A DNA stretch of 64,000 nucleotides from Botryllus schlosseri (taxonomy: Eukaryota), in contig CM119380.1 in the NCBI GenBank assembly GCA_051294905.1, positions 20,584,001 through 20,648,000 on the forward strand, given 5' to 3'. Positions within the stretch are counted from its first letter, which is position 1. Each line of letters opens with the position of its first letter. The translations under genes and the position numbers were made by a program. Of this stretch, positions 1 through 64,000 are shown in pieces. The notes below the pieces were generated by a model. That model searched no databases. It was not told where the DNA came from and saw only the letters and a program-made list of their open reading frames with translations.

Positions 1-1400
1 AACCTTTTCAAAGTATTAAATTTCGAGCCGATAGTAGATTTAGGTTTCGGGACCGGTGTGAGCTTTGATAATATTGCAAGGTGAAGTCAATTTTTAGTCA
101 CCAACTCTCTCTCGCGTATTTCTCTTTGTAAGATAGTATCTGTGAATTATCCCGGTAACTATTCGTTTATGCTGTTATCTTGTGCGCGAAAGAATTTTTC
201 GTGGGCCGTGGGCAGCTTTCGTACGGATAATGTTCATTGCATATAGACATAGGCGGCCGTATACCTATCCACGTAGAATTATTAAATGGTTTCCTAAAGG
301 CGCCGTGTCGGTGAAATTTGGTTTTTGACGATTTCATTTCATTGAAACGGCATGCGAAGCGTTGAAATGAATTTGAGGAATAATGACAGAAATCTTGGAA
401 TGTTTCGTAGTTTTGTGTCGTAGTTTGCTATAGGCGTTGTCGATATAAACAGTAGATTTGCGAAATTGATTCTTATAAATACCTTAACATTCATGCGGGA
501 AATGAGGAATGTGTCGCCATGGGCGAGTGAAATCTAATAGTGTTACTGGGAAAGGTAGTGCATTATTCATAAGGCTATCGATCTGGTACTGCGCTCACCG
601 AAGTTTAGACGGCGTGGTTAAGGGGCTGGTTTTTGAATAGCGACATTATGTTCCAAATTTCCGTTTTGAAGAAGGCCACCTCCTAAATACTATTCTGAGC
701 TGGTGACATCAATCGAGTTACACTATTTACTTTATCATCTGCTCCTGTCATTTACAATTCTTAAAAGAGTGACTAGTAGTATGGAATGTTATGATAATTA
801 TCACTACATGTGGTAATGTTGTAGCGAACTCATTCCGAGTTGCTTACGTTCTGTGAGCTCTCATATGTCATAGCCGACAGCTGATCCGGTGCGTGTGGAT
901 TCTGTATCGGATTTGACCATGCATTTTTAGTGTAGGGTTAGTTCAGTGATGTTGACGTAACGCAGGTCGTCTGGTTTCATATGTAGTTAGTCCCTTAGGA
1001 ACCGTATCGATCCCACGATGCTTCAACTTTGAGGACGAACCGTGTTCACGAATCCTTATTGCTTACTATATCTTGGCATAGCATCGACGAACTCGGTTGC
1101 AGTCGTGTATTCGGCATGTTGGAGGCGTTTCAAGATTATTGGTTGTTACCAGGTTCTTTACGTAACGCTTAGCGTAGCCTATTCCCGAAAGACCTTGAAG
1201 CTGTCAATTGATGAAGTCATGCAGGCTGGTGTTAAAGGACACTGGTGACGTTCTCTGAGTTAGCACTTCGCCAGAAGCAAGAAAGCAATAAAATATCTGA
1301 CGCGACTGCTGCCAAACCAAAGTTTAGCCTCGGTAATCTTGGGAGAGCGCCGATGTACGTGTGATCGTCGAATATAGCGAAATAGCGTTGTTTTTGCGAT

Positions 1401-1506
1401 ATGGATTGGAACGAAACCGCGTGGAGCGATAGAGAGCATGGGACAGTCACTGAAAGAGAACAGGATGCCATGAATGCCTACGTGCTTGCTATGAGATGGA
1501 ATAGAG
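1401..1506 (+). CDS. Alternative first exon, plectin-1f-like (MDWNETAWSDREHGTVTEREQDAMNAYVLAMRWNR)
   Basis: ATG 1401; donor AGAG|gtgagg at 1507 is phase 1, which matches the exon-2 acceptor. EQDxxxAYx8-D spacing is the same as in plectin 1f (EQDFIQAYEEVREKYK-D, from memory). Confidence 0.7.
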
Positions 1507-2095
1507 GTGAGGTACTTGCTGTAAATGGGTATTGCGGAAGTGTGGCTGCAGAAACATCTGCCAACCAAAAATCACTTCTTTGAAAAATGAATCAGTTTTT
1601 CTGTTTTACGTGGTAAAATAGCAGATTAGTAGACGACAAACCATGAAAAATATGGTACTAATAGATGTGCTTGTGTTTTAGAAAATTCGAATGTCATCCG
1701 TTCAAGTTGTTACTGAACATCAATCATTACTCACTCGTAGGATATAAATTTAGTTTGCGATAAGTAGCCTGCCAGATTCGCAGATGCAACCGTAACGTAC
1801 AACCGCACCGTACAATTTATTGCAATTAACGCGCGATTTCTTCTACTGCTAGTCTACGGCGTTGGTCACTAGCCCATAAGTGACAGGCGCAGACAATCTT
1901 GCCTGGTCAAAAATGGCATACCGACCTGGCCTCATTTTGTTAACGCAATTCGATTTGATTTTACAGAAAAGTTTGGGAGCCACAATCCTAAAGGATGCTC
2001 TTGTGTTCTGTTAATTTTCAGTATCGCCCGCTTAAGTTGTATCGCCACATGATTTATTGAAATCATATTTTTGTAGAACGAGGCCCACTCGTATA

Positions 2096-2204
2096 ATGAA
2101 TCTCGACAAGTTCGAACCCGGGATGGCAATGTAGAATCAGTAACTATCTTCCGCCCCGGCGATTCTAACATCGCCATCCCGGGTTCGAACTTGTCGAGAT
2201 TCAT
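2096..2204. repeat. 109-nt hairpin with 43/44-bp arms and a 22-nt loop
   Basis: atgaatctcgacaagttcgaacccgggatggc... pairs with ...gccatcccgggttcgaacttgtcgagattcat. Confidence 0.8.
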
Positions 2205-2223
2205 CATTTCTGGCGGACTAGAG

Positions 2224-2957
2224 CATTGGTTTTCAGCCTGGGGTCCGTGAAGCATTTTCAGGGGATCCGCGAAACCTCCACATTTGCAAAATTGTTGATA
2301 AACTTATTTGTATATTTTTAAATCAGAGAAATCACGAGACAGTTTCGCTTCATAAATGCCAAAGCTTCAGAAATCACATAAACATAATGGCCTTCTGAGA
2401 TGAAATGTTCTACTGTGCAAACTCAGTTTGACTGCCAAATTGCCAATAGCCTGCTGAGTGCTGATACAAACATATTGCTGTTTAGAGAAGTTTTATTGGG
2501 GTTTTGAAAAAACAATGTTTGCAAATTCGATTTTCTCCTTTGATATACGTAACCGCTACTCTAGAATATCTTCAAGATGAGCTGCTAGAAATGACTAGAC
2601 TGGTTGATACATGTTCATGAAAAATCTGTTCTTTAATTATGATGTCATATATACTACGAACATATCCAAAGGATATTCGGCTCTCGCTCATATCAAATCG
2701 ACGGCGCGGATTTTCAAGACACGGTCAGTCGGCCACAGAAATGCACTTGCAGATTTCGCTTTGAAATAATATACGTCTTCCCGATTTCTACATAAATAGT
2801 AGATTAGATGTATATTTCAAGAAAAGTCGTATTGTTGTTGTTTATCACTAGCCTACAGTTAATATTTTCGCAAGAACGATGTCGGTTGCGCGACAATTGA
2901 GCTAAATTTCAACTAAAACTGAGGGGTCAGTGAAGACAAAAAGGTTGAGAACCACTG
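2224..2957 (+). mobile_element. Degenerate hAT (Charlie-type) non-autonomous element
   Basis: Ends cattggttttcagcc / ggttgagaaccactg; flanks gactagag / gacgagag (7 of 8 match). Confidence 0.65.
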
Positions 2958-5443
2958 GACGAGAGTCTTTCGCGGTATATTATATTTTTAGGTTATTTAG
3001 ATTCACGCATGTAATAAAATCGCCATATGAAATGGCCGAAGAAGCATTATGAATGTATTTTTGCTATCGTAACAGGCATATTTATGACAAAATGCTCAAT
3101 GGGAACGGCAATTGCGTAATTATATAGTTATAGATAATGATGTGGTTTTGCTGCAAAATCAAATGACTGGAAATAAATTAATACAACAAGAAATGACCCA
3201 TTGGATTAGTCACCTGCAATCTTGGTATCGCGAATTGCATTTCCGCGGCATACTTGTACCGCGTTCAAGTGTAATTTAGCGATTTGCAAGCGTTGATTAT
3301 TATCGCCATGATTGCATGTTGGGATCGTAAAGTAATCGAGTAATGACGCCTTTTGTGATTGAGTCGTAAATATTGTCGCGTGTCTGTTTTTCACTCTCTC
3401 TCTCCGTGAAAATACGGCCGTTGATGCGTGACCGTCATATTCTCTCTGAGCACACCCTGAGTAAACTGCCCGAGCCCATCTATGCTACGCCTCGCGAAAT
3501 ACCGTTCGTGTTAAGGTGGTCATTTTATGACTATTTAATCTGCGACAGGGCAACAAAATTTCAGGCATAACAGAATCGAATATTAAACAGTTGTCATATG
3601 AAGGGATGTCGACTTGACGCAGCGATGAGCGCAGTAATGATGGATTAAACTAGAGAGGCTAGCACGCTCGTTCCGTAAACGTTGTAATTCTTTCATAATG
3701 TGTAATTTGCCATGTGAGTTATGTGAAATAAGGCGTCTATAGCTGAAACTTTGTGTTGTCATATCCCTCGGAATATACCTTTGTTGGTATAGTGTCGGGC
3801 GGTACAACAACGGTATAGATCTAGGCGCGGTTAGATTTACGGGATATCGGCGGACTGATAACTATGAGAATGGAACCGTATGGTGTTGCGGTGCGAACGT
3901 TGAGTATTTATTCGCGGTGGTTGGCTATTTTGTAAAGTTTTTGAGTTATTTAGAAGAGGATTGCCACTTCAGTGTTTGGTGGCGTGGGTGTTTCTCGTTT
4001 CACTTGGAAGGGCGCGATTTAGTAGCGTGGTAGCCGAGATTTGTTTTGATGTTTGGAGGTCATAAAGAGCAAGTCTCGAATTGGATTATTAGCACTGATA
4101 AATAAACATTAGACAGCTATTCACGTAGCGAATAAGTATTGCCTAACCTTGAGTCGTCTCATAATTGTGCAAGGCTTTGGTATGACCATTGCCAAATCAG
4201 CACAGTCTTGTAACAACTATGTTGCAGATATCCATTTCTCATGCTGGCATCCCATCTACGGTGGCGGGATTTAATTGTGCAGTGCTAACTCCACTTTTGT
4301 AATCTCGCTTCAACGCTTGAATGTTTGGTTTGAGTTTGTACGTACAACCTAGTTTGTCTACCATAACATCCTGATGAGCAAATCATTCGTCATAAGAGAA
4401 GTACTTAATTTTTGCTGATCATGTGCATTTCCGCTTGTATTGTATAGTATACCTTTTTAACACGTGTTTGATATCGTCATGCTAAGCAGGCTTACTCTGG
4501 TGCAGCCATACGCTTCATACATGTGACAGTACTGCAAAGCGATGTATTACTGCCTTGATTTAATGGTAAACTCATTTCGTAAACTGGATTGATCCGTTCG
4601 TAAATTACATTGTCCTGATCAATTCAACCGTTATGAACATTGTCCTCTCCAATACTATGCCAGTGCGGCAATGCTATTACTTCGCTTGTGCTGTGATTAA
4701 AATTCCGCATATGCCATTGAAGGACATCTGCGTTTTGTTTGACTGAAAAGTGTCGAGTTTCAGGAATTCATACTAAATAATGTAGAGTTGATGTTGATAC
4801 GAAGTACTGTTCCTCATAGCATGAAGCCTCGGGCACACTCGTTGTATTGCTGGCGTGTGTGGTGCCTTGCGGTGGATGGAATTCTCCCGACGGTAGCCGG
4901 TCTAATGAAGGCAGATAGCGTAAGGTCGCTGCTATCTAATACAGTGATCTAAGTTGTTGTTCAAAGCTAATGATTTACTAAAGATGGTCTGAATTCTTCA
5001 GTAGTGAGATGATTTGTAAGTCTACGTGTTCTTTTGCAGGTCTCGAGTGCCACATTGTTTACCAATTCGGCAATTCGTTTTTTGTTGCCTTTAAGTGACA
5101 TTTAGCATCTTGATATCAGTATGATTTGTCGCAAGCGTCATATTCTGTGATAAGTCCAGGAAATTGCGGTTTATGAAGCACCGTACAGTAATTTAATCGC
5201 TGAATATTAACTGCATTCAAAGCGCTAATTCGAGGTTCAACGTAGCAGCCACGATATCACTGTGTGTAGTGTAGTGTAGGCCTCTCGGGACGTCGCAAAC
5301 TGAACTGCAGCATTGTAAGGATGGGAGTTGGATACCTCAGTCAGCTGCGTATCTAACAGTCAAGCGTTTAGCAGTATACTCACCGTTGATCTTGGAAGTA
5401 TCCTGATAGCAATCCGTAGAGTGGATACCCCAAGAAAACCACA

Positions 5444-5516
5444 ATGGCGCAGCACTCGTATATAAGATCTTCCAGAGGATCTGATGTTATGGCAACCGTC
5501 ATTGTGAAATACTGCG
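5444..5516 (+). CDS. Alternative first exon, plectin-1a-like (MAQHSYIRSSRGSDVMATVIVKYC)
   Basis: ACAATGG Kozak after an in-frame stop; consensus donor G|GTAAGT at 5517, phase 1; MAQH resembles the plectin 1a start MSQH. Confidence 0.55.
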
Positions 5517-7856
5517 GTAAGTATACACGATATTTATCCCCCGACAGCTTACTATCCATAAAATAACATTGGGAATCGAACGCTTCGCGATGTGAATGTT
5601 TCTTCGTGGTTTGTATGCGCTTGTTCTCCCGTAGATTTCGTTAGACCTAAGCAATTATTATCCAAATGGCCTTTTTCATCTCCTATGTTATTTCATTTGC
5701 TTTACGGATTGTGTGTGCATCGCTCTTTTTCGAATGTTTTACCGCGTAATAAGTCTTTTAAATAATACATAACCAGCAACTGTACCTCGTTCCGGTGAGT
5801 GTGTCGCTGCCTGTGCACATATGTACATAACAGGGCGTTATCTGTCTTCGGGTATTAGACGAAATTCATAGTTTGTCAAACGCCGGTAGACATAGTAAAT
5901 TCAATGGAACTAATAGGCCGTGAAGAAGGAATCATTTTATTGTGCGTTTGATATGTCGAGGTCGGAGAGTTATCCGTTATGAGATAGAATCTGTCTGGTA
6001 GATGATGGGAGCATTCGAAGTTGGCGACAATACGCCCCACGTTTTTCGTGTCTGCAATGCGGAATTTGTATTGTTTGCAATGTCATTTATGCAGAGGCAG
6101 TGTAGGCAGTTTGTTGAGTGCTGGTTGGAACATATTCAGTATAGTAAATGCGGGACCGCCAGGCACTGCCGTGGTAATACTACGAATTGCAATTGTCGGA
6201 CTGGGTTCGTGGTATTGGTTCAATTACCGTATGCAATATCTGTGCAAAGCCAAGATAATCGGGTTTAAAAGTCAGCAGTGAAAGCCACGTGCGCGCCCCA
6301 GTAAATCAGCTCATAGCTTATGAACTGTTAACGTAATTTTGAAATCGATGCAATAATCTGTTTATAGATAACCATTCAATCTCCGTGATCCTTATTACCA
6401 ATAGAAACAAATTTTTATAATTTAAAATATACTTTAGTGAAAAATACGGCATGGAGTAGCGTAGCCGTAGTAGGGGGCGACAGATTCCTTTGCCGTACAA
6501 TTTCCGACTCGCGCACTGCGGCGTCATCGTTGTCACTGCGTCACAACGTGGTCGTGACGTCACATAATCGTCGAAACATGTTTTTTCTGTCGTCTTTTCT
6601 CAAATTTTCATTCCGACTACGCCCATGGGCATGACATACTTACACTGAAGCGTGAACCGATGCGCCAAAATATCGCGCTGCGGCGCGAATGTCGTAGTAT
6701 ACTTCGATAATTATATCAATTTCACCTAATATCCCATCCATGGGCTCCATCACTTCAACTATCTATCAGTCGTAAAGAAATCGCAGTGGTCACGAGCAGG
6801 GGCGTAGACAGGGGGGTAGAATTGAAGAACGTTCTACCCCCTTCCAGGCTCGATTCTATCCCCTTCCAGGCTCGATTCTATCCCGAAAATCCCAAGTCAA
6901 CGCTATTGCTATAACAACATTTCTTCACGTTATCGCCTAATTTCAACTTGCTGCGCGCGACGCCGATCGCCGACGCTGATTACATGCCTTTTTCTCGTCG
7001 ATCTCTCGTCTATGGAAGCGCGTCTATGCAAGCGTGAAAGAGGCACTGTTACATTTTTCTCTCGGCGAGGGTTAGCGATCAGCTTAATCCCTTTATTCTG
7101 AATGCAGCCGTCGCGCAATAATAACATTTGTCGCGTCGTTCACGTGTTGTTTTCTCATCAACAGTTCATTGTAAACGATAACGAACATTAATAACATGAA
7201 AATAACAACTTATAACTGAATGAAATCATGTTTTAAAGCAATCGCATCTAATTCGTGCTTTGCCGAACTCAAGCCTGTTCCCCAAAACAGCGTGAAGACA
7301 CAATACATTCGATTCGGGTTTTATTTTTGACGCCATTGTTGTGCATTGTCTTAACCTCAATGACCAATTGACCATGTATACGTCATACTAGATTATGCCT
7401 TTAGTGATCGGTATCCCACCGGGACGCATTCAGCCTTCAATAGCCGAATAAGTCATTATTCACACGCCGGTACAATTAGTATGTGCGCTATATTCGAAAT
7501 GAATGGAATTAAAACGCCGAGAAGACGTTACTCTTACACGCGAATTGAATCATGTCAAAATTCATGAAGATATAACAGATTCTGCGCTGTATAGATTCGT
7601 GTTCGTCGTGAAATGTTGTTCTGGTATTGTTTCAAGGTCGATTACTTATTTGAATACAAATAAGATCTCCTGCACTGTCACGGGATGAGCGCGTGCGCAT
7701 CGTAACATGATCCCCGTGCAAGTTGTTGATTGCTAACAAGATCCCCGTGCAGGCTGTTGATTGCTAACTCGCTTTCAGTAATTAGATCCGCCAATTAGTT
7801 ACGCTTTCAAAAGCGTACGTACGGAATACAGAAGTCGCTATCGCTATAGGTATGAC

Positions 7857-10800
7857 CAGGGCCTACTATATTCACGGCCTTATCTGGTACAGAACAACGG
7901 CAAGAGCTAACAGGCCGATGCTCATAAAACATACATCAGCGATTATGTATACGATTTCGCTTTTCGCTACCAGACACCTTTCCTCAGATAAGTCTAATAG
8001 AGCCGTATAACAGGCGAAAGCCGTACTTCCACGCTAAAGAACACAAAGTGACTAGTGACAGCGTCGCAGATGCAGTTATCCACCAAGTAAGCTAACTATT
8101 AAGAATACCCCGACTTGCTCAATGCTCATGCAAAGTATTTTATTGCATGGAAAACAATGCACGTGAAGAATAAATTGGTAAAAACGAACATGTGGCTTAG
8201 TCATATAAGCTTCGATAACTAGTACTGTTCATCAAATGTATCACTGAAGTATGTAAGCTACGTTTTGCTCAATTGCCGTTTTTTAAAATCCTTCACACCG
8301 TCTTTTCTCACAGAAGCATTTACCAGCTTCTGCTTGTTATTGTAATATATGTTCACAATAATTTTGCTGGCTAATTTCAAAGCTCGATCTCGATGATCGT
8401 AACATGCAAAGTGCAAGGCCCTCCCAAAACGATGCAAAACATATTCGCCAGCTTCCCTCACTGCAACCCGAGGATGAGAGCAGATTATTTTATCAGAACC
8501 ATCTAGGATTGAAAAAGCGGATGCAACAAACTTAGCGAGTGGTTCTGAAGGAGCAAGCAGTCCCCCACGATCGAGTAAATCGAAATAACGTGAACTTGCG
8601 CAATCAAAGTCATCACAAAATAACTCAGAACATATTTCACAAGCCAATTTTGCGAGGACCTTCTTACCAATGTACCCTGCAACAACATACGAAACCTCCT
8701 CACTGTCAGGAGATAAAACTGATCCGGTAATTTCAGTAGCCACACCTTCAATGACTTGTTTGAAATGATCAAAATGTGTTGAACTTGAAACACCAATATC
8801 ATGCTCCCAGTAATTAATGTCAATTTTTAGGATGGAACGGAGAAGTATTATCTTTTCAGAATTGGTAACTACTGTCAAACCAACCAGAAACCTCCCCCCA
8901 CTCATTTGCCTATACCGTGAGAACCTTCTTTCAATAGGATAACTTTGGAATTTTCTCAGAACCACATATTCATACCCCTCTGTTAACAAGTCTTTCATCA
9001 GCAGCGATTGTGACTGCAGGGTTTCAATCAGAGCATTGAAGGTTTGCTTTGACAAACAATAATTCTGGGGGTTTTATCCATTCCATTTTATCAGCCAATT
9101 AGCGAAATCTTGTAGTAAATTGATTTTGCTATCTTGTGGGACCACTGCTTCGGCCAAGGGGTTTCCTGAATTTCTGTTACAGGAATTTACAATTGTCCAC
9201 CAAGCATTAATAAGACTCAAAAATGAAGCAATATCTTCCCTGTGAGGCAAGTAACTTTTGCAAGCTGCAATGGTCGACTCATGGGATGGAGCAAGAGCTA
9301 AATTGACATTTTGTTTGTTATTGCTTGGATGCAATGAGGCAAACGTTAATTTTGGCGCTTTACGTAAATTCGAATCCAGCTTATCGTCACAATCTCTGAT
9401 TTTGTAAAGATCGCTCCATGCAATGAATCCACCAGGCGATGATATACTCAAAGAATCAACGGTGAATGAGAATGGAGGAAAAACAAATTTTTTGGCTCGG
9501 AGCAAATTGTTCCGAATGTTCTTTACAAGATGGACATTATCAAAAAATAGATACGTTTCTTGGCGCAGGTTGGATGATGAAGAGAGAACTCATCATTGCC
9601 AGGGTATTTTTCTCTCATTATTGAAAATGCTTTTACATTGGATGGATGATTATCCGACACAAGTCCTCGAACAAAAAATCCATGGCGATTGAGAGTAGCA
9701 ATACAATCCAGCAATTCGTCTGCTAACCATTTCCCCGAAATTTCGATCTCTGGCAGTGCTTTCACCACTATTGATGTTGATTTTTGGAGACCATTGACCA
9801 TCATTACAACAATACCTTTATATAGGTAACCACTTTCATCTGCTCCATAATATTTACCAGCATGATATTGAACACCTTTCTGTAAGTACATCTCATCTAT
9901 CATCAAAATTATATCAGTGGAGATTTCTCCCTTTTCTTTCATAATTTCCAGAACTTTAACCGCGTCAAAGCTCCCTTTGCTGTATCGGCTCAAGGTTGAC
10001 ATTGACGGAAAGGGAAAGCTTCTTGTAAGCATTTTATAAGCTTGTGCAGATGTGTACCGAAGTAGTAGAGCAAAACGAATCATTTCGGATGAATATCGAA
10101 TATGAGCATGGCCATCAGTCTTGTAATATATTTGATTTTGAAGCTCGTCCAGTAAACTGTGCTGGGAATTTTCACGGAGATTTTTGAGATATTGCGGAAA
10201 GTTGAGTAAAGCACTATAAATCTAGTCAGGGTAGCATTGGTGCCTTGTGTGAACCAAGGTGGCAAGGGAACATTCTTTCCATCACACTGCAATTTGACAT
10301 GCAACTTATCATCTTTGACACCTTTGGGAAATCATTGAATTCCAAATGGTAGAAAATCACATATTCATTATCTCTTTTGTACATGGTATAGCCTTGTGGA
10401 GCATGTGACTCAGTCAAATCTGATAAGCTGCTTATTTTATCGGCCAGCTTGAAATCTTTCAACTCATCTTTCTGGAATATCCTTTCCTTTGATGGTTTTC
10501 TGCAAGGAGACACAGTCGGGATCAGCGAAGGCCGTTGCAGCTCCTGCTCGGATCGAATGGAAGGGACTGGCGTTCTATCCCAAAGTAGCTTTTTTCGTAA
10601 GCCACAGTCTTTGATGTACTTTGCTTCTAAGTGCAACGCACAAATTACAGAATTCTTAGTTGGCTTCCAATCGCGTCTATTCACAAAAGCTGTCCATTTC
10701 ATTAGTAACTCCGTATCATCAAATGGAAATTGAAACGACGAAACTTTTTTCTTAGTTGTCAAGTATCCAGACTTACAACCATAAACACAGCACTTGTTGA

Positions 10801-11345
10801 CCATTATCGATTATTTAGCCATAAGCCAAACCTGATTCACCAAGTATACAATCAGTCACTGAACTACCATCGCAATTTCTTAAAATATTGTGGTGTGCGT
10901 GCGTAATATCGCAACATAAAGAATTATTTACCAACTGCATAACGGCATCTTACCTCATGCTATAAGCCGTTCAAAACGGCAGCTAAACCTATCTCCACTA
11001 CAATAAGGAAACAGTCGTCCCTGTAGTATTAGTTAGTCACAGTATCATTCTATAACAATTCAAACTAAGGGGACTGCTTCATAGTAGCACAATCGCATTA
11101 CGGTAGCCTACCTTATACTATAAGATGGTCTAATACCATAAGATGGTCAAAGCTCATAACATCCCTTCTACTCGAGAACTCGCTGAAGAATGAAAACTGC
11201 GCGCTTCAAAACGCGAGGAGTCTGTCATGAGAAGCGAAATCAAAACAATTCCTGAGTCAATCGCTGATGTCTGTTTTGCAGCGTCGGCCTGTTAGCTCTT
11301 TCAAGTGTTTTGTGGGAGATAAGGCCATGAATATAGTAGGCCCTG
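7857..11345 (-). mobile_element. P-superfamily DNA transposon (THAP9-like), ~3.5 kb
   Basis: 29-bp TIRs (cagggcctactatattcacggccttatct; 1 mismatch) at 7857-7885 and 11317-11345; 7-bp TSD GTATGAC at 7850-7856 and 11346-11352; 20-bp subterminal inverted repeat at 7902-7921 and 11281-11300. Confidence 0.92.
8258..10804 (-). pseudogene. Frameshifted THAP-domain P-element transposase
   Basis: THAP finger MVNKCCVYGC..F.FP..W..F..R..W.P..VICALH; motifs MIDEMYLQK, VSDNHPSN, LRKFQSYPIERRFSRYRQMSGG; split across five ORF pieces (10226-10804, 10080-10304, 9523-10083, 9074-9505, 8258-9055). Confidence 0.9.
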
Positions 11346-12202
11346 GTATGACGCATAGAGGCTCATTCTGCCCCCTTTATTCAGTTCTACCCCCTTTTCA
11401 TCTCGGCTGGCTACGCCCCTGGTCACGAGCAATCAGCATTGCCGACCGCCGGCATTGGATTCTTGAAATTGAAATGTCCCGCCAAGCATGTTGTATTTGG
11501 CCCCTTTTCAGCCAGTTTCCGGTGAATGATAAGATTTAAAGGAGCACAACATGGAGATACTTCCAAGCAAAACATCGTTGTATCTCTCAATTAGGCGTTC
11601 GTATTCGATAGTGGACCTCAAACCTCGCTACCAAAGCTAGTTTGCGCCACATAACTATGGGGTTGGTGCTCGCGTCATTTTAGGTGTTATCGACTCTCTT
11701 CGTATTCGGAATAAACGGTATCAAATGAACTGAACCGTGCCGCGTCCATAATTCAAAGCGATGCGTGCCCATGTAGACTTCGCAAAGAAAGTCAAGTACC
11801 GCCCACGATCATATCGATTTTTTTTTGCTGTGCCTCTGACGTCAGATGGTACCGTGTCGAGCGCAAGATTTAAGCCTCGTCGAGTGCCGGTGTTATTTTC
11901 TAGTAGGTCGCTAAACCGAGCGTCCTTCAGTGTCGGATTTAATACGCCGTGTTTCGCCGTAGCCTCCGGCGCCGCTTCATAGAACTGCCACGAACTGTGT
12001 TTATGCGTCAAGCGCATGACGATATCAGATATTGGCAATTGACACTATATGCGAGTTGTTGACACGCTCGTAGCTGCGTTGGATTAGGTGCTCGCATTAT
12101 CGGAGATCGTTGCAATTGAGTAGGTGGCAGGACTGGCAGAAATTATTGGTGATGCACCGCGTCTTAATGTCAGTGTTATTCATTTAGTTAACGTGATCAG
12201 TA

Positions 12203-13214
12203 ATGTTGATGCCTAAAGGCCATTTAGTGGCCATATACCAATCGCTGTTCGAAGACGGGGTTTGCGTAGCGCACAAATCCACTCGCGGTAACCACGAGAC
12301 TATCACGATAAACGGAGGACCTATTCCGAACCTGCACGTTGTCAAAGCGATGCAGTCTCTAGTATCGAAAGGGATTGTGAAGCAAACATTTTGCTGGAGA
12401 CATTATTACTGGACTCTGACCGATTCCGGGATTCAATACGTGAGAGAGTATCTGAATTTACCTCCTGAAGTGGTCCCGAGCACTTTGAGGCGAGGAGTTA
12501 AACCACGAGCAGGAATGGGGCGAGGTAGGGTACAGTCGGCGCAGAGTACCTCTGCAGCAGGCGACGGCAGAAATGTGTACAGATCAAAGACAGAACCCGC
12601 TAGACCCGCGTATGGCCGTGGCCGGGATAAGATCGCAGAGGCCGGTGCCGGCCCCAACGCCACGTTCGGATTCAGTCCACGCGAACCGACCATGGAATTT
12701 CGCGGCGGATACCGGAAGAATGACAAGCGAGAGCAAAGCGCGCCGAATGGATACGACCCATCGTACAATGGATCGTGGAGGCGTGTAGACAAAGCCAGCG
12801 AAGCGTCTAATAAGGTAGTTACCGAGAGAGGGGCCGTCAATAGAACCCAGTTCAATCAAGTCAGCAGCAAGGATTCAACTGCAGATAACCAGAACGAATA
12901 TACTGCTCAATTTAGCCGTTCGGAAACTCTGTTATCAGGACAAGGGGTAGCGGCGACTGTAGTGCAGCACCGCGAGGTTCACACTTCCGTCACTGAGACA
13001 CGAGAACGTTATGTAAAGCATACGGAATCGCTACAATTTTCGAGTCCGCGCGAAGAGGAAAATTCCGGTCAGGGATCGGAGAATCACAGGTGGGATAAAG
13101 AAGAGAACGAGGAGGAGGACGAGGAGGACATGGATAGATGGAGGTCCAGGAGGGCGGCTTCCGAAAATCCGGATTTCGAGCACGGCTTCGAATCGAAAAT
13201 AGACGAGGGCAGAG
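12203..13214 (+). CDS. PLEC: Alternative first exon with plectin/S10 (RPS10-like) domain; plectin isoform-1 type
   Basis: [63 protein letters not shown]; donor AGAG|gttaag, phase 1, joins exon 2 to give [11 protein letters not shown]. Confidence 0.85.
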
Positions 13215-16200
13215 GTTAAGATGTTTCTTACTTTAAGGTTTTCTTGGGTCGTGTACGCCTTGTGTAAAACATGATAGCGTTGGCTTTTGCTAGACAAGGA
13301 CCCTTTAATTTGACCTTCCGCGCCGTAATATGGTCGTGTTGTGTGATACGCCCGGCTGACTTTTGAACGTAAAACTAGAACATCACTACAACAATTTCGA
13401 GTCCACTCGTGTTGTTTTTATGCGGCTAATGTATTGATAACACCACCAAACTGTATGGTACGTACATACGCCGGTTCCTTTAGTGCGTGAGTTCTCGGAA
13501 TATTCTTAACTCACTTGACAAATAAGGATCTTATTTTGGATGCGTTATGGTTGTGGTTTTGAATGGCATTTTCGAACAGAACCGTACTGTATCGAAATGA
13601 AAATGCGTACAGAGTTTAATGGTAACCTCGTTACGTTACAGACGCGTGTTCCCGTTGAGAACCGCTTACTTTGGCGTAAACCAATAGTAATGTGATATTT
13701 AATCAAGCGATCGTCATACCGCCGGCGGTCGCCGCATATAATGTCACGATGACGAGATCCTATGACATACAATACTCTGTTTGGCTTGCCGTCACGCCCT
13801 GACTCGGTCGTATTCAGTTTTGGCGGCATGGGTAGCAGATCGTAACCGTAAGCGGCTATGTCGATTATTTACTGTGGAATTACCAGCTCTTGCTTACAGC
13901 ACTTGCTGTAATGTGTTCGTAGTTGTAGCGGTCCTAGTTTTAATCCGAAAATGAGTTACTGCATCGGGGTGATGCTGTAGCCAGAGAATCCTTGACACAC
14001 TTTTTAATCTGTCAAACTGTTTACTTGGTCATGTTACACTCCTACCGTCTTATATGAACACAATAAGCGGAAAATCCTGCGAAAATATGAGTTTGAAAAG
14101 CGCATTTGCAATTGCCGACTAATGCAATATGCAAGCTATTCCTACATCGTCGTTGTTCAACTCCTGTATTATTAATGTCCACCGTGGATTAAATGCAGCG
14201 AGTCGGTGCATGGAACATCGGATTTTACATGCGTCCATTGATGATTAGATTGCATATTTACGATATTTATCGAAACATCGCAGCCGTTTGTAACCACGAA
14301 TTCCTCATGCACGCAAATTTCTAAATGCAACATTACTTGATATTCCTAATCCTCTAAACCCTCAAACAGCCACACAACGCACATGCACATTTTTTTTGTA
14401 CAAGCGATGTGACCGTGCGCCATTTATTTTCGCAGACGAGCGCGACAGAGTACAGAAGAAAACCTTCACCAAGTGGATAAATCAATATCTAGTCAAGGTA
14501 TGATAGACGAAATGATTAGATTAAATAACTTCGCCGACTATGCCTGCCGGCGCAGATTTCGCGTATTCTTATTTTTGCTCCGCATTCACGCCGACCGCAG
14601 ATTGCAAATGACTTCACTGTATTGAGATTGGTGTATGTGTTTCGCAGAGTCGCAGACAAGTCGACAATCTGTACGAAGATTTGAGAGATGGTCACAACCT
14701 AATCGCTTTGCTTGAAGTTCTCTCAGGAGAAACACTGGTAAGCGCGATGTGCTTTTGTCAATCAAGTCCGTCACGATGTGGTGAAACGTATGATATTTTC
14801 GTTGAGTTATCTAGATATCCCGGGTGTAACGTTTATAGATAGTGTTTGCCATCGACATAGGTGAATAACAAGGACAGACAATCAAACAGAACGCTAAATT
14901 AGTTAACGGATGACTAAAAAAGTCAACACAACGTTTGTCCTGTCCAGTTCCTAATGTCACCTGCACACGGCCTTATTGCTTAGCTGATGACTACGCAATT
15001 ACGGCCATATTCTCAAAATTAAAGACAAACTTACTGTAGATAGGTAAAAAATAAAAAAGGCCAATAATAAGGACAAGTCTGAAAAACAAGGATGGAATTG
15101 CAATCCTGTGTGTAGATTCGACTACCTACTAACTTCAAATCTCATCACTCACGTGACGACATTTTTATTGACGTATTTGCGAAGCTGGATATAATCAATT
15201 TATTTTACTACTTTTATGGCTTTATTGCGGTTCTTTGAACTCATTGCCTGATATATTGGTGCAATTAGCATTTTCCTCCAAATGTGACTCCTCTTCTGTG
15301 TCTTCTCTCTCGTATCTGTCTCGCATTCCCGTTCTCCAGAACCTTCGTTTGGCCGAAACGGAAGGAATTAAATGATAGCGCCTCCGTTCAGCCGTGCGTA
15401 ATGACCGGCTTAACTTCGCGGCGACCTTTTCCATTGTCGCTGACTTTTGCCGGTTTGAATAGGCCAATCGCCGTCGTGCTCTTTCCTAGACGTTCACGCC
15501 AGGCTCTTTTATTGTACTTGAGCCCGCGATTTGATACTGTTTCGCGGAAATGGTAAATTTGTCCCTTTGTAAGCCACCCCCCCGGTAATACAGCGGTACA
15601 AATTCCAATAAACTGCTCATCTTGTGGGAACTGAATTGTGCTGAACAAGGTACGAATAATCCGAAAATACCCGTGCTCGCAATGGGGCCGCGGTCCAATG
15701 ATAAATATCGCTTTGTGCGATCGTGCTATTTCTGCATTTAGTTCCACGAAATTGCTATGTGCCTCCCGGAAGGAGTTTGTTTATACAATCTCAATAATGT
15801 ATTTTTGTCGTCGTAATTATTGATATCACTGAAATAATTTGGGTTCGTGGTCAACTCTTGAACTGTCCTGTTCGCCTGTTATGTTGGTCGATATTTTTAT
15901 ATTACAAGTCAAGGCGAAGTCAATGGTAAATCACGTTCGTCAGAATATCCCAATAAATTCAACGTGAAGATCTTCTTGGAGGCACGGAAGTTTAATATAC
16001 AATTGAATAGCATATATTCATATTGAAATATACCCGAATATTTTCCGTTGGCACTCGCCAGGGGTAATCGTCAGCAACTAGTATAGACAATTAATTGGGA
16101 ACTCTCATTATGCATACCACGTATGCTAATGAAGATTTATTGTGTTCGTAGAGTTATACGCAATTAGACACATCCGGGTTACAGAAATAATGATTCTTGA

Positions 16201-19200
16201 GACAATCCAAATATTCATTTGAACGGCTGCTCGTGCTCTGTATTTCACGAGTTCAAGCGGCAAAGTATCTTCCGCAATCTATGCGTCTTCTTTTCTTCTT
16301 ATTCTGTTCTCGTCTCTTCTGAAGCCACGGGAGGGAAACTACATGGATCAAATGAGATTGGTGAGTTGTGTGATGATTTTTTGGCGAAAGTTGTGAACCT
16401 CTTCTGATATATTATGGCCATCCTTTCTTCTTTTTCTACTTTTTCTTCTGTTGTTACATTGTTGATTTTAGTGAATGATTATAATAACAAATTGATTGAT
16501 TGAATGATTGATATATGTGAGAATCGGTCTGTTATTATTCAAATTTATATTATTTCATTACTGAGCTTAATTTATAATGGTCTATGTCTTTGTTTAGCCA
16601 CGCGAAAAGGGCCGAATGAGATTTCACCGACTCCAAAACGTGCAGATTGCCTTGGATTTTCTAAAAAAGCGAAAGGTACGTTTTCATGCTTACAGATTGT
16701 TCAGAATAACGATAGTAATTATATTTTTGTTGCACAACGAGGGTTGTAAATGGAGATAGCCACTCTAATTCCTTTTAAATAAATATGGCATGTAAATGTG
16801 CTCATGAAACTGAAAGGTGTGAAGTCTTATCTTACGCTGTCAACACTGCCGATGTATTTGCTTGATTCTTTCGTAAACACTTAACACGTCAGATTAGGTT
16901 TAAACTAACTTAGTTTGGCCAACATCATCTATTGAATGGATTGTAATGTTGCTATGCACTTTGTTCACCTCGTTTAATACTTTGATTGTAGTGGTTAAAC
17001 AAGGGAATACAATAAAATTATAATAATCAATGAAAAATATCAGGGTCATTGCTCATAATTACCGCATAAAGTATCTTAGTCGGCACAGTCGCACCTTACT
17101 CTCTACGTTCTACAATCTTGGCATAATTTCTCAGGTTTGATGGGTCTTATCTCTGTGTATTTGTTTAACGCGTATTTTCTGCCTTTAGTTGAAGCTTGTG
17201 AACATCAGAAACGATGACATCACAGATGGTAATCCAAAGCTCACTCTGGGTTTGATTTGGTCCATCATCCTCCATTTCCAGGTGATTGCCTACGCTAATT
17301 GTGAACTGTAGAAACATACCTTAACTCCATGTAGATTTTTTGTTTATGTCTTGTTAATTCAGATCGAGGACATAGCCGTTGAAGGTGGAGAAGATGTGTC
17401 CGCCAAGCAGGCGCTCTTGCTCTGGGCACAACGAAATATGGAAGGTTACGACATCAAAATGACTAATTTCACATCCTGCTGGAGAGATGGCAAAGCCTTC
17501 AATGCTATCATACATAGAAATCGGTAAGTGTGATATTCCTATATTAGAACTCGCCTACTTCAACGCTGATTTTTACTACCCTTTCATTGTGGTTTTTCCT
17601 CTCTCAAGATTTTAATCATCCGCTTGAAACTTGATAGAATCAGGTGATATGTATGATAACAATGCGTGCTTATTACAGTCCGGAACTTGTGGATATGGAC
17701 AAAGTTCGTAAATCGGACAATCGAACCAACCTGGAAGACGCGTTCTCCATTGCGGAAAAAGAGCTTGGCGTAACCCGCCTGCTTGATCCAGAGGGTAAAA
17801 AACTTTTTTGTGCGAACCCATGTTTTGTTACCATGTGATAAGTTGTTGAACACGTATTTCATTACATTATCTTATGAATAAAACTCTCAGTAGAAGTCCA
17901 TTCTTGGTAATGTTTATGCAATGTGCTTGCCGGCTTTTGACCACTACTTGCCCTTTTGTGTGTTCCTAGAATGTAGGGTCTGCGGTTGATTCACGTTCCA
18001 ATGGCCATTGTATGGTCAACGGAACGTCACAATGCTTGATGCGGTTCATAGAATTTCCTCATTTCAGATGTTGATGTTGAGAAACCCGACGAGCGTTCAT
18101 TGATTACGTACGTGTCGTCGGTGTACGACGCCTTCCCGAAAGTTCCGCCTTTCCCGATATCGATTACAGTTGAGGTAATGGTAGCATTTGATTCACATAC
18201 GGTCAATTGAATTTTTCGTGAAACTTGCTGACCGGCCATTTGTTAGTCCATGTGCTAATTGTGGTACAACAAATGGTTGAGAGATTAGTAATCGTTTGCA
18301 TTGTAATGACTTACGAATGCTGACTGCTGAGTCATATTTGAAGCGAATATGATGAGTGAAATAAATCGGAATAATTCGGGTTTATATGAATATGAACCTA
18401 TTATTTAATTGTATATTGAAGTTCTGTGCCCCTAAAATTCTATTCAAATACGCCAAGTAGGATTAAATTTGTGTGGTCTTACTTCATCTATCCGTGAAAT
18501 TTTGCACCCGTCAACTAATCGCATATGGCTTCAATGAATTAGGAATGAATTGAATGAAATGATACGGACAACTGCTGATAACTCCATCCCATATGATCAT
18601 AGTTCATAATCTCCACTCGTAAGTTATTAAAGCCATCCATGCCAGCTGGCCAGGCGCAGACTGCTAATTTCCCCATTTGGATTTTTGAGCCCAGTCCAGG
18701 CTAATGATGCAATGCAAAATCGTTGAATTAATAATCTATTTAAAAAATATCCATTTCGGTTAGGATGTCTGTATGCCTCAGAGATGCTCTCTCAACTCAC
18801 AAGTTACTAAAATGTATGTAAACCAAATGCATATGAAATGACAAATTTCAACATACTGTGATGCTGCAATTCATGAATATTCCGCGCCGTCGAATCGTTG
18901 TACTAGTATTTTTCAAAATAATTCTGATTGCGGTTACTAACAACTATATACGCTGGATGCGGGTGAAAAATGTCAATATTTGGATTTTTGCGGATACTAC
19001 GATGTTTGGAATATCTGTGTGCCTCATGGATGCGGTGTCATCTTTGAATCTATACCTAACCTAAACTAATCTATACCTCATAATTGCCTCTCTAACTTAG
19101 GAATGGCAGTACTCGTGGGAGGAATACCGCATCCTGGTCACATCCATCATGCAATGGATACAGAAGCAAATCGTGATACTGCGCAAACGCGACGACATTC

Positions 19201-22200
19201 CCTGCACGACCTTGAGCGACGCCAAAGATCTCATCCGCGAAATCAAGCGATTCCAAGAAGAGCCGCTGAAGGAGAAGGAGAAAGACAAAGACAACGTCCG
19301 TCCGAAATTCGACGCGCTCAAGAGCATGACGGAGCAGTCTCTGGGCAGGTTCGAAGTCCAGGAGGGTTACGAACCGGAGAAGGTGGAAGCCGCTTGGGCC
19401 GAGCTGATGGCGGCTAATGACGAGAGGGAGGCGGCTTTGTCTGCGGAGTATAGGAGGTGAGTAACTGTATTGAGTATGTCGGGCATGGGCCGTTATAGTA
19501 GGTAAATTCTAAATTCAGTTTTACCGCATGGGGTCGAATTGATTGACGTTACGACTATCTTGTACGTAATTAACGCCGTTATAATGCGGAATTAGTCCTT
19601 TTGGACCACTTGCTGAGACTGTGTAATTGCCTATGTAACCAAGTAACGGCTTCACGCCAATTAAAGCAACTCACGTTGTAGACAAGGTGTCATCGCCAGG
19701 TTTGCGAACAGGATGTTCTTTATGCCCTGGTCATCTGTATGCATGAAAGCATCACAGCCGATTAAACGTATTTTTGAATTCACATATTGAAAAAGGTTTA
19801 TCGGTTTTACATAATCTCACTTTGTGTAGGCACCGTCCCTTTCTACTTTTGATCCTGCTGCAGTTTAACCGAAATAACCCTCTTCAAATTCGAAGTAGTT
19901 TTGGTTTGTCTGTCGGAGTGAACGGTGAATTTGAGTGCGGTCAATCAACACTTCATCTCGTGACCAACCGAATGTATTTCGTATCTGTAGACTCGAAAGA
20001 CTTCATAATCTGGTGCTGAACATCAACAGGAAAGCCGCCGTTTGCAGGAAAAATCTAGAAAAAGCGGAAAAGCTAATCAAAACCGTAAGTAACTAACGTC
20101 GGCTATTTCCAGAGATGGTCAAAGTGGTCAGCATTGCTACTCAATTACAAATAAAAGTAGAGATTAACATGGGAATACACTTCATAAGTAGAAAAGGCAA
20201 GGCCGAAAGAGTACTTGAAGAGTTTCAAAATGTAGATACTAATATGTAGTATTATATGGGAAGTCGGCTACTTTCTAAATTGCCGGATGCCCGATGAATA
20301 TTCGCGAGTAACGTGAAATCACTAATGACGCTACGAATAGCTGCTATTTTCGAAAGCGTACCAAGCCACCCCGATGATGCAATATGACAATTTCACGGGT
20401 AAAGTGATGGGAACTATTTTCTACTTAACAAAATCAAAAGTAATTAATTTTGATTCAAAGCTTCCGAGTAGAATTTGAAATTGTCTAGAAACAGTAGTTA
20501 TTGAGCACGTATCGAAAATAGGCGAAATATATTGAGTGCTTTAAAAGGTAGGAGTGCCGCGTTGATGCCTATCTGCCAGAGTATTCCTATTGACAATTCG
20601 CGTTGCAGATTGAAACAGAGGGTGACGACTCAGAGGAAATCAGAAAAGAAGTCGACGCTTGCCTGGGCCCGAGCGAGGGTGACATCAAAGAAATGTTTGT
20701 CGACGTTCAAACTCTGAAAGACGAGGATTACCACCAAGCCGAGGACATGTACAAAACGTATGCATTTACCGTGCCACTCGTTTCGTACCCAATTACAGAC
20801 TTAAACAACAAGTAATTCTAGTTGTTTAATAAGACTGAAAGTTCGGTAATCTAATTACCTCATTCTAATATAATTTTTGAAATGACTCTATGTTCTAATT
20901 TTAATTCTAATCTGATTTGTGGTTGTCCTGAAAATACAAAAAGAGAATTGTGTAGTGCTAAACCATCAAGTTTATTGTGCAGACATTTGTCATTCTCATG
21001 GTTATGATGATGGACTTTTAATATGAACCGAATTTGATTCGTATTGTGTTTGTTTCTACTTGTAATTTTATTTCCGTGTTTTGCAAATTACCTAATTCTA
21101 GTTCTACTAATCTAATTTGAAAAATCTGAAAATTTTCTAGTTTGCTACCTTCACGCTATTAGTGATTGCGATTCGCGTACAGGGTGTTCCTACTGCACGA
21201 AAAATGGGTGGCGCTGAATTCTTCGTACAAACTTGCGCTGAAGAACGCTCCCAGCGTGAGGGAAGCGATCCTGCTCAAGCTCCGTCCCAAGCTGGAAGAC
21301 ACGCAAGACTACAAATCGCTGCGAGTAGCGTTGAAATGGGTCGCCGATAAAACCGTGAGTTGACACTCTTCGAAAAGGCTATAGCCTACACCGGTTGATG
21401 ACGTCTGGGAAATCTTTCAATTTCAGGACGAGGCCCAATCCTTCCCGCTTGGCAGTGACTTACCTCAAGCCGAGAAGCAGCTAAAGAAATTCAACGACAT
21501 TGGCGAAGAAGTAGAAGACTTCCAGTCGGAATTGGATAAGTGCGCTAAAGCAAAGGTGAAAATTGAACAAGATATTGATATTTTCGGTTGACACTCGTCA
21601 GGGGTAATCGTCAGCAACTAGCAGAAAGTTGAAAGGAACTTTGTATACGAACAGTCTTATCACAAAACACGATGTCACAGGCACGAAAAGTTGAATAATA
21701 ATCGAAGCGAACAGATGACTCAAGTCTCGATTATGCAGATTTTTATGCTTGCGACGTCATATTTTGCGATGCAGATGTTGATATACAAAGCTATTCATAT
21801 TGAAATGAACGCGAATATCTTCGACTGACGCTGGTCAGGGGTAATCGTCAGCAACTGCAGTAAAGGATTGAAAATAATTTAGATATCAATAGTCCCATCA
21901 CCAACTTTGACGTCACAGGCTTAACAATTCGAATAATTGGGCTCAAGTAGTCTGTTACAGTTATTGGTTCCAACTTCTGACATCGATCAGACTCCGCTTC
22001 GAACTACACCCTGGATCTGGTGGCGATGTATTGACATCATCCTGCGTTTGCTATATTTAGGCAAAATACTGATGATTACATTTCAAAATACCTAGATTTT
22101 AACTCGAAAGTCGCAATATTGTTGTTATTGTTAAATAAACAAACAAACAAAACCGCAATCACAGTGAACAGCAGCGAATCTGTAGTTGGAACAGAGAAAT

Positions 22201-25200
22201 GTTGACTCTACTCCACCAGAGATTTAGTGGTATAATATTCCATGTAAAAAATTATTCTGCCAATCCGCTGTATTTGACTTATTAACTTCACTCGTGATTG
22301 AATTTATAATAACACCCATCTTCAGGCCCGCTATGAAGACAACGCAAACGACCACAAGAAATACACCGCTGAATTGGAGCTCCTTGAAAACAACTACAGC
22401 AACCTCCAGGTAACTAGGCATTTTACGCATGCCAAGATTACCCATCCACTCAATTCCTATCATTTCCTCAGATGACCGTAAACAAGAAAGAGCATGATAT
22501 AGTTAGCCTCCTGAAATTCTTCCGGGAAGCCAACGAACATCTCACCTGGATGAACAAGGTCGACAAGGAGGAAACGAACCGGGACTTGGCACCGTACGCA
22601 TCAGACGTGACTCCTTTGAAAAATCAAAGCAAGGTCAGTCCGGTTGATTCGTGTCTTATCTGTAGTGGGCACTGAGCGATAACACAACAAATGCCCTGAA
22701 TACTTCCTTTTGACCTAAATTTTATCTTACTCGCGATCTTCAGTTATGATGGGGATGTGGTATATTTTGGGGATGGATGATTAGTGTTTTACTGTCTTTT
22801 TGTTATGTGTGGCCACTATCAGCTAGAATTATCATTGAGTCATCTGTGTTGGTAGTGGCTGCAAAATTTTCCAATGAATCAGTATTTTTGTTGCGGTAAA
22901 ATAGGTTTATGCATACAACAGCAGCTACGATACGGAAGGTCTACCAAATTCAATTTAATCCTGTATACTAAAATTAGCAATAATTTTGTTTGATGACTGG
23001 GGTGATTATTGTATTGATGTTAAATAATATCCCTTCCCACATATCTGTTTTGTCTAATTTTAATACTTTCGTCCTGATTTTTCGAGTGTTATTGACTCAC
23101 TAGCCGAATTTGGGTCGCACCCTTAGTAAGTATTAATAATAGCTGGTAAATTTCATCCGTGGTCATCAGTAGCTTTTCATTTCGTGCAGAGGTTGAAAGA
23201 AGACCTGTCGGCCAAGGAATCTCCGTACTCTGCCACCGTGAACGACGGTGAGCAACTTGTAAAAGACGAGCATCCTGCCAAAAATTCCGTCCAAACGTGC
23301 TTGGCCGCTTTGAGAAATCAACGCGAGTGGGTCGAAGGCTTGGAAGCGTGTCTGGAACAACACGTTGATATTTTCGGCGCGTATAACCAGGTATGCTATG
23401 AAGAGGGGTTGAAAAGCGTGGCAAGCGATGCGAGACATACAACATGTTATATTACATGGTGAACGCAAATCGTGATTTTAGCGAAGTTGGGTTTTGCGGG
23501 AATGGCAAATATTTATGGGAACTATAATGTAATTACAATACTTGTTGTTACATTGTAGCGCGGCGGGGCTTATTTTTTATGGGATGAAATCATAATAAAA
23601 CACGGTGATAATGACGATAATGATGATGATTTGTGAACAACTAAGGAAACCAAAAGAGTGTAAAATTTGGTTTGGAAAAATACGTACCTGTGTGTCAAAT
23701 GAATGTTAAATTCAATGATGTTTTCTGATACATGTTTCATGATACAATTGAAGTCGAATAAGTAAAATAAAGTGATATAGGAGATATATATATATTTCAC
23801 TATATAAGCCTAATTGGCACGACGCAATTATGGAATGAACTCGCGCTGCTAATTTATAATGACCAATAGCAATCTCGAGAGGTCCAATTTCTAATATGTA
23901 TTCCATTGTAATGGCAGACTGGAGTATTTGATTCTATCCAACTAATACTACCTCTGTTCGTGGATTGGATATCGTTAATTGCACCACTCGTTTCAGTTCC
24001 ACCAAGACTGCGCAAACGCAGAAAAGACTCTGCAAAATCACGAGTCTGATTTGAAGGAGAAAATGCAAGAAATCAATCAGGAAGTTTCCCCGGATAGGAC
24101 CGAGTATCTATTCAAAGAAATCTATGTAAGCTACTTTAGCCAACTTTAAAAACTGTTGAAATAGGGTGAGTTTTTATTAGCTGTCACGATTTAAGCAGAT
24201 TCGTCTCGATATCTTCTTATGTACCACGATTTTATGATACCGGTGTTGTTGTTCATCGAGTTTCTGTCTTCTTCATTTGATATATAGTTATTTGAACTGC
24301 ATATTCGTCACTGGTGAGTGGTGTTGTTATATTGAGACTGACCGTTTTAACGTTGTTCCTTTATGTCCGTCATCAGAGAGAAATCACGGTAAGTCTGCCT
24401 GCTGTGTCGATCGTGCCGATGCTTGTCTTATTATTTTCTCAATCCCCTTGTAATTTGTAGTTTCATCAAGGCTATTAGGTCTACGAGTAGCTGTCATAGT
24501 ATCCATTCATACTTCATTAGGTTGTTCTTGTTCAGATTATTCATTAGCTTTCGCCGTATTTTATGCTATTTGAACGACGCCTTCTCGTGCGCGATTTAGT
24601 GAATACGATATTGGCATATCCCCGCCTTTTACTTTTCAGAGCGTAGTAATGCTCTTTACAGCTGCAACACGCTTTCGCGTAGTTTAACCGTATTAGATTG
24701 TAGATTAGGTCGTACGTGGTCCAGTGACGTCTTGTCTTGTTAAAGGGCAGGGATGCCGTGTGTTATCCCGCAATTTAGACTTAATTCTTGCTGCGTGGCG
24801 TGTATTCCAGATTGTGCACACATTGAAAAGTTTGCAATATTTTCAAAAGCGATTGTCTAGGGTTTGATACTGTTTAAAATTCACCTAGTTTTTGCAAACT
24901 GATGACTTGCACTTTCATAATTCCCTTGTCTACTACTTCGCCTAATCGCTTTAATATTGATTTTGGATGCATTGGCGGCAATTTTGTTCTTGATCTTATA
25001 ATCCATATGTCAAATTTTAACACTACAGACGACAGTACGTTGCAGTATGTGGGATTTAAATCTTTACTCTTTGTGATCAGCAAATAAAGGGCGAACTTGA
25101 AGCTTTCAAGCCTACTGTCGACGATTTGATGGCGAGAAGCACTAACATTCCATGCGTCGAAGGTCGCCCGTTGCCTGTCCAGAGAGATGACGAAACCGTG

Positions 25201-28200
25201 CAGGCGCTATGCAGTTATAAGCAGACAGAGGTGAGCAATGCGCAATGTTGTATGCAACTGTTAAAGATTTCGTACAATTGCGGTATTTAGTTGTATTAAG
25301 GTTAAGCAAGCGTTTTCATATTTTGTGTCGAATTACGATTTTGTACAATTGCGGTATTTGGTTGTATTAAGGTTAAGCAAGCGTTTTCATATTTTGTGTC
25401 GAATTGACATGTGCAATGCCCTACCTAGCACAGGCTACTAGTTACTTGACCCAGTGTGTCGCGCATAAAGCCATAACAGCACAATATCACACCTATCAAA
25501 GAAATACATGGAGTTCTTGCCATATTATGTGTACGAAATAGCACTGCATGAAGTAATATCCAATATCAATGCAGATGCATTGACAAATAGTATAATATCT
25601 CTTACGATTTTTACATTCCAAACTTTATTTATTCATAACTTTCTACCCTTTATAAACGTCTTTATTCTTGTGACATCGAATTTACCTTCTCGTTCAGCTG
25701 GCAATAGCTAAAGGCGAAGAATGCAGACTGATGCACAAGCCCAAGCCCACGGTATGGACCGTGGTGAATTCGGTCGACCAAAAAGGCGACGCACCATCGG
25801 TGCTGTTCAATATCCCGCCGCCGAGCCCGAAATCCATCGATAGGGCCGAGGCGTTGCAGAGGGATTACGCCGATCTGGTCGATTTATGGAAAGATAATCA
25901 CGACCAGGCCAAGCTCATTATATACATCATCACACTGCAGAAGAGAATAAACGCGGTCATGTCGTGGAACATCGAATCCGTGAGTACAGAGGGTTGAAAG
26001 CTTGTGATGTGTTATATGCATTGGTAATAGAGTAGGTGTTGAAGTAGTTATCATTGGTACTAAAGAAGAAGTACTCGAACAAATATATACTTGACTAGAA
26101 GTAGAAGTAGTGATTGCTAAGGAAGTAAAAAAGTAAGTATTGAAGGCCTAGTTTTGCCTACAAAACTGAAAACTCGAGTAGACGTGGTCAAAGCAGACAT
26201 CATTTGTGCTGAAGTAGAAGTGTGACGTAAATTTTTACTCAAGTACAAAAAACAAGTAGTGATTTCCAAGTAAGTAAAAATGTGAGTATTCTGGGCCTAG
26301 TTTTGCGTGGAAATCTGAAAACTGTAATGTAGAAGTAGTCAACGTGGTCAAAGTAGTCATTGACGTTCGAGTAGAAGTAGAAGTAACATGAATTCTACTC
26401 AGTCGGTCTACAAGTAGAAGCAGTCATTTCCTAATAAGTAGCAAGTAAGTATCTTAGACTTGTGCCTGAAAACTGAAGTAAAAATAGTCAAAAATTATTT
26501 TCACTCCAAGTCCTGCGGGTGCAAGAAAAATCTACTTGAGTGCTTCGAAAAGTAGAAATACTTTGTTAGTGACCGCTTCTGATTGTTATAATGTGTTGAC
26601 AGTACCGGCTTATGTCACCCGCCGAGCGGAACAACGCGTTGAAAGAATTGAAAGACGGCCTGCGGTCTGTTGAAGAAATTCAAACGGACGATCCCAACCT
26701 GACAGTGAGAAAGGCAGCGCTCCGTAGCGACGTAGACAAGTGTATCAAACATGCTGATCATCTGGCGAAACAACTGGATAAAGGTAGGTTCTCATTGACT
26801 AGCAGCGAGCAATTTGTTTATTATTGCGTTGTGTTATTGTGTTGCGTTATTGCGTTGTGTTATTGCGTTGTGTACTGTCAGGTGATCAAGACGAGGAAAA
26901 ATGTAGAACCTACATTTCTCGGTTAAACGTCATCTTGCGAAGACTGAATACTATTGACGGCGTTGTCACCGTGCGTGTGAAGACGGCCCTGCCCAGGGAA
27001 GTCTCCAGCGTGCAACATGTTATCAATGATCATGAGGTAGGCATTTCGTGTCGCATGGTGTATCAAGAGTTATGAGCAATTAAGAAAAGGGCGGTAAAGG
27101 ACTTGGGATATACCAATTCCCACAAACATTATTACAAGTATTGTGATAGTGATAGAAAGTGTTTTTTTTCGGGCTATACTGTAATCTGTGAAAGACAGAT
27201 CCCGGAGATGTAAGACCAGAATTTCCTAGACCTGTTTTTGGTACCCATATTCGGCATTTGAGCATGCGGCGTTATAACTACAATTAGAATCCTAACGCTA
27301 TCATTGACCCAAATGCACCCATAAACCTAACTGTAATCCACGTTCTCGTGTCGCATTCCAAAATGTCGCATGCACATAATATGTCCACTGACCATGGAAA
27401 TGAAGGGTCTTGCTGTCGGCACAACTGAATCTAACTTTCATTTACGACCACCGTACTGATATTCAAGCGGGCTAATGTCTCCGTACACAAGAGCCACTCT
27501 ATGCCAGTGTTGGGATGACTCGAGTCATGACTTGACTCGAATCAGACTTGAGTCACCTTTTTCGTATGACTTGACTTGACTCGAGTCACTTTGCTAAAAT
27601 GACTTGACTTGACTTGACTCGGCGTATCAGAAATGCGATTTGACTCGTGACTCGGAGCAAAATTCACGAGTCAATTTCAAGTCATCAAGTAATCGGTGTC
27701 GATAAAAATCACTGTATCTTGCATATGTTCGGATTGTTCACGAAACGCTGGTGTAACCCTTGAAAGCGACCAATCATTCAATGATCGAGCGTTTCACAGA
27801 GCCTCGATTGTTCTCTCATAAATAAATTGATCGCAAACGAAGTGATCGAAGCTTACAGTTACGTTGTCGTAAACTCTAGTAGTAAAGTCATAAAATAGAA
27901 AAATGTCTATGTCTATTCTCTGTTCTTACCTTTACCGAACCTCTTGTTTTATTGAAATTGAATTCGAATATAGTGTATATTGTCCTCAACCATTATCGCA
28001 AGCTTGAATTTTATCATATCTATGTGTAAATGAGTGATGTATTGCATCTTATCAATTCGTTTCGCTATTCTCTATTGTGGCTGGTAACTATATAAACTAA
28101 GGCTATGCAATTACTTACGTAGATTAACAGTTCTACGTGTATGTGAGCGATACAGCGCCTTCTTGTCGGTATATTTCACTCTATATTCGTTCATTGGTTC

Positions 28201-31200
28201 GGAATCAATGATCACTCAATCCGTATTTCAGACAGCTAGCAAATTGCAATGACGTAATCATGCCTCATACTTCGAAAAGGCAACTTGACTTGAAATGTGA
28301 CTTGACTCGTGACTTGACTTGACTTGACTCGACTTGACTCGAGCCACCTCCAAAAATCGAGTGACTTGACTTGACTCGAGTCACCTTTGAAAATCGATTG
28401 ACTTGACTTGACTCGAGTCAAAATGTGCAATGACTCGGAATGACTCGTGACTCGAAGGTAGTGACTTGATCCCAACACTGCTCTATGCTATTTTATCATT
28501 TGCGTCGTCCGAATTATTGGTGATTTGATCTCCGTAGAGCGCCGTGGTCGAGCTGAAAACCATCGAGCCGCAGTACGCTGAGACTCGTGACGGCTCGAAA
28601 ATGATTTTGGAAGATAAGGATTGCACGGCACCTTCTAAGGACGAACTCGGTCAGCAGCTCGAAACCGTTGAAAAGAAATGGGACCGGACCTTGAGCGTTT
28701 CCACGCTTTATTTCGATAAGTATGTTGAGATTGTTGAAAATGTTTAGTTTGTGAGTTTGTGTTATTCTCTTTCAAGTTAACTTGTATGCTTGTGTTGTCA
28801 ACAATGACAAAAAACTTTTGTTGAATTTCGCAGGTTGAAGGTGGTTTACTTGGTTTTGCAATCCACGAGAGCGGCAGAAGACGTACTGTCATATGTCGAA
28901 TCGAAAATCGAGGAGAACAAGGATATTCCAGACGATTCTGAAAGTTTGAAGAAACAGCAAGCCGTATTCCAGGTATTGCGGAAAATCTTTGGTGTCATGG
29001 TGCTAAATTGCACAGCAGTGCTATGTATCAATTTGAAACTCTATTGATTACACAATATTGTACCAACTGTGTCATATTAGCAATTGAATTAGGTTGTGAC
29101 ACTACTACGACCTGTAAAAACAGTCTATAAAATGAGAATTCTAGGCATATGCGTCTCCCAGCACTGTACTGCTGTAGTACGGTGATGCGATCATGATATT
29201 GCAAAGCTTGATATACTGCCTTTGTTTCATGTTTCTCTTGTAATACAGAATTACTGCGCTCAGACCAATGTAAGTATCGTACTGAGATAACGTGCGAACA
29301 CCATCATATCATTTCATAGGGTGTGACTATTTTAGTGATTGTGAATGGTGCTTATGGTTCTGTTATAAATAACCGGTGTCATGAATTTCACATTGCATTC
29401 GTCATCTATACTTTAGCCATAAACCATACCCCTTTTTTGTAATGAATTATTCAGATGTGACAATGTTATGATATAGTGATTGTTTTCTTCATATTATATC
29501 CTATGATCATTTCAAAGTGCTATGGATAATTGATAATGCTCATTATGATTGCCTGCATTATGCAATAAGCCGTCTTACATATTAGGTTGGATTTTGTCCT
29601 ATCTCAACCATAGAGTAAATGCAAGCCATTGACGTATAACCTCATTTATCCAACAGTTTTCTTTTCAAGTACAAAAGAGCCATGATTTGAAAAAATAAGT
29701 TTAATATATTCCTCAGATTTGTTATTATATCGACACAGCATTGATAGCAATCCTCCAGTCCAAAACTTGAGAAATATGTTTATGTGTCATATCTCATGCA
29801 TTAATACTAGTAGAATTTGAAAAGAAACATTCTAATAAAAGCTTAGATGTCTCTGCAACTGATAACATCGCTAATAAATATGAACAGCGATAGAAATCCG
29901 GGGGTATTCCAAGTTTATGGTTGTACTGATATGGTATGGCTATACAGATGCTCAAAATCCTGACACAGGTGTCACAGTACTCTTAAAAATCAATATTAGC
30001 ATGGATCTGTTTGAAACATGAACATATAACTCATCGAATGCCGCATCTAAACCCCGACTCCTCTCCGACAATTGGTGGCATGTTCACTAAAACCACCGTT
30101 TGCTGTCATAAAAATGATTTGCGTCAACTAGGGCCTGCGAGACACGCTGGAAGAAAAGGAACCCGTGGTCACCAGCTTGCAAAGGGACGCGGCACAAGCA
30201 AAAGAATTGGGTGCAAGGGTGGTTAAAGTGGCTGATACTCCAGAATCTCCGGTTACCGAAGATGTGGACGCTGCCAAATACACGGATGATGTCCAATCGA
30301 TCGTGGAAAGATGGCAGCTCAGCAAATCAGCTGTGGACGAGAGGTAAAGGCTGATTTTAGAGTTCGAATAGATAGAGTGAAAAAAGCCTCTTTAGGAAGT
30401 TGATTAATAAAAACTTAGGCCAGCAACTTCACAACTCCCAGAAAAGGCAAACAGCTCCCGGGCCCCAAACTATTGGTGCAGACATATTCATTGATATTCT
30501 ATTTGGAATTTTGTGTGATCTAAGTTTCTACATGATAGGGCCAATGGGGCAACATAACTGCACAATAAGAAAGAATTCAATAACCTCGGTACCATCTATG
30601 GTTGATCAAGTCAAATATTTAGTGTTTTAAATCAACTTACTGTCAGTCTTGTGTACGGTACCTGTTGTTAGTAAAGTCTAACATCTCAAAGTATATGTTG
30701 TATGCATCCGATCAAGTAAAATACTTGAACACTCGGCAATAAAAATGCTTTACAATGATAAGAAATGGATGAAAATGGATGAAACTCACAACTGTACAAT
30801 GTACATGTAGACAATTATATCACCATGCTTACTGTCCAAAAATATTTTCCAGACTCGCGAAATTCAATGAGCTGTTGCCCAGAGCGGAACAAAGTAAGTC
30901 ATAATTTTCTTTTTACAAGAATAACTCGATACTTACTGACTCCTTTTGCAGGCGAGGCCGAAGAACAACGGGCCCAATCACTTATCGACCGTCTCAAGAA
31001 GTTTCTGGAAACACTGGAGGGTATTGAGTCAAGCCAGCACGCTCAAATGGCCGTTTGGCTACGCAGGTCCGTCCCGGCTTTGGAGCAAGCCAAGGAGAGT
31101 CAGTCTGTGAGTGCTAATATAAGGTACGCTGTTCGATACGTTGAAGCTGACATTTTCTCTATTCAGGACGTCGTGAAACGCGTCAACAGTCTCAAGCCGG

Positions 31201-34200
31201 AGTATGACTCCCTACAATCCGTGGTTGTTAATTTTCTCAACGATGAAGCCACCGGTGCCGCGCCCAACTTGGGATCACTGCGCGACACATTGCATGAAGT
31301 GCAACAGAAATGGACTGATTTATGGCTTATCACGCACGTGTACCTCGAAAAGTATGCCCGAGATTACGGGTTGCCGAAACTTTCTCGGATTACAATTTAT
31401 TTATGCGTTTAGGATCACGGGATTGGTGTACACGCAAACCGCGCTTAACGAATGCGAGAAGACGGTGAACGAGTATGAAAAAATCATCGCGGACCGGTCG
31501 CATCCTACTTCGGATGTCGACACTTTGAGAATTCGAAATGAAGTGTTTCAGGTGGGACTGATTTTCACCCAGAATCTAATGGTTTTCTTTTGAAATTTGC
31601 AAATGTCAAATCAGTATCAGTAAGAAAAACATTTATCATTCACTGTTAATGTAGGGTTACCATAATTTGGAAATCTAAAAGAGCTTCTTGGAGGTACAGA
31701 ACTTCAATATACAATTAAATAGTATATTCATATTGAAATGAACCCGAATATTTTCGGCTGACACTCGTCAGGGGTAATCGTCAGCAACTAGTAGAGAATT
31801 GGAAAGAACATTGTATATCAACAATCGTATCACAAAATATGACGTCACCAGCATGAAATTTCGAATGAGAGAGCGTTCAATGTACTATTTTTAGGTGATA
31901 CACGAACTCCTTTTGTTGACAGAGTTTTGGTTGGTGTATTTTGATAAAAGTTGATTCCAAGGCACACAAATGGAATTGTGAACGGCCTCGACCTACGATT
32001 CGAAATCGGTCGTCTCGATAATTATTCGCACAAATCGATTTGTGCGAATAATTATCGAGACGACCGATTTCGAATCGTAGGTCGAGGCCGTTCACAATTC
32101 CATTTGTGTGCCTTGGAATCAACTTTTATCAAAATACACCAACCAAAACTCTGTCAACAAAAGGAGTTCGTGTATCACCTAAAAATAGTACATTGAACGC
32201 TCTCTCATTCGAAATTTCATGCTGGTGACGTCATATTTTGTGATACGATTGTTGATATACAATGTTCTTTCCAATTCTCTACTAGTTGCTGACGATTACC
32301 CCTGACGAGTGTCAGCCGAAAATATTCGGGTTCATTTCAATATGAATATACTATTTAATTGGAAATCTAAAAAGAGGACACTTTCTCAAAATTTTCAGAC
32401 TTGCGAAACCGGAGGAGAATTCTCAAAAATTGGTAAATTTTACCCCCTCAGTGGTCGGTTGACTAAAGAAAGTAAAAAAGTAAAAAATAGGTCAACTTTC
32501 TGCTCAGTGCTCCCGAAATACCCGCCAGAGCGTCACTTTGGTGCTGATATACGGCATCTCAGTCGGATTTTGCTATGTATATGACCAAAATTCTCAAAAG
32601 AGGACAAAATCTCAAAAAATCGGATATAAGGGCTTCCTCCGAGGACACTTTCAAAAAAGTCAAAAAAGAGGACAAATCCTCTTAAAAGAGGACGTATGGT
32701 AACCCTATGTTAATGCAAACACTGAGTACTCGTACAGATAGCGACTGTGTAATAATGCTTAGCAGCCCCTCAGTCGTTACAAAATCTGTACCAGATTCTC
32801 ATAGATGTGATTTATCCGTCTATCTAAATGTATAATTTAAAAAATTCCTGTCGACATATTACGGGTGTCATTGCATTATTCCTTTTAGGATTCATTGCTG
32901 TCTGGTTTATAATAATCTTGGATTTTATTGCGAACCATTGTAAAACCTGCAGTTATCCGTGTTGAAGCTTTTTGTGAATTTACTGACTTGGTGCACTTCA
33001 TACCGGATGCTACTATTCCTCAATAATCCCTGGGCAAACTGTTTCTCTCTTTAATTTGGTGACGTAAACTTTTTCGTTCCAACAGAGACTCGTCGGAGAC
33101 ATTCCTGTGCATGACGGGAATTTCGACTCGCTGGCCAAAAACTTGAATTCGACTTGCAACGTCGCCGGGCAACTTCCCAAGGAACTGGGCGAGAAATGCA
33201 ATTCGGATCTGGACGTGTACGCACAAGAGATTGAAGAATTGCAAAAGCGTTGGGACGACGTCAAGGCCAAACTGAACCAACTTGCCATAGATGTTGCCGC
33301 GCAACTGCCGTTGTTGGAAAAAGGTGATTACATTTACATTCATAGTTCTAAATTAACGGTGGAGCGTCAGGCTTCTGTGGCTGTGGGTTCAATCCCCGGG
33401 CGGTAAGATCGAAGACCAAATCAGTGAAACTGATATTACATTGCGCTCAGCATTTTCGGGTTAGCATCGAGGTGAGGTACAAGACTTAGAATGCCTTGTA
33501 AGGTTATTTCTGCACCTTCCTTGTTCACTGGCCACTGGAATGAATATGCACAAATCGTGTGTATGTGTATCATGAGTTCAAGTATATGCCGCAAAAACGC
33601 CAAAGGATAAAAATATAAAGCATTCTATTTCTTCTATTCTATCTTAACGGTCCTCAGACTTGAAAATCTAATTCACGATGAATTATTGACTCTAACCAGG
33701 GGTTCTTAGTCTATCATTGACCCCTAAATAAATGCAGCGTTTGCGTTGAATATTTCTGTCACCGTGAAATGGTGTGGCAATCAGCTACACACAACTTTGG
33801 AAATTCTGTTTCCACTACCAAATTAAGTAGCAATTGAGGTGAAGATGGTTCAAATGAGGTGGTTCATTGCTGAACACCGTTGAGCCGCACTATTCCAAAC
33901 ATGTAGGATATAAAGTCGACGCACATATCCAAATTCCATATTTGCGACAGTACCTTATACCTACTCCAATATTTTAGCGGCCGCCCAAGAAAAGGAATTA
34001 TCCGACCTACTGGCTAGAGTCAAAGCAATGCTGTCAGGGCTTGAATCGCTCGCGCAAGCGCAGAGTGCTCGTATGCAAGTCGGCTTACCAGCTGAGTCAA
34101 AGGGCTTGGAAAAATGCCTTGAACAACAAAAGGTATGTTGTAGATAAAAATTGCATTAGTCAAATGCTGTAGCCCTCATCAAATTGATTTTTTATTCAGG

Positions 34201-37200
34201 ACGTGCAAAATAAACTGGCCGGGCTCTCTTCTGAGTATTCTTCGCTGATGGATGACGTTAACAAGGCTTTAGCACAAGACGATTTAGTCGCACCCACTGC
34301 CGATGCGGTCAGAGACGAGTCGGAAAAATTGGCGCAAAAGTGGAACGAACTCAACGAATCCACCGCGTTGTTCTACGCCAAGTAATCTACCATTGTGAAC
34401 GGTTTTGGGCTTGATTTAATGTAATTTTCTCCAGGATCAAAGTTCTGCGCGACCTGTCTGAACTTATGTCTGACGCTGTTAGCGTCGTGAACCGATACGA
34501 ACAGACTTTGGACGCAAACGAACACTTCCCCGAGAACGATTTGATGGCGTTGAAAAAACAGCAGGCTGTGTTGAAGGTCGGTATTGGACATGACGGGATA
34601 GTTTCCACCGTTTTTGTGGTTTAATTACGCTCAATCCCATACGATAGCTTGCGACAGATGTCGTCAAATTAGTCATCGTTGGTAAAAGTTAAAAGTAGTA
34701 GCAGTGATTCGAAAAGCTTCTTGGAGGTACAAAACATTGAAATTATTACTTGAATAGTATTTTTTTAAAGAAATCTGTTCTGTGAAGAATTCCAGTCGTT
34801 ACCTTACACATGGTATGAATAATTATCATTTGTACAACGAAAGATACTTTCCTGCATTCTCGGGTAGAAAGTGTCTGTCCTTACTAAGTTGTTTGCCAGG
34901 AATGGAGAAAGTTCGTTCAACAGCAGCAGTTATTGGCTGGCAACACATAACTTGTGCGTACGCGGCTGGTGACACACCGTGTAGCTTCATTCTGACAATG
35001 TTGTCCACATCACAATTTTTCATCATACGCTTCTTGATTTAAGAATCAAGTTCGGATATTGCGGTACGTTTAGCATAACACCATGTCAACCTATTTGTTT
35101 CATTTGACCGTTTATGATTCACAATGAAGCAGACAATGGGCCGTCTACAACGGTAGGCCTATAAAGTAGGCTACAAGCGGTAAAATGTCAAATGATAAGT
35201 TCAACGACAGTGCAAACATCTACGGTACAAACGAATGCAGGTTGCAAAAAATTTTGAAATTGTCAACAAATTTTTGACCTAAAGTTACAATTTAGACAAA
35301 AATTTTACTAATTTTGACATGTCAAAAAAAATCGCCCTACTGTACACCGATGCTTGCAGATGCCCAAAACTTAACTAAGTTTTCGACACGTCTAAAACTA
35401 TAGCTTTCCCGATGCGTCTTTCTGGAATTGTGGCTAATGCGAAAATAATCGCTTTTCACCCAGGCCTTAGCTGATGACATCCCAGCCAACGACAAAAAGT
35501 TTGAAGACGTTTCGGAAACGCTAGAGATCGCCGATGCGACTGCTAAGAGATTGTCCGAACAATCCGGCGTGCCAGAGCAAGACGTTCCTCAGAGAGATAA
35601 CGAATGCAAAGACGCCGACAAGCGTTGGGACGACGTGAAAAAGAGGCTTGGCAAGAGGCTTGATGATCTGGCGGAAAGAATTCCGGTCGTGGAGAAAAGT
35701 AAGTGGCAGCCATAAAAGTTATTTCATACGTGACCAAAGTACTCGGCTTTGCTACTCAATTGAAAGTAGAAGTAACGCCATGAATTTTTATGCAGTTATA
35801 AGCAGATGAAGCAATTTCCGACACTTGTTTAGACTACTTTTCAAGTCAAAGTAGACATTGGAAAGTACTCAAGTAATTAGTTTTACAAGGTCGAGGGTTC
35901 GCATACCTTGTCAGTTCATCGGAAGTGGCAACTTTTGAAATTGCAAGTGGCGTGATGGTGCGTCGCGCAAGATGGCTAGACAGTACAAATAGGTGCAAAT
36001 GCATTCGGCGGTTATTGTGATGGCCATTTACCACATCTTTTATGACGCTTTCACACATGAAAATGATGCATGCGAGTTACGTTCTACTTTTCACAATCTT
36101 AAACTGTATGAAGTATGTAATTTTTCTAGAACCCCGTTCCATTTTTTCTAGTCCGGTGATAATTTACCGTTAATTTTGTGTTCTCTTCTTTATCATTGTC
36201 TCCCATCACTTCAGTGGCTTCCGAAGAGCAAACCGCAGCCACCTTGCTGCCGGCCGTCGAAGATATGATCCACGAATTGGAATGTTTGGAAAGCGCACAA
36301 GCTGTGCGTGCTGATGTGTCGCTACCGACCGAAGCCAACGCCGTGTCGCGTGTACTCCAACAACAGCAGGTAACGTGTTTTGATCGGCTACAGTCTTTGT
36401 CGGTTTTGGAGGGGGAGTGCTTCCAAGGCTCTACATGGTACTTGGTTTGAGTTAACTGAAACAGCCAAAGGTAGGTGAAGTACTCAGCGTTGATACTCAA
36501 GTAGAAGTAATACCATAAATATCTACTCAAGTTTAATTAGACGTAGTCGTACATAAGACCTATCAAAACTAGTGGTGAAAGTTAAAAAATGAAGGTCTGT
36601 GAAGTATTAAGTCAGTATGTTCAAAACAGTAGATTTGGCCGAGGAGTCACATGCTTATAACAGTCAATCGGGGTTGACTTTTTCCAATACCGCATAGTGC
36701 ATCTTAGCGACTAACGCAAACTGACTGACTAATGACGCTACAAATAAGTGCAATTTTCGAAAATATACCAAGTTATCGTGATACAGGGGCGATTTCGCCT
36801 CTCTATTATGACAGTTTCACCCTTAAAACTGATGCAAGCATTCTCAAACTACCTTTTACATTAAAAAAAAAAACTGTAAAAAGAAAGGAGTTTTGCATCA
36901 AAAACTGGTATCTAGAAGTACTTCATTACTGAAACTGACCACCTCTGGAAATAGCTCCTCTGTTTAAATCTAGAGCTTCCAACTTTATCGAACGACATTG
37001 GCTGATTACTATTTTAAAACTTTCAGGAGACCAAAGATCGCTTCCAAGACGACGTGACACCTCGCTACGGGGTGATTTTATCGCAATGTCGGCCCGTGGT
37101 GGAATCGGATGATTCCACGGCGCCGTCCATGGCAAAACTGGCGGCCGCCGTTGATAAAATGGAAGACAAATACGACTCGGTGGACAAGATGATCGACAAC

Positions 37201-40200
37201 TATTTGAAGAAGTAGGCTTGCGGCTGTCTTCCTTGGATGAAACAGTGTGCTCACTCTTGCCATGGTTGCTTACCGTTTAGAGTCAAGCGTGTGCGAGAAT
37301 TGTTGGATCTACTCAGCAAGGTGAAGCCTGTGTTGAAGAAATACGAGAACGAAGTAGCCAAAGCGAAAGTCGATGAAGACACGCCTTTGGCGAAATTGAA
37401 GGAGTCGCATCAAACCCTGACGGTTGGTTGAGTCTGGTAGTTTGAGACAAATATTTTCAGTCCTGAAATCATATACCTCTTTCATCCATCACCAATGAGA
37501 ATTATAGTTTTATCAATGTTTTTCTAACTGTGGTGGCCTTGTAACCTCGATGAGTCGTAACACAGCATTCAAAACATGGCACAAAGTTACATTCAGTAAG
37601 TGGAAATGATATTTCTGCGAAGTCTTGATCAACCTGCAGCATTGGCAGCCCTTGTTATGAGCTATTGAGCAACTGTGATGAAATGAATGTTGTGAAAGAC
37701 ATGCGCTATCATAAATCAAATAGCACATCCACAACCACAGCCCTATACACCACAATGTATTGATGATGTAACTGACTTGTCTTGTTTTCCGTGATATTTT
37801 GCCACAATGCGCTTCTTGGTAAAGGCTTTTAATGTTGGTAATTATCCAAATTTACCACATGTTTAGCAATTATTACTAATTTCAAATGACGCTGTAGGCG
37901 GATCAAAATTTCAAGACGTGAGTGATAAGATGTCTCATACCAAATAATGAAGCAAATATAATTGTTATGAAAATTCAGGTTTTTCAAAATTTCCTTTCGT
38001 TTCAGGCCTTGAAGGCAGGCGTCCCTGCGGAGGACCCGAAATTCGACGCTGTCACGCAAGCTTTGAAGGCGGCCTTAAATGAAGTGGAAATGCCTGACCA
38101 AGACATGGAGTATTGCAAACAGGACGCGGAAGATGTCACCGACAGATGGGAAAAAGTCAAAGCCGAGCTAGATAGCAGTCTGAGAGAGGTCGAAGATCTC
38201 ATCCCCAACGCAGAGAAAGGTCTGTGTCGCTGTTTGACTCTGAGGGTCTATTTTACGAATGCCTGTTCGATATCTCTTATTTCAGCTGCTGCTACAGAGG
38301 CTGAGTGCCGCACCCTGTTGCCTTCTCTCAAAGAGTTGATCTCGGAATTGGATGCGCTTGAGCACGCGACTCGGGCTAGAATTGGCATGTCGATGCCTGC
38401 CGACGCGGCCAGTGTGGATAAGGCGATTGCTCAACAAAAGGTGACCTGCATTCAATCGCTAGTGAAAATCTTGATGGCATGCACATTGCACAAATTATCG
38501 CATATATTCACATTTCATATTCAAATTTTAGCATAATAGAGCTTGGGAGCTGAACCCGATACCGATATTGTCGATATATCCTATTTTTGATGTGACACTC
38601 TTCCAGAACTTCTAATTAGCGGCAGTAACAAGAGAATATATCCCATATAAACTCCATTAAATTATAATTGCATTCAAGCTGAGTAAAAAACTAGTACTTC
38701 CAGTGGTAAATGTATGCTTGTACTTCAAAGAACACAAATTTTCAGCATGTTTCGCTGAAGTCCTTATAAATCAATGATCTGACGCCACTTAAGGCCCGTT
38801 CATTAGAAACAATTGTGGCAGTGATGACGTCATTACACACGTTAAGTAGTATCGTCCGGAGTTGGCCGGTATCAATATTTCTACGCTGAGATATACTTGG
38901 GAGTTTAAAAACATCATGTTTCGATGCACCGTTGCCTGGAAAATTCCAGACCTAAAATCTTTGAAATGACGCTCCACGCCTAATGTAGAGCAATCTCTAC
39001 TAACACCCTGTTTTTGAAATTTCACAATACTCCAGTATTCCTATCCGCAAGATTCTTAACATAGCCACGGCGATACGAAAATATTGAACCCTATTCAGGA
39101 CACCGCCAAGAAGCTGGATGCCCGCGAGCCCACTTACAAGGAACTGCAGGAGCGTGTTCAAGACGTCTTGAAGTCTGTCACAGAGGACACGCCCTTGACA
39201 GAGCAACTGCGTAAAGACCAAGACACCGCCGATAAGAAGTGGAAGACCGTATCCGACCTCTGCAAGCTCTACCTAGAAAAGTATGTAGCTTGTGGTGCTC
39301 ACTTGAAATGTAGCTCCAAATTACAACCTGTTTAAAAATCGCAGACTTGACGCCCTTCGCGATGCTGCGGAAACAGCAAAGACAGCTGGCGATACAGTTA
39401 GAGCCTACGAAAGTCAACTGGTTACTCTGGACACCATGTCGGGTGATGTGCCGGGTCTCAAAGAACAGGTTGATATGTTGAAGGTAAGTGTTCGTAATCT
39501 ACTTTGTATGCATTGTATCTACATCTGTTGACGAATTTACGTAGAAACTGGATGAGGAAATACCGCGTCACGAGCCTGAGTTTGAAAAACTCTCGGACGC
39601 CGTGGATAGAGTCAAAGACCGCGGTGATAGTTTGAGTAAGGAAAGCGGCATGGAGGACTTAGAGACGCCCCAATGCGAAGAGAACGCGAGCGATCTCAAA
39701 AACAGATGGAACGAAGCGAAAGATCAAGTCAAGAAAAGGTGGGTCGGTTCTCGAGTATAACTTGTTCCACGGCTTACAAGCTCCGTGCGCCGTATAGATT
39801 GGATTACGCCAGCGATGGTCTTGACAAATTGAATGAATACGAAGAAGTGGCCGGCAGACAGAACGATGTTATCGACGGCGCCGAAAAGAAACTGGCTGAC
39901 GAAGACATGAGTAAAGTCAAGACCGATTCGGACGATATCAAAAAGCAGATTGAAGATCACGAGGTATTCCGTTTTTGAGCGCTGGCCGTTAGAGTTAAGC
40001 CGTGTAACGTGTTTTTGACCGCTTGCACTTATACCTGAAGAGTTTTTGCTGTTCACGAATCGGATTTTGAAACGTAGAAAGCTGTTTTAGCGTAAGTTTC
40101 CCACACTTTTATGTTGTAAAACCGCGCGAAGTAGTCCCTGGAATATACATATTTGAATTTTGCACGTAGTTTAGTGTTGGTGGTCGTTTTGCGTTAGTTC

Positions 40201-43200
40201 ATAAGAGATATATTGCGATTTTGCAAGTGGCCGCCTCTGATGAATTGCAAAAAGTATGCGTCTCCTGTACCGAATCTACTTCTTGAACTACTATGTCGGG
40301 CAATTGTGAAACCTTTCGCTTTTTACTTCCACTTGAAGTAGTTTTAACGTGATTTTGAAATATCTGCTGGTAGTAGGAATTGAAATTTGCGACAATGTCT
40401 CTACTTCTCTCTGATTAGCACACTGACTGCCTTGACAACCTCTGAGCATCGATTATACTTTGTAGAAAATCGGGAAAGATTTGGACGAAGACAAGCCAAA
40501 TATCGATAAGCTGGCCGCGATCGCGAAAGAATTCGACGAAACCGCGAAGCAGTACGACGACACTGCAGATAAGTTCGAACCGGGTGATGCCACTCTTGCG
40601 TCTAAGAAGAAGGGAGGAAAAACAACCATCACACGCATTATCACTGTTGAGGTGCGGGGATTGTTGGTGTTACCCCGTTTTTGTGGCGTTACTTGCCGTT
40701 TTGAGCACCTCCTAGTTTTGCCAATTAAGCTATTGAAGAGATTATAACTTTACACTGACATCACTTTCGCAAAATGTATTTTAAGGCGAAATTATTTACT
40801 TTCATACGTGTTGGATTTTGGAAAGTGTGAAGTTTTTTTTTTTTAAAGGCTTGCATCACGTTTGCCACTGAAATAATCATGACAACCGAATGAACTAGCC
40901 CCCGTGTCATTGGAACTGAATATTTACTCAGAAAGTGCACTAATTTGCAATGTCTGCTTTGTGTTGGCCGCAATGGTTCATTGTTCAATTCGAATGTAGT
41001 CACCTCCGATTAACTACTTTTAAAGCACTTACTTTAGTACCTTGAGACCATTCACTTTGTATTTCTACTTGTAATTAAGTAGAAATTTACAGTATTACTC
41101 CCACTTCTACCTACTTAGTATCAATGCTGAATACTTTGTTTACCTCTGTTAGTAGTGTGGGATGCCCATTGTTCGACAGTGTGCAGAACGCACCAGCGCT
41201 TTGTACTGGTATTAATCAATTGTGTTTTACATATTTTTTTAATTGTCACGGCAGGTGACGACCATCACGCGCAAGTACGATAAGTTGAAGAACTTAATTT
41301 CCGAGAGAGTGGACCAGTACACCATCGAGTACGACAAGGCCAAAGATAGAGAGGTGACGATTTCTCGCATATCTACATACGTAGACTTAGCTCAAAAACT
41401 GATCTGCTGTAGTTTAGGCCACAGGTGTATTATAGTACTTCATATTGGTTGACATCGTGTCGCCTGTTAGCATTATCATTCTAAAATTCTCGATAGTTAA
41501 TGAACGTATTACCGTGTTAATTTGACATCATTAAGCTCGGTATATATGCCTGCAACGTAGACACCATGGTAGGCGTAGAATATAGCTAAAATTTCTTTAT
41601 TATATGAGTGCCTTCACAGCCATTTTTGATGCATTGCCTTGTTTAACGCGCATGCGCGTCACGCGAAAAGGTTTAGATTGGACAGGGGCGCCGTGTTGGA
41701 TTATACAGAAGCCGTTGATCGTGCAGTTCAATCTAATCGCATGTCCGATGCACACGCGAATTCGCTGTGGCGTACGTTTATATGTTGCGTTACTGTGTAT
41801 GTATGTATGCCGACGGTCCCCGTGAATAGTAACCAGCTACTGCGTGTTACTTGTCACAATGCACTCCGGCGGAAGTGCAATCAGGGTCATCCCGGACTCG
41901 AGTCCAAGTCGCACTTATAGTATGCATGGCTTTGCGTTGCTGTTTTCCTGTCGAGCTGTGCGTTGCTGTGCGGAGAATCATGCTGGGAGACGGGTGACGC
42001 AATTGGAATGCTGCGCGTAATTCCGGTGTATCTTCAATTCTCTCTTATTTGCACCCTTTACTAATACTGCTCGTTTTTATATCGCGCGCATAGTACGTCT
42101 GATAATAATTCGACTGGTGTATTGACGGGATGAGTAAAACCGGAGTTGGACACCAAGGAATTTTTAAGCGTTTTCAAATTAGAATAGAATTAGAATTATA
42201 GTAACACATTTTTTTTTAATTTGATTTAAATTCGCATTAATGAATTCACAGAAACTTGGAGATTAAATCGGATATCGAATTAGGGAGAAATACAACAAAA
42301 ATGATATCAAGTCATGAGTCCATTCTTGTAAGCACGAGAATTCGCAAATGTGTGTACAACAAGCTTGCCTCGTTTGACACGACACAGATCTCCTATGGCA
42401 TTTTCGGTAAAATGATAAATGAGACTCGAATCAAAATTTGATCATAGAAACATATCAAAATTAAATTATTGAAGTCTTAAAATTCGGAAATTGAATTGAA
42501 GAAATACAGCAAAATCAAGCTCAGTGCATATATAGTCAGAGTTCATACTCATATCCGAATGGCAAATGTCTGTGCAACAAGCTTGGCACGTTTCGCACAG
42601 CACATTTATCCTGTGACATTTTCGCTATTACCCGAATTTAGAATCGAATTGAAATTAGAGCTTGGAAACATTTCACAAATTAGATTAGAATTAGATTACC
42701 CGCATTTCGAATCAATTAGTCTGATTCGGCAACTAGGATGATCTATTTGTTCAAGTCTGATTAAAACGACATGTTTTGAGGAGTATCAATTCCGTTGGTA
42801 AGAAGTGTGAAATGACCGGGACGAATTATTATCAGAACCTTTCCACCGCGGTATACCCGCCGGGCGTGATGCTGCTGCTCGCTTTAATTGCTTGCCTTTG
42901 TATATCCACCTGCACGTTTTGATATACCTTGAGCTATGTGTCGAGTCGTGGGACACGAGGAGTATATGCGTTAGGATTTTGCGCGCGTGCCGGCTGCAGA
43001 TAGGTACTACCGCGTCCGTGGCTCTTGCGGTGTTATGTTTGGTATGGCGAGACGGTTGGAATGCGGCGTTTTCGAGGACTTTGGTGAGATTCATGCTTAT
43101 TGGTGAGTAACCGTTAACAGTTTTGTGTTTTTATCTTGCGTCTTCTGCTGCTGCCTGATCTTTTTCTGTCCGAACTCTTGTCGCGTGTGTCCTTGGCGTG

Positions 43201-46200
43201 TGGCTTTTGCGCGATTGCTTTTGGGCCTGTGTTGGTTAGGTTGGATTTGATAGCCGCGCTGACATCATGAGCAGTCTGGTTTGAATCGTATAACATAGTT
43301 AAGCCGCTAATGTAAACCAACACGGAATTCACTAGTGCGCAGATTGGAAAGGTCAATCATAATGGGAGAACATAATTTGATTTGCATTCTATAGTTCAAT
43401 ATTCGAAATTTTTCGTTTGGCATCATATACGTGATCGCAAAATTCTGCGTGAAGCGTCCGATTTGCCTTTAATTTGACGTATTGTTAGGGCTATTTCACG
43501 ATGAATAATGAATATCAACGAACCAACAATTACGTGTCGAATCGCTAGGTCCTGGTCATCGAGTGTAATTTGACTATTCTTGAATCAGTATGATAGATGA
43601 CAACTTAGTAGGTGTACTGTGTGTAGGGTATCTAATCGCTAAATCTATTTTCCTGCAATGCTCCGAGCGCTGTAGATTGTTACCTACATTTCAGCTGCAC
43701 TCTTATCTGTTATCGTCTCTTAATTTTTCATGGTACCTCAATTTTTCATTGTCTCCACTTTATGACACTGCGTAATTTATCGCGGTTCAAGACCATCACA
43801 CTATTTCGCAATCACATTTTAATGACTTGGTGCTCATTTGTAGCATTTGCGACAAAATGCGATCGTAGCAGATTGCCTAACAATCATTCATGCATTACAA
43901 CTATTCTTTCTACTAATACCACTGAGCTATCTATATATCTACGTAGTTCAGTGACTAATACCGGTACTTTGCTGTAATTTGTGGCGTAGACACTGATTTC
44001 TTGTAGACGGGTGTCAACCACGAGATGAATTTGGTGATACCGCTTTTGTGTCCGAGACTGATTTGAAATCGTTCTCGTAACGTACTGGTGATCTTCTACT
44101 CCGATTCATGACTTCACTGTGTCAATGCGCCTCATCCAATACTGCCGAGGCGGCCCGTTTTCCGGCAGAAATGGAGATCGAGAAAAGCGAAATTTATTCT
44201 AGCTTCGTAGATTTGCATTGGTGTAGAACTAACGCACGCCACGGTGGCCGTGATTTCCCCTCTCCTGAATATGTGGTGGCTTATCCGAACCAAGTCAACC
44301 CTCGTACAGAATCTATAGTCGTTGCGTTGGTTTCTGTTACCTATCGCGGTTCAGCGACAAAATCTGCCCTCGGCATCGCCAAACGAAGGCACACATCTCG
44401 TGGTCGATGGCCCTCGATTGATAGTCGGGTTCAATGCATGGTGATTGAACTTTCGTAAACTTCACGTCAGTGGATGCGCGCTTTCATATTAGAGTGTTTT
44501 CGTGAATCATGCATGCGCACAATTGAAGACTTTAGACCGGGATTAAAACAGATGTCGCACTTCTTAAGTTTCGAACCGTGACACAGGCTGACCGCGCCTT
44601 TTGCTGTGTCACTTGTTGTATAATAAGTTGTAACCTATCAGCGTGTGGAACATAACTGGTTTGTGATGATTTTCACACTTCGCTACAAGTCTAAGCCGTT
44701 CGGTAATTGCTATTTCAATGCCGCGCATCGCGTCAATAGAAGCCTCGCTGCGATGTCCTTTCTTCTGGTTTTAACTGTGAAGTTGGCGTAGATATGCTTA
44801 CGCAGCCGAGAGAAGTGTCATTTTCTCTTTTGCTGTCTTGAATGGCGGGCGCCGTAATATCGTGCGTAACCGCGTAATTGTCCGTGTAAATAATGTCAGG
44901 GTTATGATACTGCCGGGTGTTTGATATGGACGATTCGGACGGAGACGGGTCGGTTTTTAGCGCGTCTAGTCTGTGCTGCTGCTGCTGCCTTACCACCGAT
45001 TTAGTAGCCGGGTGGAAGCGAAGAAAATTGAGGAACAGGCGACTGAAATTGGTAAATTAACAGGCTAATAACAGGCTTCAATCGTAACCTTGACCAGATT
45101 AATTCAAGTGAAGGCGTGGATGGATGAGGCGCTATTGACTTTTTTCTCGATTTCTCTCGTTTGCGTGCGCTCATTGTTATTATTACGTCACTCACTGTGA
45201 CGTCACAACGGTTCCACAGGAAGCGGCGAGGCGCGCGGAGGAAGAGAAGAACGCGAAAACCACGACTATCACGGAGATTACCACCACCACGACTACTGTT
45301 AAAAAGAAATCCAGGCGGGACATCTATTTCCTGACTTCCTTCAGGAAGGAAGCTAGTCTGCTCGACTTGCAAGATGCGGGAATTGTTACCGAGGAAACTG
45401 CCCAGCAATTGGAATGTGACGCCATTCCTAAGGACGAGGTAAACATCACCGTTTCCCGCTGAATTTTATTTAACCACACGATTTAAGTTCAATTACGTCC
45501 GATTACCTTTGTTCTACCACGTTAATGCTGGTATTACCAAGAAATAGACAATCGTCTTTTATTAATGTACATTGGATGCAGGTATAGGTAGTAGGTAATT
45601 AGGTATACTGAGCAAAATACCTTTACTATGTTCTGTGTGGTCGCTAGTTTCATACACAATCGCCCATGTTAAAGTACTGCCATAGTTAATCTACACATCG
45701 AGATATCCTTATAAATGTCTGTTTGAGGTGCTTTTTAACCCATACGATAGGTAGATATTCTAATAATCAATATACTGATGTAATCATAGTGAATTTTAGT
45801 GACATTGCTCATGATATTTAGGTTGAACAAAGCCTGAAACGATATTTGTCAGGGGACCAACCAATATCTGGTGTTATCATACAAAAGGCGGACAACAAGG
45901 TCATGTCTGTCAACGAAGCGATGATCCGTGGTATTATCATGGCAGGAACAGGGTAAGTCTCGTGTTACCCTATCATTATCCTATTCTTGGGGTGCCGAAA
46001 TGTTGATGCAGGTGTTTTTGAGTTGACTCGCTCTATTGACTTCTGAGCATATGTGTATGATATTTTAAGAGACTCAGGTTGTATGTGGTATTTATTTTGA
46101 ATTGCGTTTGGAGATCATATTCAAGTACTTTAAAAATCAATTTTTATTGTGTTTAGAAATACGTTTGTGTGTTCAGGCTTGGTTTGCTGGAAGCGCAAGC

Positions 46201-49200
46201 GGCCTGTGGCAGCATGATTGATCCTTTGACCGGAGAACTGATGAGTGTCAACGATGCCATAGAGAAAGGACTGGTTGAAGAGAAATACGAGGACGGTTTG
46301 AGGCGTGCAGGAGCAGCCGTTTTCGGCTTTGAAGATCCTGTCACTCACAAAACGCTCTCCTTGTATGAGGCTATGAAAAAGAGTTACGTCGTCGAATCGC
46401 ATGGCATAAGGTAATTGTTGCGAATAATTTTCAGTTTTGAGTGTTTTCCTGTTACATGGGGTGTCATTAAGCTAAATGGGTATATGAACCAGGGTTGGAA
46501 TTTGGCCATATTTTCCTACGGTTAGTCGTGAAAAACGTATATTACGGTTTCACTGAAACTGAATTACCCATTACGTCCATATTGTTTGGCAAAAATGCAC
46601 AGATTATACACCGAAGACTCCAAACAACTTTGTTACTGTCAATTCACACACAGTTGTGACTTATTATTGTAATATATAACGTGTAAATGTACCAATATGC
46701 TCATTTTGTTTTTAATTATATACTATGGGTATATACTACCTTTGTTGTGGAAATACCCATGGTTAATGAAACATTACATTTATAGAATTACAGTTCCGTT
46801 TATGGTGACCCTGATATGGACTAAAATTACTGGAAATATTTGATTTAGAATTGATTACTGGTATCAATTATGCATTTTTCTGTAGTAACGTCCTTCGTTG
46901 CAATGTTGGTTATAAATCTCATGAACTAGTGGTTATCAACGATATTGATTAGAACCAGCACATTCACTGAACCAGTTAGGCTTTACTCGATAAAAAGGAA
47001 TATTGAAGATCAGGTTAGGCCCTATTGACCATTTAGCCTACTACTTTGGAAGTTACAGCAGTGAGATTGACCCTTTGATTTGTTATAAATACTGGTGTAG
47101 TATTTTCTACGTGTCCAAGTGTGAATCTAAATTGTTTCTATTATGAGTTTACAACTATTTTCCAGATTACTCGAAGCCCAGATTGCCACCGGAGGCCTGA
47201 TCGACCCGAGGGCTAACCACCGTGTACCAATTTCTGTCGCTTACCGTAGAGGCTTGTTCGACGAAAGGATGAACGAAATATTAGAAGACCCATCTGACGA
47301 CACTAAGGGGTTTTTCGATCCAGACACCAAGGTAATGGTTTTTTTGTTTTGTTATAGGTGTGGTTTGTGAAGGTATAAAATATCTTGATGCAGTTCGTAC
47401 CGCGTGTACACCCACTTGGTAAACAAAACACGGTATTGTGCGTTTTTTGAGTAAATTGTGAAAAAAAATTTGAACCTGTATTTGCTTTTATTATTTGTTT
47501 TTTTACCGCCACCCATGTGCGTTTGGCGTTCCAAGCATTCCAATGCTTGCACAGTAAATACTCTGAGGTCAGCAGTCTGTTGAATTATAGACTTCTAATT
47601 ACGTGACAGATGGTTGACCTATTTCGGAATTCATTTTTTACGATTTCTAGCCACATTGTTTCAATTGCACAATATTCAACTGAGACCATGGAATATTCTG
47701 ATTTCCTTATTTTCCGGAATTAGTCTATGGCCGGGTGGCTACCGCATTCCGCCATCACATGGCATAGCTCATTCATAATCCAGTCCTGCCTGATTGGTAG
47801 ATGTGGGCAATGACAGTTAGGAGCTGCATAAGCTTTTTTGGCTTGGATGATGTGCATTCCCATATGGTGCTATGATGGTATGTCATCAATGATTCCGATT
47901 TGGTTATCCTTGCCATAATGTAGTTGTTCGAATATTCGAGAGGCAAAGGGTATGCTGTAGTTTTGTTTGATGCCTCAACCTCGTAAACATTTCAGATAGA
48001 GTTTTTACGGTTATAAATGTTTAATCCCCTATTGAAGCTATGTGTACGGAATGACCATGAACGTTGACCAGTTATGTATCTGACCAATCCTATTTTTTCA
48101 GAAAAACAACACCTACCTCGAACTGATGTCGAAAAGTACAGTTGACCCTGCTACAGGCGTCAGGCTCTTGCCCTTCACAAGAGACGTGGACTTGGCAAGA
48201 GTGAATATGGATCTTGCTGAATTGATAGCCTCGAAACGTAGCCGGAAGAATATCAAGTTAGTAAACCTATCCCTGATGTAAAAACTCACTGTCGTTGCTG
48301 TATTCTGTGATGTATCCTGTATCAATTGGTTATCGATTACTCCAATTAACCTAACTCGCATAATGATGATAATGATTGTAGCAATCGCATAATGCTGTCT
48401 GTGCAATTCTGAAAGACATATGAATCTTTGCCTCACAAAGAGTGCACAAAAACTCATTTGTCACTGAACATTACTACAGTAAAACAAGAAGTACAGATTC
48501 AATCTCTGATAATAATTAATAATGCAGAACATTAATAAAATACAACCCTTGTAATAACAGAACGACGCATAGAAAAAATACTGTGGTAGCATTGAGCTAA
48601 AGATATCCCTAGAATTTACGTTGACTGTGGTTGAATTTGATCTGGGATTTTCTGAGTTCTATTGCACAGATCAGAAAGTAAATGTACATAATTTGTCACA
48701 AGCCTGCTTCCGAAATCCAACGGCGTCAATTGTTTGTTAGTTATTGGAATTAGGATGAATCCAGAAATTGAATCCCGAACAAAAAAATGGCCGAAGTCCA
48801 AGTCGCAAAACTGCTCCTCAACAAGCATTGCCTTTACAGATTCAAGACCGGATTCCGACGTGATGCTAGCTTGCTCGATATATTTGACGCTGGTCTGATC
48901 ACCGAGGAACAAGTGGTTGGTCTCGAGGAAGGCGCCATCCAGGAGGAAGACTTAGCGTCTCAACTGAGACAATATCTTTTCGGAGGCGAAGAGCCCATCG
49001 CCGGAGTCATCCTGCAAGCAACTGGTACCTTGATAGATGCCCTCTTTTGGATGATATTCAATTAATCTGAACCGAATCTCAGGTGAGAAGCTGTCCATCA
49101 ACGACGCTGTGCAGCGTGGCATTTTGAAACGGGGCACCGGAATTGAGCTTCTGGAAGCGCAGGCAGCCACGGGAAACGTGATCGACCCCAAGACGGCGTC

Positions 49201-52200
49201 GAAAATGTCCGTGGACGAAGCTGCCAAGATAGGTATGAGACACGGCTAGATCATGAAGTAATCTCTACACCTAATTCTACTGTTACAAAGTACTAAACTG
49301 GGTTTAAATATTTAAGTGGGTTTAGTTCAACCACTTACACACACACAAGTGATTACGTTTCTACGTTACTTCCATTTTACAACCACTGACTTTTTTAGCT
49401 TCAATTTTCGTCAAGTAGAAAGTAATAGGTTCACATATTCTATTCATTGCCATTAGTCATTGTGGGTTAGTCGCACAGATGCGTCTTTCTATTTCTGAAA
49501 CTGTCACCGGCGATTGACTGCTAAAGTCATGCAACGTGTCATCCTAATTTAGTCCTTGAGTACCTGTTGCTTTCTACGTCTATTTGAAGTAGTTTTATCA
49601 TGCCATGAAAGCCACTTCAATACTTGTAATCGAGTAGAAATTTATAGCATTGCCTCTACTGCTATTGAGTGCCAACAATGGCTACTTGCCCGATAGTTAG
49701 GAGTTTCAATCTTCAATTTTTCAAGATCCCGATTGAAATTAAACTGTGTAATTTCACTTTAGGTCTCATCGACCAGCTTCACGTCGACACACTACAACGT
49801 GCAGAACGAGCAGTGTACGGTTACAAATTGCCGGGCACCAATAAAGTCCTATCGTTGTTTGAAGCGATGAGCAAGGGACTGGTCGTGGAATCGCGGGGTA
49901 TTCGTCTGTTGGAATCACAAATTGCGACGGGCGGTCTCATCGATCCGAGAGCAGCGCATCGAGTATGTGGTTGCGCTTGAATTTCGAGTTTCCTATTCTG
50001 TATTTTTCCCTTTTTGACCGCGTGCAGGTGCCAATATCGGTTGCTTACAAGAGAGGTCTGTTTGACGAGAGAATGAATGAAATCTTGGAAGACCCGTCTG
50101 ACGACACAAAAGGATTTTTCGATCCCAACACGCAAGAGAATTTGAGCTATTTGGAGCTTATGGAACGGTATGATGCTTCTCATCACTAGTAATGCTGATA
50201 TGAGTCGATGTTATCTTGTACAGTAGGCTACATGCACAAAGACTGTTGTTATGTGTAATGGTGTCGGATTATATTTCTCTACCACAAATAGGCCACCGAT
50301 GGACTTTTTTTCCAAAACTTTTCCAAAACTACTTTCTACTTCACGTGATTGACAATGTGAAAGGTTATCTGTTGTGCCTACAGATTGTCGAGTAGAAGTA
50401 AAGGTGCAACTACTTGAGTAAGGACTACAAGTAGATAAAATCTACCCGAGTAATTTGCTACTGACCACCTTTTATTTTATGTGTGGTATATGTTGCAGTG
50501 AAAAGTAATGTGTAAATTTGTACAGGTTTTCATTATCTGGCGATTGATTGTTGAGTTTAAATTAAAATATGAGGAACCCCCGGCGTGTCACAGAGTGTGA
50601 AATTTCGTAATAATCATCACGAAAACCGGCTGGTCTTGTTTGTTCTGTGCTTTGCAAAGTGGTTTTTGTTGACTATGTTCGTTTTCATTTTCTGCCCAGC
50701 TGCTATTTCTCAAATTTCGCTCATTTCCTGAGTTAGATTGTGGGAGTCGGAGCGCCGGTCTTTCCCGCCAAATCTAATTGTTCGATAAAAATTTAATTAT
50801 AAATTATGTATGCGACCGCATCATTTTGCACCTCGAAATCTAATACACGTGACGTTTGAGAGCAATCTGTGAATCCCATTTCAGGTGCGTTACGGACGAG
50901 ACAACCAAACTGCGATTCCTCGTCCTGCAAGAAAAGAAGCCTAAGAAGCGTTCGTCAAAGTCAAAGGAACGCGAAAAGAGAAAAGAAACGCCTAAGAAGA
51001 CGTCGAAGGATGACACGGTGAGTTTATATGCTGGTGTTTCAAGAACACCATTCTCATCCTTTCTTGTTATCAAGACCGATTCGCCTTCGAGGACGAGCAA
51101 GAAGACAAAAACAATTGAGAAAATTACAGTCACTCACGAGACGGCTGTCAAAAGCAAGAATCCAGACGAGATATCGTAAGTGGGAATCAGCATAAAACAT
51201 CATCCAGATTCAAAGTTCTGATTTAAAAATGCCAGATTTTGATCGGCAGATCGCCTTTCTTGGCACATATATGTTGTATCGGTATCGATATCCAAATATC
51301 TGGGTTTTTCTCAATCTTAACACTATAAATTGCTGCCTAAAGAGTGCATGTGAACACTGAGCCACCAGGATTTCTTCTCTCATAATGCAAATCAACGTAC
51401 TAGATCGATTGATAGTAGGGAGTAGTCATTCTAACAGTCCCAAGTACTCTTTAACTGCTACCTTTTGTATTCAAATTAGATTTGGGTATCATCTTTCTCT
51501 TGGTAAGACCTTGGCAGCTTTCACACCTTATTTAACGTCCACTTGCAAATGATTAAAACTTTATTTGTTACAACCTTATACTGGTATCTTTTGTACGGCT
51601 GTGCTGCTGATCAATTTTAGTACACTAACCGAAGATTTGGAATGACGTACGCTTGTAATACAGAGAAGAACAAACCTATTCCTAGTTTCTGTGAAAGAAT
51701 AGAAAACTTGCGTTTGGCCAGTTTGTTCACTTATTTTGGTATGTATCTTATAATTTAATCTCTTTGCTAGCTGTGTGATAAGAAAATGTTATCTGTATCT
51801 TTTTCTTTGATTAAATATCGATCTGATTTCAAGTACAAAGTTTCATCTTTCGCGTAGATTCAAGACCGGATACAGACGATGGGCCAAGCTCAAGGACTTG
51901 GTGAAAACGGGTGTCGTGAGCGAAGAGACGGCCGCCCAACTGAAGAGCGGAGCCATTCTGGAGTCAGAAGTACGCAAGCAAATTCGCAGGAATCTGGAGG
52001 GTGACGAGCCCATTGGAGGCGTGTTGGTCGCCAACACGGGCGAAAAACTGAGCATCAACGAAGCCACCAAGCGCGAGCTGCTCATGAGAGGCACGGCTCT
52101 TCAGTTCCTGGAAGCGCAGGTAACTTGGAATAGTTCACAGAATAGTTTTGAGATATGTTTGTAACACTTTTACGAGTGAATTAACCCTGTATCCATGTAA

Positions 52201-55200
52201 CTGAATGAATATATTGTCAAAAACTGTAGCTATTGGTAGTGCCGTTTATCATTTTGGTTATGTCACGAAGATGCACCTTGAAATCTGATAGTCCTCGCGT
52301 AAGAACATCGTCTAAAAGTAAAAAATAAAGTTTTTAATATGCAAGTGGATGTTAAATAAGGTATGGAATTTTCCTAGATAATAATTTTAGTTACAAATTT
52401 GTCCCCTCTTGACCAATCTACTTTTTTAAAGAATGTACTTGAACACTTTTTTAAACTTCATTTTCCACTTCCACAACTGAAGTTGTTTTGCTAATCGCTA
52501 CTTTTACTGTTAAGTAGAAATTTTAGGCATTGCTACTACTTATTAATTACCAACACTGGCTACTTCACCACCTCTAAACACTTGAGCTTGCGAAACTCGA
52601 GCATGTGGATTAAAGAGATGGTTAAGTTTAGGTTAGAGTTAGGTTTGGGATTAGGATGCTGTTAGGGGGATTAATACTTGGGTTATGATTAGGGGATGAT
52701 TTTAGGTTAAGTGTCAGGTTTGATTTTGTTGCCATCGTTAGCTTTGTGGTCGAAAGTCACCCGCTCAAGTGTTTCCTGCTCATCTGTTATTCTTCATTGT
52801 GTCGCATGCTCAAATGTTGGGCGATCGTTATAACGTTTCGTTTTTGCAGGCCGCAACCGGTAATATCATCGATCCCAAATCCGGAGAGAAGATGAGCGTC
52901 ATGGACGCCTATTCGTCTGGTTTGATCGAGAGAAGCCATATTGAGCCGCTGGAGCGCGCAGAGCGAGCTGTGCTTGGGTAAGGAAGCTTGGCTATCATTT
53001 CAAGCCTTATCTGAATCACCATCAGTTTATTAGTAATATTTCCTCATCGACTGCTTCCCGAAATTGTTGTAATGTGGTAACGCTCTAATCAATCCAATGG
53101 TTTTCAACCTTGTCATGTTCCTGGACCAATTCCTGTATTGCAAGTGTTCCATGGCCCATCTCTTGTTCCAGCTTGAATCATTGATGGAAGTTTACCTTTA
53201 ACATATAATAGTGAAGATCTAACATACTTCGTAGATTGCCAGGAAACTGGAATGAGGAACTGAAGGAATCTTTTCATATCGATACAATTAGTTCTTATTT
53301 TTGGTTCCCTCTGGTAGGGTAAATATAACAGTGATAGTGGAACGATTCTGGGAACTGTCTGTGCAATTGACTACATGCGAGTTTAAAGAGTACTGCAATA
53401 TGGTTTCCGCCCTCGTCATATTATATTGTGTCATAGCGACAGAATTCCGTCCATATTTCGAATTCACCTCATCGCATTCATTGAAGTTCACAACTAAAAT
53501 GCTGAAATCTGGAAGTATAACTGATTTAGCAATATGAATAGTTGCCTGAGGAAATTGTTAGACAAACAAAACTAAACTTTTCATAAAAAATTTCATCATT
53601 TTGCAAATAGCTCTGTGGCCACTGAAAACCACTGTTCTAATCAATGTATTGATGTTGCATTTACAAAACATTATTCTTGTTCTCCAGATATGAAGAAAAA
53701 ACAACGAAAAACATCCTGTCCTTGTTCGAGTGCATGCGCAAAGGTCTGGTCACTGAGACGCGCGGCGTCAGGCTTCTCGAAGCACAAATCGCAACCGGAG
53801 GTCTCATCGACCCCAGGGTCAACCACCGGGTGCCGATAGCAGCCGCGTACAAGCAAGGCATCTTCGACGAGAGAATGAACGAGATTTTGGAAGACCCCTC
53901 TGATGATACCAAAGGCTTTTTCGACCCTAACACGAAAAAGAACTGCTCCTACTTGGAGCTGGTTGGACAATGCATCACGGACCCAAATTCCGGAATTAAG
54001 CTGTTGAAGGTCACCAGTAAAGATGTAGGCGAGACAGTTTCGTCAGGGAGAAGACGCAGCCGATATGACATCCAGTTTGCCACCGGATTTCTAAAGTAAG
54101 TCGGTCTTGACGGGAGCCTATTCTGAAGCTGTGTCAGTGTACCAGCCAAGTGGGTCGTGTGTGCTTCCTTATATAACTCATGAAGTGTTCCCGGTGTCCA
54201 GCGTAAATCATTGCTCCCCATGAACACTTTGAAAATTTCTGGCGCTTCACATGATCGTCAATTGTGTGCTCTACAAATAACAGGGGAGATCAAAAGTGTA
54301 CTGTCTGGCCCTGGCATATATGGGGAGTATAAATTCCCCTACAATACCCCACCCAGCCCTCCTCCTACCCTAGTCCAGATATTGTTGAGTTGGTCTCCGG
54401 CTTGCAAATATCAATTTTTGTAGGGAACACAGTTGATGATAATGCAAAGCAGCAATGATTCTAACTGATCATGGAAAACACTTATTGTGATGGTTAGGGC
54501 GAAAAATTGGTAGGGCTTAGCCAAGGCACGGGAAGATACTAGCCTGGCAGGCGACTATACCTGATTTTGACATGTTTCAATGTGATTGGTGACGTCTGGG
54601 TTTGAAATTTCAACAGTCTTGCTCTTCCAAATTGTAAAATGCGCTAATTCTTTGCTGTTAGAAAGTCACTTGTGTTCCACTTGAGAGGGTCTCACGCACC
54701 ACAGTTTGAAACTCGCTAGCATCAACAGTAACTGTCTAATTTGCACATTGCTGCATAGCGAATGCGGGCTGTCATTCGATTTATGTGGGATTTTACTGGG
54801 ACTGTACCAAATAAACAATCTGACGATTTGTAATATTGCATCCCACTTTTACTCAGACGGGCGTCGCTCATGGACTTGCTCGAAGCCGGTATCCTTACCG
54901 AGGAGACCGTGAGGGCCCTCGAAAACGGAGTGCTTTCCGAAGACGAGGTGGCCAACTCTATACATCAGTATTTGCACGGCGAGCAGCCAATCGCCGGGCT
55001 TATTTTGGAAGCCACTGGCGAGAAAATCAGCATTCTGGAAGGAATACAAAAAGGAATCATCAAACGCGGAACTGGTAGGTCTTTAGGGTGATTATATTCT
55101 GCATTGGAAAAATTAGAAGTATTTACTTACTGACGGACCACCTTTAGTTTTCTCCGCACTACCGCAGCCTACTATTAAACATTTCCTATTGTTGAATCAG

Positions 55201-58200
55201 GTCTTGAATTGTTGGAGGCTCAAGCGGCTACTGGTACTATCATCGATCCTAGGACCGGCGATCGTATGTCAGTCAGCGACGCTTACAGCAAAGGCTTGGT
55301 AGACAGCACGCAGAAAGACGCACTCGAACGTGCCCAACGTGCAGTCACCGGGTATCGAGACCCGGTCAATGGAAATACATTGTCATTGTTCCAAGTAAGT
55401 TTGATGATCTTCTCGAAGTAGATTAACATATTTTCATTTCATTACTTTTCTGTTGTAGGCGATGAAGAAAGGCTACGTCACGGAATCCCGCGGTATTCGA
55501 CTCTTGGAAGCGCAGATTGCTACTGGCGGACTTATCGATCCGAATGCTGCTCACCGAGTGTCCATCTCGGTCGCTTACAGGAGAGGCATCTTTGACGAAA
55601 AGTTGTATCAAATTCTTGAAGATCCGACCGATGATACAAAGGTCTGTGTGTTCTTTTGGACCCCTAAATTGTATAGCATCGTCTGTAGCTTGTGCATAAT
55701 CAAATCCTATGTTCGATATGCAAGGCAATGCAAAATTACAATAGTTGTGCGCGCTACCAAATAATTGCCATAGGAACCCGTTATATGTGTTCGTGAGGCC
55801 ACTGCATAGAAGTGGATACAAGACTTCGCTTGCATCCTCATTCAAATCCTCTTTTCTTCTTTAGGGATTCTTCGACCCGAACACGCAAGCGAACCTGACC
55901 TACCTCGAACTGATGTCCCGGTGCGAAATCGAGCCGGACAGCGGCATGGTGCTGCTGCTGCTGAAAGACGCCAGGTCCAAGAAGTCCAAGCGTAGCAGCT
56001 CGAGCAAAAAGAAACACCGCACGACGCGCAGAACCAGAAAAGTCATCATCGTCGATCCCGACACTGGCAAGGAGCTCTCAGTACGAGAAGCTCATAAGAA
56101 AGGTATGCAGCAGTTTTTTAACTTTCGCTGGTTAACTTGGACCATCATGTTTTTCGACTATTTCCACTTCTTCTTGATAGTTTCTTTTTAGACTTTGAGC
56201 TTTAGAGAGTAAAAAGTAGCTTTGAGCTATGTCCACATCACCTTTTTAAGTGAAGTTGTGTACCGACTGGGCAGAATAGCATGTATCTGATGAAATTATC
56301 TCTGAAATCTAATCTGGATGCTGGGTTTAGGTCTCATAGACAGCGCCACTGCGAAACAGCTGATGGCACAAGAAGGCGAGTGGCAAGAGACGGAGGAGGC
56401 TGTCGGCCCCTCGAAGCCCTCGTCCAAGACCGTGACAACGCAAGAGATATTTGTTGATGCGCAAGGCAGCAACATGTCAATCGACGCCGCCGTCGATAAG
56501 AGTCTTGTGGACAAGGGCACTGCGGAGAAGTTCAAGACGGTATGATTTGCTCTGGATGCTTACACGATCATTCCTGTAATTTTTGAATTGTATATAACAT
56601 GCTAATTTATGAGGTAGGATGGGCAAAATTAAAATACCTGAATGAGTTGATTCCGTTATGCTCCCATAAAAGAAGAGTATAAATATGTTCATAAGATATT
56701 GTATACCTTGTGCTACACGTTTTGAAATGTATGACTGTATGAAATAAGGTTTAGAAAATGTCGCCTTTCACTATTCGATTCATTATACCTAGCCTTATAA
56801 ATGAGTATATAACATGGCAGATACTATTAATGAATAGGCAGTGAAAACGAATTTCGAAAGTGACAATGTAGCAATGAATGATAGATTCATATTGCCAATT
56901 TCATGCCACTTGAAGCTTTCCGACTGACTCTCATCGGGAACATCCTCTAAATGAGGTTGACCAAATTCGAAATATAGAAAGACTTCTGTCGATGTGCTGT
57001 TATAGTGATGACTACACATAGTCGCGAACTGCAATAACAAACATACAAACTGCAATAACATAACGCTAAGACTGATCCAGTAAAATAGAAACAACTTTTA
57101 CTCCATTGACCTGTCTCATCCTCCTCGGTATCGGCTCACTTCCTTGACTTTATACTCCATTTGTCTCTATATTCCTGGCAAGGTTGCATGATTTTGTAGG
57201 GATAAACGCATATCCAAAGCTGTTTATCTCTGGATTAGCCACTGGTGTGAATAAAATCAATATAGATGGTGAAGCGACTTCATTTAACCCCATTTTGGTG
57301 TGTGTGATTATATTATTTCTCTATCTCTGCAGGGCGAAATATCTGCTGAAGAACTCACAGCCCGCTTGTCCCTTCTGTCATTCGGCAGCCAGGGCCCGAT
57401 CGGGGGCATCTTGGATTTGAAGAAGGGCGAATGCATTACCATCCCCGAAGCTGAAAAAAGACGAATAGTGGACAGCACGACTGCGCAAAGGTTGCTTGAA
57501 GCTCAGGTAAAATACGAAAGCTGTAATATAATCGCTAAATGAGAATCTGATTATTATCTGATTATAACTTATTTAGGCGGCCACTGGTGGCGTGATCAAT
57601 CCTTTGGATACGGAACGATTGAGCGTTGCTGACGCAGTGTCAAAGGGCGTGATTGACCGACGTATGGGTCAAAAGTTGGAGAAAGCCGAAATGGCTTTCA
57701 AAGGCTATGAAGATCGGCGTTCGAAACAGCTTGTGTCTCTAGGCGAGGCTATAAAGAAAGGGCTGTGCTATTACGACGCTGGGATGAAGTTATTGGAATA
57801 CCAATACGTGACAGGTGACATTTTCAATTCGATTATCAAGCTGTAAAAATAGGTCTGGAATGCGATCTGCAAATAAATGGGTATGAAGCGGTGCTTTGAA
57901 CCGGTCAAAACTTGACACTATGCTTTTAATAGCATTAAAGGGACACTGCACTCTAAAAATGATGTGGTCTCCAATTAAAGGGTAATAGGAAGAAAAAAGA
58001 ATGGCCGCAGCCGTTTGCTTCAGAACGCCACCGTAATAGAGCTGCAATGTATTGAAATTTCCACAAACACATGCTCCAGAAGTCACGCAGAGATCGAACT
58101 TTATATAGTTGTCAGCCGATGTTATGAAGGAAATATGTCGTACACGACAGAAATAGAATACACTAGGCCCGATTTTGACATAATCTCCTGTCTGAACGTG

Positions 58201-60090
58201 AACATCTTCCTTTGAACGCGGTATCTAAACCACCTTGGCGTGTACGACATATTTCCTCCATGACATCGGCTGACAACTATATAAAGTTTCGATCTCTGCG
58301 TGACTGCTGGAGCGTGATGTGTTGGTGGAAATTTCAATACATTGCAGCTCCATTACGGTAGCATTCTGAAGCAAACAGCTACTTCCAATATTTTTTTTTT
58401 CATTTTACCCTTCAATTTCAGACCACATCACTTTTAGAGTGCAGTGCCCCTTTAAAGTATCATTTTTGTGTAGCTTATGATGAAAGTATGGCCACTATGC
58501 TCATTTCTTAACCTGCAAACTCAGTGAATTTCTGAATAACAGAAGCATGTTTTACGAGGGTATTGATTTTTCTCAATTTTGAGGTGATTAGTACTCATAA
58601 ATGACATTCAATACCAGTTCAAGTATTGATATGAAACTCTGCTTCAGTACCAGCAAGGATTGTGATTTTCAAAGCAGAAGTAGACTGATAGCCTTGTCTC
58701 AAAGGTGATGATGTTTTTTAGTAACTCTGCGGCTGTTTCATTAGACTGACATTACACCGTAATTGTGATATCAAGTCAAGTTTAACCCCAAACATAAGCA
58801 TAGCTAGGATGATAAATTTGGGTGGGCAGATGAAAATTTGGGCAAATATCATTAGTCCACATGGAAATTCTCCTCAGCGAGTGCAAACTTTGCATATTGC
58901 AACCAGCAATCAAGAATTTCTCACATTATTGCTGCATATTTGCAGGGGGCATTGTCGATTACCGCACCGGTTCGCGTATCACCATCGACGAGGCCTTGGA
59001 GCGGCAATGGATCGACCGTAGGCAAGCCGATAAACTCGCTGATTTGAGACGATACGCTCGTTCCATAGTCGATCTGCGGACCAACATGTTGGTAAGTGCA
59101 ACAATTCGATTCCTTTTTTAAATTAATTTGAAGCCTGCGAAATTTTCAATGTTATTTTTCTTGATTTTCAGTTGACTTATCCGGAAGCACTCGAGAAATC
59201 CACTCTCGACTCCAAGACCGGTTTGAAGGTTATGGAAGCTTTGCCGAGAGCCGAGAGGAGTGCGCGGGTAGCAGGCGGCTTGACCATACACGCCGGCTCC
59301 TTGCATTCCTCCTTGTCGAGCTCGCTTGCCAGTTCGAGGGGTAAGAGGAACCTTATGTAACCCGTAAGGATACAAGCGTGTCCATACAGTTCCCTCCCAG
59401 TTTGTCCTTTTGTGCTGTTGGAAAGAAATCTGTTTTCAGCAATTAACTTTGCTTAAAATCCTACCACCGGTATACAGTCTGCAGTCTTATAAGCCGTAAT
59501 TCTGTTGATTTGGGGATATGTAATCTGCATTTGTGATGCGTTGGATTGCTAGTCATTTTATGCACCTCACACCTTCATCCTATACCCTCTCCAGAATCTG
59601 GAATAATTACTTGTTTATATATAATATATCTAAATATAAGATTGCATTATAAGACTGCGATATTTTTTTGTGATAGAGGAGCCTCTTGAAGGTATATAAC
59701 GTCAATTTACAATTGAATAATGTATTCATGTTAAAATAACGTAAATAATGGAAAATGTGAAAAATCCTCCATGTTTATATAGACAATTTTGTATTTTATG
59801 GTAAATAACGGTCATCGAGCTTCGATAACCGTGGCAGTGAGTCAGCTTCTGCTAATGTGCCGGATTAGTATTCATTTATTTTTATTGTATTTATTTGGAT
59901 CGGAAAATATACTCTTTCGTTTATACACCTCATGCATTATTACTCCAGTCTCCGTAGTAGTCGGCCGTATTTTTGTATAGAAATGGAACAAGTGTCTTCC
60001 CTTGTTGCAGCTGAAAGCCCGATTGGCACCCCAAAAAGACGAGGTAGCTTCGACGACGACACTGGGTCTCTCACATCACCGAGAAGATAA
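12203..60090 (+). CDS. PLEC: Plectin-like plakin, 68-exon isoform starting at the S10 exon (~4081 aa); co-orthologue of plectin/dystonin/MACF1
   Basis: All exons traced by eye with GT-AG boundaries and matching phases; summed CDS is 12,246 nt and divisible by 3. Domain order: S10, CH1-CH2, plakin domain/SH3, spectrin repeats, 5 plakin-repeat domains, RRGSFD tail. Symbol denotes closest architecture, not proven 1:1 orthology. Confidence 0.9.
14436..18174 (+). CDS. PLEC: Actin-binding domain (CH1+CH2) exons: 14436-14497, 14648-14737, 16598-16675, 17189-17281, 17363-17523, 17679-17794, 18068-18174
   Basis: [16 protein letters not shown]; [20 protein letters not shown]; [22 protein letters not shown]; [19 protein letters not shown]; [13 protein letters not shown]; [23 protein letters not shown]. 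All have canonical splice sites. Confidence 0.97.
15971..16100 (-). repeat. Degenerate copy of the Penelope/hammerhead tail
   Basis: cttcttggagg..ggggtaatcgtcagcaactag; core mutated to CTGGCGA. Confidence 0.75.
19101..26783 (+). CDS. PLEC: Plakin-domain N-terminal spectrin repeats and SH3 exons: 19101-19456, 19991-20084, 20609-20757, 21183-21354, 21427-21555, 22326-22409, 22472-22633, 23190-23390, 23997-24125, 25081-25230, 25698-25979, 26603-26783
   Basis: Helical spectrin-repeat sequence; SH3 signature [11 protein letters not shown]|[26 protein letters not shown]; phases are consistent. Confidence 0.9.
21577..21960 (-). repeat. Two tandem copies of the Penelope/hammerhead tail (21577-~21720; 21791-~21960)
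   Basis: tcgtcaggggtaatcgtcagcaact motif occurs twice; the first copy stops at about the predicted cleavage site and the second has a mutated core (CTGACCA..GAAG). Confidence 0.75.
24377..24388 (+). CDS. Candidate 12-nt microexon (REIT) in a phase-0 intron of the plakin domain
   Basis: ctgac branch-like motif, pyrimidine tract, catcag|AGAGAAATCACG|gtaagt; frame-preserving. Confidence 0.45.
25267..25407. repeat. ~71-bp direct tandem duplication
   Basis: gatt(t/c)gtacaattgcggtattt(a/g)gttgtattaaggttaagcaagcgttttcatattttgtgtcgaatt occurs twice. Confidence 0.85.
26030..26578. repeat. AGTA/AGTAG-rich dispersed repeat family (probable non-autonomous DNA transposon); other copies near 20120, 35730, 36470, 40260, 41010, 49270, 50330, 52380
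   Basis: Recurrent agtagaagta / tactcaagta / gtggtca motifs in both orientations; boundaries approximate. Confidence 0.55.
26821..26872. repeat. Minisatellite (ttattgcgttgtg)~4
   Basis: Direct reading of the short intron. Confidence 0.75.
26882..30893 (+). CDS. SR7-SR8 cassette copy 1: 26882-27036, 28538-28719, 28834-28972, 30132-30343, 30853-30893
   Basis: [15 protein letters not shown] resembles plectin GAQEESRCQRCISEL; exon sizes 155/182/139/212+41. Confidence 0.88.
27505..28480. mobile_element. hAT-like MITE with subterminal GACTT/GACTC pentamer arrays
   Basis: TIRs cagtgttggga / tcccaacactg; perfect 8-bp TSD CTCTATGC at 27497-27504 and 28481-28488; related end near 63415. Confidence 0.88.
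30952..33323 (+). CDS. SR7-SR8 cassette copy 2: 30952-31106, 31167-31351, 31413-31551, 33086-33323
   Basis: Exon sizes 155/185/139/238 with the same phases; [15 protein letters not shown]|ITGL motif. Confidence 0.88.
31742..31785 (-). ncRNA. Minimal hammerhead motif, mirror copy in the left arm of the palindrome
   Basis: Exact reverse complement of 32288-32331. Confidence 0.7.
32288..32331 (+). ncRNA. Minimal type-I hammerhead ribozyme motif (sense to host gene)
   Basis: ACCC-CTGACGA-G[TGTCAGC]C-GAAA-ATAT-TC-GGGT: stem I ACCC/GGGT, palindromic loop III, predicted cut after 32327; upstream GCTGAC is complementary to loop II GTCAGC. Confidence 0.7.
33978..35698 (+). CDS. SR7-SR8 cassette copy 3: 33978-34132, 34200-34381, 34435-34576, 35464-35698
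   Basis: Exon sizes 155/182/142/235; [15 protein letters not shown]|IKVL motif. Confidence 0.88.
34826..35026 (-). pseudogene. hAT transposase C-terminal dimerisation-domain remnant
   Basis: [37 protein letters not shown] fits the hATC P.T...VER.FS motif. Confidence 0.65.
36215..38219 (+). CDS. SR7-SR8 cassette copy 4: 36215-36369, 37027-37211, 37281-37422, 38006-38219
   Basis: Exon sizes 155/185/142/214; [15 protein letters not shown]|VKRV motif. Confidence 0.88.
38286..39738 (+). CDS. SR7-SR8 cassette copy 5: 38286-38440, 39099-39280, 39345-39483, 39545-39738
   Basis: Exon sizes 155/182/139/194; [15 protein letters not shown]|LDAL motif. Confidence 0.88.
39798..41353 (+). CDS. PLEC: End of plakin domain (SR9): 39798-39963, 40466-40651, 41255-41353; last exon ends in phase 0 (YDKAKDRE)
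   Basis: [19 protein letters not shown] and [26 protein letters not shown] correspond to the pre-rod exons of plectin/dystonin. Confidence 0.85.
44926..45051 (+). CDS. Candidate internal alternative first exon: [42 protein letters not shown]
   Basis: gatATGG, first ATG after the in-frame TGA at 44905; 42 codons ending TTG|gtaaat in phase 0, compatible with the acceptor at 45220. Confidence 0.5.
45220..48256 (+). CDS. PLEC: Plakin-repeat domain 1: 45220-45438, 45822-45952, 46177-46410, 47166-47331, 48102-48256
   Basis: [18 protein letters not shown]; [22 protein letters not shown]; [21 protein letters not shown]. Confidence 0.93.
46490..46813. mobile_element. Possible small hAT-like insertion
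   Basis: cagggt..accctg ends; flanks atatgaac / atatggac (7 of 8 match). Confidence 0.4.
48840..51175 (+). CDS. PLEC: Plakin-repeat domain 2 and basic spacer: 48840-49024, 49083-49232, 49763-49962, 50028-50167, 50885-51017, 51075-51175
   Basis: [16 protein letters not shown]; [14 protein letters not shown]; [24 protein letters not shown]. Confidence 0.93.
51858..54095 (+). CDS. PLEC: Plakin-repeat domain 3: 51858-52119, 52850-52977, 53688-54095
   Basis: [17 protein letters not shown]; [21 protein letters not shown]; [16 protein letters not shown]. Confidence 0.93.
54857..56539 (+). CDS. PLEC: Plakin-repeat domain 4 plus IF-binding linker: 54857-55074, 55201-55394, 55459-55641, 55865-56102, 56331-56539
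   Basis: Linker [30 protein letters not shown] resembles plectin KRRVVIVDPETGKEMSVYEAYRKGLID. Confidence 0.93.
57333..60090 (+). CDS. PLEC: C-type plakin-repeat domain and tail: 57333-57506, 57577-57814, 58946-59091, 59172-59340, 60011-60090 (stop)
   Basis: GPIGGILD; [14 protein letters not shown]; [14 protein letters not shown]; terminal [26 protein letters not shown] carries the plectin/desmoplakin RRGSFD motif. Confidence 0.9.
57939..58451. mobile_element. TTAA-flanked foldback MITE (Kolobok/ANGEL-like) with ~210-bp imperfect arms
   Basis: ttaa|agggacactgcactctaaaa ... ttttagagtgcagtgcccct|ttaa with long internal complementarity. Confidence 0.8.
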
Positions 60091-61607
60091 AATCTGAATT
60101 TGCTCTGACGCCGATAAAGATTCGTCGTCTTATGTACATATGTGATTGTATGCGCCACTTTTGTTACATGAGAATGGTGCAACTGTGTTTTGCGACTGCC
60201 TTTTTACCACGACTGTTGCACAATCACTTTTTTCCTTGTTTTAAACAATTTTGAACGTTGTTGTCGAAGGAGAAAGTTCCAACCCTGTAGAGTAGAGTAA
60301 GACGATACTAACACAATGTACAATAATTTAGCTGGTTTTTTGGGGGCTGTGTACAGGGGAAATGTGTCAAAGATTGTAAATGGCTGTCCACAAAGTGCCT
60401 TAAGTATTTGCTATTGATTAGCGCACATATTCTAAAACTAATGCCTTCTACAACTCATATCTGTAGCTGTGTACCTTGGAGTTTAAGTAGTACATATATG
60501 TATACACGGTACATTTTCATTTTACGTGAAAATCACGGTCAGTGGGGTGTAGAATCTTGTCAATACGTATACAATATTCGGTGTGCAGAATTACCTGTAT
60601 AATGAAAATTTTGACGACTAATTTCCTAAAATATCCACCTGTATATAAATTGTAACTAGTTAAAATCAATGCAATTGAGAGCCATATCCGAGATGCATTA
60701 TTGCGTCTACTCTCACTTATAGTGAAATGTACACTGGTGATAGATCGTTTTACACAATACCATGAGTACCTTTGAAATATAATCATTATAGGTACTGTAA
60801 AGTTACACAAACTTGATAATATAGATGTGCGAAATATGGTACAAAAATTCGCTAATCGACTAGTTGCAAGAATCATTTGTTAATAGGTGTGATTCAGTAT
60901 TAATCTCAAGCGATAGTAGCGTACTTAATGTGTGTAGTCTGTGAGTAAATACACTGTAGAAGCAACAGTATTTGTATCAAATCAATCCAGTAGTGACCAT
61001 CAAACGATATCATTAATTTGAATTAAAAAAATAACTATGTCAAATGATTGACTGTATTATTTTAATTTTGAAACGAAATCGGGATTGTGATATCCTTGAA
61101 TTTCAGCCTGATGAAATTATAATCCAGCCTTATTTGTGTATTGCAATTGTAGATACCATCCGTCAATAGCTTGGTGGTTGTCCAAGCTACCTTCTCTATC
61201 ATCTGCACTTTTTAATTCTGTATAATTCATACATGGGTTTGGTACTGTATGTACTAAACTTGAAATGTGGAAAACTTGTACAAAGTACTAATCAATTTTC
61301 ATAATGGAATCCAGTGCCTTTGGAACAACAATGGTTTTTGAACAGGGTAATTGAGCTTCCTGATTAATCCAAGTTGTTGAATTTTAGAGCTAACAAGATA
61401 AGCTCACAATTGTAGACAAATTTTTGAATCAAATTCTGATTCTTTTTAGATTATGGTGTTTAAATTGCTGTAGCCTACATTGAAAGAAATGAATTTTCTC
61501 TTTCTGGTTATTATTTTGCTGTAATTTTGTTTCGTTTAGTTGACTGTCAACGCTCTCTTAGTATATGGTGAATGTGAAATACAATTTTCTCTATATGTTG
61601 GTTTTGA

Positions 61608-61668
61608 AATAAAAACGAAAGTGGCCTTATTTTTTTTCCAGCTGCGATAGTTCTTGTAATGGAATAAA
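61608..61668 (+). promoter_or_regulatory. Candidate poly(A) signals of the plectin-type 3'UTR (AATAAA at 61608 and 61663; ATTAAA at 61022)
   Basis: Hexamers lie downstream of the 60090 stop and ~200 nt upstream of the 61860 acceptor; usage unverified. Confidence 0.3.
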
Positions 61669-61859
61669 TGAAAATCGTATACATGTCGAGTGAACGGGTA
61701 GGTTTTGGTGTTGTGGTGACGTACTTTGTGTTTTGGGTGATGCTGTCTGTGTTATCGGGTCCAGCGTTTAGTCTGTCGTGAAAAGGCAATGCATCAAGGC
61801 TGTGAAGGCAAATGTTGTTTTTCAATTTTGATTGTGAATGTATTTTCATGATTGCTTAG

Positions 61860-62092
61860 GACAAATATGCGGCCCTCCAAGGGCAGCTGGATGCTGACAC
61901 AGAAGCATTGTGTCTCCACGAAGAAGCGCTGGAAGCTGTTGCCGGGCCCGATGATTTTCTGAATGACATCCCAACTCTGAAGAAATTGGTCGATGAGCAA
62001 AGGTCGCTCGTAAGTGACATTGCAGAATCGACTCCCCGCATCGAAAAGACGTGCAACGATGTAGATCAGTTTCTGGATGCTACTAACGACAG
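61860..62092 (+). CDS. Spectrin-repeat exon downstream of the plectin stop codon (spectraplakin-type branch; continues beyond window)
   Basis: ttag|GAC...AG|gtaagg, phase 0 to 2; DKYAALQGQLDADTEALCLHEEALEAVAGPDDFLNDIPTLKKLVDEQRSLVSDIAESTPRIEKTCNDVDQFLDATNDR shows a spectrin-like heptad pattern. Confidence 0.75.
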
Positions 62093-62671
62093 GTAAGGAG
62101 CGTGGAGCACTGGTGTTGGGGGGACTTATCCTTTGAAAAGTAGTAGCGAAAACTTGTGCCATGCGTCTCCATGACAATGAAGTAATATAGGCGCATACGT
62201 ATTGAGACTAAATATATCAATCAGCATAGATTCAAGTCATATATAAAGCAGGCATGTCAAACATATGGCCCGGATCAGTATTGACTATGTGCAAACCACA
62301 AGTCGCTACCGAATGTCTATCTAAGCTCTAAATGAAAATACACCAAATCCCTAATATTTCATGACTCTGTATAGAGCAGCAATTGATACAGATGCTCCCA
62401 TGCTAATTACTAACAGGTCAGCGATAATCTTACCTCTTCAATGCAATCATCATTAATGGCAAGCTTTTCATGTCACACCAGCACTGGGATTTCCAAAATC
62501 ATAACGAGACTCATAAAGGAGAAATATGCTATGACGTGCAATGATAATGCAAGATTGGGGGAAAATGTGGAATAGTCTGTGCTCACAAATTGAATAATCT
62601 GGTTTCACATTAAGAGACATCGTATATAGTTGATATTCGAAAGAGCCTATATTTTTCATTTCTATGCATAA

Positions 62672-62815
62672 GAGCTTCTTGGAGGTACAGAACTTCAATA
62701 TACAATTAAATAGTATATTCATATTGAAATGAACCCGAATATTTTCGGCTGACACTCGTCAGGGGTAATCGTCAGCAACTAGTAGAGAATTGGAAAGAAC
62801 ATTGTATATCAACAA
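62672..62815 (-). mobile_element. Short Penelope-like 3' fragment with intact hammerhead motif (62733-62776)
   Basis: Appears identical to 31681-31826; TSD tctatgcataa on both sides. Confidence 0.8.
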
Positions 62816-63060
62816 TCTATGCATAAAGAGACGTACAATGATATATATCAACTGTTTCGTTACAATTGAAGATTTTTGGAATCATTGCGACACAAAATCA
62901 AAGTTCGCTACATGGTATTCGTCATAAGCATCATCTTTTCTGTAAAAAGTGATGTGATGTTATTACACGGATACCATACTTGCCCTATAATGGGAAAAAC
63001 TACTGTATTGGACTGAGAGACACTTTGGAGTTCAGAACCTCATAATAAATTCATGTTTAT

Positions 63061-63104
63061 TCCCAAAGCTTTTCGACTGACATTCATCAGGGGATACCGT
63101 CAGC
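63061..63104 (-). ncRNA. Divergent hammerhead motif of a related subfamily
   Basis: TCCC-CTGATGA-A[TGTCAGT]C-GAAA-AGCT-TT-GGGA: compensatory stem I change and a different palindromic loop III; position 10.1 is non-canonical. Confidence 0.6.
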
Positions 63105-64000
63105 AATAATGCGACTGACAAATGAGCAATTTTGGGCGGATAATATTTTACAAAAATGTTAGGATTTTGAAAACTGGGGTTCCGGGTCACTAATCCCTCA
63201 AGATACACCACTATAAAACCACACAAAACCCAACTACGTAACGGAGACCTATACTACGGGTGTTGTGATGCGAAATTGCATGTATAACATATGTAACACA
63301 TTTGACCAGCATGATTAGGGACTCAGCCTTTGGGTTACTAAAACACCTAAGAATAGGGAGAACCTGGCGAACAATCATTCAGGAATCGAAATTTATATTT
63401 CTCGATATCAGAACTAGTGTTGGGAATGAGTCACTACCTTTGGGTCACCTTGGGGTAACTCGAATCGAGTCATGATTCAAGTCTATGCATTCGTGTGATG
63501 CATGAAGTACGGATCGTGTAGCTATTTTCCGAAGTCAAGTTACGAATATAAGGTAACTATGCATTTAGAAGGGCACTGTATCACTCACACGTGTGTTACA
63601 GCTAAATAAGACACAGGTAGTGTTAGTGTACTGCCTCAGCTCATACTTATCAGACAAAATAGAGGATAGAATTACTAAATCACAGAAATGGCAATGATGC
63701 AATACGAAACCCATCTGCACCTCCATAATATACAATTCAAGCCTGCACCAAATGTTAGAAAGTAATATAAACTAAAACTGCTGTATGTCTTAAAGTGTAA
63801 GCTATATCTGTTCGATTTAAATCATACAAACTTTTCGTTAAGGTGAGCGGTCTATAGAACAGAAACACGTTGCTACATATTATAGAAAATAGTTTGATTA
63901 CTACTAGGAAGACAAAAGCTGTATGGTTTGTGATCAATTGATTTGTGACTTAGCAATGGAGGCCCAGGAAAACCACTCTGGGCAATCGTTGAATGACTAA

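Follow-up and report, generated by a model that had tools for sequence, protein, structure and literature searches.

The window, a stretch of 64,000 nt from Botryllus schlosseri (contig CM119380.1, positions 20,584,001 to 20,648,000), carries part of a plakin gene. Reconstruction of the exon chain from the sequence showed that positions 26882-39738 hold five tandem modules of four exons each (A to D; 155, 182-185, 139-142 and 194-253 nt), with intron phases of 1-0-2-0 throughout the array. The cassette chain comprises 21 exons, each flanked by an AG acceptor behind a pyrimidine tract and by a GT donor; a single open frame of ~1190 codons runs across them without interruption. Exon A measures 155 nt in all five modules; from module 1 to module 5, exon B measures 182, 185, 182, 185 and 182 nt, exon C 139, 139, 142, 142 and 139 nt, and exon D 253 (212 + 41, split by an extra intron that is absent from the other modules), 238, 235, 214 and 194 nt. 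In module 5, the final ~41 nt of D sit in the next exon, 39798-39963. The module lengths of 729, 717, 714, 696 and 711 nt are each divisible by three, and every module begins and finishes in phase 1. All five modules are coding. The rebuilt chain and the alignments described below agree with the original prediction of a four-exon module in five copies, with 1-0-2-0 phases and alignable peptides. The exon ahead of the cassette, presumably the end of SR6 from its position after the SH3 exon and from plectin sequence, ends in phase 1 and gives the first base of the codon finished by A1 (exon A of module 1). The features are as follows.

26600..26783, +, exon before the cassette (presumed end of SR6); open frame and donor, start set where the open stretch begins
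26882..27036, +, module 1 exon A, 155 nt; canonical sites and frame
28538..28719, +, module 1 exon B, 182 nt; canonical sites and frame
28834..28972, +, module 1 exon C, 139 nt; canonical sites and frame
30132..30343, +, module 1 exon D part 1, 212 nt; sites and frame, orthologues at 91% and 77%
30853..30893, +, module 1 exon D part 2, 41 nt; phase 1 restored, tail motif common to D2-D4
30952..31106, +, module 2 exon A, 155 nt; canonical sites and frame
31167..31351, +, module 2 exon B, 185 nt; canonical sites and frame
31413..31551, +, module 2 exon C, 139 nt; canonical sites and frame
33086..33323, +, module 2 exon D, 238 nt; sites and frame, X10 contig upstream of A3
33978..34132, +, module 3 exon A, 155 nt; junction to B3 in X5, X8 and X10
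34200..34381, +, module 3 exon B, 182 nt; RNA junctions, orthologue at 98% in SRR25569784
34435..34576, +, module 3 exon C, 142 nt; RNA junctions
35464..35698, +, module 3 exon D, 235 nt; RNA junctions, orthologue at 82% in SRR25569784
36215..36369, +, module 4 exon A, 155 nt; D3 to A4 and A4 to B4 RNA junctions
37027..37211, +, module 4 exon B, 185 nt; RNA junctions
37281..37422, +, module 4 exon C, 142 nt; RNA junctions
38006..38219, +, module 4 exon D, 214 nt; RNA junctions, orthologue at 84% in SRR25569784
38286..38440, +, module 5 exon A, 155 nt; D4 to A5 RNA junction
39099..39280, +, module 5 exon B, 182 nt; RNA junctions
39345..39483, +, module 5 exon C, 139 nt; contig junctions and two raw X23 reads
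39545..39738, +, module 5 exon D, 194 nt, ending in phase 2; RNA junction to 39798
39798..39963, +, module 5 tail (~41 nt) and start of an SR9-like repeat; RNA junction from 39738
40466..40651, +, SR9-like exon; read continuation from 39963, canonical sites
41255..41353, +, last exon ahead of a 3.9-kb intron; canonical sites and frame
41354..45219, +, intron without a rod exon; open-stretch length and composition, plectin rod tblastn
45220..45459, +, first exon of the plectin-repeat (filament-binding) region; acceptor and frame, 3′ end taken as the open-stretch end

Past the array, 39798-39963 gave a weak, collinear match (iE 0.006) to the post-module profile of other chordates, and 39798-40651 as a whole matched their post-module (SR9) region only marginally. 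A sixth half-module at 39798-40651 was considered and was unsupported by the module profile (iE 0.5).

Gene identity and the rod question

An SH3_10 plakin domain found nowhere else in the genome is encoded by the exon at 25695-25817, and the plectin structure 3PE0 was matched at this plakin/SH3 region (E 3e-9). Upstream, a CH (actin-binding) domain was found with Pfam at 17312-17524, with a tblastn match to MACF1 residues 30-290, and the first exon of the gene matches the plectin head at 45% identity. Plectin repeats lie at 46-59 kb of the window and are up to 79% identical to plectin's; Spectrin and EF-hand domains were located downstream with Pfam, and a GAS2 domain 66 kb past the window end, all on the same strand. 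Over 117 kb, and through the plectin repeats, the spectrin rod, the EF-hands and GAS2, the gene follows shark MACF1 collinearly from residue 30 to residue 7243, and it is this collinearity by which the domains appear to be joined as one gene. Judged by its sequence, the gene is a spectraplakin, not a plectin minus its rod, and is the single pro-orthologue of plectin, MACF1 and dystonin. It had previously been called plectin, an assignment that gives way before the sole SH3_10 gene of the genome being collinear with MACF1 through to the GAS2 domain. The exon at 41255..41353 is the probable branch point between a filament-binding tail and the spectrin-rod continuation.

The intron that follows, 41354-45219, has a longest + strand open stretch of 125 codons and nothing of rod-like composition, the helix-former content being at most 0.53, versus 0.85 in a real plectin rod; tblastn with the plectin rod gave no match anywhere in 264 kb. 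The expectation that no long coiled-coil reading frame or rod exon would be present in this interval was therefore upheld, and the module lengths agree with the ~950 extra residues ascribed to the four added modules. These same observations, together with the plectin-like head exon and plectin repeats, are what favor the proposal built on them, namely that the gene is a plectin without a rod, in which four extra SR7-SR8 modules act as a spacer of similar size where the rod would be, so that the linker is monomeric or assembled differently. The proposal is nevertheless improbable, the only plakin-domain gene in the genome being collinear with MACF1 as far as GAS2. The plakin of the amphioxus Branchiostoma belcheri (KAI8481242.1; P0003), with one SR7-SR8 unit, also has no region of rod-like composition, and therefore the absence of the coiled-coil rod is probably ancestral, which probably left the modules nothing to replace. 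With the cassette upstream of the probable branch exon, the filament-binding and the spectrin-rod products alike would contain it. As to size, eight spectrin repeats extend over ~40 nm and a coiled coil of ~1100 residues over ~160 nm, so that by textbook geometry the added repeats would reach about a quarter of the length of the rod. The array would not be a substitute for a dimerising rod. The identity of the gene as a single pro-orthologue of plectin, MACF1 and dystonin supports the plectin coiled-coil rod being a vertebrate addition.

Transcription and splicing of the array

Junction evidence from RNA covers module 3 through the exon after module 5, in contigs that are short, none spanning five modules. 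From A3 to 39798, all 12 predicted GT..AG junctions were present in RNA-derived contigs of X5, X8 and X10, three RNA runs from three studies, and modules 3-5 are spliced consecutively into mRNA. The loose end of the contig at 39963 reads the first bases of 40466, which places the continuation of the exon there, and in one X10 contig 239 nt lie upstream of A3, as would be expected if D2 is joined to A3. Read depth over the introns was near zero in the RNA contigs between 33970 and 39969. The raw-read RNA run X23 yielded 98 reads, nearly all on an intronic repeat, and two junction reads.

The phase-1 ends and the lengths divisible by three would allow any subset of modules to be skipped in frame, and the modules could for this reason be alternative cassettes, variable in number per transcript, with the usual protein carrying one or a few. 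This is very unlikely, since D3 to A4, D4 to A5 and D5 to the next exon are joined in contigs of three RNA runs, purifying selection was seen on all copies tested (see below), and no skipping joint was found between 33970 and 39969 in the contigs of these three runs, from which rare skipping variants drop out.

Relationship and age of the modules

Full-length alignment of the modules requires few gaps and gives a pairwise identity of 19-30%, and with BLASTP every pair was significant and in register. A profile made from any four of the modules matched the remaining one end to end (E 1e-29 to 1e-48, Z = 1e5), while a profile of the five D exons, run against the entire 495-Mb genome, hit five places and no more, all in the array. 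An assembly artefact was rejected on account of this low identity and of the transcription of the copies. When the five-module profile was applied to other plakins, exactly one full-length site per protein was found in 21 of 21 long plakins with the region (E 1e-15 to 1e-34), these being 20 vertebrate MACF1, dystonin and plectin proteins, lamprey included, and one amphioxus protein. The original prediction had taken human plectin to have one such module, in line with this. The site starts ~60 residues past the SH3 match in these proteins; here, the SH3_10 exon is followed by one exon and then by module 1 at 26882. A reciprocal profile, built from 16 vertebrate and amphioxus SR7-SR8 units and containing no ascidian sequence, matched all five modules over positions 1-230 of 237 (E 7e-38 to 2e-14), module 1 best (E 7e-38), and within the 140-kb locus it matched the cassette exons only.

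The connection to known structures was made through plectin. The matched plectin segment corresponds to the whole 5J1G chain and to the first two thirds of 5J1I in the PDB, which we take to be plectin SR7-SR8 and SR7-SR9, respectively, as the chains of 234 and 373 residues fit; a lizard plectin segment links the modules (E 2e-34) to 5J1G (1e-83). The top PDB matches of the D-exon profile were residues 162-232 of 5J1I/5J1G. The A-exon profile alone gave no match in the PDB, and a phmmer search of the PDB with the contiguous A2+intron+B2 piece returned no plakin. The Pfam family SR_plectin_7 (PF21097) matches the amphioxus SR7-SR8 unit; it gave no match to the unspliced A2+intron+B2 piece at E<=0.01, and none in an exon-by-exon search of the genome, in which control genomes were silent too. 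Pfam assigned no family to two contiguous module pieces, nor to exon 61860-62093.

A tree of the modules with plakin repeats set the SR7-SR8 units apart from rod repeat pairs with a support of 100/100, and the modules fell with the former, as had been anticipated. The vertebrate SR7-SR8 units formed a clade (99/97) and modules 2-5 were grouped (88/81), with the placement of module 1 unsupported; monophyly of all five was not rejected (p-AU 0.47), and the data allow a single origin of the five copies. That the modules are orthologous to several distinct canonical repeats (SR7, SR8, SR9 or rod repeats) and merely similar, as the spectrin fold common to all and the weak matches of rod pairs to the module profile (E 1e-5 to 1e-8) might suggest, retains next to no probability and is refuted by the presence of one such site only in other chordates, by the end-to-end, in-register match of every module to the SR7-SR8 profile, by the exact recurrence of exon sizes and phases, and by the split in the tree.

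The modules compared through exons D1, B3, D3 and D4 share 77-98% identity with their respective orthologues in related organisms. In SRR25569784 the orthologues of these exons reach 91%, 98%, 82% and 84%, respectively, the module count there resting on the four called ORFs, among which modules 2 and 5 are not represented. The D1 orthologue in an ENA metagenome contig (L024) is 77% identical and keeps the splice sites, with a pN of 0.13 and a pS of 0.76; purifying selection was evident on all copies tested. The copies are far more alike to their orthologues than to each other, and the array is therefore old and maintained by selection. A whole-library search returned no full-length tunicate plakin, the nearest being a fragment of 137 residues.

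Interpretation and comparison with known systems

The reading that best accounts for these results, to which a probability of about 85% is assigned, is that five tandem SR7-SR8 pairs are present in the single plakin/spectraplakin gene of this genome, which is related to plectin, MACF1 and dystonin alike. A four-exon cassette bounded by phase 1 would have been duplicated in tandem once the lineage had parted from vertebrates, and long before it parted from the sampled relatives, with module 1 remaining nearest to the canonical unit and modules 2-5 forming a derived group. The plakin domain is described, for animals from cnidarians to humans, as a conserved rod in which spectrin repeats number nine at most; in this gene it would comprise ~17 instead of that usual maximum. 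The ~950 residues added could form a helical-bundle arm of roughly 40 nm between the SH3-bearing core and the next part, be it plectin repeats or spectrin rod. The likely effect would be a longer reach and more SR7-SR8 units that may unfold under force or bind partners. A five-fold internal pair, selected and expressed, suggests that the plakin domain tolerates large changes in length, and the array offers a natural test of what SR7-SR8 contributes to reach, to elasticity under load and to docking sites of the kind implied for SR8 in worm mechanotransduction.

A force-sensitive or partner-binding role in mechanotransduction has been suggested for SR8 of worm VAB-10. By extension, SR7-SR8 might be a functional unit in its own right, force-sensitive or partner-binding, that was multiplied five-fold for a longer, multi-site or stepwise-extensible arm; the cassettes are phase-symmetric, and therefore splicing could tune the number of modules between tissues. 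This is a speculative and unlikely extension of the five-pair reading. If true, a tissue-tuned module number would constitute a natural length series of the plakin domain.

The gene shares its domain order (CH, plakin domain with embedded SH3, plectin repeats, spectrin rod, EF-hands, GAS2) with the spectraplakins, i.e., vertebrate MACF1 and dystonin, Shot of Drosophila and VAB-10 of C. elegans. The single vab-10 gene gives rise to filament-binding and microtubule-binding products (PMC2199363), and the single gene here would likewise serve for both. It differs from known spectraplakins in a plectin-type, S10-like head exon and in the inferred ~17 plakin-domain spectrin repeats, where “up to nine” are described in the literature (PMC9145010; bioRxiv 10.1101/681072). 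Amphioxus KAI8481242.1 has SH3_10, SR_plectin_7 and numerous plectin repeats, with spectrin repeats after them, but a single SR7-SR8 unit (residues 712-906) as opposed to five. With vertebrate plectin the gene shares the head exon, the actin-binding domain, the plakin domain and highly similar plectin repeats; plectin, however, has a coiled-coil rod of ~1300 residues (composition windows 1451-2800, P0021) that is absent here, and lacks the spectrin rod, EF-hands and GAS2, all three of which are present here. The crystallised two-repeat unit of plectin SR7-SR8 (5J1G) is matched collinearly along its whole length by every module; plectin contains it once, whereas here it occurs five times in series, each copy at most ~26% identical to that of plectin.

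Five tandem modules of the SR7-SR8 type

The window is eukaryotic DNA without long ORFs, its + strand being rich in short open stretches. Candidate exons were linked through canonical splice sites and a continuous frame. The resulting chain holds a single uninterrupted frame across 21 exons (26882-39738), arranged as five tandem modules (M1-M5) of four exons each (A to D, numbered by module), with intron phases 1-0-2-0; every module has a length divisible by three and lies in phase 1 at both ends. The sizes and phases of the original prediction were reproduced by this rebuilt chain, and the five-module observation is real and well supported.

Exons of the cassette array, + strand, lengths in the order M1 to M5
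Exon A: 155 nt in all five modules
Exon B: 182, 185, 182, 185 and 182 nt
Exon C: 139, 139, 142, 142 and 139 nt
Exon D: 253, 238, 235, 214 and 194 nt
30132-30343 and 30853-30893: the two parts of D1 (212 + 41 nt), divided by an extra intron
39798-39963: exon after D5, which includes the last ~41 nt of D5

The modules were said to be alignable, and they are: their translations align over the full length with few gaps (19-30% identity), BLASTP gives significant, in-register matches for every pair, and each module is matched end to end by a profile of the other four (E 1e-29 to 1e-48). Across the 495-Mb genome, a profile built from the D exons hit five sites, all at the cassette locus, and a search of 140 kb of this locus with the module profile yielded no other strong copy.

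The SH3 exon, used as the query against the whole library, returned 66 proteins, the long ones of which, looked up by name, were MACF1, dystonin and plectin of vertebrates (fish, shark, turtle, snake, lizard, frog, lungfish, lamprey) and one amphioxus protein. In all 21 long proteins with the region, the five-module profile had exactly one full-length site (E 1e-15 to 1e-34), ~60 residues after the SH3 match, the remaining matches being weak and in spectrin rods only. A reverse profile, built from 16 vertebrate and amphioxus segments only, matched each of the five spliced modules over its full length (M1 7e-38, M5 4e-28, M2 3e-21, M3 5e-19, M4 2e-14) and, of the 1771 open stretches in the locus, the cassette exons only. 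The lizard plectin residues matched by the modules (1104-1331) correspond to the whole 234-residue chain of PDB 5J1G and to the first two thirds of the 373-residue 5J1I chain, which we take to be the plectin SR7-SR8 and SR7-SR9 constructs; the best PDB matches of the D-exon profile were residues 162-232 of 5J1I and 5J1G (E 2e-9 and 2e-8). Because of these profile and structure matches, both the SR7-SR8 label and the claim of a single copy elsewhere are right.

Expression and history of the array

The RNA comparison covers one stretch (33970-39969, modules 3-5) with four runs, of which X5, X8 and X10 are contig runs from three studies; their intron depth is near zero, and they therefore behave as RNA. 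All predicted GT..AG junctions are present in the three: A-B, B-C and C-D within each of modules 3, 4 and 5, the links D3-A4 and D4-A5, and D5 to 39798. No module-skipping joint was reported in this stretch among the runs compared, and modules 3-5 are therefore spliced consecutively in mRNA. A loose end at 39963 continues in the RNA contigs into the start of the 40466 exon, and in one contig the 239 nt that precede A3 fit D2. The intron between C3 and D3 harbours an interspersed repeat of ~530 bp (34800-35350), with >5000 candidate copies in the genome at ~80% identity. In the runs compared, RNA coverage of the repeat is very deep (as much as ~4900), with loose ends headed by poly(T); a SNORD78 match within it, below the gathering score (E 0.017), is probably due to chance.

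That the modules might be orthologous to separate known repeats was addressed by a maximum-likelihood tree, which sets the SR7-SR8 units apart from rod repeat pairs (100/100) and so favours duplicates. Vertebrate units form one clade (99/97), M2-M5 cluster (88/81), and M1 lies with amphioxus at the base, where the branching is unresolved; a tree constrained to unite M1-M5 is worse by 0.16 log-likelihood units (p-AU 0.47). A history in which tandem duplication followed the split from vertebrates is the simplest, M1 being the least-changed copy. The related sample SRR25569784 contains separate orthologues of D1 (91%), B3 (98%), D3 (82%) and D4 (84%), and in a metagenome contig the D1 orthologue (77%) retains its two splice sites, with DNA similarity limited to the exon and a non-synonymous difference of 0.13 against a synonymous one of 0.76 (saturated). 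These copy-specific orthologues show that the duplication is old, and, with the difference of 0.13 versus 0.76, that the copies are individually maintained by purifying selection.

A single spectraplakin gene and the question of the rod

Pfam SH3_10 has one site in the whole genome, the exon 25695-25817, which makes this the genome's only plakin-domain gene. The same strand carries CH-domain exons and two stretches of plectin repeats (46-59 kb, 65-72 kb), then, farther downstream, spectrin repeats, an EF-hand and, 66 kb past the window end, a GAS2 domain. Residues 30 to 7243 of a shark MACF1 align in collinear order with the extended locus between 14.4 and 131.2 kb. Lizard plectin aligns to the actin-binding and plakin regions, to plectin repeats (up to 79%) and, through its residues 5-146, to a head exon (12203-12640, 45% identity) whose open frame precedes the CH exons; the plectin rod aligns nowhere in 264 kb. 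This exon is the S10-like head of plectin isoform 1, and its presence means that this feature of plectin predates vertebrates. The gene thus combines parts of the plectin type with parts of the MACF1/dystonin type, which is what one would expect of a single pre-duplication relative of the three.

Several further features were also seen. Past the last plectin repeats, open stretches at 59127-60087 have a tail rich in serine and a motif of the RRGSFD type followed by a stop; they look like a plectin-type C-terminal tail and may close a filament-binding isoform. A spectrin-like exon (61860-62093) lies between the split plectin-repeat exons of 45-59 kb and a giant plectin-repeat exon past the window end; it matches the module profile weakly (iE 0.03) and nothing in Pfam, and probably leads into the spectrin continuation. 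A 639-codon open frame within the spectrin-rod part (L007:6137-8053, extended locus 110137-112053) has no Pfam match and may be a disordered insert or alternative exon. Plectin repeats also occur at four other loci (G000:C11:15535923-15600005, C8:4831126-4833447, C8:12992429-12992773 and C10:28242080-28243891), one with a 2593-codon open frame; all lack the SH3_10 plakin domain and may be epiplakin-like, repeat-only genes.

The absence of a long coiled-coil ORF after 41353 was confirmed: the longest + strand open stretch in 41354-45219 is 125 codons, and helix-former content is at most 0.53, versus 0.85 in a real plectin rod. Rod-like 200-residue windows are present in lizard plectin and a lamprey plakin, whereas the amphioxus plakin (SH3_10, SR_plectin_7, fifteen plectin-repeat stretches and ten spectrin stretches) has none, so that the absence of the rod is most simply ancestral and not a loss to compensate. 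By textbook values, a spectrin repeat spans ~5 nm, eight extra ones ~40 nm; a coiled coil rises 0.15 nm per residue, 1100 residues giving ~160 nm, and the two are therefore unequal in size. The reading as a rodless plectin with the extra modules as a substitute spacer was accordingly rejected, the gene being the sole plakin-domain gene and collinear with MACF1. Since the cassette precedes exon 41255-41353, after which both plectin-repeat exons and the spectrin continuation are available, any product from the actin-binding end should carry it. Short threonine/isoleucine-rich runs (40620-40651, 41255-41275 and 45260-45300; types [18 protein letters not shown] and [13 protein letters not shown]) recur at the ends of the three exons linking the plakin domain to the plectin repeats.

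Comparison with known plakins

No report of an expanded SR7-SR8 array was found in the literature. The array might provide a longer arm, with more unfoldable or docking units. Worm embryos become more sensitive to the loss of mechanotransduction partners when SR8 of VAB-10 is deleted (bioRxiv 10.1101/681072). In plakins and spectraplakins, the plakin domain has up to nine spectrin repeats and an SH3 in mid-domain (PMC9145010; bioRxiv 10.1101/681072), whereas the Botryllus gene is a spectraplakin with a predicted total of about 17 in this domain, through a selected and expressed five-fold cassette.

Follow-up and report, generated by a model that had tools for sequence, protein, structure and literature searches.

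A Botryllus schlosseri plakin locus that probably yields plectin-like and spectraplakin proteins through alternative 3' branches

Background

Does one locus of Botryllus schlosseri encode both a plectin-like protein and a spectraplakin by means of alternative 3' branches? The question arises from a window of 64,000 nucleotides (the whole stretch of DNA analysed; all features described here are on the + strand), for which an initial annotation proposed that the last plakin-domain exon can be spliced either to a block of plakin-repeat exons or to a spectrin-repeat exon lying beyond it. The same annotation drew a parallel to C. elegans vab-10 (A/B) and vertebrate dystonin. The exons, their junctions in RNA contigs and the domains that they encode are described below and compared with the known plakin loci.

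Results and discussion

The shared exon and the distal branch

The last shared exon is located at 41255-41353 (cag/GTGACG...AGAGAG/gtgacg). It is 99 nt long, comprises 33 codons and is in phase 0 at both ends, in agreement with the annotated phase of its 3' end, and its donor at 41353 would feed both 3' branches. RNA contigs X1 record 6 and X4 record 19 (the source runs of the RNA contigs are marked 'RNA?') cover 61858-62093 and possess 26 extra letters upstream, CGAGTACGACAAGGCCAAAGATAGAG, whose sole occurrence in the window is at 41326-41351 (0 expected by chance). These contigs open with the final 28 letters of exon 41255-41353 and then pass into exon 61860-62092; since they carry the unique end letters of the shared exon, junction 41353>61860 exists. 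This junction, for which the annotation had proposed a check against RNA, is canonical (GT-AG) and in frame, and it is present in contigs of two independent studies, from 2015 (X1) and 2022 (X4). The splice skips the entire plakin-repeat tail.

The first exon of the spectraplakin branch, 61860-62092 (tag/GACAAA...GACAG/gtaagg), contains 77 codons plus 2 nt (DKYAALQGQL...DATND). As had been annotated, its acceptor is in phase 0 and lies 3' of the plectin-like stop at 60090. The exon has no Met and the in-frame triplet just 5' of it is TAG, so it cannot start translation itself. X4 record 19 runs at least 1134 nt beyond the loose end behind 62093; the next exon, which is outside the window, starts GCTCGGTCCTAAAAAATCTC, and the sequence downstream of 62093 is absent from the window. 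Exon 61860-62092 is found in relatives at 78% and 49% identity. Its designation as a spectrin repeat is tentative: the predicted fold, a two-helix hairpin, would be compatible with a spectrin repeat and is no proof of one, but a Pfam search of the exon gave no match and alpha-spectrin appeared in the PDB comparison at E=1.1, which is not significant. Atlas comparison gave a weak lead. In a contig of a relative, an ORF of 642 aa with faint Plectin matches lies about 3 kb beyond the homologue of exon 61860, an arrangement that would be consistent with a Shot- or BPAG1b-like continuation, and a giant exon of degenerate plakin repeats may follow exon 61860. The rod, EF-hands and GAS2 domain would be expected in the part 3' of exon 61860.

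The plakin-repeat tail

The first exon of the tail (the plectin/BPAG1e/VAB-10A-like branch) is located at 45220-45438 (cag/GAAGCG...GACGAG/gtaaac) and is in phase 0 at both ends; both the sequence and the ORF model agree with the annotated phase-0 acceptor at 45220 that opens the plakin-repeat exons. This exon needs an upstream exon, because the in-frame stretch 5' of its acceptor contains no ATG. In the ORF model, the tail consists of 23 GT-AG exons joined in one 1505-aa ORF that ends with TAA at 60088-60090. Sixteen predicted exons with GT-AG boundaries and consistent phases (45822-45952, 46177-46410, 47166-47331, 48102-48256, 48840-49024, 49083-49232, 49763-49962, 50028-50167, 50885-51175, 51858-52119, 52850-52977, 53688-54095, 54857-55074, 55201-55394, 55459-55641 and 55865-56102) encode four B-type plakin repeat domains (PRDs) and the start of the linker; their boundaries are predictions, with the exception of donor 56102, for which there is an RNA contig loose end at 56329. 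The remaining linker and the C-type PRD are encoded by five RNA-supported exons, 56331-56539, 57333-57506, 57577-57814, 58946-59091 and 59172-59340. The RNA joints 56538>57332, 57504>57575, 57811>58943, 59090>59171 and 59339>60010 are all GT..AG and occur in 3-4 runs each, and X4 record 17 (1831 nt) spans all five. The coding part of the terminal exon is 60011-60090, and RNA contigs spliced from 59340 pass through its stop into a 3'UTR of about 1.6 kb (60091-61720) with AATAAA at 61608 and 61663. Contig coverage of the 3'UTR reaches 61625 in X3 and 61719 in X1, and depth drops past 61600. The plakin-repeat transcript probably ends at about 61.63-61.72 kb, which is about 150-230 nt 5' of the 61860 acceptor. 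Having a stop codon, a 3'UTR and poly(A) signals to itself, the tail forms a self-contained terminal block.

Domain content

Pfam Plectin repeats were identified in 8 of the 9 tail exons tested, at E 1e-10 to 1e-19, and the tail is modelled as 4 B-type and 1 C-type PRDs. Desmoplakin PRD-B (5dzz, E 2.4e-82, about 68% identity) was the best PRD match in PDB, and envoplakin, plectin (2n03) and DP PRD-C structures matched as well; these matches do not separate plectin from desmoplakin. In a comparison with structure 4q28, the linker of the tail, which precedes the last PRD, matches that of periplakin at E 2.9e-5, and the last exon possesses a C-terminal RRGSFD-type phosphosite motif, which is common to desmoplakin and plectin. 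Exon 45220 passes into the first plakin repeat within about 40 residues; no coiled-coil rod was found before the repeats, and the model has no rod exon between 41353 and 45220.

Pfam CH searches of the upstream exons, one exon at a time, gave 22.2, 31.3 and 24.1 bits against a curated cut-off of 26, and the best PDB matches of the CH exons are the ABDs of plectin and MACF1, between which they do not discriminate. An upstream exon scored 32.2 bits for SH3_10, above the cut-off of 22.8, and another value, 27.2 bits for Spectrin, falls slightly under the cut-off of 29.9. The upstream plakin-domain exons match the plectin plakin-domain structure 2odv at E 8.9e-10. Judged by these sequence matches, a plakin domain, composed of spectrin repeats with an embedded SH3, appears to be present in the upstream exons. 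Farther upstream, the exon region 12197-13216 encodes an S10_plectin domain (E 5.7e-34) that aligns with full-length eS10. To our knowledge, the S10 domain alone is specific to plectin among vertebrate plakins; the linker and the RRGSFD tail are not, as they are common to desmoplakin or periplakin. The earlier description of several plectin-specific hallmarks was consequently too broad: the S10_plectin domain is there, but the linker matches periplakin, the best PRD match is desmoplakin and the rod is absent.

A model with two acceptors for one donor

We consider it probable, at roughly three in four, that this is a single plakin/spectraplakin locus that produces at least two protein classes via two acceptors for donor 41353. 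In the first path, the splice 41353>45220 would commit the transcript to the 23-exon terminal block, comprising four B-type PRDs, the linker, the C-type domain and the RRGSFD tail with the stop at 60090. The transcript would be polyadenylated near 61.7 kb, and its product would be a rodless IF-binding cytolinker resembling plectin, BPAG1e or VAB-10A. In the second path, acceptor 45220 would remain unused, transcription would extend beyond the poly(A) site and donor 41353 joins 61860, the junction seen in RNA; the whole 20.5-kb block is thereby spliced out as one intron, and the message would run on into the remaining spectraplakin. With two acceptors for one donor, the choice of isoform would be a competition in which the proximal acceptor and its poly(A) site stand against the distal acceptor.

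The annotated arrangement of one locus with alternative 3' branches has gained RNA evidence for 41353>61860 and a tail with its own stop and 3'UTR, but 41353>45220 was not seen directly, and protein-database searches returned no fragment across a junction. Indirect evidence argues for this proximal junction, which would give an ABD-plakin-PRD 'plectin'. Acceptor 45220 is phase-compatible with donor 41353, and in both the X1 and the X4 junction contig the shared exon contributes its last 28 letters, no more and no fewer. If Logan contigs end at the branch nodes of a k=31 graph, a break at this point is expected when two paths leaving the donor have the letters 'GA' in common; the first codon is GAA in exon 45220 and GAC in exon 61860. 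A path left unspliced, with GTG, would leave 29 letters.

Alternative explanations

A candidate internal first exon is located at 44926-45051, with an ATG, 42 codons and a phase-0 donor at a good GTAAAT site. Its share is 1.00 in RNA? runs X1, X3, X8 and X22, and a homologous Cys-rich, polybasic start (E 1.4e-4) is found in a relative at L003:2516-2629, about 450 nt before the first PRD exon. The conservation of this exon and its occurrence in RNA contigs make a third, tail-only transcript class starting from 44926 likely. These observations also fit a model in which the tail is nothing but a nested unit starting from 44926-45051 and encoding a tail-only, probably palmitoylated, epiplakin-like protein, while the upstream CH and plakin-domain exons always splice to 61860 and no ABD-plakin-PRD 'plectin' is made. 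The zero depth of the introns of the examined stretch in X1 and X3 accords with such a unit, as does the failure to see 41353>45220 directly. We regard this model as unlikely, because the 28-letter contig breaks in two runs call for a second path with 'GA', as in exon 45220, whose acceptor fits the phase of 41353. In addition, X4 carries the tail at a depth of about 32 (contig depth being a poor measure of expression), yet it is absent from the list of runs with the internal first exon. Finally, it is the ABD-plakin-PRD form that is conserved, as vab-10A and plectin demonstrate (PMC2199363).

Far less credible is the idea that the plakin repeats are a cassette within a longer transcript, like those of Shot, MACF1b and BPAG1b, with the 60090 stop skipped and the tail exons leading on to 61860. 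Tail exons could in principle join 61860, since several of them end in phase 0 (45438, 47331, 49962, 52119, 55394, 55641, 56539, 57506 and 59091) and acceptor 61860 is also in phase 0, and one '?' run, X16, possesses a contiguous contig over 60346-62029. That contig, however, crosses acceptor 61860 unspliced and is thus genomic DNA or pre-mRNA. No joint from a tail exon to 61860 was found in four runs over the stretch 56200-60090; instead, the exon that precedes 61860 in its contigs is the one ending at 41353, and the tail contigs pass the stop into the UTR. Donor 59340 leaves 1 nt, so that its use would shift the frame.

There is hardly any chance that the plectin-like gene ends at 60090 and that exon 61860 is part of another gene farther downstream, driven by a promoter of its own: the exon does lie 3' of the stop, UTR and poly(A) signals and alone has no family match, but it lacks a Met and follows an in-frame TAG, and the RNA contigs of two studies that join it in frame to exon 41255-41353 rule out such a gene unless both are chimeric, assembly chimeras being an unlikely source of an identical, canonical, in-frame junction in two studies.

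Comparison with known plakin loci

The alternative-tail design is probably real in this locus and is already known from vab-10 and vertebrate dystonin; the architecture of the locus matches VAB-10A/B and DST, in agreement with the annotated parallel. In C. elegans vab-10, a common 5' region (ABD and plakin domain) is spliced into plectin-repeat exons that have an end of their own, or else bypasses these and joins the downstream spectraplakin exons, and an isoform with both blocks was not found (PMC2199363). The Botryllus locus shares with vab-10 the chromosomal order of common exons, plakin-repeat exons and spectraplakin exons, and no isoform with both blocks was seen here either. The two loci differ in that the tail is divided into 23 small exons here and into 2 in vab-10, is much nearer to vertebrate PRDs (about 68% to desmoplakin PRD-B), possesses a clear linker, a C-type PRD and an RRGSFD tail, and lacks the short coiled-coil rod before the repeats.

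In DST/BPAG1, the plakin repeats are either C-terminal, in BPAG1e without spectrin rod and GAS2, or in the middle of the protein with the rod, in BPAG1b (PMC2173965). The possible combination of a terminal PRD block with a later giant PR exon makes the Botryllus locus resemble DST most. BPAG1e is not known to have an actin-binding domain and contains a coiled-coil rod, whereas the tail here is rodless and probably joined to exons 3' of the putative CH domains; moreover, BPAG1e has two PRDs against five here.

Features in common with PLEC are the order of the domains, namely a putative CH-CH region, the plakin domain with SH3, several B-type PRDs, the linker, the C-type PRD and the RRGSFD tail, as well as the S10_plectin-encoding exon upstream. 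Unlike the Botryllus locus, PLEC stands as a gene by itself and does not continue into a spectraplakin, its product has a long coiled-coil rod, and its 5 B and 1 C PRDs are encoded by one giant exon rather than 4 B and 1 C by many exons. Vertebrate plectin itself also occurs as a rodless isoform. Drosophila short stop is likewise a single invertebrate spectraplakin locus, its repeats being placed after the plakin domain and before the spectrin rod (PMC2173965). The repeats of Shot, however, are degenerate, always internal and never terminal (PMC2173965), whereas those in the window make up canonical domains of 4.5 repeats and belong to a terminal block.

Evolutionary implications

If the locus is that of a non-vertebrate deuterostome, it may, as a tentative suggestion that we would hold rather loosely, preserve the state before duplication, with the isoforms of one ancestral gene later split among its vertebrate duplicates PLEC, DST, MACF1 and perhaps EPPK1. 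In that case this single locus would be the source of a plectin-like isoform having the S10-type first exon of plectin, of a BPAG1e-like terminal tail, of a palmitoylated, tail-only, epiplakin-like isoform and of a spectraplakin of the MACF1/DST type.

Exons at the branch point

Re-reading of the sequence bore out all coordinates of the initial annotation, in which one locus was proposed to encode both a plectin and a spectraplakin through alternative 3' branches. The shared exon (41255-41353, + strand) is preceded by cag and followed by gtgacg, comprises 33 codons and is in phase 0 at both ends. The first exon of the plakin-repeat tail (45220-45438, +) is preceded by ccacag, starts with GAAGCG and is followed by gtaaac, and the coding part of the last tail exon (+) ends in the sequence with TAA at 60088-60090. 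The exon at 61860-62092 (+) is flanked by ttag upstream and gtaagg downstream; it possesses no Met and the in-frame triplet directly 5' of it is TAG, so it cannot be a first coding exon. A short Thr/Ile-rich motif recurs around the branch point (40650-40700, 41255-41275 and 45260-45300): it is found where the last plakin-domain exons end and again where the tail begins.

Junction of the shared exon with exon 61860

Assembled (Logan) RNA contigs of four sequencing runs were compared over positions 56200-62199 of the window. Positions 61860-62093 are fully covered by contigs of several RNA-type runs from the same organism. Two of the contigs, X1 record 6 (514 nt) and X4 record 19 (1396 nt), are from separate studies of different years; each aligns to 61858-62093 and has 26 unmatched letters at its 5' end, CGAGTACGACAAGGCCAAAGATAGAG. 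The window has a single copy of these letters, at 41326-41351, against 0 expected by chance, and the AG that follows is found both where the exon ends and where the intron ends. The contigs thus read ...AAAGATAGAGAG joined to GACAAATATG..., and the predicted splice 41353>61860 is present in both as a canonical, in-frame junction. Alternative 3' branches from one donor are therefore supported by RNA. The reading of exon 61860 as belonging to a separate gene is rejected by this junction, and that of the tail as an internal cassette continuing into 61860 is rejected by the RNA contigs over 56200-62199, since no contig of the four runs links a tail exon within 56200-60090 to 61860. A contiguous contig over 60346-62029 from X16, a run of unknown kind, is genomic DNA or unspliced RNA.

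Past 62092 both junction contigs run on with GCTCGGTCCTAAAAAATCTC..., and the following exon starts GCTCGGTCCTAAAAAATCTCAAGCGTTGGGA. The 30-mer at the downstream loose end is not found in the window, and as the contig sequence behind 62092 is absent from it, the next exon lies beyond. Exon 61860 alone gives no Pfam match; an atlas search gave a weak spectrin lead from which no family was obtained, and comparison with PDB gave alpha-spectrin at E 1.1. The predicted fold, two long helices with a connecting loop, would fit part of a spectrin-type bundle but is no proof of it. Searched by HMMER against the whole library, the 78-aa exon gave only two relatives (78% and 49% identity), both exon-sized genomic fragments from one sample, together with two unrelated bacterial repeat proteins; the protein-database search returned a single relative, P0001. 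On the 11.8-kb contig with the 49% copy (sample SRR25569784), a 642-aa ORF with faint Plectin matches is found ~3 kb downstream. A spectraplakin C-terminus with EF-hands and GAS2 is predicted downstream of exon 61860. Four same-strand ORFs of 80-81 residues (3825-4067, 6558-6800, 9441-9683 and 9817-10062) are also found on the SRR25569784 contig, alternating with ORFs that match Plectin repeats; they may be repeated copies of the exon.

The plakin-repeat tail

The tail is modelled from 45220 as 23 exons, all GT-AG and with consistent phases, which follow the shared exon in a single 1505-aa ORF. The modelled order is four B-type plakin repeat domains (PRDs), a basic stretch and linker, one C-type domain, and a Ser-rich tail with RRGSFD; no coiled-coil rod is present in the model. 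Pfam Plectin repeats were identified in 8 of the 9 tail exons tested, exon 53688-54095 matches desmoplakin PRD-B (E 2.4e-82, ~68% identity across 108 residues), and the linker aligns to that of periplakin. Against protein databases, one PRD exon matched close fragments as well as vertebrate epiplakin and plectin at ~50-58% identity, exon 45220 gave zero candidates, and the searches with these two exons and exon 61860 gave no fragment spanning a junction. The four relative loci (L001-L004) cover the tail in part, and no shared exon or recognisable homologue of exon 61860 lies within them.

RNA contigs show the last six tail exons spliced as modelled (56539>57333, 57506>57577, 57814>58946, 59091>59172 and 59340>60011) and pass the stop into the UTR, with coverage to 61625 in X3 and 61719 in X1. 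AATAAA occurs at 61608 and 61663. The coverage and these sites together place the end of the tail branch ~150-230 nt 5' of the 61860 acceptor, with a probable poly(A) site near 61.63-61.72 kb. The runs depart from the reference at many places in the 3'UTR (60301-61595), X16 among other things by insertions of 16 and 17 nt, which indicates the high polymorphism of the species; GC content is ~41%. RNA-type contigs reach a very high summed depth (up to ~1100 in X3) at 57800-58600, in the intron between exons 57577-57814 and 58946-59091. Many of these contigs map to two places, and loose ends and non-canonical joints are numerous; this accumulation is probably due to a transcribed repeat or mobile element that does not belong to the gene.

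Source of the tail transcripts

The splice 41353>45220, and with it the 'plectin' isoform proper, we infer from several observations. The phases of 41353 and 45220 are compatible, and of the shared exon exactly 28 letters stand at the start of each contig with the 61860 junction. For words of 31 letters, a contig of the 61860 path must begin at the first word not common to the competing path. As exons 45220 (GAA...) and 61860 (GAC...) agree in their first two letters, 28 shared letters are predicted, as observed, while competition from the unspliced intron (GTG...) alone predicts 29. To the extent that Logan contig construction follows this rule, the 28-letter break favours the splice to 45220.

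The case for this splice is weakened by a candidate internal first exon at 44926-45051 (+; 42 residues, phase-0 donor), which would produce a tail-only isoform and is the chief competing origin of tail transcripts. This exon, located upstream of the first plakin-repeat exon, contains a Cys cluster and a polybasic stretch, and is covered over its full length in the RNA-type runs X1, X3, X8 and X22, against zero depth in X1 and X3 for introns within 56200-62199. A homologous Cys-rich, polybasic start (E 1.4e-4), reading MSHYDG..CCLGCCLTPD..KRRAKARR, is found at 2516-2629 of L003, where it precedes the first PRD exon by ~450 nt and so occupies the same relative position; the sequences suggest a conserved, membrane-anchored isoform consisting of the tail only. 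Because RNA-type runs contain the exon and L003 has a homologous start, such an isoform is likely to exist as well. X4, however, expresses the tail and yet is not among the runs that contain the internal exon, which counts for the splice from 41353.

Under the mechanism proposed here, donor 41353 would have two acceptors, 45220 proximal and 61860 distal. Use of the proximal one would add a terminal block that carries a separate stop codon and polyadenylation site. Where 45220 is unused, the polymerase would pass the poly(A) site and the donor would be joined to 61860 with removal of 20.5 kb. Depending on this choice, the product would be an IF-binding cytolinker or would extend into a spectraplakin.

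Upstream exons and proposed plectin hallmarks

An S10_plectin domain (Pfam, E 5.7e-34) was identified in the 340-aa ORF at 12197-13216. This ORF, located upstream of the CH-domain exons, starts with a complete eS10-like sequence, aligned to residues 1-152 of ribosomal eS10, and contains ~180 more residues behind it. Pfam further identifies pieces of CH domains at 14.6, 17.3 and 17.6 kb, a spectrin repeat at 19.1 kb and a plakin-type SH3_10 at 25.7 kb; exon by exon, the CH and spectrin scores are close to or under the Pfam cut-offs. The best PDB sequence matches of the upstream exons are the actin-binding domains of plectin and MACF1 and the plakin domain of plectin. The initial annotation had also counted the linker and RRGSFD as plectin hallmarks. 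Of these, only the S10 domain is specific to plectin among vertebrate plakins, and its ORF is a candidate exon of this gene; the linker and PRDs match periplakin and desmoplakin instead, and the RRGSFD tail is also present in desmoplakin.

Comparison with known loci

The architecture is the same as that of C. elegans vab-10, in which 15 common exons lead to either two plectin-repeat exons (VAB-10A) or downstream spectrin/EF/GAR exons (VAB-10B), with no isoform possessing both blocks (PMC2199363). In mouse BPAG1 the plakin repeats are terminal in BPAG1e and central in BPAG1b, and those of Shot are encoded by a giant internal exon (PMC2173965). The VAB-10A tail is much less like vertebrate PRDs than the tail of this locus, which is divided into many exons and without a rod. 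A second, degenerate repeat exon possibly follows here, as in DST. A recent survey places a spectraplakin at the origin of vertebrate plakins (PMC9145010). That this locus may represent the unduplicated ancestral state is a plausible hypothesis.

The locus is a further example of an architecture known since 2003, and it leaves the current picture unchanged, as reviews and the vab-10 work already predict a single spectraplakin locus with alternative ends. It provides an RNA-supported case of a shared head with alternative IF-binding and spectraplakin tails, apparently outside nematodes and vertebrates. It is thus a useful anchor for the origin of plectin, dystonin, MACF1 and the smaller plakins from one gene, and is relevant to the timing with which the S10-type first exon, linker and RRGSFD phosphosite arose.

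What the first reader, a model, noticed from the sequence alone, without database searches (positions are those of the whole stretch)
44926..45438. Hidden internal first exon (CCCCC + polybasic) predicting a membrane-anchored, epiplakin-like isoform
Seen: a 42-codon exon absent from the ORF track, with good Kozak context. It encodes [42 protein letters not shown] and has a phase-0 donor 168 nt upstream of the first plakin-repeat exon. It lies where the rod exon would be. Known: Cys clusters next to basic stretches are typical S-palmitoylation/membrane-targeting signals, and epiplakin consists only of plakin-repeat domains. Inference: an internal promoter could make a lipid-anchored intermediate-filament tether lacking the actin-binding and plakin domains, an architecture I do not recognise from vertebrate plakins.
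Basis: partly seen in the sequence, partly recalled or inferred. Interest (0 to 1): 0.8.

Follow-up and report, generated by a model that had tools for sequence, protein, structure and literature searches.

The report
Conserved cysteine-rich alternative start exon in plakin gene
A 42-codon reading frame in an intron of a plectin/spectraplakin gene is conserved at the protein level in a distant relative, so it is probably a real alternative start that puts a likely fat-anchored cysteine/basic head directly on the filament-binding repeats; no RNA evidence was available.

Summary
ATG 44926 opens 42 codons, including (TGC)5 = Cys5 followed by a polybasic run. They end at a phase-0 GT donor (45052), 168 nt before the phase-0 exon 45220-45438, which opens the plakin-repeat branch.

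An ORF of this size is not unusual on its own: 92 ATG ORFs of 44 codons or more lie on this strand of the window. Conservation is what makes it significant. In a related genome (L001) a 38-codon ATG ORF lies 451 nt upstream of the orthologous exon. It aligns without gaps from the ATG, shares DG, F, C..CCLT.D and [W/Y]KRR, and also ends at a phase-0 GTA donor. Its cysteine codons are not a microsatellite. Composition-preserving shuffles reach the observed score in 1 of 20000 trials. Nine of the 14 identical residues use different codons, and the flanking DNA is unalignable.

A third, equally distant genome (L003-5) has no detectable counterpart.

The best reading is an alternative first coding exon giving a Cys-cluster/polybasic, probably S-acylated, head on a repeat-only isoform that ends at its own stop (60088-60090). 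Transcription, the splice junction and acylation are untested. Known precedents are MACF1-4 and BPAG1a3, so this is a new variant of a known kind. First-stage notes flag other acylation-type starts further along this gene; I could not check them.

The parts
44926..45051 (+). Candidate alternative first coding exon: 42 codons with an acidic start, Cys5, CLT.D, and W-KRR plus a basic run
   Evidence: Sequence and ORF. Protein-level conservation with L001:2516-2629.
44974..44988 (+). (TGC)5 run encoding the five cysteines
   Evidence: TRF reports 5.0 copies at 100% match. The orthologous cluster in L001 is TGT TGT TTG GGT TGT TGC, which is not a repeat.
44905..44907 (+). In-frame TGA that closes the frame 18 nt upstream of the ATG; no AG lies between the two
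   Evidence: the stop-free segment starts at 44908.
45052..45219 (+). Predicted 168-nt intron (GTAAAT...CCACAG)
   Evidence: No nucleotide similarity to the 451-nt L001 counterpart above shuffled controls.
45220..45438 (+). First exon of the plakin-repeat branch (73 codons, phase 0/0): a T-rich linker plus the module start
   Evidence: It is 53% identical to L001:3081-3299 and 45% identical to L003:10103-10243.
41255..41353 (+). Upstream constitutive exon (33 codons, phase 0/0) that can join 45220 in frame
   Evidence: sequence. Conserved in L003:6011-6190 with E 7e-15.
40466..40651 (+). Upstream exon (62 codons) ending in phase 0 with donor GAG|GTGCGG
   Evidence: Weak match to L003:5724-5849.
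45822..45952 (+). Plakin-repeat exon with conserved intron positions
   Evidence: 66% amino-acid identity to L001:3513-3644.
46177..46411 (+). Plakin-repeat exon
   Evidence: Pfam Plectin match, E 4e-18. 66% amino-acid identity to both L001 and L003.
60011..60090 (+). Last exon of the plakin-repeat branch, with a plectin-like RRGSFDDD tail and a TAA stop at 60088-60090

Best explanation
The sequence 44926-45051 is a real alternative first coding exon of a plectin/spectraplakin-type gene, and it is kept by selection. A transcript that starts (or is trans-spliced) just upstream would splice 45051>45220. It would encode a 42-residue head fused directly to the plakin-repeat branch: at least 14 Pfam plectin-repeat matches between 46.1 and 59.1 kb, with its own stop at 60088-60090. 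That product lacks the RPS10-like head, the calponin-homology actin-binding domain and the spectrin-repeat plakin domain encoded upstream. The head carries a cysteine cluster followed by an aromatic residue, KRR and a basic patch. I infer that the cysteines are S-acylated and that the basic patch binds acidic lipids, so the intermediate-filament-binding repeats would be held at a membrane. Shown here: the ORF, the splice-compatible phases and the protein-level conservation. Inferred: transcription, the splice junction, acylation and membrane targeting.
For: 1. Anatomy. The ATG is in a purine(-3)/G(+4) context, the frame is closed upstream, a phase-0 donor follows, and the next exon is phase 0 and lies 168 nt away.
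2. Ortholog. L001 (Logan assembly, collinear with exon 2 and three plakin-repeat exons, intron positions conserved) has an ATG ORF at 2516-2629 in context gctaccATGA. It ends AGG|GTATAT in phase 0, 451 nt before its exon 2.
3. Alignment. The two heads align without gaps from the ATG. Identical positions are M1, D5, G6, F11, C17, C20, C21, L22, T23, D25, K31, R32, R33 and R38, with W/Y at 30. The BLOSUM62 score is 60. Shuffles that keep composition reach it 1/20000 times against the L001 peptide and 0/2000 times against all three frames of the 3080 nt upstream of the L001 exon 2.
4. Protein-level, frame-specific conservation. Nine of the 14 identical residues use different codons. Nucleotide identity is only 44%. 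The other two frames contain stops. The 500 nt upstream and the short intron show no similarity above shuffles. In a six-frame comparison only known exons and this ORF give collinear hits.
5. Donors. GTAAAT and GTATAT fall within the range of confirmed donors of this gene, which include GTAAAC, GTAATT and GTTAAG.
6. Repeats. The region is not a repeat within the window.
7. Precedents. Spectraplakin heads with lipidation motifs and an ABD-less isoform that starts with plectin repeats are both described.
Against: No RNA evidence of any kind was reachable. Length-limited protein searches with the head and with exon 2 found nothing. The exhaustive representative search found only unspliced genomic ORFs. 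Only one of two equally distant relatives has the head. L003-5 show no homolog by profile search; they have only an unrelated Cys-rich ORF that lacks a basic run and a donor. In both species the unspliced frame stops two codons after the donor (VN*, VY*), so a stand-alone small ORF is not excluded. Both donors lack G at +5. There are five upstream ATGs within 200 nt in the window, three of them in frame though all terminated before the ATG. There is no local CpG or promoter signature: CpG o/e is 1.3-1.4 here against 1.07 for the whole window. Acylation is inferred from the motif only.
Confidence: 0.55

Rival explanations
1. It is a stand-alone small ORF nested in the intron: a micropeptide of 44 aa here and 40 aa in L001. 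It is conserved in its own right and is not spliced to the plakin repeats.
For: In both species the frame reads two more codons past the proposed donor and then stops (GTA AAT TAA here, GTA TAT TGA in L001). These 9-10 nt are more alike than the rest of the exon. Both donors lack G at +5.
Against: The window's 168-nt interval before exon 2 has no AATAAA or ATTAAA, so a transcript that starts here would run into exon 2. GTA after a G is also what a donor site requires. The phase matches exon 2 in both species. A constant position immediately upstream of the same exon across deep divergence is most simply explained by use as that exon's alternative partner.
Confidence: 0.15
2. It is a real alternative first exon, but the Cys/basic head is not a lipid anchor. 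It could be a metal-binding or protein-interaction motif, a redox-sensitive segment or a targeting signal of another kind. It may also splice to a downstream exon other than 45220.
For: The conserved residues go beyond Cys and basic (DG, F11, CLT.D, W/Y30), which suggests a specific partner. The three exons checked just upstream and at this junction (40466-40651, 41255-41353, 45220-45438) are phase 0/0, so exon skipping among them stays in frame. No acylation predictor or experiment was available.
Against: Cysteine clusters next to basic patches near an N-terminus are the classic context for S-acylation, as in GAP-43, PSD-95 and SNAP-25 (textbook knowledge, not tested here). The nearest acceptor is the most likely partner.
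Confidence: 0.2
3. It is a chance intronic ORF built around a TGC microsatellite, and the L001 match is a coincidence.
For: ATG ORFs of this length occur about once per 650 nt per strand. (TGC)5 is a perfect microsatellite. The third genome has no counterpart. Much of the alignment score comes from cysteines.
Against: Composition-preserving shuffles almost never reach the score (1/20000 and 0/2000). The ATGs align, the lengths are similar, the strand and order are the same, and both have phase-0 donors. The L001 Cys codons are non-repetitive. The flanks are unalignable.
Confidence: 0.07

Closest known systems
BPAG1a3 / dystonin isoform-3 N-terminal head (and other dystonin lead sequences)
   Same: An alternative first exon of a spectraplakin gives the protein a short head with a lipidation motif that is thought to direct it to membranes (PMC3352950; bioRxiv 10.1101/122010).
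   Different: That head is a myristoylation-type head at the extreme 5' end of the gene and precedes the CH2 and plakin domains. Here residue 2 is D (S in L001), so N-myristoylation is excluded. The motif is an internal Cys cluster plus a basic patch, and the exon lies deep inside the gene, directly before the plakin repeats.
MACF1-4 isoform
   Same: An internal start gives a product without an actin-binding domain that begins with plectin repeats (PMC4914211).
   Different: The review cited here mentions no lipidation motif for MACF1-4, and it continues into the spectrin-repeat rod, EF hands and GAR domain. The branch here has its own stop and a plectin-like tail.
Epiplakin
   Same: The predicted product consists essentially of plakin-repeat domains only (epiplakin's make-up is from general knowledge).
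   Different: Epiplakin is a separate gene with no lipid-anchor head, and I recall it being encoded by one large exon. Here the repeats are split into many exons within a plectin/spectraplakin locus, and the product would end with a plectin-type RRGSFDDD tail.
VAB-10A / plectin-type branch of a spectraplakin locus
   Same: A single locus has a plakin-repeat-terminated branch as well as further downstream exons (a stop-free ORF at 61860-62093 that reads like a spectrin repeat, with no Pfam match), as in vab-10 (PMC3352950). There is also an RPS10-like first exon, as in plectin (Pfam S10_plectin).
   Different: VAB-10A and VAB-10B share one 5' start. The exon discussed here would add an internal start for the repeat branch alone.
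S-acylated Cys-cluster/polybasic membrane-targeting motifs (GAP-43, PSD-95, SNAP-25, cysteine-string protein)
   Same: A cluster of 4-5 cysteines within about 20 residues of the N-terminus, with an adjacent basic patch.
   Different: There is no sequence homology to these proteins, the resemblance is recalled from general knowledge, and acylation has not been tested.

Membership tests
Plakin family (plakin-repeat-bearing cytolinker gene) | Plectin/plakin repeats (Pfam PF00681) encoded downstream on the same strand | tested here: met
   Thirteen ORF segments between 46157 and 59118 match PF00681 above the gathering score, giving 14 matched stretches in all.
Plakin family (plakin-repeat-bearing cytolinker gene) | An N-terminal actin-binding (CH) domain and a spectrin-repeat plakin domain in the same locus | tested here: inconclusive
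   CH-like and spectrin-like ORF segments are visible in translations at about 14.6 kb, 17.3 kb and 19-41 kb. The segments I scanned (30783-31409, 40466-40660, 61860-62093) gave no Pfam match. The RPS10/plectin domain did match.
Alternative first coding exon | A start codon with the frame closed upstream and no acceptor that could make it an in-frame internal exon | tested here: met
   TGA at 44905-44907 and no AG up to the ATG.
Alternative first coding exon | A donor in a phase compatible with the next exon | tested here: met
   Phase-0 donors TTG|GTAAAT (window) and AGG|GTATAT (L001). The exon 2 acceptors are phase 0 in both.
Alternative first coding exon | Conservation of the reading frame in related genomes | tested here: met
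   Met in L001/L002. Not detected in L003-5.
Alternative first coding exon | A transcription start or spliced-leader site, and junction reads | not testable with these tools
   No transcript data could be reached. Searches returned no spliced products.
S-acylated (palmitoylated) membrane-targeting head | A cysteine cluster with an adjacent basic or hydrophobic context | tested here: met
   Cys17-21 here and Cys16, 17, 20 and 21 in L001, followed by [W/Y]KRR and further basic residues.
S-acylated (palmitoylated) membrane-targeting head | Demonstrated thioester acylation and membrane localisation | not testable with these tools
   Requires acyl-RAC/ABE and imaging.
N-myristoylated spectraplakin head (BPAG1a3 type) | Glycine at position 2 | tested here: not met
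   Residue 2 is D in the window and S in L001. No MG..C start occurs at or near this exon; the single regex hit in the window (30544) is unrelated.
Epiplakin | A protein made only of plakin-repeat domains, from a separate gene with one large coding exon | tested here: not met
   The repeat-only product is only predicted. The gene structure differs, with many small exons inside a plectin/spectraplakin locus.

The most novel reading that the evidence does not exclude
The head may be one of several lipid-anchor start exons spread along this single giant locus, each feeding a different body: the plakin-repeat branch here, and, according to unchecked first-stage notes, a giant repeat exon and the spectrin rod further downstream. 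The gene would then make a set of membrane-tethered cytolinkers without actin-binding heads. This particular product would be a palmitoylated, repeat-only intermediate-filament tether conserved across deeply diverged lineages.
Probability: 0.3. Interest if true: 0.65.

Novelty: new variant of a known kind. Interest (0 to 1): 0.5.

Why it matters
Plakins normally reach membranes through their plakin domain, which binds integrins or cadherin-associated proteins. A lipid-anchored, repeat-only isoform would be a direct and possibly reversible way to tie intermediate filaments to a membrane. It would extend the idea of swappable heads, known from plectin and dystonin 5' ends, to an internal promoter. 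It also shows that short, unannotated first exons can be recovered from raw genomic assemblies by protein-level conservation alone. The prediction is easy to test with junction PCR, a head-GFP fusion and acyl-exchange chemistry.

Tried and rejected
1. The word-indexed homology searches with the 42-aa head and with exon 2 returned no candidates. A search with a plakin-repeat exon returned one fragment, whose 1.2-kb contig was too short and had no DNA available.
2. The metagenome scan with an exon-2 alignment only re-found the L003 contig.
3. A two-sequence profile of the head found no further copy in the window or in L003-5.
4. The Cys-rich ORF at L003:9633-9725, about 330 nt upstream of that exon 2, was considered as a diverged counterpart. 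I rejected it because it has no basic run, no in-phase donor and no alignment.
5. A CpG observed/expected profile, tried as a promoter proxy, is uninformative because the whole window is not CpG-depleted.
6. Nucleotide alignment of the upstream 500 nt and of the short intron between species shows nothing above shuffles.
7. ESM Atlas look-alikes of the head gave only low scores and no lead.
8. The sequencing-run accessions of L001/L002 were not found in the paper library, and cluster look-ups gave no names, so the related organisms remain unidentified.
9. A codon-usage test was not run, because 42 codons give too little power.

Full report
**What is there.** The + strand of the window carries a large plectin/spectraplakin-type gene.
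- It has an RPS10-like first exon (Pfam S10_plectin).
- CH-like and spectrin-like exons are visible in the six-frame translation.
- A long series of plectin-repeat exons lies between about 45.2 and 59.3 kb: 13 segments match Pfam PF00681, with 14 matched stretches.
- That branch ends with a plectin-like tail (..[11 protein letters not shown]..) and a TAA stop at 60088-60090.
- A further stop-free ORF that reads like a spectrin repeat (no Pfam match) lies at 61860-62093.

- ATG 44926 sits in context tttgatATGG and opens 42 codons.
- These include a perfect (TGC)5 at 44974-44988 and a basic run.
- The donor is TTG|GTAAAT at 45052, followed by a 168-nt intron.
- Exon 45220-45438 follows (73 codons, phase 0/0).
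- The frame is closed by TGA at 44905-44907 with no AG before the ATG. If the ORF is coding, it can therefore only be a first coding exon.

Exon 45220 is also an ordinary internal exon.
- Exon 40466-40651 ends in phase 0 (GAG|GTGCGG).
- A 33-codon exon at 41255-41353 is phase 0/0. It is conserved in a third genome at E 7e-15.
- The chain 40651>41255..41353>45220 is therefore in frame.
- The candidate lies in the 3.9-kb intron 41354-45219.

**Is the ORF more than chance?** Not on its own. The window has 92 (+) and 100 (-) ATG ORFs of at least 44 codons, and the Cys run is a microsatellite. The test that matters is conservation.

**Finding relatives.**
- Length-limited homology searches found nothing.
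- The exhaustive representative search with exon 2 returned three short proteins. Two of them are unspliced genomic ORFs spanning the orthologous exon.
- Their contigs were fetched: L001/L002 (Logan assemblies, 8.7 and 3.3 kb) and L003-L005 (contigs in three JGI metagenomes).
- L001 is collinear with the window. Exon 2 is 53% identical and three following plakin-repeat exons are 66-80% identical, with the intron positions I checked conserved.
- For the L003 group the 40466-type and 41255-type exons, exon 2 and two following plakin-repeat exons are collinear.
- On the three exons compared, the three genomes are about equally distant from each other (45-66% amino-acid identity). Introns are unalignable.

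**The key result.** In L001 an ATG in context gctaccATGA lies 451 nt upstream of exon 2 and opens 38 codons (L001:2516-2629). The ORF ends AGG|GTATAT in phase 0.
- The two peptides align end to end without a gap, starting at the ATG.
- Identical positions are M1, D5, G6, F11, C17, C20, C21, L22, T23, D25, K31, R32, R33 and R38. Position 30 is W or Y.
- The L001 cysteine codons are TGT TGT TTG GGT TGT TGC, which is not a repeat. The Cys cluster is therefore ancestral, and the TGC run in the window is a later homogenisation.
- The alignment score is 60 (BLOSUM62). Composition-preserving shuffles reach it 1/20000 times against the L001 peptide and 0/2000 times against all three frames of the 3080 nt upstream of the L001 exon 2.
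- Conservation is at the protein level and in one frame only. Nine of the 14 identical residues use different codons, nucleotide identity is 44%, and the other two frames contain stops.
- The 500 nt upstream and the short intron show no similarity above shuffles.
- In a six-frame comparison of 40.4-47.5 kb with L001, the only collinear hits are known exons and this ORF.
- L002, from an independent sequencing run, has the identical sequence.
- The segment is not repeated elsewhere in the window.

**Limits.**
- The L003-5 genomes have no detectable counterpart. They have a Cys-rich ATG ORF about 330 nt upstream of their exon 2, but it lacks a basic run and an in-phase donor, and I treat it as unrelated or decayed.
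- No transcript evidence could be reached.
- Both donors lack G at +5. Confirmed donors in this gene are equally loose, for example GTAAAC, GTAATT and GTTAAG.
- In both species the unspliced frame stops two codons after the donor, so a stand-alone 44/40-residue ORF cannot be excluded. However, the window's 168-nt interval has no canonical poly(A) signal.
- CpG content gives no promoter signal.

**Mechanism.**
- Shown: a conserved start exon that is phase-compatible with the first exon of the repeat branch.
- Inferred: a transcript starting or trans-spliced just upstream splices 45051>45220. The product is a head plus plakin repeats only, ending at 60090, without the actin-binding and plakin domains.
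- Also inferred: the cysteine cluster is S-acylated, and the [W/Y]KRR-basic patch helps bind acidic membranes. This would tether the repeats, which bind intermediate filaments in other plakins (PMC3352950), to a membrane.
- N-myristoylation is excluded because residue 2 is D or S.

**Comparison with known systems.**
- Alternative heads are a hallmark of plakins. BPAG1a3 has a conserved myristoylation motif, and dystonin lead sequences contain potential myristoylation/palmitoylation sites.
- MACF1-4 has no actin-binding domain and begins with plectin repeats.
- vab-10 has alternative plakin-repeat and spectrin 3' branches.
- The new element here is the combination: an internal start exon with a Cys-cluster/polybasic motif placed directly before a self-terminating repeat branch.
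- A library search for palmitoylated plakins found no such case.

**Other notes in the scan.** First-stage notes report two further acylation-type starts downstream in the same gene, outside this window. I could not read or test them. Other agents' notes mention gene families shared with sea squirts and amphioxus, which I take as a hint that the genome is a tunicate or a near relative. That would fit the fast divergence and the possibility of spliced-leader trans-splicing, but I did not verify it.

**Verdict.**
- The exon is probably real (about 0.9 that it is under coding selection).
- It is probably an alternative first exon of the repeat branch (about 0.55 for the full statement including lipidation).
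- It is a new variant of a known kind and of moderate interest.

Noticed in passing
window 41255-41353 (+): A 33-codon phase-0/0 exon ([13 protein letters not shown]...) lies in the same large intron. It is strongly conserved in L003:6011-6190 (E 7e-15). It carries the same T-T-I-T motif as the end of exon 40466-40651 and the linker in exon 45220.
   Followed up: partly
window 12197-13216 (+): A long open frame begins with a full RPS10-like domain (Pfam S10_plectin, E 6e-34). This is the domain known from the first exon of some plectin isoforms, so it supports plectin affinity of the locus and is not an oddity.
   Followed up: partly
window 59172-59340 and 60011-60090 (+): The plakin-repeat branch ends in a serine-rich segment and a plectin-like [11 protein letters not shown] tail with a TAA stop at 60088-60090. 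About 1.8 kb further on, a stop-free ORF that reads like a spectrin repeat (61860-62093, no Pfam match) suggests alternative 3' branches, as in vab-10.
   Followed up: partly
window 8261-10810 (-): ORFs for a THAP-domain, P-element-like transposase lie on the opposite strand, apparently inside an intron of the plakin gene.
   Followed up: no
window 31880-32193, 32306-32581 (+) and 62471-62758 (-): The same 82-residue ORF is read on both strands at 31880-32125 and 31948-32193, which indicates a palindrome. Another ORF is repeated at 32306-32581 (+) and 62471-62758 (-). These are mobile-element copies in introns.
   Followed up: no
L003:9633-9725 (also in L004 and L005): A Cys-rich ATG ORF (8 Cys in 30 residues) lies about 330 nt upstream of the exon-2 ortholog in the third genome. 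It has no basic run and no in-phase donor. It may be chance or a decayed head.
   Followed up: partly
L001:2503-2515: An acceptor-like site, ctttgtAG, lies 5 nt before the L001 start codon. In the window a gtcAG lies at 44895-44899, 26 nt before the ATG. Both are compatible with a spliced-leader or 5'-UTR-exon acceptor. Not tested.
   Followed up: no
window 45220, 48772, 51811, 54834 (+): Exon-2-like module starts recur about every 3 kb. Each has a basic/T-rich linker followed by F.TG[FY]RR.ASL.DL..AG..TEE. This indicates tandem duplication of multi-exon plakin-repeat modules.
   Followed up: partly
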